A stretch of DNA of 64,000 nt from Macrostomum hystrix (taxonomy: Eukaryota; Animalia; Platyhelminthes), in the NCBI GenBank assembly GCA_950097015.1, contig CATNEN010000015.1, positions 1,240,001 through 1,304,000 of the forward strand, written 5' to 3'. The translations under genes and the position numbers were made by a program. Each line of letters opens with the position of its first letter. Position 1 is the stretch's first letter. A model generated the notes under the pieces. The model made no database searches. It worked only from the letters and a program-made list of their open reading frames with translations, and had not been told where the DNA came from. This document shows, piece after piece, positions 1 to 64,000 of the stretch.

Positions 1-287
1 CCCAGGATAAAATGTTGCAATTCTATAAAAATCTATTTTTCATGTGCGGCAACTCATTCCAAGTTTCTTTTTTTTAACAAAAAATACTTGGCGCATTTAG
101 TCTGGAGCGGTCCATATAAAAAGCCTTTCTTATTGAAGACCTGGACCAGACTTGCTATCGCAACCACCAATCAGAAATTTCCATTCCCACTACTAGCATA
201 AAGGCAGTTGTCGATTTTCCTCTTTCAGAATTCTGTAGCCCGAGTGTAGCCTGAGATTTCAGCTGTTAGTGAGCTGGAACTTCTAAA

Positions 288-747
288 ATGCCCGTTGAAA
301 GCTCCAGAAAAATATTTTTCGCTGCGACTCTAACCCTGGCCTGTGCGCTCTCAGCAACTGTTGCCAGGCAGTTCCAGCTCACGAGTGTCGGCTGCTTCAT
401 CGACCTGACGACTGGCGGAAGAGACGTCAACGAGCTGAAAGACTTCGGCTTCACCCGGTTTGGCCAAGCCAGCCTGCAGCAGGGAACATACGAGTACTTC
501 CAGTCCAATGTGTCTGTGCGCAGTTCCACAATGACCCACGACCTCTGCGGCAGCGTGTGCGCTCTGGGCGGCTTCCAGTACATTGCGCTGCAGTCCTGGG
601 AGTGGTGTTATTGTGGCAACGTCTATGGCCGGCAGGGCAGCGCTGCCAGCACTGACTGTAATACGGCATGCTTCGGCAATGCAACCCAGAACTGCGGAGC
701 TAACTACAGAAACTTCGTGCTCAAGCTGAACTACATCTGCAGTGACT
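288..747 (+). CDS. Exon 1 of a secreted WSC-domain + PAN/apple-like protein (signal peptide + WSC carbohydrate-binding domain)
   Basis: Hydrophobic leader (IFFAATLTLACALSATVA). WSC-type Cys pattern GCFID...MTHDLCGSVC...YIALQSWEWCYCGN...DCNTACFGNATQNCGA. Phase-1 donor T|GTGAGC at 747/748. Confidence 0.85.
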
Positions 748-840
748 GTGAGCTGCTTCTTTACTGCAAATTTGTACTTTTTAACAAACAAAGCCGGAAG
801 TCTGTTACGATTATGGTTTCAGCAAGCTGATGTGAACATC

Positions 841-1395
841 TGTTGTGAGCTGCGACTCACAATTCCCTTGCACCGACCCCAGAATTCTTTTAGCCTTTCA
901 CCCCAGCCATCTGGGCGATAAATAGAAGACAACAATAGAATCGTTGCGTTTTTCGCTGCTTTGACTCGTTTGACCCCTGCCAGTAAGATACGCGTTTAAC
1001 GATTCATTCATTTCCTGCTCTCTTCATCATACACTTGCTTAACCTTCCCGACCTCAGTGTCCTCTGATTGGACACGAGTGGCCAACCGCTCATCCAAAGA
1101 TCCTCTATCCTTCCGCGTCTGCCCTCGAGTCTGCGAAGTGTCGGTACGCCTCCAGACCGCTACCCACATCACTCTGGTGCTGTTGAGTGGCCGCCTGCTC
1201 AGTCATCCGCGTATCCTTCTCGCAGGGCTAAGCGAGTGTCTGTCCGCTCCTAGCCCCTCATCTCTACCTCGGAGTGTCATTACGCCTCGAGGGTCGCCGC
1301 TCCCCTTCCCTCCTCCACGGCAAGCTCTAGGCAGTCCGGACCCGAACCCCGACTACCCGTCTGCTGTCCGCTCGACGGTAACGGATATTACAGCA
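841..1395. mobile_element. Probable solo LTR (555 bp) in the intron of the WSC-PAN gene
   Basis: Starts TGTTGTGA, ends TTACAGCA (TG...CA, imperfect terminal inverted repeat). Flanked by 4-bp direct repeat CATC at 837-840 and 1396-1399. Confidence 0.55.
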
Positions 1396-1773
1396 CATCT
1401 GTCTATGCAGCAATGCAAATCGAATTGACTATCGTGATCTTTATAGCTAGCTTCGAGTTCACAAATGGTGCTCATTTTTGTTACAACTTGAATTGATGAG
1501 GAAGACTAAGACAGCATCTGATAGTTTGCACTGTATAATGCGCTGCTTGGTGGATGTTATTCCTCCCATCGATCGGCTCTTGTATTTCTTCTTTGAGCTG
1601 AGATGTCTCTATCTACTAAGCTGTAGCTGCACTTGCTACGGAGTCATTGACATTAGACAGTAGACAAAGTTAGGCTTTGTGCCAACTAAATAAATAAAAG
1701 TTCAAAGCCAAAACCACAACAATTTTATTACTGTGCCTGAGTCAATTCCTGAGACTCCTCTGCTCAATCACAG

Positions 1774-1997
1774 GCTTTGTCCTCGGCAACCGCACCCTGG
1801 TCGGCATCAGCAAGCCGAATGCACCGGCCTTCTGGAGTCTCAAAGCTCGTAGACTCACTGAGTGCATCTTTCTCTGCGGTGTCGGCTGCGAGGCGGTGGT
1901 CTTCAACCATGAGCAGGGCCTCTGTCACCTGCTGGAGTTCGCAGTGGTGCCAGCTGCTCTCGACAGCGCCAGCAGCGAGTTCTTCGTCCGCGGCTGA
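1774..1997 (+). CDS. Exon 2 of the WSC-PAN gene (PAN/apple-like domain, stop TGA 1995-1997)
   Basis: Acceptor TCAATCACAG|GC matches the phase of the exon 1 donor. Translation CFVLGNRTLVGISKPNAPAFWSLKARRLTECIFLCGVGCEAVVFNHEQGLCHLLEF... has the PAN-like C-x3-C-x3-C-x4-F/Y-N-x5-C pattern. Not in the ORF track because it has no start codon. Confidence 0.75.
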
Positions 1998-2566
1998 GCC
2001 TGAGGCAAGCTTTTGAGTGCGGTACAAATGCTCGAGCACGAACATTGTGTGTGCACCTAGGATTGTCGGGATCACCAATCATGTCGCGTGTGGTGTCCTT
2101 TAAACTAGTTACTAGAGATATTTAATCTCGTTCTTAACTGTGATTTTGAAACCGAGCAGTGAACTTTAAGAGGCCTAGCAGACTGTGATGAACTAGTGAG
2201 GTTCGCAAGCGAAAGTGTTATTTTTTAAGGCATTGTGCCCGTGGCGCATTCTTTCGCTCCTTTTTGTGTTGCGCCTACCTTCGCCGCGTGCCCCCCGGCT
2301 CTGCACCTTTGGCTGCTCACCTGCTTTGCTCTCTGCACGCGCTTGCCAAAATATTTTTTTCCGCTGTTACTGAGCTCAAAAACCTGCGTTCTCATTTCAT
2401 TTTAATCTTCGACTTACCGTTAAAGCATCATTTTAGCCACTGATTTTCATAACACTGTATGCTATCGTTATCCAAATACATGTCTTGGTGAGGGGATCGC
2501 CCCACTCCTCCCTGCTCGTGCCTTCGCAATTTTTCGCAAGGATAAACACATTGGTTGTCTTTATCA

Positions 2567-2665
2567 AAGCAGATAAGCAGTTGGCTGTCCCTGTGAAAGC
2601 AGATAAGCATATTGGCTGCCCCTGTGAAAGCAGATAAGCATATTGGCTGCCTCTGTGATAAGCAT
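2567..2665. repeat. Short tandem repeat, ~31-bp unit x3
   Basis: GCAGATAAGCATATTGGCTGCCCCTGTGAAA repeated. Confidence 0.8.
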
Positions 2666-3114
2666 ACCTGTCAGATTATTAATCGCAATCACCGACTAAC
2701 AGTATAACTACAAAGGGGTGATTTTGTTCGGCACCCGAACGGAACAAGGCAAGCACACGAAACTCAAGAAAACAGGCCAATTTTTTGCGCATCTTCTAAA
2801 AACAAGAATCAAGTCGCCAGCTCAGATTTTTTAGACAAAGTCAGATTTGTCTCATAATATTTGTATTCACAAATTATCACTGCAGATGTACACGCCTGAG
2901 TGAGCGTGTGCCCCATTGTGCTGCAGGAGGTGCGAGATGGTAGGCAACACCGTGAAGTGCACTGCTGAACCGCCGGATGGCAAATCAACTCCGTCTCTAA
3001 AAATAAACTGCAATATATGAGGAGGAAGAACTGAAGCGACTTTCGCGAAGACCACCGCTGGCACTAGCTCTACAATTTTCCAGAACGGAGTTCTTGCTAC
3101 CAGCTCCTGCGTCC

Positions 3115-3225
3115 TGAGGGAACTGCAGGGCTGAGCGGGGGGAGCTGCAGGACTGAGCGGAGGGAACTGCAGGACTGAGCGGAGGGAACTGCGGGACTGA
3201 GCGGAGGGAACTGCAGGACTGTTGC
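3115..3225 (-). repeat. 22-bp minisatellite, inverted copy (~5 units)
   Basis: Reverse complement of the CAGTCCTGCAGTTCCCTCCGCT unit at 3828-4205. Confidence 0.85.
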
Positions 3226-3827
3226 TGCCGGTCGTCGAGGCATTCACTGACGGCCGGCCGGTCCATTTCCCGAGTACCGGCAGGGCTGTTCACATCGCAG
3301 GCTGTGGCCAAGAGCTGTTCGAAAACTCCACAAAGATGCCTTCCGGCCGTTTCCAGCCATTAGAAAATTATCTAGATTATTGTAAAGCATTGCAAGGCGA
3401 CTCTAAAATAAAAGTTTGCTCCATATTTGACAATGTGCCTTACATATTATAAAGTTCCTTTTTCTACTTAGATTAGTAGCCACTATATTTTTTATTATTC
3501 GAATGTGCTTTTACAATCGATATTATCCAGACTACCTTTTTATGTATTTTAGCACAGATTGCGTCCCGTATTACTGTCCACTGCCAGTACCAGTAGTATT
3601 GCCCGCCTCCTGATTCCGTGGCTTATCTTTCGAAGATTCAAGTAAGAAATAATTAGACAAGTAAATATACAGTGATTTAGACAAAATGGCCAACAGTTAG
3701 TCATATATTTATCAATATCTGCGATTCGGGCCTTCCTCCCACGTGACCAAACTGTCATCTTCTGTGTACTGAAATTATTCACTTCCAGCACCACTTCTTT
3801 ACGCTGACTAACTCCGTCCCAGCAGCA

Positions 3828-4205
3828 GAGCTGCAGTTCCCTCCGCTCAGTCCTGCAGTTCCCTCCGCTCAGTCCTGCAGTTCCCTCCGCTCAGTCCTGC
3901 AGTTCCCTCCGCTCAGTCCTGCAGTTCCCTCCGCTCAGTCCTGCAGTTCCCTCCGCTCAGTCCTGCAGTTCCCTCCGCTCAGTCCTGCAGTTCCCATCGG
4001 CTCAGTCCTGCAGTTCCCTCCGCTCAGTCCTGCAGTTCCCTCCGCTCAGTCCTGCAGTTCCCTCCGCTCAGTCCTGCAGTTCCCTCCGCTCAGTCCTGCA
4101 GTTCCCCTCGGCTCAGTCCTGCAGTTCCCTCCGCTCAGTCCTGCAGTTCCCTCCGCTCAGTCCTGCAGTTCCCTCCGCTCAGTCCTGCAGTTCCTCTCGG
4201 CTCAG
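3828..4205 (+). repeat. 22-bp minisatellite (~17 units)
   Basis: (CAGTCCTGCAGTTCCCTCCGCT)n. Confidence 0.95.
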
Positions 4206-4885
4206 TCTCCTGCTCATCCCCGACCTGGCCGCCGGCCGGCGTTTCCTGGTCGACACTAGCGCAAAGGTGAGTATTTTTCCGGTCTCAGGGGCCGACGCCC
4301 GCACGCACTCACCTGGCCCGCCACTTTTCGGGGCCAACGGCAGCCTGATCCGTACCTTCGGCAGCCAGACGCTCACAATTGACCTTGGCGTCAAGACCTG
4401 TACCTGGCCGTTCATCCTTGCCGAGGTGACCCGGCCGTTGATCGGCGCCGATTTTCTGCGGCATCCTCTTGGTGGACCTGCCGAACCGTCGCTTGCTGGA
4501 CGCTAGCTCGTTGTCCAGTGTCCACCGACATCCGGCTCTTTGCGGGCAAAGACATCCGGTGGCCGACGCTCTGTCCCGTTGCACCGTTGCCTCCGTGCAG
4601 CCGCTGCTTCCTGGTATCGTGCGCAGACTTAAGACGACCCTGCGCTTGCGGACACCGGTCTTAGGCTAGAACGAGTGGCGCTTGGCCCCGGCCTGGAGGT
4701 TCTCTGCGACACAGTAACCGGCCGTCCACGACCGCTCGTGCCCGCCGACTTCCGCCGTGCCGTCTTCGCGACGCCATCCTCAGCCTGGCGCACCCGTCAG
4801 TCTGCAGCAAATGGCGCCTTGTGTCCGAGAAGTTCGTGGCCCGGACTCAAGAGGAACGTCGGCCAGTGGGCACGCAGCTGCATCA
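4206..4885 (+). mobile_element. Internally deleted Ty3/Gypsy pol relic (aspartic protease + integrase zinc-binding fragment)
   Basis: FLVDTSAKVSIFP...GANGSLIRTFG...WPFILAEVTRPLIGADFLRH (retropepsin-like). Later RPLVPADFRRAVF...WPGLKRNVGQWARSC (integrase HHCC region). Frameshifted. Confidence 0.8.
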
Positions 4886-4893
4886 CCATCAAC

Positions 4894-5239
4894 TTTTTAG
4901 GACTTGCTTTTTATCTTCTGGTTAGGTCTTCTGTGTACGCAGTGATATTGTCGGTTTTGTTTTACTCAATGCCTTTGTGTATTTTAACTGTGCGTTCGGA
5001 GACCTGAGAAATGAATTAGCATCATACTACTGCAGTTTGCGGTGAGTAGTAGGATAAGTGTAGCTTATCACCAGCTTTCCTCAGCGCTTTGGCAGCTGGA
5101 TCAGTTTATTGGCAGCATTGGCTTTCTGATAGACTTTGATTACTGATTTTCCACTCTACCTACTGAGCCTCAGTAGCGTGATGCGCGTGATTGTCGGTTT
5201 TAATCAAGACAGTATTAGCGTCGTGAGCAGTCAGTGTGC
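4894..5239 (+). repeat. ~350-bp interspersed repeat, copy A
   Basis: Near-identical to 21154-21502 (TTTTTAGG.CTTGCTTTTTATCTTCTGGTTAGG...GTGAGCAGTCA). Confidence 0.85.
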
Positions 5240-5720
5240 AATTAAATGCTCAGACTAATGAGTTCGAGGTGGCATGAGCAGGCCTTTATTTCAGAAGGGC
5301 AGAGTTCCTTACTCACAGCTAAAGAAGGACTCTCATATGATACAGGTTTCCATTTTATTGGGCTTTCTCACAAGACGTGAGCTACTTCATTGTATTGTTC
5401 GCTAACTTCGGTTTTGAGCTGTCTTCGAAAGTCTTAAATCTCAATAAAACAAACGGATTATTGAGCAGGGTGAGCACAGAGTTAAATATATTTACTCCGA
5501 TCTTACTGAATTAACCATGCAATATAATCAATTCACACGTTTAATTGTGCATTCAGCAAGCTGATTAAATGGGGATTTTTTCTGAATATTATTGCTGCTT
5601 TTATTTCAAATAAGGCTGGTGAATATATTGTTAGAGCACAGTGGAAATTGAGTTGCCACTGGCTGAAGCGGAGAAGTTCAGTTTTCTGCGGTCCATGGCC
5701 GATTCATCAGCTGCTGCTGA

Positions 5721-6172
5721 TCACAGCTCCAGCAGAAGCCGCACTGAGCGGAGAGTCAAAGCCCCGGAGCCTGAGTTCCATATCATGTAGCTCGCGCGTG
5801 TTGTCTGTCCTGAAGGATATAGTCCGTTTGGATAGAAATGGTGGCATTCGTTGAACCACCACCCACCCTTGCCCCAAATATTCGAGCACGATCCGTCAAT
5901 GAAGAGTCCTTCAATTTCGGGTTCCAGGGCTGAGGCTTTGTCGTTGTCGTTGTCGAAAGTGGAGAAGCGCGCTCCTTTGCTCTTCTCCATAGCATCGAAT
6001 TCGACATTGGACCTCTTCCTCAGCATCTCTCGGTACGTCATCTCATATTTGGTGCTGGCGTTTCCCACCTGGAATCCAGCATACTCAGCATGCAGCTCAG
6101 TCCCATTCCACAGCTCCATCTCCACTCTGAGTGTGGTACCGCCAGCGCTCAGCGAGTGGATGGCGGAGAGAC
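5721..6172 (-). CDS. FReD family copy 1, exon 4 (fibrinogen C-terminal domain, C-terminal part)
   Basis: Acceptor CCCGCAG|GT. Translation LSAIHSLS...LRVEMELWNG...YAGFQVG...RFSTFDNDND...CSNIWGKGGWWFNECHHFYPNG follows the FBG consensus. Confidence 0.85.
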
Positions 6173-6866
6173 CTGCGGGATCGGACAGAAGTCAAAGGCG
6201 CTGATGTGAATGGCCAGATTTAGCTGACAATCGATAAACAAATTGTAACACTGCAATAAATTGTAACAAGGTAACACTTGTATTCTCACATCGAAATTCT
6301 ACCAGCTGTCTGATGATCAAATTCATACAATCTGAGTTTTTCTGTTCAACTGGAACAAACCTGTTTTCGAGAAAACTTGTTTTCTAATACAAGTCCCTGA
6401 GAACTCAAAAGTTATTAGATTTAGAGAGTCCATTGAAGATGTACCTATAAGTCAGGTCTAAAGACCCACAGATCCAATTAAGTTTCCTGTGCTCCAGAAA
6501 GCAAAAGGCAACCACCCATCTTCAGCACCCAGTTGCCTCCCCTAAATGCAACAAATGGGCTAGACAATTCTCGCCGCATGGGCAGTCCGTTTCATTATTT
6601 CATCATGAGGTCGACCTCACTAAAAATGGGTCAAACCATCTGGCTTGTCAGCCGATTGCTGCACTCTTCTCCGGACTGTTCTTGCAAGAGATTGATTGTT
6701 GAAATGTGATCGTCTTAATTCACCTTATTGTTTTCAACGCCTCACTTTACCAGTAAGATTGCTTTGTAACTCGCCTCGATTTAAAAGTACATCTTTCCTC
6801 CTCTCGTTCACTTCTGAATGAGATTCAGAGTTTCATTTCCGGAAAAAAACGGATAAATTTACTCAC

Positions 6867-7186
6867 CAATCCAGAAATCTGTTTCGTCGCCGAAACCCGC
6901 CTCATACTCAACCCAGGTGCGTTGGAAACTGACGTTCCCTGTGTACCTCTGCTGGATCTTGATGAAGTACTGGCCAGCCTGGTTCAGACTGAGAAACTTC
7001 GAGGAGCCTTTTAGTAAGACAGAGCGTGGGTTCATATCACAATTGAGCCCAGCCCGCTCACAAACTTCTCCAGTTCGTCTCGTCCGCGGCTCGTCCGCCT
7101 TGGCAAGGCACAGCTGACTCGTCATGGACGTCACCTGCCACCCAATCAGGCAGGACAAGTTAAGTGGCTCGAAGCTCATAGTGGGT
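6867..7186 (-). CDS. FReD family copy 1, exon 3 (linker + FBG N-terminal part)
   Basis: FIKIQQRYTGNVSFQRTWVEYEAGFGDETDFWIG. TTTCAG acceptor and G|GTGAGT donor; 320 nt keeps phase 2 to phase 1. Confidence 0.85.
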
Positions 7187-7253
7187 CTGAAAGAAAACGT
7201 TAAAAACATTTTTTATTTTTACTTTCCAAAAGAAAGTACATCTTTTCACAAAC

Positions 7254-7808
7254 CTCAGCACATGGCATTGTTTCGCGAATCTGCAGAACAACTGAAGCTG
7301 AGCAGTCTTCCAGTCTGCTGACACCCTCAGCGGACCAATTAAGAAGCGAGAACTCAAGGCCGAGCTCACAATGCTCTGAGCACTCCACAGTTTCATGAAG
7401 GTGACCGAGCGAGTAGAGAGATTAGCAAGCTGAGACCTCACAGCTTCCAATGTGGCCTCATCTTCCAGCACCAGATCCAGCTTGAGGTAGTACATGCTAC
7501 TGCTGTTGTCATACATGACTGACTCGCTACCCCAGCTGCTGATGTTGTGGCAGAGCAGAGGCTCGATGAGGAAGTGGCCAATGATGTCGAGTCTCTGGTG
7601 CACTCGAGCAGTGCAGTTCCCGAGGTTGATCGAGCGGATGAACCGCAGCTGACGGCATGCCGGAAGGGAGTATTTCTGTCTCACCTCTTTCAGATCAAAG
7701 AAGGTCTGGTTCTGCAGCATCGGGCGGTAGCTAAGTTGATGGCAGGTGTAATTCACGGTCAGCATCAGGTTATTTAATATCACTGATGGATCTGATCGAA
7801 TTTTTGAT
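7254..7808 (-). CDS. FReD family copy 1, exon 2 (second unknown N-terminal domain)
   Basis: Open 555-nt exon, TTCCGCAG acceptor, AG|GTTTGT donor. Homologous to 18430-18996 and 33806-34372. Confidence 0.8.
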
Positions 7809-7904
7809 CTGCGGAAAAGGTCGTGAGCTCCGATTTGCATTGAAGTGGGGCCAAATCGAATCTGCTCCCTACTTATCTGCACGAGCTTATTACTGGGAAC
7901 TTAC

Positions 7905-8076
7905 GCAAACTCCCCAGTGTCTTCGGCACGTGTACTTTGAAATCGGATGACACCCTTTGATTTGTTAGGGCTCCAAATGAAGCTTTTAACGTTCACTGTG
8001 CCGAAAGTGGTTTCCATGGATGCCTGGATGCTTGAAATGGTCAGGAAGCTCACTGACCTCGGTGACAGGTGCTGAA
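7905..8076 (-). pseudogene. FReD family copy 1, 3' remnant of exon 1 (signal peptide and most of domain 1 missing)
   Basis: HLSPRSVSFLTISSIQASME...FIWSP...GC|GTAAGT matches exon 1 of copies 2 and 4. Homology stops near 8075, next to a minisatellite. Confidence 0.7.
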
Positions 8077-8111
8077 CTAGCATGGCAAAACGGAAATGTA
8101 AGCTTTCATTC

Positions 8112-8490
8112 CACGGCTCAGAGCACCCCACGGTTCAGAACCCTACGGCTCAGAACCCCACGGCTCAGAGCACCCCACGGTTCAGAACCCTACGGCTCAG
8201 AACCCCACGGCTCAGAGCACCCCACGGTTCAGAACCCTACGGCTCAGAGCACCCCACGGTTCAGAACCCTACGGCTCAGAACCCCACGGCTCAGAGCACC
8301 CCACGGTTCAGAACCCTACGGCTCAGAACCCTACGGCTCAGAGCACCCCACGGCTCAGAGCACCCCACGGCTCAGAGCACCCCACGGCTCAGAACACCAC
8401 GGCTCAGAACCCCACTTCTCAGAGCACCCCACGGCTCAGAGCACCCCACGGCTCAGAGCACCCCACGGCTCAGAGCACCCCACGGCTCAG
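8112..8490. repeat. 15/18-bp compound minisatellite
   Basis: CACGGCTCAGAGCACCCC and TACGGCTCAGAACCC units. The ORFs across it are repeat artefacts. Confidence 0.9.
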
Positions 8491-10402
8491 AGCAGATTTT
8501 ATGCTTCTTGGTGACTATAAAAGGCCTGTGCTACGTGCACTCACCTTTCCGTTCTGTTTCAAGAAGTCTATTCCGCTCTCGTTTTCTCAGTTAGTACTGA
8601 GAGAGCGGTGGCGCAGTGTGTGTGAAGCCGCGCGTTGTAATCCCCTGCCTGACCGCAGCAGCCTCACTGACGAAACGTTCCATGTCGGGGAGCGCGGTCT
8701 AGATAGGCACTGGTGGTTGTGCTGAGTACGCGACCTCGACCCCGAGGATCTCGCCGTTTGGCAAAGGAGAGGTACCGATAGGATTTGTCGGACCTTCGCA
8801 GAAACCACAGACCGGCCTCAACTGCAGAGTAGTCGCGGAATTAGGCCAGCTAAGGAATAATTATTGTACTACTTGCTGTTTGGTCATCTACCTCAGTAGT
8901 ATGGGTGAGCAGAACATGGCCGACAGGGCGGAGATAGGAGGTGGGGTAATGCGTTGAGTGGGTGCGCCTATCTTTACACTGGGTACGGCCATAGACTCCT
9001 AAATAATAGCATCTGGAATGGAAGCGGAAAAATATTTTTTAACGCATGGGGCAACTTCTGTTATTTTATGCATGATTATTTAGGAGCAATTATTTAGATG
9101 CTATTGCTTAGGAGTCTATGTTACGGCTAACACAACAGAGATAGGAAGAGAGGCCGGCCTATCTCTTTGCATTTGGGATGATATGAAACTGCCGCATTAG
9201 CACTGCAGAAATACGCGGTAGTATAAAAATGTGAGACTGTGCTCACAGTCTCACCCACCCCACTCCGCTAGTCTATAAGGGTGGGGATTTTTTCTCATTA
9301 AGAGAGGAAAGCTTTGAAAAAAACTATTTCGTCGCGGAAGTTTGAACTGCTAGCATGGATCTTAGCAACATGGATCTTGAAGTACAGGAATACAAAGGCA
9401 ATAGATTCATCAGGAACTCAAGCCTGGAATCCCGGGATGTTTAACTACGCTCCAGCCGTAATTTAGCAATGTACTAGAGTTTAATAGGAATCAAATTCAA
9501 ATGTCTCCTTTGCTTTATTGTTTGGATTATGTGTCTCTACGTTTGATCACAAGACGGACAAAGTCCATGCAATATCCGTTCTTCTTTATATTGGAATGGA
9601 AAATATTTGCTACAATCCGCTCAGCTGGCCAGTTTCTCGAGTGCATCAAAGTTGCAGTCCATTTGAGTCCATTTTGATATGCTCAAAGCGCCAGCCTTTG
9701 CCCAATACAGATTGGGCAGTTCTGCATTCAGCAGGAAATCCTAGCCTTCCAAACTAACAGTGAGCAGAAAGCTGCAGTAATTGAGTGTTGGAACATAACT
9801 TTAAAGAGTAGGATGTGGAAATAGGGGGCCGGTGGCAGAGCGGTCAACGCGTTTGCCTCTCGCACCACGGTCCCTAAGTTTGATTCCACGGCGAGGCCAC
9901 ATTTACGCTCGTATTTAGGGCGCAGCCGCGCAGAGAAGGCGCAATTTACGCCTTTGACGGCCAACCTCCAAGGCACAGTGAAGTGCACACTGTCTGACGA
10001 TGAGAAAGTCAGGGCAGATGCACACACCGAAATGGGCAGAATTGCCTCCTCGCTGGCTGCGGGTCTAGTGTCACGAAATGATGTGCCATTGCCCGCAGCC
10101 CTCCTGCAATTATTATTATTATTATTAAGATGTGGAAATATTTCACTCACAAGAGCACACCCCGATGAATTCTGATAGCCGCCGAGGTGGGTCATTTACG
10201 GCTCATATGAGAAGCTTGACCAGTATTTGCGCATTTTTTAGCAGTTTGGACCGTACTTATGAAGTTTAGAGCCACCTGTGCGGGTGATGTGTCTAAAGTG
10301 TGTAAAAAGTTGTGCAAAAGTTGCTTAACTTTTCAGCGGCTCTCGAGGCTAACGCGGCCTAAAAGTTGGTCATATGTTTTTGATGGCTCAAGTACGTTTA
10401 AA

Positions 10403-10550
10403 AAGTGTCTCAAGTGGCGCAAGCTGCTCAATGGCTGGTCAAGTGTCTCAAGTGGCGCAAGCTGCTCAATGGCTGGTCAAGTGTCTTAAGTGGCGCAAGC
10501 TGCTCAATGGCTGGTCAAGTGTCTCAAGTGGCTCGCACTTCTCAATGGAT
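10403..10550. repeat. 38-bp tandem repeat x3-4
   Basis: AAGTGTCTCAAGTGGCGCAAGCTGCTCAATGGCTGGTC repeated. Confidence 0.85.
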
Positions 10551-10839
10551 GCAAAAGTATCGCAAGTGAGTTTCTGTGAGCTAATATATTTTAATCTACT
10601 TATTGCACGTAACTCTGATATGTAACACTAATATACTTTGCTATAATACCCTGCAAGGTATTTCAGTCTGCGTCATATGACTGGTTCCATGCATGGAACT
10701 ACTCCAAAACGTAGAAGTCGAACCTGCGTACACTGATCGAAGCAACACAGGTACCGAAAATATTATTACTTCAACGTACTGCACATGCATAAAGCTGTTC
10801 GAACAGTGCATAATGTCTGTGACTGTACTTAAAAGTAAT

Positions 10840-11310
10840 CCTAACTATTCGAAGCTGTTCCAAGCTACCCCATATGTATTCAACTGTACGCGAAGCGATG
10901 CGAAACTATTCGAAGCTACCCAATGTGTATTCAAGTGTACTCGAAACTATTCGAAGCTACTCAATGTGTATTCAAGTGTACTCGAAACTATTCGAAGCTA
11001 CTCAATGTGTATTCAAGTGTACTCGAAACTATTCGAAGCTACTCAATGTGTATTCAAGTGTACTCGAAACTATTCGAAACTATTCGAAGCTACCCAATGT
11101 GTATTCATGTGTACTCGAAACTATTCGAAGCTACCCAATGTGTATTCAAGTGTACTCGAAACTATTCGAAGCTACCCAATGTGTATTCAAGTGTACTCGA
11201 AACTATTCGAAACTATTTGAAGCTACCCAATGTGTATTCAAGTGTACTCGAAACTATTCGAAGCTACCCAATGTGTATTCAAGTGTACTCGAAACTATTC
11301 GAAGCTACTG
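10840..11310. repeat. 41-bp minisatellite (~11 units)
   Basis: TATTCGAAGCTACTCAATGTGTATTCAAGTGTACTCGAAAC repeated, with occasional extra TATTCGAAAC. Confidence 0.9.
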
Positions 11311-13489
11311 GAACCTTTTGCGAAGCAAATAAAAGTGAGTGATATGCGCAGTTGTGCGTGTTGACTCTGAAGACAGCTGGAGTTCATTTTTTGGGTTTTA
11401 CTATATATACGTGATGTGCTGTAGACTGCTGAGCAGCCTCCAGGCAATCTGTGAGTCAGGCTGTTCTAGGTCTGTGGGAGGGCTGGGGTTGGTAGTTAGT
11501 GTTCCCCGTGCACTGTCACTTCCGCTCGCCACCCCCTCCGCTCTCGTTCTCTCGTTCCAGCTCTGTCTGCGCACTGAGTCACGTTGCACACCATGGTGCA
11601 ATCGCTTAAGTTCGGAAGAAGACTGGCAGAACAACGCTCAATGCTACTACTATGAGTAGAGCACAGTCCGACGAATCCTTGAGATCGTGTTAGCATTGTG
11701 GTAGCACCACTTCTTTATATTGAAAGCACGTTTCTGTCTTCCTGTCTTCATGCGGACCTTAGGGACCTTAGGGACTAATGTAAATGTTTTAATTGCTCAT
11801 ATACTGCATGCTTCATTTGTTACATTTATATCAATATTTGTTTTAAAAACTACACCACAGACATTTGCGCACAATTGGTTTTACTTTTAATTTGTTTTAT
11901 TGATTGATTTGTTTTATTGAATAATTTGTTTTACTGTTTTTTTTCTCTACTCATCTACACTATGAATGCCGCACTCTTTTTTATGTGCCCAAAACATATG
12001 CATTTATTATATACACAAAAATAAGCTCATATCGATCTACCATAATCATTACTTAAAAATCCCACCCCCAATATTCTATTTTTATAAAATAATTCTCAAA
12101 CTCGTAATAATAAATAAATATGGTGCAAGGGCGTAAGCCGACGCACGGGTCCAACAAATCCGGATAGGATTGTTGGCGCCCACACTTAGAATCATTCCTG
12201 TCTTCATGCGTCTTACAGCGTTTCGTGTTCACTCACGTTTACTTGCATTTGTCTGCTAACTTATTGAGAAGTTAAGGCCGTGTGTTGCATTTAAAAGCAT
12301 AGCGTCAGACTTCAGAAGCAGAAATCTAAGTCTTGGGAATCATTGCTTGATTCTGTTAGATTCCGAGGAAACTTGGCAATTGGAGCCTGACTACCAGGTT
12401 GTTTCACTGCGACGAAGAACCAGAGTGTGAGGCCGGATACTTTCCTCTTGGAATCTAGTTCCTGTCTTGGTCATTTTACCAATTATGTGTGCCACGCTAC
12501 CACAGGTACAACATACGTTAGATGTGTTTAGGTCAGACAGAATTATTACTCGGATGTGATCCCAAATTAGGAAAATAATCCCACTCTATCTATTCCATCA
12601 TGATTTTATCCTTTCCACTCTAGAGGTGCGAAGTAAAGACGAACAAAAAAACTAATCTTTATTTTATCCTTTGCAGTTTGTGATTGTCTTTTTGAAATGA
12701 AACATTTTAAATCCAACATTTAGAATTTTTCGTAAGTAAACGTTTTCGCAAAACGATTTTATACCCGAAAAGTTGTCCAGCTTGGACGCTTTGAAGCACT
12801 GAGTGTGCTACTGTTTTAATCCTGTTTTAATACTGTTTTAATCCTGCCTTTGTTTTTAGTCATTTTATTACTGGGCCGTTTATACGACGGCATGCATGGT
12901 CGCATAGCTATTAGGGGTATTTGACATTTGAATTATGCTTGGTCTGACTCGAGCTGGCAAGCTAGTGGCTGTAACAACGCTAGTTTACAGATGGCCCAAG
13001 GCAGTGACGGCAGTCCAATTGACTGGCCTGCATTGTTGGACCAAGTCATCATCGAGATGGCGCCGACAAGACCAGTGTCCCCAGCCTCATCGCCGCCTGG
13101 ACGAGTGACCGCTAGCGAGCTGGCCAGCCAGATATTTTGGTCAGATGAGCCACTCGCACTTTGGCTTCTTTCTCCCCCTTCTCCCCCTCTGGATGTAGTT
13201 GTGTCAGCGTCGCCGCACACCACGTCACCGGAACCGACATCCCCTGTCCCCTCTGTGCAGTCGGAGCCACCGGAGCGCTAGGGGGAGGTTCAAAACATCT
13301 AGGAGAGTAGACAGCACAGAAGAATGATCAGAAAATTGTTGTCTAAATAAGTACTTTACTTTTCTTAAATTATTTAATGACATGAAGGCACACCTGAAAA
13401 GGCAGAAGCACACCATCCGGGAACAGCAGCGCGAATTGCTGCGTCAGCGACGCATATTGGGGTACATTCACCATCTAAAGTTTACTGTA

Positions 13490-14390
13490 GATTTCAGCGA
13501 CTGCCTTTTCGACCCCCCCGTCGGGAGGGTTTCCGCCTCCCGGAGCGCGCTTGCGCGCTTCCCATGGCTGCCGCCTTCACGCGGCGGGACCGTCCGGGTT
13601 CGCCCGGCCAAGTGCAGCCACCACCCCGGACCCGTGCGAGGGTCTTCGAGCGCCCCGGGTTTTTCCTCGCTGAGCCAGGCCTCCCAGCTCACCTGGCTCA
13701 GCTGCTTCTCAGAGCTGGTGACGTCGAGCCCAACCCTGGGCCGGCCTTCCTGTGCGGAGGCTGTGCCGAGGAGGTAGCCAGGGGCTACTCTACTTGCTGC
13801 TCCGGCTGCGGCCTGTGGTGGCACTGCCGCTGCTCTCGCCTCGCTATCGCGGCTATAAACCGGCTCCACCGGGACAAAGCGCCGTGGCACTGCCCCACCT
13901 GCGCCGCCCAGCCTGCCGCTCCAGCGCCGCAGCCCGCCGCGACGCCGGCCTCCTCCGCGGTTGCAGGCCCCATTGGCACACACCAGACGCCAACGACTTC
14001 GACCACGACAACGACGACTACGACTACAACGCCGGCGACCCCGCCCCCCCTGATGGCGCAGCCAGCGCGGGCCCGGGCGCCGAACAACAGCGGGGCGGTC
14101 TTCCGCATCGTCCAGCTCAACGCGGCAGGGCTCCGCTCCCGCAAGCTTGAACTGCTCCGCTTCCTGGAGAAGCAGGGCGCCGACGTCGCCTGCATCCAGG
14201 AGACGAACCTGTCCGGCAGCACAGCGGCCCCACGCCTCAAAGGGTGGCAGATCGCTGGCCGGAAGGACCGCAACGTCGGCCGCGACGGGGAGGCAGCCAG
14301 AACCCACCACGGGGGCGTCTGCTTCCTTGTCAAGGAGGGCATTCAATTCGCCGACCTTCGCTGACCGACAACGGCGGCTCACTTTTTTCA
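13490..14390 (+). mobile_element. 5' part of a non-LTR retrotransposon (Ingi/Vingi/I-like): 2A-like peptide + PHD finger + APE endonuclease N-terminus, 3'-truncated
   Basis: ORF 13564-14364: LLLRAGDVEPNPGP; C-x2-C...CSGCGLWWHCRC...WHCPTC (PHD); Thr/Pro linker; IVQLNAAGLRSRK...DVACIQETNL...GGVCFLVK (APE domains I-III). Confidence 0.85.
13702..13743 (+). other. 2A-like ribosome-skipping (StopGo) peptide
   Basis: LLLRAGDVEPNPGP matches the D(V/I)ExNPG/P consensus, preceded by a Leu-rich helical segment. Confidence 0.85.
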
Positions 14391-14899
14391 TCGGGATTTT
14401 TTGCGCGCTTCGCGCACTCGTGCTTTTTCCATTGACGCACTCGTAAGCGTTCATGAATTTCATTCTTATTAGAGCCATTCTAACCATAGACAAAATTCAT
14501 ATTAAGAATAAAGTGTGCAGGGAGGAACATTCCTGCACGCATAAAATTAGACTGGGAACATATAAATAAATTGTTTGCGAGCAGGAATGGAGAGTGTCAT
14601 GTGTAAAACAGTGGAGATTTGACCATTGTCATATAGTCTAGCCAACAAGTGAGTCAAAATAATGGAGATTTTACCATATACGAGCTACGTTTGCTTTTCG
14701 TAAAATATAAAGTTTGTGTTGTTGCATTATTGCACGCTAAAAGCCAGCGTGCATTATTGGCGCATTATTGCACCCTGATTGTCAATTGTCTATGGTAAAA
14801 TCTCCATTTTACCATTTGACTCACTTGTTGGCTAGACTATATGACAATGTTCCTCCCTCTACGCGCACTCGTGGTCCTAGGCGTTGTTGCACTTGCAAG

Positions 14900-15950
14900 C
14901 CGTGCACTATCTTTCAATTGATTATTTCATTCCTGAACGACTGCCTTCATTCCCGCACGCTGGCTCAAATAAGAATGATGTGTTGCCTAAGCTGGTGGAA
15001 TCATACAATACCGCAGAAGCATCAAAGCACTACCAGCTCATTGTACAAGATCCGAAACATGAAGGGTGAAGAGATTGGCGTGCTCTTTCATGTCATTGAG
15101 AAGGTTTTGAAGACAGGAAAGAGGAATGGGAAAATCCACAATCTTGTCAAGTGTGCCGGCTACAACTCCACAGGCTGGGTGGATGAAAAGGGCTTAAGAA
15201 AAGTGTAGATAAGCCGCAGTTAAAGCAGTCAGATATAGTGAGAAACATTTTTATCAACTGCAACCATGGTGAAAGTATTTCTAGTGACTTTCATTTTTAC
15301 CTTGCTTGACCTCTTTATACCTGGATCGAGATGTGGACTATGAGGCAGCTCTTGGGGAAATCCATCTGCCTGCAGCATGGTTCAATCTTGGCCAACCTTG
15401 CTGCATCTCTGTCTCAGATGGAAGAGAGCACGAAGCCCTGGTTCTTCAACCTGGACGCTTTGGCAGAGTGGAGGAGCTGTTGACCTGCCTGCCAACTCGC
15501 AGCTGCATTTCTTTGATGCCATAAGTGACACAGATGCCGCAATGGAGGCTGATCAGTCAGGTCTGATGGGACATACTTCTTCTGTTTTGTACTTTGCAGT
15601 TTGGTTTGAATTTCACGGCCCAAGGACATTGGTGCAGAATAACTCAGCTCAGGTATATCCCGCCTCACTGGATTCTGCAGTGGCTTGGATTCGGAAGCCA
15701 AGGATTAAAAGTCACACCTGGGTGTCTCGTATCTGAGCAGTTCATCGGCTGCCCGCGCACCAACCTAATTAATTTGCACTGCAGCATCATTGAGTCAACC
15801 AACTGCAACCACAGCTCCCTGCTGAGAACTGTAAGAATGGTAGATGACATTGAATGGGGTGGCTCTGTGAGCAAAGTGTTTAAGAAATCGATCTTCTTCA
15901 CCATTCCGACAGTCATCTATCAACATGGTAATAATAAATATAACTGATTA
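14900..15950 (+). mobile_element. Degenerate Maverick/Polinton-like relic: integrase C-terminus with chromodomain, then minor capsid (penton-like) gene
   Basis: DVLPKLVESYN and YKIRNMKGEEI...VIEKVLKTGKRNGK...LVKCAGY...WV resemble Polinton integrase. PLYLDRDVDYEAALGEIHLPAAWFNL and INLHCSIIES...SLLRTV...SKVFKK resemble Polinton minor capsid. Gene order INT then mCP; stops and frameshifts present. Confidence 0.65.
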
Positions 15951-16019
15951 CACCTTCCCCAATTGGGTCAGATGTGCAGCCGACAGCACAGCTGCAGCAG
16001 CTATCGCGTGGCCCATCTG

Positions 16020-16233
16020 AAAGCTGCGAACAGCTGTTCAGTCCATGGACTGGGGAACGCCACACCCACCTTCAAATATGCCAGCTAGTGCTGGTACCCA
16101 TTTAACAGCTGGGTGAACTGAAGCAATCAAGTGTTAGTTGTCTTGCTAAAGGACACAATTTGTTCCAGGGGAGTCGGGAATCGAACCCCCGACCTTTAAG
16201 TCGTGAGTCCGACGCCCTAACCACTAGGCTACA
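16020..16233 (-). mobile_element. tRNA-derived SINE
   Basis: Minus strand: A box TAGCCTAGTGGTTAG, B box GGTTCGATTCCC, followed by non-tRNA body GTGTCCTTTAGCAAGACAACTAAC...CACCCAGCTGTTAAATGGGTACC. Confidence 0.75.
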
Positions 16234-16899
16234 ATCTCTTAGGCTAATATCTACATTGTATTCGAGTGCAGTTGCGAGACATTTTTGGCAGCCTACTGAT
16301 CGCGCAGTCCAGCAGTCCTGTTTTGCTATCAATTCAGATCCGTAAAGAAAGAATTGTATGAACTACCAGCAGCTGATTCGGCACTACTCGGTAGTTCAAA
16401 CTAAAGGAGAGAAACCGGCACTCTGTGGCTGCGGCAGCGCTACAGGGCTCATGACGTACCAACCCCCACCGTTTGTCACAGCAGGAGCGGGGCTGCAGGT
16501 TTCTCAAACTGCACTGACTGCCTCTCTCTTAATCTCTCTTTTAATCTCTCCCACTTGGGGTGGGGTTCACACACTTGGACCCCACGGAATTTCCGCGGAT
16601 TTCCATGTGGCAGAGATCTGGTAACCCATACGACTACGAGTCCATTCTATCGTTATTGGCGTATCAGTCCGTACCCTCTTCGTGTGGCTCTAGCTGGCCT
16701 TCGAAAGCTTGAAACAAAATTAAAGTGAATTCTCACAGCGGAGTGTATTTTATATAGAATGTCGGCACGTTACACATTGTACATTGGCACACTGAACAGT
16801 CTAGAGATTAATGAAATCAATAGTCACTGACTATGCACATATTTATAGTCGTCAAGTATGCTCAGTCATCAGTCATCAAGATTTCTCAGCTGCTGCTGA

Positions 16900-17315
16900 T
16901 CACACCTCCAGCAGAAGCCGCACTGAGCGGAGAGACAGCCACTCGGAGCCTGAGAACCATGACATGTAGCTCGCGTCTGAGGACTCTCCAGGAGGAACGA
17001 GTCCGTTTGGATTGAAATTCAGGCAATTGCTGAACCACCAACCAGCCTTGCCGTAAGCATTCGAGCACGACGTCCTGGCTCTGTCATTGTCGCTGTCCAT
17101 GGTGGAGAAGCACATGCCCTTATGATTCGCGAGTGCATCGAATCCGACACTGGACCTGTCCCTCAGCATCTCTCGGTACGTCATCTCATATTTGGTGCTG
17201 GCGTTTCCCACCTGGAATCCAGCATACTCAGCATGCAGCTCAGTCCAATTCCACAGCTTCATCTCCACTCTGAGTGTAGCACCGCCTGCGCTGAGCGAGT
17301 GGATGGCGGCGAGAC
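16900..17315 (-). CDS. FReD family copy 2, exon 4 (FBG domain)
   Basis: CCCCGCAG|GT acceptor; LAAIHSLS...CFSTMDSDND...CSNAYGKAGWWFSNCLNFNPNG; 416 nt, in phase. Confidence 0.8.
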
Positions 17316-17454
17316 CTGCGGGGTCGGACAGAAGTCGGAGGCGCTGTTGTGAATGGCTTCATTTCATTTTTCCGTGAAACTGGTTTCGGTGACCGTAATA
17401 TGTGTATATTCTAGAGTGAAAAATAATAAATAATATTTTATTTTAAGGCATCTG

Positions 17455-17597
17455 AAGGCTGGGTACGGCTGTTCAGTTAATGGACTGGAAGGACGGCAGA
17501 CCCACCTTCAATTATGCCAGCTAGTGCTGTTACCTATTTAACAGCTATGTAAAATCACAAATCGTTTCAGTGGAGTCGGGAATCGAACCCCGACCTT
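17455..17597 (-). mobile_element. Truncated, diverged copy of the same SINE in intron 3 of FReD copy 2
   Basis: Shares CCCACCTTCAA...GCCAGCTAGTGCTG...TTTAACAGCT and GAGTCGGGAATCGAACCCC with 16020-16233. Confidence 0.65.
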
Positions 17598-18057
17598 CAG
17601 TAGTATAATTAGTATTATAGAGTAAAATAGCACTATTTTAGTTGTTGTATCACTCAAAAAAGCGATTCAAGTTCATTAGCATTCGCAGAAAAATCTAGAT
17701 CAAAAAGTCATGAAACCAATTCTGCGCCACTGTGATAACGAAGTTAATCTTACGCTTACATTTAAACAGAACTACTGTTGAGGTAGCTAGTTTTCTCTCA
17801 CCAAAGTTCTAATCGGCTCCTAAAATGTAAATTTTACAGCTCAACTGAAAAAAAACTGTTTTAGGGGAACCTGTCTTCTTATACAATACTTCTAAGAACG
17901 CAAAAGTCATGAAATTTTAGAGAGTCTGTTAATTATGTACCTTCCCAGGTCTGAGGAACCACACTGGCGCTCTCCACAGGTACGTTCAAATTAACCATGC
18001 TCCAAAAAGCTCAAGGCCCCATCCCATCTTGAAATAGAAACAGACGAATTCACACAC

Positions 18058-18367
18058 CAATCCAGAAGTCTGTCTTGTCGCCGAACCCCGCCTCATACTC
18101 AGCCCAGGTGCGTTGGAAACTAACGATCCCAGTGGACCTCTGCTGGATCTTGACAAAGTTCCGGCCAACCTGCTTGGCGCTGAGAAATTTCGAGGAGCAA
18201 AATCCTTTCTGCAGTACGAAGCCTGAGAGGAAATCACAAATGAACTGAGCATTCTCCACATAAACCGCGTCTCGTTCGACTTCGCAAGGCACTGCTGACT
18301 CGTTATCGACGTCGCCTGCCATCCAATGTGGCGGAACAAGTTGACTGGCTCGAAAGTTATAGTGGGT
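18058..18367 (-). pseudogene. FReD family copy 2, exon 3 with a frameshifting deletion
   Basis: 310 nt versus 335 in copy 4 and 320 in copy 1. FEPVNLFRHIGWQ and FVKIQQRSTGIVSFQRTW...DFWIG lie in different frames. Confidence 0.75.
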
Positions 18368-18429
18368 CTGAAAGAAAACGTTTAAAACTTTAAATATTTT
18401 TCTCAAAGAAGGTATATCTTTACACAAAC

Positions 18430-18996
18430 CTCAGCATATGGCACTGTTTCTCGAATCTGCAGAACAACTGCAGCTGAGCAGTCTTCCCGTCAGCCAATAC
18501 CCTAAGCGAACCGATTGAGAAGCGAGAGCTCAAGGCCGAGCTCACAACGCTCTGAGCACTCCACAGCTTCATGAAGGTGACCGAGCGTGGAGACAGATCA
18601 GTCAGTTGAGACCTCACAGCTTCCAGTGTGGCCTCATCTTCCAGCACTACATCCAGCTTGAGGTAGTACATGCTACGGCTGTAGTCAAACATGACTGACT
18701 CGCTGCTCAAGCTGCTGATGTTGTGGCAGAGCAGAGGCTCGATTAGTAAGTGGCCCTTGATGTCGAGTCTCTGGTGCACTCGAGCAGTGCATTTCTCGAG
18801 GTTGATCGAGCGGATGAACCGCAGCTGACGGCATGCTGGAAGAGAGTAATTTTGTCTCACCACTTCTGGTTCAAAGAAGGTCTGGTTCTGCAGCATCGGA
18901 CGGTAGCTGAGCTGATGGCAGGTGTCATTCACACGAGTCGATGCGGTCAGCATCAGATTGTTTAACACCATCGATGGAGCTGATCGAATTCTTGAT
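18430..18996 (-). CDS. FReD family copy 2, exon 2
   Basis: Open 567-nt exon with TTTTCCGCAG acceptor and AG|GTTTGT donor. Confidence 0.8.
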
Positions 18997-19082
18997 CTGC
19001 GGAAAACGACGTGAGCTGTGTTCCAAATCAAATCGCACTCTATTATATTCCTAGCTGAGTCAGATGATTACTGGGAACTTAC

Positions 19083-19579
19083 GCTAACGAGAAAATGTCG
19101 TCGACACTCCGACTTCGAAGTCGGATGAAACCCGTAGATTCGTCAGGGCTCCAAATGAAGCTATCAACTTGCACTGTGACGTTGTTTTCCATGGATGCTT
19201 GGATGCTTGAAATGGTCAGGAAGCTCAGAGACCTCGGTGACAGGTGCTCCAGCTGGCGCTGAGCTGCTGCGAGCATTCCAGCATCTCTGAGCAGCACAGG
19301 GATACTCAGGTACAGCACGTCAGTGACTGCGTCATACAGTGGACTCAAGCCTTCAAGCCTGTCCGTCACGCACATGACCGGCTCGACTGCCAAGTGCGGA
19401 CCGTCGCTCGCTCCCGTGTCGTGCACGAACACCGCGCAGCCGTTCACATTGAGCTGGGCCACGAAGCGGAGCTTCGGTGAGCCTGTGGCTGCGCACTGGG
19501 AGACCTGGCCAGCTGCCAGCGAGCAGAGCAGCAGAGCCAGCGCTGCAGTTTCCACAACTTGCACACTGAAGGATTTCAT
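19083..19579 (-). CDS. FReD family copy 2, exon 1 (signal peptide + first unknown domain)
   Basis: MKSFSVQVVETAALALLLCSLAAGQ leader; GC|GTAAGT donor. Confidence 0.8.
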
Positions 19580-19810
19580 TGCATTGCACAGAGATTCGGT
19601 TTGAAAGCTTCTATTTAGAATTATGCGTTTGCAGTTTGTGCAGTGTGAGGCATTCAGGACAAAGACGTGACTGAGCTACTGTTAAATACTCTCTGTTAGG
19701 CATGGGGTGATCGATGCAGCACGTGATGTTTTTGCAAGGACGGGAGGTTTGATTTGTTTTTAACCTGTGACAAACAATGTCAATAATAGCAACAGTAAAC
19801 TTCTTCAGTC
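19580..19810 (-). promoter_or_regulatory. Conserved upstream region (putative promoter/5' UTR) of FReD copy 2
   Basis: About 230 bp alignable with 34956-35210. Contains TATTTAA (minus strand, 19682-19688) about 100 bp upstream of the ATG in both copies. Confidence 0.45.
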
Positions 19811-20119
19811 CTAGGGATTGTGTCTTATCTTCGAAACTGTGGAATTTGAACAGTCTAGAAAACAGGTCAGCCCGCTACAGGTGGTGCAGTACACGGGTCA
19901 AAACTTTAGTTTGGAATGTATCAAGTAAAATATTTTATTTCTAATAAAGTGTAGTAACAGCCCTCCCGATCTGATCCCTTGCTCTGCTATCCCTTTCTGA
20001 CCTCAATGCTCAGCTTCTTTTGTTTCTTCTAGTTTTTGTATTGTATTTTGTATTGGTCAGCGTCAAATTGAGTTTCTAGACTTACGTTTGCAGTTGAACA
20101 GATTTTATTTTATTTCACC

Positions 20120-20990
20120 AGGTTGGTCGGGTGGCAGTGCAGCTGAAGAGGAGCGCTACCGTATCTTCATCAAGTCGGCACCTGGGGCAGACGGGGAGGA
20201 CTTCAGGGTCCAGCTTCTACTGGTAGGTCGCGAGCAAGCGGTAATGCCCGGACCTCAGTTGTGAGAGGGTGACCCTGACCTTCCGGCTTTAACTGCGCTC
20301 CGTATTGCTGATGTTGGGGGCCGGCCTACCGAGGAGGCTGTGGGCAGGCCTGCTGTCGAGGTGGAATTTGGCAGAGTGAATCGCGTTTAGATGGCTGATA
20401 GTAGAGAGTAGATAGTGGAGAGTGTTCCGGCTCGAATCGCTCAGGAGCGGGGCTCAGACCGTCTAGCAGCAGTTGAGCACCGAGCGCCCAAGCGCTTTGT
20501 AGGTGACAGCCAAAGTTTCCTTATCCTACCTCCAGCGGCAGCGACTCAGAGCGCGGAGGATGTTATTAGTGCTGCGGACGGAGTTAGCTATTATTTTAGA
20601 GGATCAAAAGTAACGCCGAGAATCTTGGGCGAGGTGCAGAAAGCCAGGCTTTTCCCGTTAAGATAGAGTGCAGGAGCAGCTAGTGTTCATAAGTAGTGCT
20701 GGTAAAAAATTGTAATTGAATCAACTAAGCCAATTTTCGCTCTGAATGTAGGTTCAGAGGTGATCTAGGTAGGGCTGTAGGAAGCCGGCTGGCAAGAGGG
20801 CCGCTGGTAAGGATAGTAATATCGTCGGCGTACTGTACAATCGACGTAGGATGATCAGGCGGCGGCATGTCGGAGAGATAGAACGCGCAGAGAAGCGGAG
20901 AGAAGCCATCCCTTTGTGGGACGCCCGCTCGGAGAATCCGTGATTTTTTTAGTCGCGAAACTCAACACGGGTAAATCTGCCATGGAGATA
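20120..20990 (-). mobile_element. Degenerate non-LTR retrotransposon RT 3' part (I/Jockey/Ingi-like)
   Basis: Minus strand: RAGVPQ...SPLL..FYLSDMPPP...IVQYADDITIL; PKILGVTFD; terminal CP.C...EDT...LF.C knuckle. Multiple stops and frameshifts. Confidence 0.75.
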
Positions 20991-21153
20991 GGTATGTATT
21001 ACATCTGACGAAAGGCGTCTGTGTGCTGATTCGTGACATTTTAGCCTGTGCTTTATCGATTTGACATAAAAGTTTTACTCCATTTTACTACTTATATTAG
21101 TAGCTAACACCCTGAAAGCCGTGTGTAATTCTAGTTATTGTGTAGCCATTAAG

Positions 21154-21502
21154 TTTTTAGGCCTTGCTTTTTATCTTCTGGTTAGGTCTTCTGTGTGCGC
21201 AGCGATATTGTCGGTTTTGTTTTACTCAATACCTTTGCGTATTTTAACTGCCCGTTCGGAGACCTGAGAAATGAATTAGCATCATACTACTGCAGTTTGT
21301 GGTGAGTAGTAGGATAAGTGTAGCTTATCACCAGCTTTGCTCAGCGCTTTGGCAGCTGGATCAGTTTATTGGCAGCATTGGCTTTCTGATAGACTTTGAT
21401 TACTGATTTTCCACTCTACCTACTGAGCCTCAGTAGCCTGATGTGCGTGATTGTCGGTTTTAATCAAGCAGTATTAATTAGCGTCGTGAGCAGTCAATGT
21501 GC
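21154..21502 (+). repeat. ~350-bp interspersed repeat, copy B
   Basis: Near-identical to 4894-5239. Confidence 0.85.
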
Positions 21503-21639
21503 TGTAAGAGGCTGATTTGTCAGGTAGCATGCACATAAAACGCGAAGAGCCATACTGGCTCGCTAGCACTTTTGTATTTGGCCAAAAACACTGGGGTGGG
21601 CGTATCCACCCCCAATCACGCCACGCAAGCACGCCGCAG

Positions 21640-21790
21640 GCGTGTTATGGTTTCATGAGTTTGCTGCTGAGTTTGGTTTCCGATCCGACACACGCGATCG
21701 TCTCCAGGTTATGCGCAGTCTGAGAATGGCTGAATGGAATGGCTGAGAAGGCTGTCAAAGTGGCGAAGAGCATTCTGCGGCAATCGCTTC
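21640..21790 (+). mobile_element. Gypsy-type integrase core fragment
   Basis: FHEFAAEFGF...SPGYAQS..NGMAEKAVKVAKSIL (integrase catalytic Glu helix), frameshifted. A second copy is inverted at 36497-36600. Confidence 0.6.
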
Positions 21791-21849
21791 CCCTCAAAAA
21801 ATTCATGCCAGCTCCTCGATATTTAACGCTTTTCCCTAGATAATTCAAG

Positions 21850-24800
21850 CTACTCAATTGATGATAATTGTTTTTCTTCAATGAATCATGGCACATCGTC
21901 CATATTTCAAGCTTTCTCTTGGATAATCTGCTTTCCCCTCAACGCCCACCACACAACTGGGGGAGCTCTGACATTAACTCGAGAGGCGAGGACCTCCTTG
22001 CCTACATCTTAACCACGTACCTGGAGTTCTGCAACACAGGGAGCACCCCGACCTTTGACAATGGCCGATGGTCTGAGGTCATCGACGCCACTCTAGCCAC
22101 ACCTGGGCTTTACCAGAGCCTTAGGGAGTGGCAGGTTCTGCCGGAGACCTCCCTCTCCGATCACAAATATTATCTCTTTCCAACTGGCGGGTGCACGCTG
22201 CACTAACCAGATCACTTGAAAAAGGAACCCCAGGAATACCGTTTGGGAAGCCTTCAGGTATAACCTCGAAGGAACCCAACGAAACCTAAGCCCCCCGGCC
22301 AACACCTGCAATAAAGCGGATGAGCTAGCTGAGTTTCTCACCAACTCGCTGACCACCGCCTTCGAGGCCTCCTGCCCCCTCAAAGCCTACAGAGGCAAAA
22401 ACTTCGGCCCCAAGGTGGAATCCGCAGCTCGGCGAGCTCCGTCGAACGGCGAAGCGGCTGCACCGCAGGGCCACGAAGACTAAAAATCCGGCTGATAAGG
22501 CTGCCTATCTTGAAGCCATCCATAGCTTCAAGAAGGAAGTCAAAAACGCCAAAAACAGCAAGTGGCGGCAATACTGTGAGGAGCACTCGCCCCACCTCCA
22601 GAATTGTCAAAGCCCTCACGCTGGACAAAATGTCCAAGCTTTCGACGGTGAGGAAGGCCGATGGCCGACCCACCGAGAACTCTAAGGAAACGCCTGACAC
22701 TCTGCTCACAGCCTTCTTCCCCTGCGTGCCAGCAGGGACAGACCCCCCGGATCACACCGAGGGAGGTCATATCCTTGTAGTATCCATCATTACTCAAGAC
22801 CGGGTTAGCAAGGCAGCCCAGTCTTTCAAACCCTTCAAATCCCCGGGGCCGGACGGCATTATACCAGCCTTCATTCGCGAGGCTGTAAAATGCCATGGTT
22901 TCCTCACCAATCTTTGCAAGCTCCTTAAAGCTTGCATTGTGCTTGGGTATGTTCCGAAGGCATGGACCAAGGCGAGGGTGGTTTTTGTAATAGCTCAAAA
23001 GCCGAGCTGTGCGTGGTGCGAAGAAAAAGGTGAGCCCTCCAAGTAGGGCGAGACTGTATTATATTTTTGCCTCAACGTGCCACCGATACGATCAACGTGC
23101 GCGTGGGGGGCATGTACATAGTGAGCGAGAGTTAGTGATATATGTACTTATTAGGTTGACCGGCAAAGCGATACGTGAGTGCTAGTAGACTACGGCATGA
23201 CAGTTTTTATCCCCAAGCCGGGCCGCCCGGACTACCATTCCATTAAATCGTTTCGGCCAATTAGCCTAACCTCCACCATGGTCAAGCTGATGGAGAGATT
23301 GGTGCTCTGGCGCCTCCTCTCTGTGGAGCTGAAAAATATGCCACTTAGCGGCAATCAACACGCCTTTCGGTCGGGACGTTCCACCGAAAGCGCTCTCCAC
23401 GCTCTGGTGGACGCTCTGGAAAAGGCCGTCCTCGGGAACGGCTTTGCCCTGAGCATCTTCCTGGACATTGATGGGGCCTTCGACAACGTTCTCTTCGAGG
23501 CGTTCGACAGGGCCCTACGTATGCGGCACACGCATTCGCATCTTAGGAGGTGGATCATGTACATGGTCCGCCACCGCACTGCTACGGCACACCTTCTTGG
23601 ACACCAGCGGACGGTCGCTGTCTGCAAAGGTAGCCCACAAGGCGGCGTCTTCTCACCAGTTCTCTGGAACATGGTTATCGACGAGCTCTTACGAGACTCT
23701 CAGCCGGACCCCATCTACGGCTACGGGGATGATGTTACGGCAGTGGCATCTGGCCCGGTACCAGAGGCCCTCCGAGACCTTCTGCAAAACTTTATTAACA
23801 ACGCCGAAAGATGGGCAACTCGCTGTGGTCTGAAGCTCTCCGAGTCTAAGACAGCGGCGATCATGTTCACCAGCAAAAACACATGGCATATTCGCCCCCT
23901 ACAGCTGTATGGAAAGGACACACCACCTTCCAGAAGCAAACTAAATGCTTGGTCATAACGCTCGATCACAGGCTCAGCTGGACTCCTCATGTCCATGCTA
24001 AAGGCAAAAAGGCCTTTGCGATCCTGGCGCAGCTGGGTAGGGCGGTGGGCAACACTTGGGGTCTCACCCCTAAACGCCTAGATGGTGGATCTACACTGCT
24101 ATGGTCAGACCGGCTGTCTCGTACGCCGGACTGATTTGCGCTAGTGCCCTGCAGCTTAAGACCTGCCATGAGACTCTTCGGAGAGTGCAAGGTCGCGCAT
24201 GTCGGATAATCATGAGCGCCCCGCCATCCGCCCTCCTTCGATGGCCTCAGCGCCTTCCTGAACATCCTCCCGCTCGATATCTTTATCCGCGGTGAGGCGG
24301 CAAAAACCGCCCGGCGTCTCCTTGATGCCGGCGTGCGCTTCGTCCCCCAACGAGCGGCAGCGAAACGAAAGCTCCTGCCGCACACGGACCTTTGCCTGAG
24401 AGATGTGGGTGCGAGCAACGGAATCAATGTCCTCACGGACGGTGAACCGTGCACGCTCAACCTCCTTCAGCGCTTTAAGGTTCTCATCCCCACCAGGGAC
24501 CAAGTTAGCGACCACTGGAACACTCAGGAGGTCCACTGCTACACGGACGGATCCATGAAGGATGGCTCCGCTGGCTTCGGGGTCTGTATCCTTATCAACG
24601 GACGTGTTGTCGCCACACACGCCCAACACACTGGAAAATCCTGGAGCGTTTTCCAGAACGAGGTCCTGGCCATCAGCTCCTGCACTGCGGAGTTGAATGA
24701 GAAAAACATCTCAGGCAGGACTATCATCTTTCGCTCGGACAGTCAGGCTGCTCTGCAAGTCCTCTGTCACATCACCACAACCTCCCGGACGGTATCCGAC

Positions 24801-25569
24801 TGTGTCCGGCAGCTCAATGACCTGGCCGATAAAAATACCGTCAGACTTCAGTGGATACCAGGGCACGCCGGTTTCCCTGGAAACGAGCTTGCTGACTACC
24901 TGGCCAAGCAGAGAGGAGCCAGCTCTGCACCGGGCCCCTCCCCACCCGGCTCCGATTCCGAGCACCGTCATTTATCGTCAGATTAATGATTGGACTGCCA
25001 ACCTCCATCTTACCCGGTGGAGAAGCATCACTAACTGCCGCCAATCCAAAGCGGCAGTTCCAGTGCCATCCACTCGGCTCCGGAAGGTTCTTCTAAACCA
25101 GACCCGGAAGGACATCCGGGCCCTCCCATGACCCTCACGGGCCATGACTGCTACGCCAGACACTGTTTCCTCCGGGAGACCTCCGGAGTGAGCTGTGCCT
25201 GTTCTGCAACCTTGAGGACGAGGATGCGCTGCACTTCGTCTGTCACTGCCCTTTCTTCACCAGAGAAAGAGGGCATCCTTTCCTTTTCAACAGAGAAAGA
25301 GGCTTAATCACCTCGGACCAAACCCATTCATGGACGAAGTTTGCAGATCCGAAAACATCCCATGGCTCGTCCGGTTCCTAAGGGCTACCAGATGAGCCTC
25401 TTTCTTCCCCAGCGAGGAACAAGCTGCAGGAAGGACCGAACACAGACCTCCCTGACTGGCCCCGCGCCATCGGCCGATTGCGGGTCTTTCAGGGATTAGC
25501 AGAATGGGCGACTCCCGCCTCCCCGCTGTGTCCGTCGGACCGCCCTGCAGATAAGTCAAGTAAGTCAAG
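21850..25569 (+). mobile_element. LOA/R1-group-like LINE: endonuclease C-terminus, RT, RNase H, CCHC knuckle, tandem-repeat tail; disrupted
   Basis: WGSSDINSRGE...NTGSTPTF...IDATL...SDH (APE). FKSPGPDGI, FRPISLTS, QHAFR, FLDIDGAFDNV, GSPQGGVFSPVLW, YGDD (RT). CYTDGS...SDSQAAL...WIPGHAGFPGNELAD (RNase H). CLFC...DALHFVCHCP. Tail (TAAGTCAAG)2 at 25552-25569. Confidence 0.9.
22986..23202. mobile_element. Solo LTR (217 bp) inserted in the LINE RT
   Basis: TGTAAT...ATGACA termini with 5-bp TSD GTTTT (22981-22985 and 23203-23207). Removing it restores GTG GTT TTT ATC CCC AAG (VVFIPK). Confidence 0.85.
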
Positions 25570-26735
25570 GCGCCATTATTAATTTGACACGCCTCAGTAG
25601 CTGTGCTTTACTCGTCGAAGGTGCCAAGCCGAAGTTCTGCCGGGCTCGTGCAGTACCCATTGCCATAGAGGAGCAAGTCAATGCGGAGCTGGACCGCTTG
25701 CAACAGCTAGGAATAATTGAACCAATCGAGGGGCCCGTGAGCGACGCATCGCCCATCATATGGGTAAAGAAAAAGGATGGGACGTTGCACATGTGCGCCG
25801 ACTACAGCGTACACATCAATGAAAAAATCAAATCCGACTCACACCCAATCCCAAATGTGAAAGTCATATTCTCTCGCTTGAAGAACGCCAAGGTCTTCGC
25901 TACGCTGGACCTTCCATCATCAACACGTCTCGTGGTTTATATCGGGTCAACAGATTGCAAATGGGGATGAAGAACGCTTCGTTCATCTTCCAGAGAACCA
26001 TGGAGGCCATCCTAGCCGAACATCAAGGGATTATATTTCTATCAAGATGACATCCTGGTTCATGCCCTAGATGCCGCTGCCCTGGAAAAGCGACTGTCCG
26101 CGGTGCGAACGCGCCTTGCTGAAAAGCGAGTCACAGTCAACGAGTCGAAATGCGTCAACTACAGCGATTCGATATCCTTTCTAGGGTTCAAAATCTCAGC
26201 CGCTGGAATTCAGCCCGACGAACGGTTGGTCGAGAAAGTCAAGCAAGTGTCCGTCCCTTCGAACAAATCGGAACTAGCCAGCTTTCTTGGACTAGTAAAT
26301 TTCTTTGGGAGGCTCATCCCGAACTTCGCCGGAAAGACTGCACCGCTAAACGAGTTAAGAAAGGCCAACGTTTCCTTTAAGTGGTCGAATGAATGCTGCC
26401 AGGCTTTTGAGAGTCTCAAAGCTGAAATCGCGAGCGCTCCAATTGTGCAACCTTACAGCCTTTCTAAGGAATTGACGCTTACAACGGATGCTTCAAAACA
26501 TTCCATAGCAGCCGTCATTACTCAGGAACGGCATCCCGTCATTTACATATCAAGTACGCTGTCATCGGCTGAATCAGGTTATTATAACATCGAACATGAA
26601 GCCCTAGCCATTTTTGGCCGTTTCACGACTGAAGCACTTCCTCCATGGCCGTCACTTTACCATCCACACCGATCACCAGCCTTTGACTCAACTTTTCCCT
26701 GGAGGTATTCCGCTCAACACGTCTGCCAGGATTAA
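25570..26735 (+). mobile_element. Ty3/Gypsy pol fragment (RT + RNase H)
   Basis: KPKFCRARAVP...ASPIIWVKKKDGTLHMCADY...FATLDL; QMGMKNAS.IFQR; FYQDDILV; FLGLVNFF; LTTDASKHSIAAV...EHEALAI. Confidence 0.9.
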
Positions 26736-26770
26736 CTAACTAACTAACTAAATAAATAAATAAATAAGCT

Positions 26771-26930
26771 AGCTGTCTCATCGTGCTCTCGGTCGTCGCT
26801 AGCTGTCTCGTCGTGCTCTCGGTCGTCGCTGGTTGTCTCTTCGTGCTATCGGTCGTCGCTGGCTGTCTCTTCGTGCCCTCGGTCGCCGCCGGCTGCCTCT
26901 TCGTGCTATCGGTCGTCGCTGGCGGTCTCT
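26771..26930. repeat. 30-bp tandem repeat x5 (possibly part of the LTR/leader of the adjacent BEL element)
   Basis: GCTGTCTCTTCGTGCTATCGGTCGTCGCTG units. Confidence 0.75.
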
Positions 26931-27162
26931 GGAAGTTCTCTACAGTCACGCGAGATTTGGGTTCACTGAAGTCTAAGCGGTGTAGCGGCCTATATTTTCA
27001 ATATAAATACTCTGCTCAGGTCGGAATTTTTTTGCTAGCACGTTCATAGTTCTTTGATTTAGCTCGTAGCTTAGAATTCTGCAACCCTCATCTATCAAAC
27101 CTGCTTCCTAATATTCGTCGCCCTTTCATTATTCTGTTTAATTGTGGGGCTGATTCGTGGTC

Positions 27163-28185
27163 ATGGCGTTAGAAGATTTAAAGAAAGATCGAGCGGTGAT
27201 GCGTCGGTCTGTATCGATGTTGGTGGACAAGGCGCAGGTGGTCATGTCAGCGAAAGAAATCAAAAGTTCGGATGATGATTCGGAGCATGTTAAGCTTCCT
27301 GAATTATAAGAAGGGACGACAGAAAGTCAAGTCTGTCCTTAAAACATGCAACACGTGCATACGTCTTCAAGGCCTGCCGTACAAGATCTCCCAAAGAGCG
27401 CAGTTACCTACGTCCCGCGCGTCACCGGGCAGGGCCTTCCAGCATAATCGAGGTGTACCATCGATTATCTCTGACAACTTCAAAACCTTCCATACGACGG
27501 CCAGGCTACTAGATGCAGAAGAAACTCCATTACGGACTCAAGCAGGTCAAGATTTTCTGAGCAGCCGCCGAGTCACCTGGACATTTATTCCCGAGCGAGC
27601 TCCATGGATGGGAGGCTTCTACGAGAAACTGATCGGCGTAGTGAAATCCGTAATTAAGAAGACAACCGGAAGGGCGTTCCTGACCTTCGAGGAGCTTTCG
27701 ACAGCAATCTGTGAGGCGGAAGCAGTTGTAAACTCAAGACCGCTTGGCTTTGTGTCTTCCAGCGAGCAATCAGAAGTCATCACGCCTGGCCATTTTCTGG
27801 TCCTGCGCCGCCTGACAAAAGAACCAGAGGAAGAAGCGCAAGTTTCCATGGTCCTGCCGCTTCCTGAAAAGCTCCGAAAGTCCAGACATTTACTGAACAA
27901 GTTCTGGAAGGAGTGGCAAGCACAGAAAATTTTGGCCCTCCGTGAGCGATCAGTCAAAGACGGTCGAACATCGAATCCGGAAATACGACCTGATGACTTA
28001 GTGTTCGTGATGGATGCCGGTTTGCCAAGACTTCAATGGAAGCTTGCGGTTGTCGAAGCGGTGCACTAGGGTCGCGATGGAATCGCCCGCTCATGCCTAC
28101 TGCGGTTAGCCAGTTCTCAAAGTGGTCGAGCGGCCACGCATCTTCGACGGCCAGTGAAGTTGCTAGTACCTCTGGAAGTCTGACG
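27163..28185 (+). mobile_element. Internally deleted BEL/Pao LTR retrotransposon (gag-like start joined to integrase + C-terminal domain)
   Basis: MALEDLKKDRAVMRRSVS (BEL gag-like start); VKSVLKTCNTC; IISDNFKTF; WTFIPERAPWMGGFYEKLI; EAEAVVNSRPL; FWKEWQ; QWKLAVV...GRDG..RSC...RRPVKLLVPLE. Confidence 0.88.
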
Positions 28186-28319
28186 TGTCGCTGGTGGTAT
28201 TTCGCTCTGTTGCTATAGCTGCGTCTAGTCGGTTTTCCTGTGTTTTTTGTCGGTGCTGGTGGCGTTTAGGCGGTTTTCGTTAGCTATCGGTGGCTGTGTG
28301 TGTCGTTCGGTGGTCGTTC

Positions 28320-28820
28320 AGTCGGTTGGTTGATGGTTTTCGGTCGGTTGGTTTTCAGTCGGTTGGTTGATGGTTTTCAGTCGGTTGGTTTTCAGCCGGT
28401 TGGTTGATGGTTTTCAGTCGGTTGGTTGATGGTTTTCAGTCGGTTGGTTGATGGTTTTCAGTCGGTTGGTTGATGGTTTTCAGTTGGTTGGTTGATGGTT
28501 TTCAGTCGGTTGGTTGATGGTTTTCAGTCGGTTGGTTGATGGTTTTCAGTCGGTTGGTTGATGGTTTTCAGTCGGTTGGTTTTCAGCCGGTTGGTTGATG
28601 GTTTTCAGTCGGTTGGTTGATGGTTTTCAGTCGGTTGGTTGATGGTTTTCAGTCGGTTGGTTAATGGTTTTCAGTCGGTTGGTTTTCAGCCGGTTGGTTG
28701 ATGGTTTTCAGTCGGTTGGTTGATGGTTTTCAGCCGGTTGGTTGATGGTTTTCAGTCGGTTGGTTGATGGTTTTCAGTCGGTTGGTTGATGGTTTTCAGT
28801 CGGTTGGTTGATGGTTTTCA
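28320..28820. repeat. 22-bp minisatellite
   Basis: (CAGTCGGTTGGTTGATGGTTTT)n with shorter variants. Confidence 0.95.
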
Positions 28821-29530
28821 GTCGGTTGGTTGATGGTTTTCATGGCCCCCCAGCCCCCCAGCCACCCCCCGCAAGGTCTCACGCCCCAGCGCCAACGCAC
28901 ATAACTCATACAACGCAGAACAGGCATACAAAGGTAGGAGCGAAGCTATTTTTCAAGCTTTGATTGCACGAAATATGGTGCACCTCCGCCGGTCGCTACT
29001 GCCCAAACCCCCCCCCAACAAGTACCGAAATTAATCGTGACCTGAAGGGTGAATCGAGCTAGCGTCCTTCGGAGTGCGAGGCAGCGACGTTAGCCGCTGA
29101 CCCACTCGCCCCTGATTATCGTGCTTCTACGGTTGTTGTTCATTTCGCAGTCCGATGTTTTAGCGGCGGCGGCAATGTTAGCTTTTTTTCTTGCGGTACT
29201 TTTCCTTTTGTGAAATGACCTTGACCTCAATCGCTTGGGTCATTGGGGGAGTGTGGCGGAAAATTATATTTTTTATTCAGCCCAAATGGCCATTGTGCAT
29301 TAAGTGAAAGCCGACTCACCTTTCACCCCGCTCCGCCCTGTCATGCAAAGTACATCTGCTCGTGCCCTGGGCACCCTCCCCCACGCGTTTATTTCTCTTC
29401 GCTTTATCTAAAAAAATTACGTCAAACCAGCGGCATAGCGCGCGCTTGCTTTCTCTCAACAAACCCTAAAGAGAAAATCAATTAAGTCGTGTCAATTCAA
29501 TTACACTAAGAAACTACATCTTTACACAAC

Positions 29531-30067
29531 CTCAGCACAAGTGCAGCTGAGCAGTCTTCCAGTCTTCCGACACCCTCAGCGGACCGATTGAGAAGCGAGA
29601 GCTCAAGGCCGAGCTCACAATGCTCTGAGCACTCCACAGCTTAATGAAGTACCGAGCGAGGATACAGATCAGCCAGCTGAGACCTCACAGCTTCCAGTGT
29701 GGCCTCATCTTGCAGCACTACATCCAGCTTGAGGTAGTACATGCTACGGCTGTAGTCATACATGACTGACTCGCTGCTCAAGCTGCTGATGTTGTGGCAG
29801 AGCAGAGGCTCGATGAGTAAGTGGCCCTTGATGTCGAGTCTCTGGTGCACTCGAGCAGTGCAGTTCTCGAGGTTGATCGAGTGGATGAACCGCAGCTGAC
29901 GGCATGCCGGAAGAGAGTACTTTTGTCTCACCTCTTCGGGATCAAAGAAGGTCTGGTTCTGCAGCATCGGGCGGTAGCTAATCTGATGGCAGGTGTCGTT
30001 CACACGAGCCGATGCGGTCAGCATCAGATTGTTTAACACCACCGATGGAGCTGATTGAATTTTTGAT
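29531..30067 (-). pseudogene. FReD family copy 3: isolated, broken exon 2
   Basis: Highly similar to exon 2 of copies 2 and 4. Small frameshifting deletion near 29650 (LYPRSVLH*) and ~28-nt deletion near 29540. No exon 1, 3 or 4 adjacent. Confidence 0.85.
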
Positions 30068-30207
30068 CTGCGGACAACGACGTGAGCTTACACAATAACT
30101 ATGGTACTTTGTGAATAAATAGACCTTTCCGGGAATCATAGCACACGCGACAAAAATTTAAAGCGAAGCAGTGGTTTCTTAGAATATAGGGAAATTGCAA
30201 TTGCATT

Positions 30208-30455
30208 CTGACAGCGCAGGTCCCTGTGTCAGTGGTCTGAAGCCAAAATAGAATTGGTTTTATTCAGTCTGACAGCGCAGGTCCCTGTGTCAGTGGTCTG
30301 AAGCCAAAATAGAATTGGTTTTATTCAGTCTGACAGCGCATGTTCCCTGTGTCAGTGGTCTGAAGCCAAAATAGAATTGGTTTTATTCAGTCTGACAGCG
30401 CATGTTCCCTGTGTCAGTGGGCTGAAGCCAAAATAGAATTGGTTTTATTCAGTCT
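30208..30455. repeat. 61-bp tandem repeat x4
   Basis: TCTGACAGCGCAGGTCCCTGTGTCAGTGGTCTGAAGCCAAAATAGAATTGGTTTTATTCAG repeated. Confidence 0.9.
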
Positions 30456-30519
30456 TACATAGATGGGAGAACTGAAATCAGCAAGCGATTCGAGGAAAGT
30501 CCTGCAGATTCCCGCCAAA

Positions 30520-30610
30520 TTTTTCGAGACCGTCCTGCTGTACAATGCCGAGTCGTGGACGCTGACAGCTACGCTGGAGCGGCAGCTGGACTCGGCGCAC
30601 TCCGGTTGTG
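30520..30610 (+). mobile_element. RTE-clade LINE fragment
   Basis: ETVLLYNAESWTLTATLERQLDSAH resembles the post-RT region of RTE elements. Confidence 0.6.
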
Positions 30611-32161
30611 TAGTGATATGTACTGACTTGCAGCAGCGCGCGTACGCTGAGTACACCGCGCTGGCAGCTGTCTGTTTAACTGCCTGACTATCAATTCATT
30701 GTTCGCGCTATTTTATCACTTCTAATCCTTGCACACAACGTGCCGTCACATAATATACGCTCGTATATATATCGCCTGTTCTCAGGAGCGTGGAGCTGTG
30801 ACTGTTTTCGTTGCCCTCGTGCACTATCACCAGTCTAGAGTTATTTCACCTTCAAAATTGATTAGCATATCATGCGAATGTGCCTGCATCAACTCCGTCT
30901 TCTGTGTCACCAACCTTTATCTAGACGGACTGAACCCCAAGGACTCAACAGGTAGAACAATGCTATTATGAACACCCTGACGCGAATTTCTCGAATTTCA
31001 CTGATCTAGCCTAAATATAACCACTCAACGCTGTTAGCAATGGGGCGCTGCCAAAAGATTTCAGGGCTGGAAGTCCCACATATTAGAAGAATGGCTTAGT
31101 AGTCCTACTCTTACAAGTGTGTTTTCAACGTATCTGCACCTGCAAAAGCAGTTGCACTTCTCGAAGGCGCAGATACTGCAGGGAATCGTTGACCTGCCCC
31201 ATGAAACCACCACTTGTTCGTCCCCATCCTGGACTCACAGGATAACAGATCCGAATCCTGGACTCACGGGATCCCAAATCGCCATTCTGGAATCCCATTC
31301 CCATATTGGGCCATCTGACGAGCTGGGGGCTGCGGGGCGGTGGGGGCGTGGGGTGGCTGGCTGCGCGGCCCGTTTTAAGCCCTTGCACTCCTACCGTTTC
31401 ACCTCTGCCGCGATTTGTTAATTTTTTCTAAATCTGTTTAATTCTCTGTTTAAATTTCTGATTCGCCAAATATACACCGCATTCGTTCCAATCCATTGGG
31501 GATCTTTTGTTCGGCCGCTGCCTGCCTTTCGCACTCGCTGTCTTCCTCGCTTTGGTCCCTCCGTTGTGTTTAATATTATTTTATTTTATTTGTTATTAGT
31601 ATTTTTCAATAAATATTTTTATACTATTATTATATTTATCGCATGCTACCCCACACCGAAATACCCATGCCAACTTGTTTTGAGAGTTCAATTCTCTCAA
31701 AATTTCGTCTCTGCAAATCACAAACGAAAATATAATAGCTAATTTTTTTAATTCTAGAAAAATTAAGGATTTTAAAGCAGTATTTGACAAGCAGTTTCAT
31801 TATACAAGTATTTGTCCCAAAATTAGCTGTGAGCTGACTTCAATAGCCGCAGATCAATACTAAAACAGGAGGGTGAATGAGCAGTGTGCGTATAATTCTG
31901 AATATATTTAATCCAATCTTACTAAATCACGCAGCAGTATGATCTCATCGAGACATTTATATTTTTGAGCTCTGACCTTTACTTCAATTGTGCATACAGT
32001 AAGGTAATTAAATTGTAATTTCCTCCTGTACTCATGCTGTTATTGTTGCAGATAAGTCAGGAAACACATTGTTACAGCACAGTGGAAATCGAGTTGCCAC
32101 TGGCTGCAGCGGAGAAGTTTGATTTCATGCGGTCCTTGGCTGATTCCTCAGCTGCTGCTGG

Positions 32162-32577
32162 TCATAGCTCCAGCAGAAGCCGCACTGAGCGGAGAGTCAA
32201 AGCCTCGGAGCCTCCTGTGCCCCATACCATGTAGCCCCAGTCTGCGGCCTCCGTAAACGGAAAGAATCCGTTTGGATTGAATTTGAGGCACCACCACCAG
32301 TAGAACCACCACCCTGCCTTGCCACGATATCTCGAGCACGATCCGTCATTGTCGCTGTCCATGGTGTAGAAGCGTGCTCCTTTGCTCTTCTCCATAGCAT
32401 CGAATTCGACATTGGACCTCTTCCTCAGCATCTCTCGGTACGTCATCTCATATTTGGTGCTGGCGTTTCCCACCTGGAATCCAGCATACTCAGCATGCAG
32501 CTCAGTCCCATTCCACAGCTTCATCTCCACTCTGAGTGTGGCACCGCCTGCGCTCAGCGAGTGGATGGCGGAGAGAC
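32162..32577 (-). CDS. FReD family copy 4 (intact), exon 4, FBG domain
   Basis: CCCCGCAG|GT acceptor; 416 nt; RFYTMDSDNDGSCSRYRGKAGWWFYWWWCLKFNPNG; stop TGA. Confidence 0.88.
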
Positions 32578-33404
32578 CTGCGGGGTCGGACAGAAGTCGG
32601 AGGCGCTGATGTGAATGGCCAGATTCAGCTGACAATCGATAAATAGATTTTGCTGTGAAACTGTTTGCGAGACAGCAATAAATAAGTAAAATAGTATATG
32701 TATAACTGGCATTTAAAACGAACTTCGAAAAATACTGCATTGTGCTCGTAGCTAATGCAGTTGCCAGAAAAAAAGCTGTAGCACAGTTTTAACACACTTG
32801 TATCACAGTTACATCACAGCTGAATCACAGTTTAATCACAGTTACATCACAGGTGTTGCTCTGGAATCTTTTCAAGCCTGAAACGCGAATTCTGGTATCG
32901 TTTTATCAGTTTTAGAAAAAACAAGAAAAATACAAATACGAGACTGACACTGATACCTATACTATAGTATCACTTTTGGTGTACTAACACTCATTATACT
33001 AGTAGCAAAGCAAGCTCATTTATAATAGCCTCATCAAAGTTCTATTCAGCTGTCGCATTATCAAATTCCAACAATCTGAGATTCAGAGCTCAACTGGAAA
33101 AAACATTAGGAGGGAACTTGTGTTTCAATACAAGCCCTCTGAGAACGCAAAGATATTTAGAGTCCATTGAAGATGTACCTACTCAGGTCTGAGGAACCAC
33201 AAGGGCGCTCTCCACAGGTACGTTCAAGGTACCCTTGCTCCAGAAAGCCCAAGGCTTTAACCCATCTGGAAAACAGTTACTGTTGCCACCAAGATTCCTT
33301 TCTCAGCTCTTTCATATCATGCACCACTTTTTCCATTTGCCTGCATGAGTTTCACAGTTGCAATACTTTAATTTCCGGAAAAAGAAACGGATGAATTCAC
33401 AAAC

Positions 33405-33739
33405 CGATCCAGAAGTCTGTCTTGTCGCCGAACCCCGCCTCATACTCAGCCCAGGTGCGTTGGAAACTGACACTCCCGGTGGTCCTCTGCTGGATCTTGA
33501 CGAAGTTCCTGCCAACCTGCTTCACGCTGAGAAACTTCGAGTAGCAAGATATTTTTTGCACTACAAAGTTTGGGAGATTACAAATGAACCAAGCCTGCTG
33601 AAACTCTGCTCCAGTTTGTCTCATTCTCCACAGAAACCGCGGCTCGTCCGACTTGGCAAGGCACAGCTGACTCGTTATTGACGTCACCTGCCATCCTATG
33701 TGGCGGAACAAGTTGACTGGCTCGAAAATTATTCCGGAC
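33405..33739 (-). CDS. FReD family copy 4, exon 3
   Basis: TTTTTAG|G acceptor, G|GTTTGT donor, 335 nt in phase; FVKIQQRTTGSVSFQRTWAEYEAGFGDKTDFWIG. Confidence 0.85.
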
Positions 33740-33805
33740 CTAAAAAAGGAAAATAAAATTGTTTGTATGTTCATTTATTCTAAGAAATTAGATCTTTACA
33801 CAAAC

Positions 33806-34372
33806 CTCAGCACATGGCATTGTTTCTCGATTCTGCAAAACAACTGCAGCTGAGCAGTCTTCCAGTCTGCAGACACCCTCAGCGGACCGATTGAAAAGCG
33901 GGAACTCAAGGAAGAGCTCACAATGCTCTGAGCACTCCACACTTTCATGAAGGTGACCGAGCGTGGAGACAGATCAGCCAGCTGAGACCTCACAGCTTCC
34001 AGTGTGGCCTCATCTTCCAGCACTACATCCAGCTTGAGGTAGTACATGCTACTGCTGTTGTCATACATGACTGACTCGCTGCTCAAGCTGTTGATGTTGT
34101 GGCAGAGCAGAGGCTCGATGAGTAAGTGGACCTTGATGTCGAGTCTCTGGTGCACTTGAGCAGTGCAGTTCCCGAGGTTGATCGAGCGGATGAACCGCAG
34201 CTGACGGCATGCCGGAAGGGAGTATTTCTGTCTCACCTCTTTCAGATCAAAGAAGGTCTGGTTCTGCAGCATCGGACGGTAGCTGAGCTGATGGCAGGTG
34301 TCATTCACACGGGTAGATGCGGTCAGCATCAGATTGTTTAACACCACCGATGGAGCTGATCGAATTCTTGAT
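33806..34372 (-). CDS. FReD family copy 4, exon 2
   Basis: 567-nt open exon, phase 2 at both ends. Confidence 0.85.
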
Positions 34373-34458
34373 CTGCGGAAAACGACGTGAGCTGTGTTCC
34401 AAATCCAATCGCACTCTATTATATTCCTAGCTGAGTCAGATGATTACTGGGAACTTAC

Positions 34459-34955
34459 GCAAACGAGAAAATGTCGTCGACACTCCGACTTTGAAGTCGG
34501 ATGAACCCCGTAGATTCGTAAGGGCTCCAAATGAAGCTATCAACTTGCACTGTGACGTTGTTTTCAATGGATGCTTGGATGCTTGAAATGGTCAGGAAGC
34601 TCACAGACCTCGGTGACAGGTGCTCCAGCTGGCGCTGAGCTGCTGCGAGCATTCCAGCATCTCTGAGCAGCACAGGGATACTCAGGTACAGCACGTCAGT
34701 GACTGCGTCATACAGTGGACTCAAGCCTTCAAGCCTGTCCGTCACGCACATGACCGGCTCGACTGCCAAGTGCGGACCGTCGCTCGCTCCCGTGTCGTGC
34801 ACGAACAGCGCGCAGCCGTTCACATTGAGCTGGGCCACGAAGCGGAGCTTCGGTGAGCCTGTGGCTGCGCACTGGGAGACCTGGCCAGCTGCCAGCGAGC
34901 AGAGCAGCAGAGCCAGCGCTGCAGTTTCCACAACTTGCACACTGAAGGATTTCAT
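34459..34955 (-). CDS. FReD family copy 4, exon 1 (signal peptide + first unknown domain)
   Basis: 497 nt, GC|GTAAGT donor. The four exons sum to 1815 nt = 604 aa + stop with no disruption. Confidence 0.85.
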
Positions 34956-35210
34956 TGGATTGCACAGAGACTTGGTTTGAAAGCTTTCTGTTTAGAACTT
35001 TGCGTTTGCAGTTTGTGCCGAGTGTGAGGCAGTCGGGACAGTCCGTGTCTGAACTACTGTTAAATACTCTCTGTTAGGTATGCGGTGATCGCTGCAGCAC
35101 CTGAAGCGTTCGCAAGGACTTGGCGGATTGGTTTTGTTTTCTAACCCATGACAAACAATTCCATCAAGTGCTGGAGTACTTTTTCAGTCCTTGTGATTGC
35201 ATTTTGGTAG
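34956..35210 (-). promoter_or_regulatory. Conserved upstream region (putative promoter/5' UTR) of FReD copy 4
   Basis: Alignable with 19580-19810; shared CTACTGTTAAATACTCTCTGTTAGG block (TATTTAA on the minus strand). Confidence 0.45.
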
Positions 35211-35407
35211 GCATAGTCAGAATGTAGTAAAAAATCATTAACATTCAACTCCACAAGGTAGCAAAGCAAAGGCAAAGCAAATAGAAGGTGAAAGAGACAG
35301 AGAAAGCGCGAGCAGCGAGGAGGGGAAGAGGATCCCAACTCCGAAAGAGGAGGGAGAAAGGGAAGAAGAGAGGTCAAAAAAGGCACAGAAGGCACAGAAA
35401 GGCAGAG

Positions 35408-35504
35408 TCAGCTAGACCGCCAGTCGCCGAGGCAGCGGATGCCGTCCACGGAGAGGCCGCTCTGGAAGGCAGCGCTGGCTTCTCCTGTGCGCAGAATGGG
35501 CGTA
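35408..35504 (-). mobile_element. Tyrosine recombinase relic (DIRS/Ngaro- or Crypton-like)
   Basis: Minus strand with one frameshift: YAHS/LRTGEASAAFQSGLSVDGIRCLGDWRSS*, matching the HxxR and GxW catalytic boxes. Confidence 0.55.
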
Positions 35505-36496
35505 CAATGAACCGTTTATTGTGAGCGCTTTATATTAGGTAATATAGAGGCAAACATTTGTTAGACTTATCATTACTTTTCTCGCTTTAAGAAAATAATA
35601 AACTATATTTACAGCACAGCTGCAAGAATTATGTTCTGCACACAGCTTCAAGCGTTGTTCATTTTCATTTTTAACATTTTTTCGAGCATTGCTTCAAGCA
35701 TTGTTCGATTCAAAACGAAATAAGTACTGTCTGAGCATGCGTAGCTGTTAGCGTTTTTTATTTCCAAAACTAAAGAAAGAGTTTCGAGCATTACGGCAAT
35801 CGTTATTAGATTCAAAACTAGGAGAAAATATTTTATGATATATGAAATGAGACATGAGATAGTTTGATTCTACAAGTGGTAGCGTGATTAGTGAAGGGCG
35901 TAGCATAAATTATTTACGGGCAAGTTGTCGAGGAAACAGCAATTATTTGTAAGGGAAGTATATTTATCGAGGGTTATGTATCATTTGTGGTAAGTTCCTG
36001 TTTTATGCTTCCTTTTTATTAAGCTCCTTTCATGTACGAGTGCTAATTATACGCTCGTAGAGTAAGAAAATAGAGCTTTTTAAGTGTCTCAGCAAGCGTT
36101 GTTCAGCATCAATTATTAATAATTAATAATTAATAATTAACAATTATACAGAGGAAGCATGATTTAGCGAGTGAAGAAAGGAATTATCGAGGGCAAAGCA
36201 TGACTTATCAACAAAATTGTATGATTTGTAGACAGGGTAGAATCAATATGGAGGTTGGTAGCATTTATTAACGAGCGGAAGTATGAAATAAAGTATGAAT
36301 TATCAGAAATGTAGAAATAATCAACGGTGTAGCCTGTTGATTATCGTGGGAAAAGCATAAATTAAGTGGGTGGCATACATTTTTTTCAGCGGAAAGCAAG
36401 ATTTGTCCAGGGATAGCATGATATAACAAATTGGTAGCATAAATTATTGAGGGGAAAGCATAGATTATCCAAGAGAAAGCTAGAAATATCGACGAT

Positions 36497-36600
36497 GCCA
36501 CTTTGACAGCCTTCTCAGCCATTCCATTAGACTGCGCATAACCTGGAGACGTTCGCGTGTGTCGGAAACGAAACTCAGCAGCAAACTCATGAAACCGTAA
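36497..36600 (-). mobile_element. Second copy of the Gypsy integrase fragment (inverted relative to 21640-21790)
   Basis: Reverse complement shares TTTCATGAGTTTGCTGCTGAGTTT...CTCCAGGTTATGCGCAGTCT.ATGGAATGGCTGAGAAGGCTGTCAAAGTGGC. Confidence 0.65.
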
Positions 36601-38138
36601 TATGGTAGCATGAGAGAGAGAACACTATAGCATGTACACCTAGACTGGTGTACAAACTTGTGCACAAACGCTATACTCATGACAAAAACTGCAGCATTTA
36701 TATTGTCAAACTGTCACAACTTTGATCATTGTGTTTCTTTCTTTTCATCTAGCTCCGAAGTACTTTTATTATTTTGCAGAATGCTGTTTGAATTTCAGCA
36801 TCAGTTTTGTTACTGCTTCTTTTTCTCCTAATCTTTTATCATCAACAGTTAAAAAGTAAAGTTCCTAATAATTATTCTTTTATTTATTCGATATATTTGG
36901 GTTTCAGTGTAGGTTGTAAGCGTTTGTTTTTTAGCTGATGTCAAAGCAAATATTTGTTTGTTTCATAATTACTATTCTCGCTATGATAAAAAAAGAAAAA
37001 AAGAGAAAATAATAATTATTTTGGTTGGCATTTTTTGGTTTGAGTATAAGTTGTAAGCGCTTTTGGTTAAATATTTCAAAGCAAATATTTGTTAGTTTCA
37101 TAGTTGAAAGAATGAAAAAAAGAAAAAAATAATTATTTTGGTTGGCATTTTTTGGGTTTGAGTTTAACTTGTAAGCGTTTTTGGTTAATTATTTCAAAGC
37201 AAATATTTGTTTGCTTTATAATTACTCTTCTTGCTGTGAGAAAGGAATGTACGCTTTTCGAGTGCAGCAGCAAGTCTTCTTCGATACTAAGACTATGGAA
37301 AGTTTTCTGAGAATACCTGCAAGCGTTATCAGAATCAGAAGTGGAAGAAAATATGTGGAGCACAGCTAAAAGCGTTATTGATTACATTTTCGAATTTGTT
37401 TCGAGCATTGCTTTAAGCGTTGTTCGATTCGAAATGTAGACTTTTCGAGCATGTGTAGCTTTTAGCGTTTGTTTCAAAACTAACGAAAAAGTGTTTCAAA
37501 CATTGCTGCAATCGTTACTAGATTCAAAACTAGGAGAAAGTGTTTTAATCGGAGCAAATAGCATTATTATATTAAAAACAGAGAGTTTTTCGATCAGGGA
37601 AGCAATAATTCTTTACATTTTAAAAGCACAATGATTCGAATGAAACTTAGGAACATAGCGCTAGATATCAATGGATAGCATGCATAAGATATCAAGAAAA
37701 TGGCATTCAATTCGTAGAAAAAAAATCTTTAGATATCTAGGGAATATCTAGATATCTTCCAGTGTAATTCAATCCAAAACTAAATGAAGACTGATCCAGC
37801 AGGCGTAGCTGTTAGCGTTATTTTACTTTCAGAATTTCTCAGTTTTTCATATTTAGCATGTAAATTGCACACAATTTGTGGGGAAAGGCACTACGAGTAC
37901 GAGCCGTAGATATCTAGGTAATGTCTTGACATCTTGAAGAGATTGTATGAGATTTCCATGTAACAGCATAATACTTTCAGGGTAATTTTTTAAAGACGAT
38001 AGAATGATTTATTAAAGAGGGTAGCATAATTTATCAAACGGTTACATTGATTAACGGGAAGCATTTAAAGAGGATAGAATGATTTTTTCAGGGGAAGCAT
38101 GAATTATCGACGGTGTAGCAAAAATTACGGTATCGCAT

Positions 38139-38530
38139 CCATTTGCGCTGGAAGCTCACAGTCCCAGTGAGTCGCTACTGAATCTTTACAAAGCCTCTGC
38201 CGTCACGCCTGACTAGAAGCACTTCAGCTTCAGAGATCGGACCGCAGTGAGAAGAGCAGCACAGCTTGAGGCACTGCTTGAGACTTGAGCAGCTGACTGC
38301 TCCCACGGATGGCTTCATGGACAAGCAGCTGATGGCAGCTGTGTGTCTTGATGGACTTTGTTTTTCTAGTCTGTTGACAATTCCGCATTACTTCGTTATT
38401 CTTTTTTCCCCAATGCCAACATCGCTGTATTCTGTATCACGGACTACTCATTATCTACTAGTGGTTCTTGTTCTGTATCTGCCACCAATTTCGCGGTTAT
38501 GGAGTCTGGTCGGCTCCGAAGTGAGGACCA
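38139..38530 (-). pseudogene. FReD family locus 5: strongly diverged exon 3 relic
   Basis: Minus strand VLLVRRDGRGFVKIQ*RLTGTVSFQRKW (TAG at 38175-38177) matches GRNFVKIQQRTTGSVSFQRTW. Weaker match SEPTRLHNREIG/WQI to FEPVNLFRHIGWQV near 38480-38525. Confidence 0.65.
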
Positions 38531-39942
38531 GTATTGAAGGCTTCTTTTTTGAATACTATATAATAGTGGTAGTCTTCCTAATTCGGACCGGGCACCATTG
38601 CTGTCAATGTTTGGACTGACTAGCAGAATCGTCTTGCAGATTCTAAATTAATTCTCTCTATAAGGTTCCGATCCCAAGTACCCAGTTTCCATAAAAGAAT
38701 TGCTATTATCGTTATCCTTATTATATTCAAAAGTAAACCATTTGAGAATGGCAAAGACCTTATTCTGTTCAAATCCTAACGTTTCTGTTGAGTCTAGCAT
38801 TAATATTGAAATTAACGCTAACGAATTTTTTCTAGCAGAGCTGAAATCGTTATCAGGTTAAAAACAAACGAATTTGTTTCGAGGGTACCAAACAGCCTTA
38901 TTATTTTTTAATTTAGCGTTCTTGAAGCATAGCAGCTAGCATTATTTGCTCCATATTTTGATACCAGAAGATTTCAACAAATGAAAACATGAAAGTAAAG
39001 AATATAGCTCTATAAAATTATTTCAATGGATAGCATCTGGTATTAGGTAAATAGCATGAGGTTTATGAAGAAAAGCATTATTTTACAGGAGACGGCATGG
39101 GATTTCCAGGGAACAGCATTAATAATAAGTTGTGGAAGCATAATTTATCCAGGAGGAAGCATAAATTATAAAGAAGTTAACATTAAATAACACTAGAAAA
39201 AACAAGATTGTAGCAAATCAGTAGAAAGATTAGGAGAGTTTGTCGAGAGGAAAGCAAATATTATCGAAAGAAAGGCAAATTTTCGTGAGTAAAAGCGTGA
39301 TTTATCAAGTGGCTTGCAAAAATCATCGAGGGGTAGCACTATTTATCGAAGGGGTTGCATTGTTTATTGTGGGGTAGCACGATATTTTGAGTAATAGTCT
39401 ATCAGCAGCAGCTAAAGACGTAAGCAAAAGTTGTTTGTTATTCTTTTTAGTTTTTTGATTTATTAAAGAGGGTAGCATGATTTATCAAACGGTTACATTG
39501 ATTAACGGGAAGCATGAAATTACGAGGGAAAAGGATGAATTATCAGGGGAAAGCATAACTTATAGAGAGTACGGCATGAATTTTCGAGGGGGAAGCATGA
39601 ACTATAAGGGGAAGAATGAATAATAGATAGAAAAGCATGACTTATCGAATGGAGCATGAATGGTCGAGTGGGTAGCATAAATTATTGAGGTGGAAGCATC
39701 AATTGTCAAGGGGAAGCATGAAATGGCGAGGGAAAAGTGAATTTTCGAAGGGGAAGCATGACTTTTCGAGGCGACGCATGAAATACCGACTAAATAGCAT
39801 CAATTTTTTAGCGCTAGCATGGTTTATCAAGTAGTAGCTAAATTATCGTGAAGATAAAATTATTTTTTTCATAAAAAATAGGCATAGTCCTAATTTTGGG
39901 TGTAGCAAAACTTATCGAGGGGAGAGCATGACTTATTAAAAG

Positions 39943-42836
39943 GGAAGCATGTATTGTCAAGGGGAAGCATGAATTGTCAAGGAGAAGCATGAATTGTCAA
40001 TGGGAAGCATGGATTGTCGAGGGAAAGCATGGATTCTCAAGGAGAAGCATGGATTGTCAAGGGGAAGCATGGATTGTCAAGGGGAAGCATGAATTGCCAA
40101 GGGGAAGCATGGATTGTCAAGGGGAAGCATGGATTGTCAAGGGAAAGCATGGATTGTCAAGGGGAAGCATGGATTGTCAAGGGGCAGCATTAATTGTCAA
40201 GGAGAAGCATGGATTGTCGAGGGAAAGCATGGATTCTCAAAGAGAAGCATGGATTGTCAAGGGGAAGCATGGATTGTCAAGGGGAAGCATGAATTGCCAA
40301 GGGGAAGCATGGATTGTCAAGGGGAAGCATGGATTGTCAAGGGGAAGCATGGATTGTCAAGGGGAAGCATGGATTGTCAAGGGGCAGCATTAATTGTCAA
40401 GGGGAAGCATGGATTGTCAAGGGGAAGCATGGATTGTCAAGGGGAAGCATGGATTGTCAAGGGGAAGCATGGATTGTCAAGGGGCAGCATTAATTGTCAA
40501 GGGGAAGCATGGATTGTGAAGGGGAAGCATGGATTGACAAGGGGAAGCATGGATTGTCAAGGGAAGGCATGGATTGTCAAGGGGAAGCATGGATTGTCAA
40601 GGGGAAGCATGGATTGTCAAGGGAAAGCATGGATTGTCAAGGGAAAGCATTATTTGTCAAGGGGAAGCATGGATTGTCAAGGGGAAGCATGGATTGTCAA
40701 GGGAAAGCATGAATTGTCAAGGGGAAGCATGGATTGTCAAGGGGAAGCATGGATTGTCAAGGGAAAGCATTAATTGTCAAGGGGAAGCATGGATTGTCAA
40801 GGGGAAGCATGGATTGTCAAGGGGAAGCATGGATTGTCAAGGGGAAGCATGGATTGTCAAGGGGAAGCATGGATTGTCAAGGGGAAGCATGGATTGTCAA
40901 GGAGAAGCATGGATTGTCAAGGGAAGGCATGGATTGTCAAGGGGAAGCATGGATTGTCAAGGGGAAGCATGGATTGTCAAGGGGAAGCATGGATTGTCAA
41001 GGGAAAGCATTATTTGTCAAGGGGAAGCATGGATTGTCAAGGGGAAGCATGGATTGTCAAGGGAAAGCATGAATTGTCAAGGGGAAGCATGGATTGTCAA
41101 GGGGAAGCATGGATTGTCAAGGGAAAGCATTAATTGTCAAGGGGAAGCATGGATTGTGAAGGGGAAGCATGGATTGTCAAGGGAAAGCATGGATTGTCAA
41201 GGGGCAGCATTAATTGTCAAGGGGAAGCATGGATTGTCAAGGGGAAGCATGGATTGCCAAGGGGAAGCATGGATTGTCAAGGGAAAGCATTAATTGTCGA
41301 GGGGAAGCATGGATTGTCAAGGGGAAACATGGATTGTCAAGTGGCAGCATTAATTGTCAAGGGGAAGCATGGATTGTCAAGGGAAAGCATGAATTGTCAA
41401 GGGGAAGCATGGATTGTCAAGGGGAAGCATGGATTGTCAAGGGGAAGCATGGATTGTCAAGGGGAAGCATGGATTGTCAAGGGGAAGCATGGATTGTCAA
41501 GGGGAAGCATGGATTGTCAAGGGGAAGCATGGATTGTCAAGGGGAAACATGAATTGCCAAGGGGAAGCATGGATTGTCAAGGGGAAGCACAGATTGTCAA
41601 GGGGAAGCACGGATTGTCAAGGGGCGGCATTAATTGTCAAGGGGAAGCATGGATTGACAAGGGGAAGCATGGATTGTCAAGGGGCAGCATTAATTGTCAA
41701 GGGGAAGCATAGATTGTCAAGGGGAAGCATGGATTGTCAAGGGGAAGCATGGATTGTCAAGGGGAAGCATGGATTGTCAAGGGGAAGCATGGATTGTCAA
41801 GGGGCAGCATTAATTGTCAAGGGGAAGCATGGATTGTCAAGGGGAAGCATGGATTGTCAAGGGGAAGCATGGATTGTCAAGGGGAAGCATGGATTGTCAA
41901 GGGGCAGCATGAATTGTCAAGGGGAAGCATGGATTGTGAAGGGGAAGCATGGATTGTCAAGGGGAAGCATGGATTGTCAAGGGAAGGCATGGATTGTCAA
42001 GGGGAAGCATGGATTGTCAAGGGGAAGCATGGATTGTCAAGGGGAAGCATGGATTGTCAAGGGAAAGCATTAATTGTCAAGGGGAAGCATGGATTGTCAA
42101 GGGGAAGCATGGATTGTCAAGGGAAAGCATGAATTGTCAAGGGGAAGCATGGATTGTCAAGGGGAAGCATGGATTGTCAAGGGGAAGCATGGATTGTCAA
42201 GGGAAGCATGGATTGTCAAGGGGAAGCATGGATTGTCAAGGGGAAGCATGGATTGTCAAGGGGAAGCATGGATTGTCAAGGGGAAGCATGGATTGTCAAG
42301 GGGAAGCATGGATTGTCAAGGGGAAGCATGGATTGTCAAGGGGAAGCATGGATTGTCAAGGGGAAGCATGGATTGTCAAGGGGAAGCATGGATTGTCAAG
42401 GGGAAGCATGGATTGTCAAGGGGTAGCATGGATTATCAAGGGGCAGCATTAATTGTCAAGGGGCAGCATTAATTGTCAAGGGGAAGCATGAATTATCAAG
42501 TGAAAGCATTAATTGTAAAGGGGAAGCATGGATTGTCAAGGGGAAGCAATAATTGTCAAGGGGAAGCATGGATTGTCAAGGGGAAGCATGGATTGTCAAG
42601 GGGAAGCATGGATTGTCAAGGGGAAGCATGGATTGTCAAGGGGAAGCATGGATTGTCAAGGGGAAGCATGGATTGTCAAGGGGAAGCATGGATTGTCAAG
42701 GGGTAGCATGGATTGTCAAGGGGCAGCATTAATTGTCAAGGGGAAGCATGAATTGTCAAGGGGCAGCATGGATTGTCAAGGGGCAGCATTAATTGTCAAG
42801 GGCGAGCAAGGATTGTCAAGGGGAAGCATGGATTGC
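39943..42836. repeat. 20-bp satellite (~145 monomers)
   Basis: (GGGGAAGCATGGATTGTCAA)n with GCAGCATTAATT and GAAAGCATGAATT variants and one 19-bp monomer near 42200. Confidence 0.97.
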
Positions 42837-42846
42837 CAAAGGATTA

Positions 42847-45800
42847 TAGAATCATCCCAGATCCTCAGATTCAGATAGAATCATCCCAGATTCTCAGATT
42901 CAGATAGAATCATCCCAGATCCTCAGATTCAGATAGAATCATCCCAGATCCTCAGATTCAGATAGAATCATCCCAGATCCTCAGATTCGGATAGAATCAT
43001 CCGAAATCCTCAGATTCAGATAGAATCATCCCAGATCCTCAGAATCAGATAGAATCATCCCAGATCCTCATATTCAGATAGAATCATCCCAGATCCTCAG
43101 ATTCAGATAGAATCATCCCAGATCCTCAGATTCAGATAGAATCATCCCAGATCCTCAGATTCAGATAGAATCATCCCAGATCCTCATATTCAGATAGAAT
43201 CATCCCAGATCCTCAGATTCAGATAGAATCATCCCAGATCCTCAGATTCAGATAGAATCATCCCAGATCCTCAGATTCAGATAGAATCATTCCAGATCCT
43301 GAGATTCAGATAGAATCATTTCAGATCCTCAGATTCAGATAGAATCATCCCAGATCCTCATATTCAGGTAGAATCATTTCAGATCCTCATATTCAGATAG
43401 AATCATCCCAGATCCTCAGAATCAGATAGAATCATCCCAGATCCTCATATTCAGATAGAATCATCCCAGATCCTCAGATTCAGATAGAATCATCCCAGAT
43501 CCTCAGATTCAGATAGAATCATCCCAGATCCTCAGATTCAGATAGAATCATCCCAGATCCTCAGATTCGGATAGAATCATCCGAAATCCTCAGATTCAGA
43601 TAGAATCATCCCAGATCCTCAGAATCAGATAGAATCATCCCAGATCCTCATATTCAGATAGAATCATCCCAGATCCTCAGATTCAGATAGAATCATCCCA
43701 GATCCTCAGATTCAGATAGAATCATCCCAGATCCTCAGATTCAGATAGAATCATCCCAGATCCTCATATTCAGATAGAATCATCCCAGATCCTCAGATTC
43801 AGATAGAATCATCCCAGATCCTCAGATTCAGATAGAATCATCCCAGATCCTCAGATTCAGATAGAATCATTCCAGATCCTGAGATTCAGATAGAATCATT
43901 TCAGATCCTCAGATTCAGATAGAATCATCCCAGATCCTCATATTCAGGTAGAATCATTTCAGATCCTCATATTCAGATAGAATCATCCCAGATCCTCAGA
44001 ATCAGATAGAATCATCCCAGATCCTCATATTCAGATAGAATCATCCCAGATCCTCAGATTCAGATAGAATCATCCCAGATCCTCAGATTCAGATAGAATC
44101 ATCCCAGATCCTCAGAATCAGATAGAATCATCCCAGATCCTCAGAATCAGATAGAATCATCCCAGATCCTCAGAAACAGATAGAATCATCCCAGATCCTC
44201 ACATTCAGATAGAATCATTTCAGATCCTGATATTCAGATAGAATCATCCCAGATCCTCAGATTCAGATAGAATCATCCCAGATCCTCATATTCAGATAGA
44301 ATCATCCCAGATCCTCAGATTCAGATAGAATCATCCCAGATCCTCAGATTCAGATAGAATCATCCCAGATCCTCATATTCAGATAGAATCATCCCAGATC
44401 CTCAGATTCAGATAGAATCATCCCAGATCCTCAGATTCAGATAGAATCATCCCAGATCCTGAGATTCAGATAGAATCATTTCAGATCCTCATATTCAGAT
44501 AGAATCATCCCACATCCTCAGAATCAGATAGAATCATCCCAGATCCTCAGAATCAGATAGAATCATCCCAGATCCTCTGATTCAGATAGAATCATTCCAG
44601 ATCCTCAGAATCAGATAGAATCATCCCAGATCCTCAGAATCAGATAGAATCATCCCAGATCCTCAGAATCAGATAGAATCATCCCAGATCCTCAGATTCA
44701 GATAGAATCATTTCAGATCCTCATATTCAGATAGAATCATTTCAGATCCTCATATTCAGATAGAATCATCCCAGATCCTCAGATTCAGATAGAATCACAA
44801 CAGATCCTCAGATTCAGATAGAATCATCCTAAATCCTCAGATTCAGATAGAATCATCCCAGATCCTCATATTCAGGTAGAATCATTTCAGATCCTCATAT
44901 TCAGATAGAATCATCCCAGATCCTCAGATTCAGATAGAATCATCCCAGATCCTCAGATTCAAATAGAATCATCCCAGATCCTCGGATTCGGATAGAATCA
45001 TCCGAAATCCTCAGATTCAGATAGAATCATCCCAGATCCTCAGATTCAGATAGAATCATCCCAGATCCTCATATTCAGATAGAATCATCCCAGATCCTCA
45101 GATTCAGATAGAATCATCCCAGATCCTCAGATTCAGATAGAATCATCCCAGATCCTCAGATTCAGATAGAATCATCCCAGATCCTGAGATTCAGATAGAA
45201 TCATTTCAGATCCTCATATTCAGATTGAATCATCCCAGATCCTCAGAATCAGATAGAATCATCCCAGATCCTCTGATTCAGATAGAATCATTCCAGATCC
45301 TCAGAATCAGATAGAATCATCCCAGATCCTCAGAATCAGATAGAATCATCCCAGATCCTCATATTCAGATAGAATCATCCCAGATCCCCCGATTCAGATA
45401 GAATCATGCCAGATCCTCAGATTCAGATAGAATCATCCCAGATCCTGAGATTCAGATAGAATCATTTCAGATCCTCTGATTCAGATAGAATCATTCCAGA
45501 TCCTCAGAATCAGATAGAATCATCCCAGATCCTCAGAATCAGATAGAATCATCCCAGATCCTCAGAATCAGATAGAATCATCCCAGATCCTCAGAATCAG
45601 ATAGAATCATCCCAGATCCTCAGAATCAGATAGAATCATCCCAGATCCTCATATTCAGATAGAATCATTTCAGATCCTGATATTCAGATAGAATCATCCC
45701 AGATCCTCAGATTCAGATAGAATCATCCCAGATCCTCATATTCAGATAGAATCATCCCAGATCCTCAGATTCAGATAGAATCATCCCAGATCCTCAGATT

Positions 45801-48800
45801 CAGATAGAATCATCCCAGATCCTCAGATTCAGATAGAATCATCCCAGATCCTGAGATTCAGATAGAATCATTTCAGATCCTCATATTCAGATAGAATCAT
45901 CCCAGATCCTCAGATTCAGAGAGAATCATCCCAGATCCTCAGATTCAGATAGAATCATCCCAGATCCTCAGATTCAGATAGAATCATCCCAGATCCTCAT
46001 ATTCAGATAGAATCATCCCAGATCCTCAGATTCAGATAGAATCATCCCAGATCCTCAGATTCAGATAGAATCATCCCAGATCCTCATATTCAGATAGAAT
46101 CTTCCCAGATCCTGAGATTCAGATAGAATCATTTCAGATCCTCATATTCAGATAGAATCATCCCAGATCCTCAGAATCAGATAGAATCATCCCAGATCCT
46201 CAGAATCAGATAGAATCATCCCAGATCCTCGGATTCGGATAGAATCATCCGAAATCCTCAGATTCAGATAGAATCATCCCAGATCCTCAGAATCAGATAG
46301 AATCATCCCAGATCCTCAGATTCAGATAGAATCATCCCAGATCCTCATATTCAGATAGAATCATCCCAGATCCTCAGATTCAGATAGAATCATCCCAGAT
46401 CCTCAGATTCAGATAGAATCATCCCAGATCCTCAGATTCAGATAGAATCATTCCAGATCCTGAGATTCAGATAGAATCATTTCAGATCCTCAGATTCAGA
46501 TAGAATCATCCCAGATCCTCATATTCAGGTAGAATCATTTCAGATCCTCATATTCAGATAGAATCATCCCAGATCCTCAGAATCAGATAGAATCATCCCA
46601 GATCCTCATATTCAGATAGAATCATCCCAGATCCTCAGATTCAGATAGAATCATCCCAGATCCTCAGATTCAGATAGAATCATCCCAGATCCTCAGATTC
46701 AGATAGAATCATCCCAGATCCTCAGATTCGGATAGAATCATCCGAAATCCTCAGATTCAGATAGAATCATCCCAGATCCTCAGAATCAGATAGAATCATC
46801 CCAGATCCTCATATTCAGATAGAATCATCCCAGATCCTCAGATTCAGATAGAATCATCCCAGATCCTCAGATTCAGATAGAATCATCCCAGATCCTCAGA
46901 TTCAGATAGAATCATCCCAGATCCTCATATTCAGATAGAATCATCCCAGATCCTCAGATTCAGATAGAATCATCCCAGATCCTCAGATTCAGATAGAATC
47001 ATCCCAGATCCTCAGATTCAGATAGAATCATTCCAGATCCTGAGATTCAGATAGAATCATTTCAGATCCTCAGATTCAGATAGAATCATCCCAGATCCTC
47101 ATATTCAGGTAGAATCATTTCAGATCCTCATATTCAGATAGAATCATCCCAGATCCTCAGAATCAGATAGAATCATCCCAGATCCTCATATTCAGATAGA
47201 ATCATCCCAGATCCTCAGATTCAGATAGAATCATCCCAGATCCTCAGATTCAGATAGAATCATCCCAGATCCTCAGAATCAGATAGAATCATCCCAGATC
47301 CTCAGATTCAGATAGAATCATCCCAGATCCTCAGATTCAGATAGAATCATCCCAGATCCTCAGATTCGGATAGAATCATCCGAAATCCTCAGATTCAGAT
47401 AGAATCATCCCAGATCCTCAGAATCAGATAGAATCATCCCAGATCCTCATATTCAGATAGAATCATCCCAGATCCTCAGATTCAGATAGAATCATCCCAG
47501 ATCCTCAGATTCAGATAGAATCATCCCAGATCCTCAGATTCAGATAGAATCATCCCAGATCCTCATATTCAGATAGAATCATCCCAGATCCTCAGATTCA
47601 GATAGAATCATCCCAGATCCTCAGATTCAGATAGAATCATCCCAGATCCTCAGATTCAGATAGAATCATTCCAGATCCTGAGATTCAGATAGAATCATTT
47701 CAGATCCTCAGATTCAGATAGAAACATCCCAGATCCTCATATTCAGGTAGAATCATTTCAGATCCTCATATTCAGATAGAATCATCCCAGATCCTCAGAA
47801 TCAGATAGAATCATCCCAGATCCTCATATTCAGATAGAATCATCCCAGATCCTCAGATTCAGATAGAATCATCCCAGATCCTCAGATTCAGATAGAATCA
47901 TCCCAGATCCTCAGAATCAGATAGAATCATCCCAGATCCTCAGAATCAGATAGAATCATCCCAGATCCTCAGAAACAGATAGAATCATCCCAGATCCTCA
48001 CATTCAGATAGAATCATTTCAGATCCTGATATTCAGATAGAATCATCCCAGATCCTCAGATTCAGATAGAATCATCCCAGATCCTCATATTCAGATAGAA
48101 TCATCCCAGATCCTCAGATTCAGATAGAATCATCCCAGATCCTCAGATTCAGATAGAATCATCCCAGATCCTCATATTCAGATAGAATCATCCCAGATCC
48201 TCAGATTCAGATAGAATCATCCCAGATCCTCAGATTCAGATAGAATCATCCCAGATCCTGAGATTCAGATAGAATCATTTCAGATCCTCATATTCAGATA
48301 GAATCATCCCACATCCTCAGAATCAGATAGAATCATCCCAGATCCTCAGAATCAGATAGAATCATCCCAGATCCTCTGATTCAGATAGAATCATTCCAGA
48401 TCCTCAGATTCAGATAGAATCATCCCAGATCCTCAGATTCGGATAGAATCATCCGAAATCCTCAGATTCAGATAGAATCATCCCAGATCCTCAGAATCAG
48501 ATAGAATCATCCCAGATCCTCATATTCAGATAGAATCATCCCAGATCCTCAGAATCAGATAGAATCATCCCAGATCCTCATATTCAGATAGAATCATCCC
48601 AGATCCTCAGATTCAGATAGAATCATCCCAGATCCTCAGATTCAGATAGAATCATCCCAGATCCTCAGAATCAGATAGAATCATCCCAGATCCTCAGATT
48701 CAGATAGAATCATCCCAGATCCTCAGATTCAGATAGAATCATCCCAGATCCTCAGATTCGGATAGAATCATCCGAAATCCTCAGATTCAGATAGAATCAT

Positions 48801-51800
48801 CCCAGATCCTCAGAATCAGATAGAATCATCCCAGATCCTCATATTCAGATAGAATCATCCCAGATCCTCAGATTCAGATAGAATCATCCCAGATCCTCAG
48901 ATTCAGATAGAATCATCCCAGATCCTCAGATTCAGATAGAATCATCCCAGATCCTCATATTCAGATAGAATCATCCCAGATCCTCAGATTCAGATAGAAT
49001 CATCCCAGATCCTCAGATTCAGATAGAATCATCCCAGATCCTCAGATTCAGATAGAATCATTCCAGATCCTGAGATTCAGATAGAATCATTTCAGATCCT
49101 CAGATTCAGATAGAAACATCCCAGATCCTCATATTCAGGTAGAATCATTTCAGATCCTCATATTCAGATAGAATCATCCCAGATCCTCAGAATCAGATAG
49201 AATCATCCCAGATCCTCATATTCAGATAGAATCATCCCAGATCCTCAGATTCAGATAGAATCATCCCAGATCCTCAGATTCAGATAGAATCATCCCAGAT
49301 CCTCAGAATCAGATAGAATCATCCCAGATCCTCAGAATCAGATAGAATCATCCCAGATCCTCAGAAACAGATAGAATCATCCCAGATCCTCACATTCAGA
49401 TAGAATCATTTCAGATCCTGATATTCAGATAGAATCATCCCAGATCCTCAGATTCAGATAGAATCATCCCAGATCCTCATATTCAGATAGAATCATCCCA
49501 GATCCTCAGATTCAGATAGAATCATCCCAGATCCTCAGATTCAGATAGAATCATCCCAGATCCTCATATTCAGATAGAATCATCCCAGATCCTCAGATTC
49601 AGATAGAATCATCCCAGATCCTCAGATTCAGATAGAATCATCCCAGATCCTGAGATTCAGATAGAATCATTTCAGATCCTCATATTCAGATAGAATCATC
49701 CCACATCCTCAGAATCAGATAGAATCATCCCAGATCCTCAGAATCAGATAGAATCATCCCAGATCCTCTGATTCAGATAGAATCATTCCAGATCCTCAGA
49801 ATCAGATAGAATCATCCCAGATCCTCAGAATCAGATAGAATCATCCCAGATCCTCAGAATCAGATAGAATCATCCCAAATCCTCAGATTCAGATAGAATC
49901 ATTTCAGATCCTCATATTCAGATAGAATCATTTCAGATCCTCATATTCAGATAGAATCATCCCAGATCCTCAGATTCAGATAGAATCACAACAGATCCTC
50001 AGATTCAGATAGAATCATCCTAAATCCTCAGATTCAGATAGAATCATCCCAGATCCTCATATTCAGGTAGAATCATTTCAGATCCTCATATTCAGATAGA
50101 ATCATCCCAGATCCTCAGATTCAGATAGAATCATCCCAGATCCTCGGATTCGGATAGAATCATCCGAAATCCTCAGATTCAGATAGAATCATCCCAGATC
50201 CTCAGATTCAGATAGAATCATCCCAGATCCTCAGATTCAGATAGAATCATCCCAGATCCTGAGATTCAGATAGAATCATTTCAGATCCTCATATTCAGAT
50301 TGAATCATCCCAGATCCTCAGATTCAGATAGAATCATCCCAGATCCTCAGATTCAAATAGAATCATCCCAGATCCTCGGATTCGGATAGAATCATCCGAA
50401 ATCCTCAGATTCAGATAGAATCATCCCAGATCCTCAGATTCAGATAGAATCATCCCAGATCCTCATATTCAGATAGAATCATCCCAGATCCTCAGATTCA
50501 GATAGAATCATCCCAGATCCTCAGATTCAGATAGAATCATCCCAGATCCTCAGATTCAAATAGAATCATCCCAGATCCTCGGATTCGGATAGAATCATCC
50601 GAAATCCTCAGATTCAGATAGAATCATCCCAGATCCTCAGATTCAGATAGAATCATCCCAGATCCTCATATTCAGATAGAATCATCCCAGATCCTCAGAT
50701 TCAGATAGAATCATCCCAGATCCTCAGATTCAGATAGAATCATCCCAGATCCTCAGATTCAGATAGAATCATCCCAGATCCTGAGATTCAGATAGAATCA
50801 TTTCAGATCCTCATATTCAGATTGAATCATCCCAGATCCTCAGAATCAGATAGAATCATCCCAGATCCTCTGATTCAGATAGAATCATTCCAGATCCTCA
50901 GAATCAGATAGAATCATCCCAGATCCTCAGAATCAGATAGAATCATCCCAGATCCTCATATTCAGATAGAATCATCCCAGATCCCCCGATTCAGATAGAA
51001 TCATGCCAGATCCTCAGATTCAGATAGAATCATCCCAGATCCTGAGATTCAGATAGAATCATTTCAGATCCTCTGATTCAGATAGAATCATTCCAGATCC
51101 TCAGAATCAGATAGAATCATCCCAGATCCTCAGAATCAGATAGAATCATCCCAGATCCTCAGAATCAGATAGAATCATCCCAGATCCTCAGAATCAGATA
51201 GAATCATCCCAGATCCTCAGAATCAGATAGAATCATCCCAGATCCTCATATTCAGATAGAATCATTTCAGATCCTGATATTCAGATAGAATCATCCCAGA
51301 TCCTCAGATTCAGATAGAATCATCCCAGATCCTCATATTCAGATAGAATCATCCCAGATCCTCAGATTCAGATAGAATCATCCCAGATCCTCAGATTCAG
51401 ATAGAATCATCCCAGATCCTCAGATTCAGATAGAATCATCCCAGATCCTGAGATTCAGATAGAATCATTTCAGATCCTCATATTCAGATAGAATCATCCC
51501 AGATCCTCAGATTCAGAGAGAATCATCCCAGATCCTCAGATTCAGATAGAATCATCCCAGATCCTCAGATTCAGATAGAATCATCCCAGATCCTCATATT
51601 CAGATAGAATCATCCCAGATCCTCAGATTCAGATAGAATCATCCCAGATCCTCAGATTCAGATAGAATCATCCCAGATCCTCATATTCAGATAGAATCTT
51701 CCCAGATCCTGAGATTCAGATAGAATCATTTCAGATCCTCATATTCAGATAGAATCATCCCAGATCCTCAGAATCAGATAGAATCATCCCAGATCCTCAG

Positions 51801-54800
51801 AATCAGATAGAATCATCCCAGATCCTCGGATTCGGATAGAATCATCCGAAATCCTCAGATTCAGATAGAATCATCCCAGATCCTCAGAATCAGATAGAAT
51901 CATCCCAGATCCTCAGATTCAGATAGAATCATCCCAGATCCTCATATTCAGGTAGAATCATTTCAGATCCTCATATTCAGATAGAATCATCCCAGATCCT
52001 CAGAATCAGATAGAATCATCCCAGATCCTCATATTCAGATAGAATCATCCCAGATCCTCAGATTCAGATAGAATCATCCCAGATCCTCAGATTCAGATAG
52101 AATCATCCCAGATCCTCAGATTCAGATAGAATCATCCCAGATCCTCAGATTCGGATAGAATCATCCGAAATCCTCAGATTCAGATAGAATCATCCCAGAT
52201 CCTCAGAATCAGATAGAATCATCCCAGATCCTCATATTCAGATAGAATCATCCCAGATCCTCAGATTCAGATAGAATCATCCCAGATCCTCAGATTCAGA
52301 TAGAATCATCCCAGATCCTCAGATTCAGATAGAATCATCCCAGATCCTCATATTCAGATAGAATCATCCCAGATCCTCAGATTCAGATAGAATCATCCCA
52401 GATCCTCAGATTCAGATAGAATCATCCCAGATCCTCAGATTCAGATAGAATCATTCCAGATCCTGAGATTCAGATAGAATCATTTCAGATCCTCAGATTC
52501 AGATAGAATCATCCCAGATCCTCATATTCAGGTAGAATCATTTCAGATCCTCATATTCAGATAGAATCATCCCAGATCCTCAGAATCAGATAGAATCATC
52601 CCAGATCCTCATATTCAGATAGAATCATCCCAGATCCTCAGATTCAGATAGAATCATCCCAGATCCTCAGATTCAGATAGAATCATCCCAGATCCTCAGA
52701 ATCAGATAGAATCATCCCAGATCCTCAGAATCAGATAGAATCATCCCAGATCCTCAGAAACAGATAGAATCATCCCAGATCCTCACATTCAGATAGAATC
52801 ATTTCAGATCCTGATATTCAGATAGAATCATCCCAGATCCTCAGATTCAGATAGAATCATCCCAGATCCCCCGATTCAGATAGAATCATGCCAGATCCTC
52901 AGATTCAGATAGAATCATCCCAGATCCTGAGATTCAGATAGAATCATTTCAGATCCTCTGATTCAGATAGAATCATTCCAGATCCTCAGAATCAGATAGA
53001 ATCATCCCAGATCCTCAGAATCAGATAGAATCATCCCAGATCCTCAGAATCAGATAGAATCATCCCAGATCCTCAGAATCAGATAGAATCATCCCAGATC
53101 CTCAGAATCAGATAGAATCATCCCAGATCCTCATATTCAGATAGAATCATTTCAGATCCTGATATTCAGATAGAATCATCCCAGATCCTCAGATTCAGAT
53201 AGAATCATCCCAGATCCTGATATTCAGATAGAATCATCCCAGATCCTCAGATTCAGATAGAATCATCCCAGATCCTCAGATTCAGATAGAATCATCCCAG
53301 ATCCTCAGATTCAGATAGAATCATCCCAGATCCTGAGATTCAGATAGAATCATTTCAGATCCTCATATTCAGATAGAATCATCCCAGATCCTCAGATTCA
53401 GAGAGAATCATCCCAGATCCTCAGATTCAGATAGAATCATCCCAGATCCTCAGATTCAGATAGAATCATCCCAGATCCTCATATTCAGATAGAATCATCC
53501 CAGATCCTCAGATTCAGATAGAATCATCCCAGATCCTCAGATTCAGATAGAATCATCCCAGATCCTCATATTCAGATAGAATCTTCCCAGATCCTGAGAT
53601 TCAGATAGAATCATTTCAGATCCTCATATTCAGATAGAATCATCCCAGATCCTCAGAATCAGATAGAATCATCCCAGATCCTCAGAATCAGATAGAATCA
53701 TCCCAGATCCTCGGATTCGGATAGAATCATCCGAAATCCTCAGATTCAGATAGAATCATCCCAGATCCTCAGAATCAGATAGAATCATCCCAGATCCTCA
53801 GATTCAGATAGAATCATCCCAGATCCTCATATTCAGATAGAATCATCCCAGATCCTCAGATTCAGATAGAATCATCCCAGATCCTCAGATTCAGATAGAA
53901 TCATCCCAGATCCTCAGATTCAGATAGAATCATTCCAGATCCTGAGATTCAGATAGAATCATTTCAGATCCTCAGATTCAGATAGAATCATCCCAGATCC
54001 TCATATTCAGGTAGAATCATTTCAGATCCTCATATTCAGATAGAATCATCCCAGATCCTCAGAATCAGATAGAATCATCCCAGATCCTCATATTCAGATA
54101 GAATCATCCCAGATCCTCAGATTCAGATAGAATCATCCCAGATCCTCAGATTCAGATAGAATCATCCCAGATCCTCAGATTCAGATAGAATCATCCCAGA
54201 TCCTCAGATTCGGATAGAATCATCCGAAATCCTCAGATTCAGATAGAATCATCCCAGATCCTCAGAATCAGATAGAATCATCCCAGATCCTCATATTCAG
54301 ATAGAATCATCCCAGATCCTCAGATTCAGATAGAATCATCCCAGATCCTCAGATTCAGATAGAATCATCCCAGATCCTCAGATTCAGATAGAATCATCCC
54401 AGATCCTCATATTCAGATAGAATCATCCCAGATCCTCAGATTCAGATAGAATCATCCCAGATCCTCAGATTCAGATAGAATCATCCCAGATCCTCAGATT
54501 CAGATAGAATCATTCCAGATCCTGAGATTCAGATAGAATCATTTCAGATCCTCAGATTCAGATAGAATCATCCCAGATCCTCATATTCAGGTAGAATCAT
54601 TTCAGATCCTCATATTCAGATAGAATCATCCCAGATCCTCAGAATCAGATAGAATCATCCCAGATCCTCATATTCAGATAGAATCATCCCAGATCCTCAG
54701 ATTCAGATAGAATCATCCCAGATCCTCAGATTCAGATAGAATCATCCCAGATCCTCAGAATCAGATAGAATCATCCCAGATCCTGAGATTCAGATAGAAT

Positions 54801-57800
54801 CATTTCAGATCCTCATATTCAGATAGAATCATCCCAGATCCTCAGATTCAGAGAGAATCATCCCAGATCCTCAGATTCAGATAGAATCATCCCAGATCCT
54901 CAGATTCAGATAGAATCATCCCAGATCCTCATATTCAGATAGAATCATCCCAGATCCTCAGATTCAGATAGAATCATCCCAGATCCTCAGATTCAGATAG
55001 AATCATCCCAGATCCTCATATTCAGATAGAATCTTCCCAGATCCTGAGATTCAGATAGAATCATTTCAGATCCTCATATTCAGATAGAATCATCCCAGAT
55101 CCTCAGAATCAGATAGAATCATCCCAGATCCTCAGAATCAGATAGAATCATCCCAGATCCTCGGATTCGGATAGAATCATCCGAAATCCTCAGATTCAGA
55201 TAGAATCATCCCAGATCCTCAGAATCAGATAGAATCATCCCAGATCCTCAGATTCAGATAGAATCATCCCAGATCCTCATATTCAGATAGAATCATCCCA
55301 GATCCTCAGATTCAGATAGAATCATCCCAGATCCTCAGATTCAGATAGAATCATCCCAGATCCTCAGATTCAGATAGAATCATTCCAGATCCTGAGATTC
55401 AGATAGAATCATTTCAGATCCTCAGATTCAGATAGAATCATCCCAGATCCTCATATTCAGGTAGAATCATTTCAGATCCTCATATTCAGATAGAATCATC
55501 CCAGATCCTCAGAATCAGATAGAATCATCCCAGATCCTCATATTCAGATAGAATCATCTCAGATCCTCAGATTCAGATAGAATCATCCCAGATCCTCAGA
55601 TTCAGATAGAATCATCCCAGATCCTCAGATTCAGATAGAATCATCCCAGATCCTCAGATTCGGATAGAATCATCCGAAATCCTCAGATTCAGATAGAATC
55701 ATCCCAGATCCTCAGAATCAGATAGAATCATCCCAGATCCTCATATTCAGATAGAATCATCCCAGATCCTCAGATTCAGATAGAATCATCCCAGATCCTC
55801 AGATTCAGATAGAATCATCCCAGATCCTCAGATTCAGATAGAATCATCCCAGATCCTCATATTCAGATAGAATCATCCCAGATCCTCAGATTCAGATAGA
55901 ATCATCCCAGATCCTCAGATTCAGATAGAATCATCCCAGATCCTCAGATTCAGATAGAATCATTCCAGATCCTGAGATTCAGATAGAATCATTTCAGATC
56001 CTCAGATTCAGATAGAATCATCCCAGATCCTCATATTCAGGTAGAATCATTTCAGATCCTCATATTCAGATAGAATCATCCCAGATCCTCAGAATCAGAT
56101 AGAATCATCCCAGATCCTCATATTCAGATAGAATCATCCCAGATCCTCAGATTCAGATAGAATCATCCCAGATCCTCAGATTCAGATAGAATCATCCCAG
56201 ATCCTCAGAATCAGATAGAATCATCCCAGATCCTCAGAATCAGATAGAATCATCCCAGATCCTCAGAAACAGATAGAATCATCCCAGATCCTCACATTCA
56301 GATAGAATCATTTCAGATCCTGATATTCAGATAGAATCATCCCAGATCCTCAGATTCAGATAGAATCATCCCAGATCCTCATATTCAGATAGAATCATCC
56401 CAGATCCTCAGATTCAGATAGAATCATCCCAGATCCTCAGATTCAGATAGAATCATCCCAGATCCTCATATTCAGATAGAATCATCCCAGATCCTCAGAT
56501 TCAGATAGAATCATCCCAGATCCTCAGATTCAGATAGAATCATCCCAGATCCTGAGATTCAGATAGAATCATTTCAGATCCTCATATTCAGATAGAATCA
56601 TCCCACATCCTCAGAATCAGATAGAATCATCCCAGATCCTCAGAATCAGATAGAATCATCCCAGATCCTCTGATTCAGATAGAATCATTCCAGATCCTCA
56701 GAATCAGATAGAATCATCCCAGATCCTCAGAATCAGATAGAATCATCCCAGATCCTCAGAATCAGATAGAATCATCCCAGATCCTCAGATTCAGATAGAA
56801 TCATTTCAGATCCTCATATTCAGATAGAATCATTTCAGATCCTCATATTCAGATAGAATCATCCCAGATCCTCAGATTCAGATAGAATCACAACAGATCC
56901 TCAGATTCAGATAGAATCATCCTAAATCCTCAGATTCAGATAGAATCATCCCAGATCCTCATATTCAGGTAGAATCATTTCAGATCCTCATATTCAGATA
57001 GAATCATCCCAGATCCTCAGATTCAGATAGAATCATCCCAGATCCTCAGATTCAAATAGAATCATCCCAGATCCTCGGATTCGGATAGAATCATCCGAAA
57101 TCCTCAGATTCAGATAGAATCATCCCAGATCCTCAGATTCAGATAGAATCATCCCAGATCCTCATATTCAGATAGAATCATCCCAGATCCTCAGATTCAG
57201 ATAGAATCATCCCAGATCCTCAGATTCAGATAGAATCATCCCAGATCCTCAGATTCAGATAGAATCATCCCAGATCCTGAGATTCAGATAGAATCATTTC
57301 AGATCCTCATATTCAGATTGAATCATCCCAGATCCTCAGAATCAGATAGAATCATCCCAGATCCTCTGATTCAGATAGAATCATTCCAGATCCTCAGAAT
57401 CAGATAGAATCATCCCAGATCCTCAGAATCAGATAGAATCATCCCAGATCCTCATATTCAGATAGAATCATCCCAGATCCCCCGATTCAGATAGAATCAT
57501 GCCAGATCCTCAGATTCAGATAGAATCATCCCAGATCCTGAGATTCAGATAGAATCATTTCAGATCCTCTGATTCAGATAGAATCATTCCAGATCCTCAG
57601 AATCAGATAGAATCATCCCAGATCCTCAGAATCAGATAGAATCATCCCAGATCCTCAGAATCAGATAGAATCATCCCAGATCCTCAGAATCAGATAGAAT
57701 CATCCCAGATCCTCAGAATCAGATAGAATCATCCCAGATCCTCATATTCAGATAGAATCATTTCAGATCCTGATATTCAGATAGAATCATCCCAGATCCT

Positions 57801-60800
57801 CAGATTCAGATAGAATCATCCCAGATCCTCATATTCAGATAGAATCATCCCAGATCCTCAGATTCAGATAGAATCATCCCAGATCCTCAGATTCAGATAG
57901 AATCATCCCAGATCCTCAGATTCAGATAGAATCATCCCAGATCCTGAGATTCAGATAGAATCATTTCAGATCCTCATATTCAGATAGAATCATCCCAGAT
58001 CCTCAGATTCAGAGAGAATCATCCCAGATCCTCAGATTCAGATAGAATCATCCCAGATCCTCAGATTCAGATAGAATCATCCCAGATCCTCATATTCAGA
58101 TAGAATCATCCCAGATCCTCAGATTCAGATAGAATCATCCCAGATCCTCAGATTCAGATAGAATCATCCCAGATCCTCATATTCAGATAGAATCTTCCCA
58201 GATCCTGAGATTCAGATAGAATCATTTCAGATCCTCATATTCAGATAGAATCATCCCAGATCCTCAGAATCAGATAGAATCATCCCAGATCCTCAGAATC
58301 AGATAGAATCATCCCAGATCCTCGGATTCGGATAGAATCATCCGAAATCCTCAGATTCAGATAGAATCATCCCAGATCCTCAGAATCAGATAGAATCATC
58401 CCAGATCCTCAGATTCAGATAGAATCATCCCAGATCCTCATATTCAGATAGAATCATCCCAGATCCTCAGATTCAGATAGAATCATCCCAGATCCTCAGA
58501 TTCAGATAGAATCATCCCAGATCCTCAGATTCAGATAGAATCATTCCAGATCCTGAGATTCAGATAGAATCATTTCAGATCCTCAGATTCAGATAGAATC
58601 ATCCCAGATCCTCATATTCAGGTAGAATCATTTCAGATCCTCATATTCAGATAGAATCATCCCAGATCCTCAGAATCAGATAGAATCATCCCAGATCCTC
58701 ATATTCAGATAGAATCATCCCAGATCCTCAGATTCAGATAGAATCATCCCAGATCCTCAGATTCAGATAGAATCATCCCAGATCCTCAGATTCAGATAGA
58801 ATCATCCCAGATCCTCAGATTCGGATAGAATCATCCGAAATCCTCAGATTCAGATAGAATCATCCCAGATCCTCAGATTCAGATAGAATCATTCCAGATC
58901 CTGAGATTCAGATAGAATCATTTCAGATCCTCAGATTCAGATAGAATCATCCCAGATCCTCATATTCAGGTAGAATCATTTCAGATCCTCATATTCAGAT
59001 AGAATCATCCCAGATCCTCAGAATCAGATAGAATCATCCCAGATCCTCATATTCAGATAGAATCATCCCAGATCCTCAGATTCAGATAGAATCATCCCAG
59101 ATCCTCAGATTCAGATAGAATCATCCCAGATCCTCAGAATCAGATAGAATCATCCCAGATCCTCAGAATCAGATATAATCATCCCAGATCCTCAGAAACA
59201 GATAGAATCATCCCAGATCCTCACATTCAGATAGAATCATTTCAGATCCTGATATTCAGATAGAATCATCCCAGATCCTCAGATTCAGATAGAATCATCC
59301 CAGATCCTCATATTCAGATAGAATCATCCCAGATCCTCAGATTCAGATAGAATCATCCCAGATCCTCATATTCAGATAGAATCATCCCAGATCCTCAGAA
59401 TCAGATAGAATCATCCCAGATCCTCAGAATCAGATAGAATCATCCCAGATCCTCATATTCAGATAGAATCATCCCAGATCCCCCGATTCAGATAGAATCA
59501 TGCCAGATCCTCAGATTCAGATAGAATCATCCCAGATCCTGAGATTCAGATAGAATAATTTCAGATCCTCTGATTCAGATAGAATCATTCCAGATCCTCA
59601 GAATCAGATAGAATCATCCCAGATCCTCAGAATCAGATAGAATCATCCCAGATCCTCAGAATCAGATAGAATCATCCCAGATCCTCAGAATCAGATAGAA
59701 TCATCCCAGATCCTCAGAATCAGATAGAATCATCCCAGATCCTCATATTCAGATAGAATCATTTCAGATCCTGATATTCAGATAGAATCATCCCAGATCC
59801 TCAGATTCAGATAGAATCATCCCAGATCCTCATATTCAGATAGAATCATCCCAGATCCTCAGATTCAGATAGAATCATCCCAGATCCTCAGATTCAGATA
59901 GAATCATCCCAGATCCTCAGATTCAGATAGAATCATCCCAGATCCTGAGATTCAGATAGAATCATTTCAGATCCTCATATTCAGATAGAATCATCCCAGA
60001 TCCTCAGATTCAGAGAGAATCATCCCAGATCCTCAGATTCAGATAGAATCATCCCAGATCCTCAGATTCAGATAGAATCATCCCAGATCCTCATATTCAG
60101 ATAGAATCATCCCAGATCCTCAGATTCAGATAGAATCATCCCAGATCCTCAGATTCAGATAGAATCATCCCAGATCCTCATATTCAGATAGAATCTTCCC
60201 AGATCCTGAGATTCAGATAGAATCATTTCAGATCCTCATATTCAGATAGAATCATCCCAGATCCTCAGAATCAGATAGAATCATCCCAGATCCTCAGAAT
60301 CAGATAGAATCATCCCAGATCCTCGGATTCGGATAGAATCATCCGAAATCCTCAGATTCAGATAGAATCATCCCAGATCCTCAGAATCAGATAGAATCAT
60401 CCCAGATCCTCATATTCAGATAGAATCATCCCAGATCCTCAGATTCAGATAGAATCATCCCAGATCCTCAGATTCAGATAGAATCATCCCAGATCCTGAG
60501 ATTCAGATAGAATCATTTCAGATCCTGATATTCAGATAGAATCATCCCAGATCCTCAGAATCAGATAGAATCATCCCAGATCCTCAGAATCAGATAGAAT
60601 CATCCCAGATCCTCTGATTCAGATAGAATCATTCCAGATCCTCAGAATCAGATAGAATCATCCCAGATCCTCAGAATCAGATAGAATCATCCCAGATCCT
60701 CAGAATCAGATAGAATCATTCCAGATCCTCGGATTCGGATAGAATCATCCCAGATCCTCAGAATCAGATAGAATCATCCCAGATCCTCAGAATCAGATAG

Positions 60801-61385
60801 AATCATCCCAGATCCTCTGATTCAGATAGAATCATTCCAGATCCTCAGAATCAGATAGAATCATCCCAGATCCTCAGAATCAGATAGAATCATCCCAGAT
60901 CCTCAGAATCAGATAGAATCATCCCAGATCCTCAGAATCAGATAGAATCATCCCAGATCCTCTGATTCAGATAGAATCATTCCAGATCCTCGGATTCGGA
61001 TAGAATCATCCCAGATCCTCAGAATCAGATAGAATCATCCCAGATCCTCAGATTCAGATAGAATCATCCCAGATCCTCAGATTCAGATAGAATCATCCCA
61101 GATCCTCAGATTCAGATAGAATCATCCCAGATCCTGAGATTCAGATAGAATCATTTCAGATCCTCTGATTCAGATAGAATCATTCCAGATCCTCAGAATC
61201 AGATAGAATCATCCCAGATCCTCAGAATCAGATAGAATCATCCCAGATCCTCAGAATCAGATAGAATCATCCCAGATCCTCGGATTCGGATAGAATCATC
61301 CGAAATCCTCAGATTCAGATAGAATCATCCCAGATCCTCAGATTCAGATAGAATCATCCTAGATCCTCAGATTCATATAGAAATC
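42847..61385. repeat. 29-bp satellite (~640 monomers, ~18.5 kb) with higher-order structure
   Basis: (TAGAATCATCCCAGATCCTCAGATTCAGA)n; recurrent variant monomers at multiples of 29 bp. Confidence 0.98.
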
Positions 61386-61464
61386 TCCCAGATCATTCGT
61401 GATGGGAGTTCGTATTCGTGATGGGAGTTCGTATTCGTGATGAGGGTATTTTGTCTGTAATCAG

Positions 61465-61834
61465 GTCGCATCGAGCGCCTAGAAACTGAGCGCCAGCACC
61501 TGGAAGATCGGGTTCGCCTGCTCGAGTCCCAGCTGACTGAGCATTTGTCATCAGCATCGACCTCCGCTGCCGCTGCTTCGGCTGCCCAGTTGGAGAGTTC
61601 AACGCTCTCGGCACTCAGCTCCGGCGCCGAGGAGCTGCGCAGTCTTCGAGCCAAGCTGGACAGCTCGGAGTCTCGATCAGCTGAGTTGTCAGCCCGCCTG
61701 GAATCGGCTCTGGCCCGGCTGGAATCTGATCGGGAGGAGCGGCAGCAACTGGAGGAGTCTTATCAGCGCCAGCTGGCTGCTGAGCGAGCCGCTGCCGAGC
61801 TGTCCAAGGCAACAGCTGATGAGCAGATGAGCAA
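61465..61834 (+). CDS. TPR: Nucleoprotein TPR (Megator/Mlp) internal exon
   Basis: TAATCAG|GT acceptor; coiled-coil RIERLETERQHLEDRV...ERQQLEESYQRQLAAERAAAELSKATADEQMSK; AA|GTGAGA donor in phase with the next exon. Confidence 0.75.
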
Positions 61835-62014
61835 GTGAGATTTCGCAATTGTCTGCTCTTAATTAGATTGTCCTTCTGTGTGTTTGGTTTTCTGTATTTC
61901 ACGGTAGTGTCATTGTCTCTAATATACAGCATTATGTATCATTTACTCAAGCCTTATTGTAGTCTGTTCTGCTTTGCCGTGTGTGCCTCTGGGAACAGAC
62001 TGTGCAGTCTGAAC

Positions 62015-62380
62015 AGTCTGTTATTCACTGTACAGTCTGTTATTCACTGTACAGTCTGTTATTCACTGTACAGTCTGTTATTCACTGTACAGTATGTTAT
62101 TCACTGTACAGTCTGTTATTCACTGTACAGTCTGTTATTCACTGTACAGTATGTTATTCACTGTACAGTCTGTTATTCACTGTACAGTCTGTTATTCACT
62201 GTACAGTCTGTTATTCACTGTACAGTCTGTTATTCACTGTACAGTCTGTTATTCACTGTACAGTCTGTTATTCACTGTACAGTCTGTTATTCACTGTACA
62301 GTCTGTTATTCACAGTACAGTCTGTTATTCACTGTACAGTCTGTTATTCACTGTACAGTCTGTTATTCACTGTACAGTCT
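62015..62380. repeat. 19-bp intronic minisatellite
   Basis: (CTGTTATTCACTGTACAGT)n; contains the palindrome ACTGTACAGT. Confidence 0.95.
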
Positions 62381-62484
62381 GTACTTCATGGTGCAGTCTA
62401 TGGTTGAATACACCTGGTCTAGCCCTTTCTGATCACAATGCACACAGTAAATGACGATTCCCTTCGACTGGTCCCGCTGTCCAG

Positions 62485-63085
62485 GTGCTCGGAGCTGGCC
62501 AGCGCTGCTGACGGCATGCGAGCCCGCCTGGCCGAGGCCGGCAGAGATCGCCAGCTGATGGAGCGCAGCTTTGCCAGCCAGCTGTCGGTGGCGGCCGAAC
62601 GGCAGTCCGAGCTGGAGTCGACCATCGCTGAGTTGAAGTCGCGCCTAGCCGAGGCCGCCAGCGAGGTCGACAGGCTGCGCGCCGGCATCGGTGCCCTGTC
62701 CGAGGCGGAGATCGAGCGCCTGGCACCCGCCGCCGCAGCCACCAGCCGCATGCTGAAGCGGGGAAAGACTCTCACGCAGATCTACGCTGAGCACGTGGAG
62801 GTCCAGGGCCAGCTGTCCGCGGCACGCCTGGAGGCTGACAAAGCCAACTTGGCGGTGGCGCATATCCTTGAAGAGATTCAGGCCAAGGTGCCGCTGCTTC
62901 GCCGGCGTCAGGATGAGTACCGGCGGGTCCGGCTGTCCGCCAGTGAGCTGGCCAAGCGGCTCGACGACTCCGTGGCCCAGATGTGCGATCTGAAGCGCGG
63001 CAATGAGGAGCTGGCAAGGAAGGCCGCCTTCTTTGAAAGGGAGAATGCTAGACTGAAGGCCAGGGCTAAAGATCTGGGCGAGCAG
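62485..63085 (+). CDS. TPR: Nucleoprotein TPR internal exon
   Basis: APAAAATSRMLKRGKTLTQIYAEHVEVQGQL...ILEEIQAKVPLLRRRQDEY...FERENARLKARAKDLGEQ resembles the conserved TPR segment ([21 protein letters not shown]...EVEAKAPILKRQREEY, recalled from human TPR). Confidence 0.88.
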
Positions 63086-63109
63086 GTGAGGGGCTCGACT
63101 TTTGACTAT

Positions 63110-63372
63110 TCTGTATGTTGCACGGTTCATTCTGTGTGTTGCACGGCTCATTCTGTGTGTTTCACGGCTCATTCTGTGTGTTGCACGGTTCATTCTGTGT
63201 GTTGCACGGTTCATTCTGTGTGTTGCACGGCTCATTCTGTGTGTTGCAAGGCTCATTCTGTGTTGCACGGCTCATTCTGTGTGTTGCACGGTTCATTCTG
63301 TGTGTTGCACGGTTCATTCTGTGTGTTGCACGGTTCATTCTGTGTGTTGCACGGCTGATTCTGTGTTGCACT
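63110..63372. repeat. 21-bp intronic minisatellite
   Basis: (GTTGCACGGTTCATTCTGTGT)n. Confidence 0.92.
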
Positions 63373-63398
63373 CCACTTGACCATCTCAATCTGCGCAG

Positions 63399-63821
63399 GT
63401 GACTCACCTGCTCGCTGAGGTAGAAGCCGCACGCGGCCGCCCACTAGCCGGAGGTGCTGGGGACGCCAGCTCTGAGGCTGAGGCGGCCCAGCCTGACAGG
63501 TTAGATAACCAGCAGATGGATGAGGGCAGCGGAGGCGGCTCTCTGCTATCCGAGCAGCCTCAATCGACTCAAGATGTCATCAGTAGTTCGCTGCTGACCT
63601 TCTCGGACATTCGCCAGCTTCAGCAGCGCAACATCGGCCTGGTGGAGGCGTCGCGCGAGTTGGCCGCCAGGTTGGAGGTTCTGGAGCGGGAACGTAGCGA
63701 CGCTAGCGAGCTCCGGCTGCGGCTGGAGGCGGCCACATCCGAGCTGGAGTTGGCCCGCACCGCTGACAGGCAGCACCGAGACCTGCTGCGCGTGGCCAGT
63801 CAGCAGCGGGACATGTACAAG
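63399..63821 (+). CDS. TPR: Nucleoprotein TPR internal exon
   Basis: GCGCAG|GTG acceptor; VTHLLAEVEAARG...QDVISSSLLTFSDIRQLQQRNIGLVEASREL resembles TPR IRVLLMELEEARG...[25 protein letters not shown]; 423 nt; AAG|GTGAGC donor. Confidence 0.85.
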
Positions 63822-63861
63822 GTGAGCACTGCCTCCTCTTCTGGTGCTGAGTTCTTCATGC

Positions 63862-64000
63862 GGTTTCACCCTGAGCTCCCTAGGTTTCACCCTCAGTCCC
63901 CTAGGTTTCACCCTCAGTCCCCTAGGTTTCACCCTCAGTCCCCTAGGTTTCACCCTCAGTCCCCTAGGTTTCACCCTGAGTCCCCTAGGTTTCACCCTCA
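63862..64000. repeat. 21-bp intronic minisatellite (continues past the window)
   Basis: (CTAGGTTTCACCCTCAGTCCC)n. Confidence 0.9.

Follow-up and report, generated by a model that had tools for sequence, protein, structure and literature searches.

The window (the whole 64,000-nucleotide stretch analysed here) contains a four-exon gene that probably encodes a secreted protein formed by a signal peptide, two disulfide-braced modules and a fibrinogen-related (FBG) domain, an architecture analogous to the FREP and CREP proteins of snails but carried on a non-immunoglobulin (non-Ig) module. We hold it to be well supported that the gene is real, that its domains stand in this order and that the module belongs to no named family. 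With paralogous loci nearby (Table 1), the window probably holds part of a tandem Macrostomum gene cluster for secreted modular lectin-type proteins.

Table 1. Exons and modules of the intact gene, and the five loci of the family in the window
Feature	Coordinates	Strand	Remarks
Exon 1	34459..34955	-	ATG at 34955; signal-peptide-like residues 1–24 and module 1 core; ends in phase 2
Exon 2	33806..34372	-	567 nt, symmetric phase 2-2 cassette; module 1 tail (to Cys C6) and module 2 core
Exon 3	33405..33739	-	Module 2 tail (C6 is peptide residue 26), short linker, FBG start
Exon 4	32162..32577	-	Remaining FBG, with DSDND calcium-site-like motif and variable P subdomain; stop codon 32164–32162
Module 1, C1 to C6	34294..34871	-	Protein residues ~29–192; split by intron 1; lacks the C4–C5 pair
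Module 2, C1 to C6	33661..34209	-	Protein residues ~221–381; split by intron 2; all six Cys
Intact locus	32162..34955	-	Four open exons
Paralogue with all four exons	16888..19591	-	Exon 3 has a 28-nt deletion and a 3-nt insertion (net 25 nt lost)
5'-truncated paralogue	5709..8073	-	Exons 2–4 open; exon 1 reduced to its last 166 nt; no start codon or signal peptide
Lone exon-2 copy, pseudogene fragment	29537..30079	-	2-nt deletion
Exon-3-like fragment, linker and FBG start	38106..38381	-	In-frame stop

The exon lengths of the intact gene sum to 1,815 nt (604 codons plus stop) and all three introns are bounded by GT..AG. Transcript contigs from four public RNA-like runs reproduce the splice joints 34372|34459, 33739|33806 and 32577|33405 exactly, with intron depth at zero; one contig spans exons 1 and 2 and another exons 2, 3 and 4, both mismatch-free against the gene. 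The preliminary description, which had proposed this 604-residue minus-strand model and named a failure of exons 1 and 2 to join the FBG exons as grounds for discarding it, is thereby upheld. The 5' ends of the transcripts carry 16 non-genomic bases that match nowhere in the window. A cleavable signal peptide is predicted from visual reading and a hydropathy scan, which finds a single hydrophobic stretch in the whole protein (residues 4–22); the protein also has seven N-glycosylation sequons, and 14 cysteines in its mature part. Searches were run with single-exon peptides, public Macrostomum lignano homologues serving as full-length proxies in place of the 604-residue protein.

The C-terminal head is recognizable from sequence in both of its exons. 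Pfam Fibrinogen_C (PF00147, gathering cut-off 22 bits) matches exon 3 at 31.2 bits (E 2.5e-7, exon-peptide residues 64–111) and exon 4 at 55.8 bits (E 7.5e-15), with M. lignano homologues scoring up to 128 bits; the match begins at model position 28 for the window gene and at 36–40 for the homologues, leaving the first ~27 positions, which correspond to the N-terminal A subdomain, unmatched. Ficolin-3 is the best solved relative (E 1.5e-8), alongside fibrinogen gamma and the angiopoietins (angiopoietin-1). DSDND of exon 4 aligns with DADHD/DNDND, retaining the DxDxD calcium-site motif, and the cysteine pair of the P subdomain is in place (exon-4 residues 80 and 96), all of which identifies the predicted protein as fibrinogen-related (FReD/FBG). 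Homology to ficolins, tachylectin-5 and angiopoietin-type lectins covers the C-terminal FBG, with the DxDxD motif and P-subdomain cysteines in common, whereas a collagen-like or coiled-coil N-terminal part is missing; the exon translations contain no Gly-X-Y run and no Pfam Collagen match, which sets the protein apart from ficolins. In the intact copy the P subdomain carries an unusual GWWFYWWWC and is aberrant relative to the paralogues. The ligand of this copy may be something other than a sugar, or it may have none.

The two N-terminal modules are homologous, as the preliminary description held (~35% identity, E ~1e-14; individual alignments give 34–37% over ~94 residues, E 4e-14 to 6e-14). 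Its further particulars need amendment: a module HMM and alignments extend the module from the ~90–130 residues first read to ~190–195, the two conserved cysteines become up to six, and the placement of the modules on separate exons holds for their cores only, because each tail spills ~40–50 residues into the following exon. Among 35 full-length modules the cysteines come and go in pairs: C2 and C3 are both present in 28 and both absent from seven, with neither ever found alone; C4 and C5 are likewise both present in 22, both absent from 13 and never single; C1 and C6 occur together in 26, C1 alone in five, C6 alone in one and neither in three. This co-occurrence points to up to three disulfides (C1–C6, C2–C3 and C4–C5) bracing each module. 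With a 196-position module HMM, six contiguous copies can be tiled in each of three homologues (P0002, P0014 and P0015), whereas ~20 FBG proteins contain two. Identity between module classes is 17–36%. An invariant E–P pair shared by the aligned modules looks structural, and no other motif suggestive of a conserved pocket stands out. Aligned to the 35 modules, which come from M. lignano and Logan proteins, the window exons display the ~195-residue C1–C6 pattern and the E–P pair, placing the intact gene, as judged from its sequence, in a Macrostomum family that joins modules to lectin heads, here as two modules followed by FBG. Introns 1 and 2 are both in phase 2 and fall in the same column of the module alignment. 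Modules have probably been gained by duplication of one symmetric phase 2-2 exon, carrying one module's tail and the next module's core.

No characterized counterpart of the module emerged from Pfam, PDB sequences, PDB folds or the ESM Atlas, in keeping with the preliminary description of an unrecognized domain, which a match to a well-characterized domain could have overturned. Pfam returned no match in exon 1 or exon 2, nor in any of 39 module copies; a PH_19 hit to exon 2 lies below cut-off (E 0.019), appears in one of the 39 modules and was rejected. Profiles of both modules found nothing in PDB sequences below E 0.85. AlphaFold2 models one M. lignano module, homologous to module 2, with confidence (pLDDT 87.8, pTM 0.80, residues 10–180 above 88), predicting from a 39-row alignment, largely of one species, a mixed alpha/beta order of ~190 residues with four helices. 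A full-length model of an M. lignano homologue (P0001, 26-row alignment) is poor (pLDDT 54.5, FBG part below 50); both of its modules repeat the strand and helix order of the single-module model. Foldseek searches of the PDB with the module model gave a best E of 0.06, with Fab and nanobody noise at TM ≤0.22, and a shape search of the ESM Atlas reached TM ≤0.35. A features search of the same atlas with module 1 gave a best score of 0.84 to unrelated bacterial clusters, which we rejected as noise. The only structural neighbour found is itself a prediction, from BFVD: an uncharacterized 417-residue protein of a giant virus, Medusavirus stheno T3 (A0A7S7YF07; Foldseek E 1.3e-4, probability 1.00), which matches the predicted module with TM 0.53 by query over 180 columns, the next best reaching TM 0.11. 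At 16% identity this likeness between two predicted structures is undetectable by sequence, and it may reflect common descent, transfer or convergence.

When 1.84 billion proteins were searched by profile, the module turned up in Macrostomum only, or in contigs without an organism name, and a second, word-indexed protein search with the 39-row profile returned M. lignano fragments only. FBG is preceded by one or two modules, a C-type lectin domain by six. Three M. lignano proteins illustrate the range: A0A1I8GLB1/PAA89839.1 has two modules and FBG, as in the window gene, PAA70159.1 a single module and FBG, and PAA78696.1 six modules and a C-type lectin. Identity of these proteins to the window exons is 60–73%, and the same HMM tiles their modules; they come from another species or are diverged paralogues. 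A 4,758-nt transcript contig encodes a six-module C-type lectin protein, and in the six-module P0002 the signal peptide is followed by a mucin-like repeat rich in Thr, Ser and Pro. When grouped at 90% identity, full-length M. lignano homologues fall into at least 19 clusters; the names under which members are deposited are 'Fibrinogen C-terminal domain-containing' and 'hypothetical' proteins, the databases annotating the FBG or C-type lectin domain and leaving the module unannotated. Literature searches yielded no paper with the M. lignano gene identifiers of the family, and none linking Macrostomum to FBG lectins or describing a family of this module with lectin heads.

The closest parallel is in snails, where FREPs combine IgSF with FBG and CREPs combine IgSF with a C-type lectin; in Biomphalaria these variable immunoglobulin and lectin domain proteins (VIgLs) are secreted, have one or two N-terminal modules and are encoded by clustered multi-copy genes (PMC10075465). 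The Macrostomum proteins share with them a signal peptide, one or more N-terminal modules ahead of either FBG or a C-type lectin, and clustered, multi-copy genes. They differ in the module, which is IgSF in FREPs and CREPs and is predicted to be mixed alpha/beta and non-Ig here (none of the 39 copies matches a Pfam Ig family, so these are not FREPs of the snail type), and in the C-type lectin form, with six modules against the one or two of CREPs. Occurrence of the module before a second head type, and singly before FBG, strengthens the analogy. The FREP-like architecture with a different tandem N-terminal module, put forward in the preliminary description, is accordingly supported by the joining of module exons to FBG and by the two types of lectin head.

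All five loci reported in the preliminary description are real, but only one is intact; with the other four broken or fragmentary, the local cluster is partly decaying. The exon 3 lesions of the four-exon paralogue shift its frame and probably make it a pseudogene. In the truncated paralogue the first two thirds of exon 1 are missing, and a 17-nt tandem repeat (8111–8494) lies in their place, just upstream. Between window loci exon 1 is 96–100% and exon 2 88–97% identical, and the most diverged coding stretch is the second half of exon 4, encoding the FBG P subdomain (67–82%). Exon 2 has a dN/dS of 0.28–0.39, indicating purifying selection; exon 1 of the intact gene differs from its neighbour by six non-synonymous changes and one synonymous change.

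Four broken loci out of five, the mostly non-synonymous changes in exon 1 and the aberrant P subdomain could together mean that even the intact copy is transcribed but functionally dead, a recent survivor in a decaying cluster. We regard this as quite improbable: 604 codons remain open across four exons with canonical splice sites, spliced transcripts match the locus exactly, exon 2 evolves at a dN/dS near 0.3, M. lignano has retained the full-length homologues clustered above, and contigs 95–99% identical to the gene occur in runs of two further organisms.

A copy-number-variable scaffold placed before two unrelated lectin heads suggests a stalk: the FBG head would bind the ligand, a carbohydrate or acetyl groups, and would be presented by a rigid glycosylated stalk made of the modules, which may also multimerize the protein. 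We propose this presentation role tentatively, at a likelihood somewhat below even. The modules might instead be recognition domains themselves, as proposed for the IgSF parts of FREPs, giving a bridging molecule with two specificities. Wide divergence by position and paralogue (the low identity between module classes) would suit such a role, as would the several binding surfaces that six different modules in one protein could provide, and CREP IgSF-like sequences are mentioned as adhering to parasites (PMC10075465). Recognition by the modules is nevertheless unlikely, since between window loci they are the conserved part and the P subdomain the most diverged, exon 2 is under purifying selection, and apart from the structural-looking E–P pair the modules show no sign of a conserved pocket motif. 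The setting may also not be immune at all, but a gland secretion (seminal fluid, mucus, adhesive or egg-shell matrix) in which lectin heads cross-link glycoproteins and modules act as matrix spacers. Restricted to one lineage, amplified in tandem and quick to turn over, the family follows a pattern that gene families of reproduction and secretion typically show too. The mucin-like repeat of P0002 fits a secretion, and known Macrostomum adhesive proteins carry lectin-type domains (PMC6410801). That same study of Macrostomum adhesion does not mention the family, and its sole 'fibrinogen' is unrelated; as a mechanism, moreover, a cross-linking secretion overlaps with the stalk and head arrangement, differing only in biological setting. 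We consider a gland role somewhat unlikely, if less so than recognition by the modules, and an immune role, argued by analogy with the snail proteins, is itself doubtful, being slightly less probable than the stalk.

A bolder reading, in which Macrostomum would have built a variable lectin system of its own from a lineage-specific, extracellular non-Ig fold, convergent with snail FREPs and CREPs, strikes us as rather improbable as a whole. One disulfide-braced module would have been gained exon by exon and set before swappable FBG and C-type lectin heads, with the ligand-binding subdomains diversifying and the rest homogenized by gene conversion.

Little is known about innate recognition in flatworms, among which Macrostomum serves as a laboratory model open to RNAi and transgenesis. 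The module described here is an extracellular domain confined to one genus and modelled with confidence; it has neither a name nor a solved look-alike, and it serves as scaffold, in variable copy number, for two kinds of lectin head. Pfam or InterPro could take it up as a new domain family, and its structure would be well worth determining. The gene would also illustrate how duplication of one symmetric exon can add a whole domain despite introns lying inside that domain. The family offers a testable case of convergent recognition proteins, in which a module is combined with a lectin head, outside the molluscs.

The gene at 32162-34955 is expressed; its product is a secreted protein in which a fibrinogen C-terminal (FBG) head is combined with two copies of a module that has no name and is restricted to Macrostomum. 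Its four exons are separated by GT..AG introns throughout and sum, counted from their coordinates, to 1815 nt (604 codons plus a stop), which bears out the four-exon, 604-residue model of the preliminary description. Parts of the 32100-35000 stretch are present in eight public runs, and contigs from four of these were aligned to the gene. Contig depth falls to zero over the whole of each intron, which is how RNA-derived contigs behave. Their joints lie exactly at 34372|34459 for exons 1 and 2, at 33737|33804 for exons 2 and 3 (readable two places on as 33739|33806) and at 32575|33403 for exons 3 and 4 (readable two places on as 32577|33405). One contig of run X5 covers exons 1 and 2 and another covers exons 2 and 3 plus 26 bases of exon 4, each with zero mismatch to the locus; run contigs from two other coded organisms match the gene at 95-99% identity. 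Transcripts that kept exons 1 and 2 apart from the FBG exons would have undone the proposed architecture; the spliced contigs instead join them.

Two further features of the contigs are recorded here. Run X2, from a different coded organism, includes one contig in which 34372 is followed by GCT and then by 34462, not by 34459, so that the end of exon 1 in this relative carries a 3-nt variant. At the transcript 5′ end, contigs of two runs carry 7-16 extra bases upstream of 34996, followed by adapter; these bases are absent from the genome there and from the whole window, an AG stands at 34999-34998 (minus strand), and the extra bases might come from a trans-spliced leader or from a 5′ exon farther away.

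Features of the 64,000-nt window (window-relative positions; exons of the intact gene read from the minus strand of 32100-35000)
Feature	Position	Strand	Description
Exon 1	34955-34459	-	
Exon 2	34372-33806	-	
Exon 3	33739-33405	-	
Exon 4	32577-32162	-	
Transcript 5′ end	34996-35000	-	
Locus	32162-34955	-	intact
Locus	16888-19591		four exons; exon 3 with 28-nt deletion and 3-nt insertion (net 25 nt lost), frameshift
Locus	5709-8073		exons 2-4 open; exon 1 as last 166 nt only
Locus	29537-30079		lone exon 2, 2-nt deletion
Locus	38106-38381		exon 3 fragment with stop
Exon 4 second half, compared	32162-32400; 5739-5960; 16948-17130		first segment against the other two
Tandem repeat	8111-8494		17-nt unit, ~24 copies
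Retroelement	22510-28069	+	degraded, between two paralogous loci
Satellite	39942-42839		20-nt unit, ~145 repeats
Satellite	42846-61394		29-nt unit, ~640 repeats over 18.5 kb; adjoins the 20-nt satellite
ORF	288-830	+	180 aa, WSC carbohydrate-binding-type domain (Pfam 2.9e-14)

Single-exon peptides from the minus strand (34461-34955, 33808-34371, 33406-33738 and 32165-32575) served as search queries. Exons 3 and 4 match Pfam Fibrinogen_C (2.5e-7, model positions 28-77, and 7.5e-15, model positions 81-210, respectively), and the exon 1 and exon 2 peptides gave no Pfam match. Against solved FBG domains, exon 4 is similar to ficolin-3 (1.5e-8) and also to fibrinogen gamma and angiopoietin-1; the alignment retains the DSDND motif and the P-subdomain cysteine pair. 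The sole hydrophobic stretch of the protein spans residues 4-22, and this N-terminus, together with seven N-x-S/T sequons, fits a secreted glycoprotein.

The two N-terminal copies, A1 and A2, had been described as homologous domains on separate exons with two conserved cysteines each. Homology holds: tblastn of exon peptides against the window gives 34-37% identity over ~94 residues (E 4e-14 to 6e-14). Tiling of longer homologues places the true unit at ~195 residues, and each module therefore runs into the next exon, module 1 from exon 1 into the first 26-50 residues of exon 2, and module 2 from exon 2 into the first 26-45 residues of exon 3; only the module cores lie on separate exons. A 196-position HMM finds two copies per two-module FBG protein, and six head-to-tail copies in each of three longer homologues (P0002, P0014 and P0015), with almost no linker in either case. 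Introns 1 and 2 are both phase 2 and interrupt the module at one common alignment column, which maps inside helix 3 in the numbering of the predicted model. Exon 2, at 567 nt and phase 2-2, therefore combines one module's tail with the core of the module that follows, and duplicating this cassette adds exactly one module. Across 35 full-length modules, six cysteine columns (C1-C6) are prominent rather than two; in the window gene, module 2 has all six and module 1 is without C4-C5. C2 and C3 occur together in 28 modules and are jointly missing from 7, C4 and C5 likewise (22 and 13), with no module holding one partner alone; this co-occurrence points to disulfides C2-C3 and C4-C5. C1 and C6 (both in 26, only C1 in 5, only C6 in 1, neither in 3) probably form a clasp linking the two ends of the module. 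Paired cysteines of this kind are typical of extracellular modules.

AlphaFold2 modelling of one Macrostomum lignano module (P0001:233-437, from a full-length homologue) with a 39-row module alignment gave a confident prediction (pLDDT 87.8, pTM 0.80, blocks 10-180 above 88), ordered as five strands, helix, two strands, short helix, two strands, long helix and two strands. The full-length P0001 model is poor (pLDDT 54.5) and shows only the common secondary-structure order in both modules. The domain was rightly called unrecognised: no Pfam family matched any of 39 copies, and searches with the model reached TM ≤ 0.22 in the PDB (Foldseek, best E 0.06) and TM ≤ 0.35 in the ESM Atlas. The sole structural neighbour found, far above the next BFVD match, is an uncharacterised Medusavirus stheno protein (A0A7S7YF07; E 1.3e-4, TM 0.53, 180 columns, 16% identity), a likeness between two predicted models that we treat as a lead only.

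Scoring a profile of six window copies against 1.84 billion representative proteins returned 11 matches at E ≤ 0.001. All named matches are from M. lignano; a Logan transcript contig (run SRR30276812) contributed one further match, and a metagenome contig of JGI another. A second protein search with the 39-row profile matched M. lignano fragments only, and window exons share 60-73% identity at most with the homologous proteins, which makes the window gene either that of a different Macrostomum species or a paralogue lacking annotation. Three architectures occur: two modules plus FBG (~600 aa; represented in M. lignano by at least 19 clusters at 90% identity), one module plus FBG (P0009, 452 aa) and six modules plus a C-type lectin domain (P0002, 1462 aa; P0014 and P0015, ~1437 aa). 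The module that accompanies FBG thus occurs with a C-type lectin head as well. Literature searches yielded no paper on the family.

The five loci of the preliminary description are all present in the window, but only 32162-34955 is complete and open. Divergence between them is a mosaic. The intact copy and a neighbour differ little in exon 1 (dS 0.008) and more in exon 2 (dS 0.16, dN/dS 0.28-0.39); in exon 4, identity between loci is 94-100% over the first half and 67-82%, with many small compensating indels, over the second half (P subdomain); intron 3 is hardly alignable. This pattern fits segmental gene conversion combined with fast change in the ligand-binding subdomain. The 17-nt repeat lies directly upstream of the exon 1 remnant at 5709-8073, about where the missing first two thirds of that exon would lie. 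Elsewhere in the window, the retroelement has RVT_1, RNase H, RT_RNaseH_2 and DUF5641 domains on separate ORFs, composition is strongly skewed in the 29-nt satellite (42846-61394), and the WSC ORF may belong to a further gene for a secreted protein, as one of its exons.

The pairing of one module with either lectin head parallels the design of snail FREPs (IgSF plus FBG) and CREPs (IgSF plus C-type lectin; PMC10075465), in line with the FREP-analogous architecture with a different N-terminal module proposed earlier. The snail module is IgSF, whereas the Macrostomum module does not qualify as an Ig domain, and for this reason the family is, by architecture, an analogue rather than a member of the FREPs and CREPs. 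In such a protein the FBG head would be the ligand-binding part, and the modules would act as its stalk or otherwise present it, and might bring about multimerisation.
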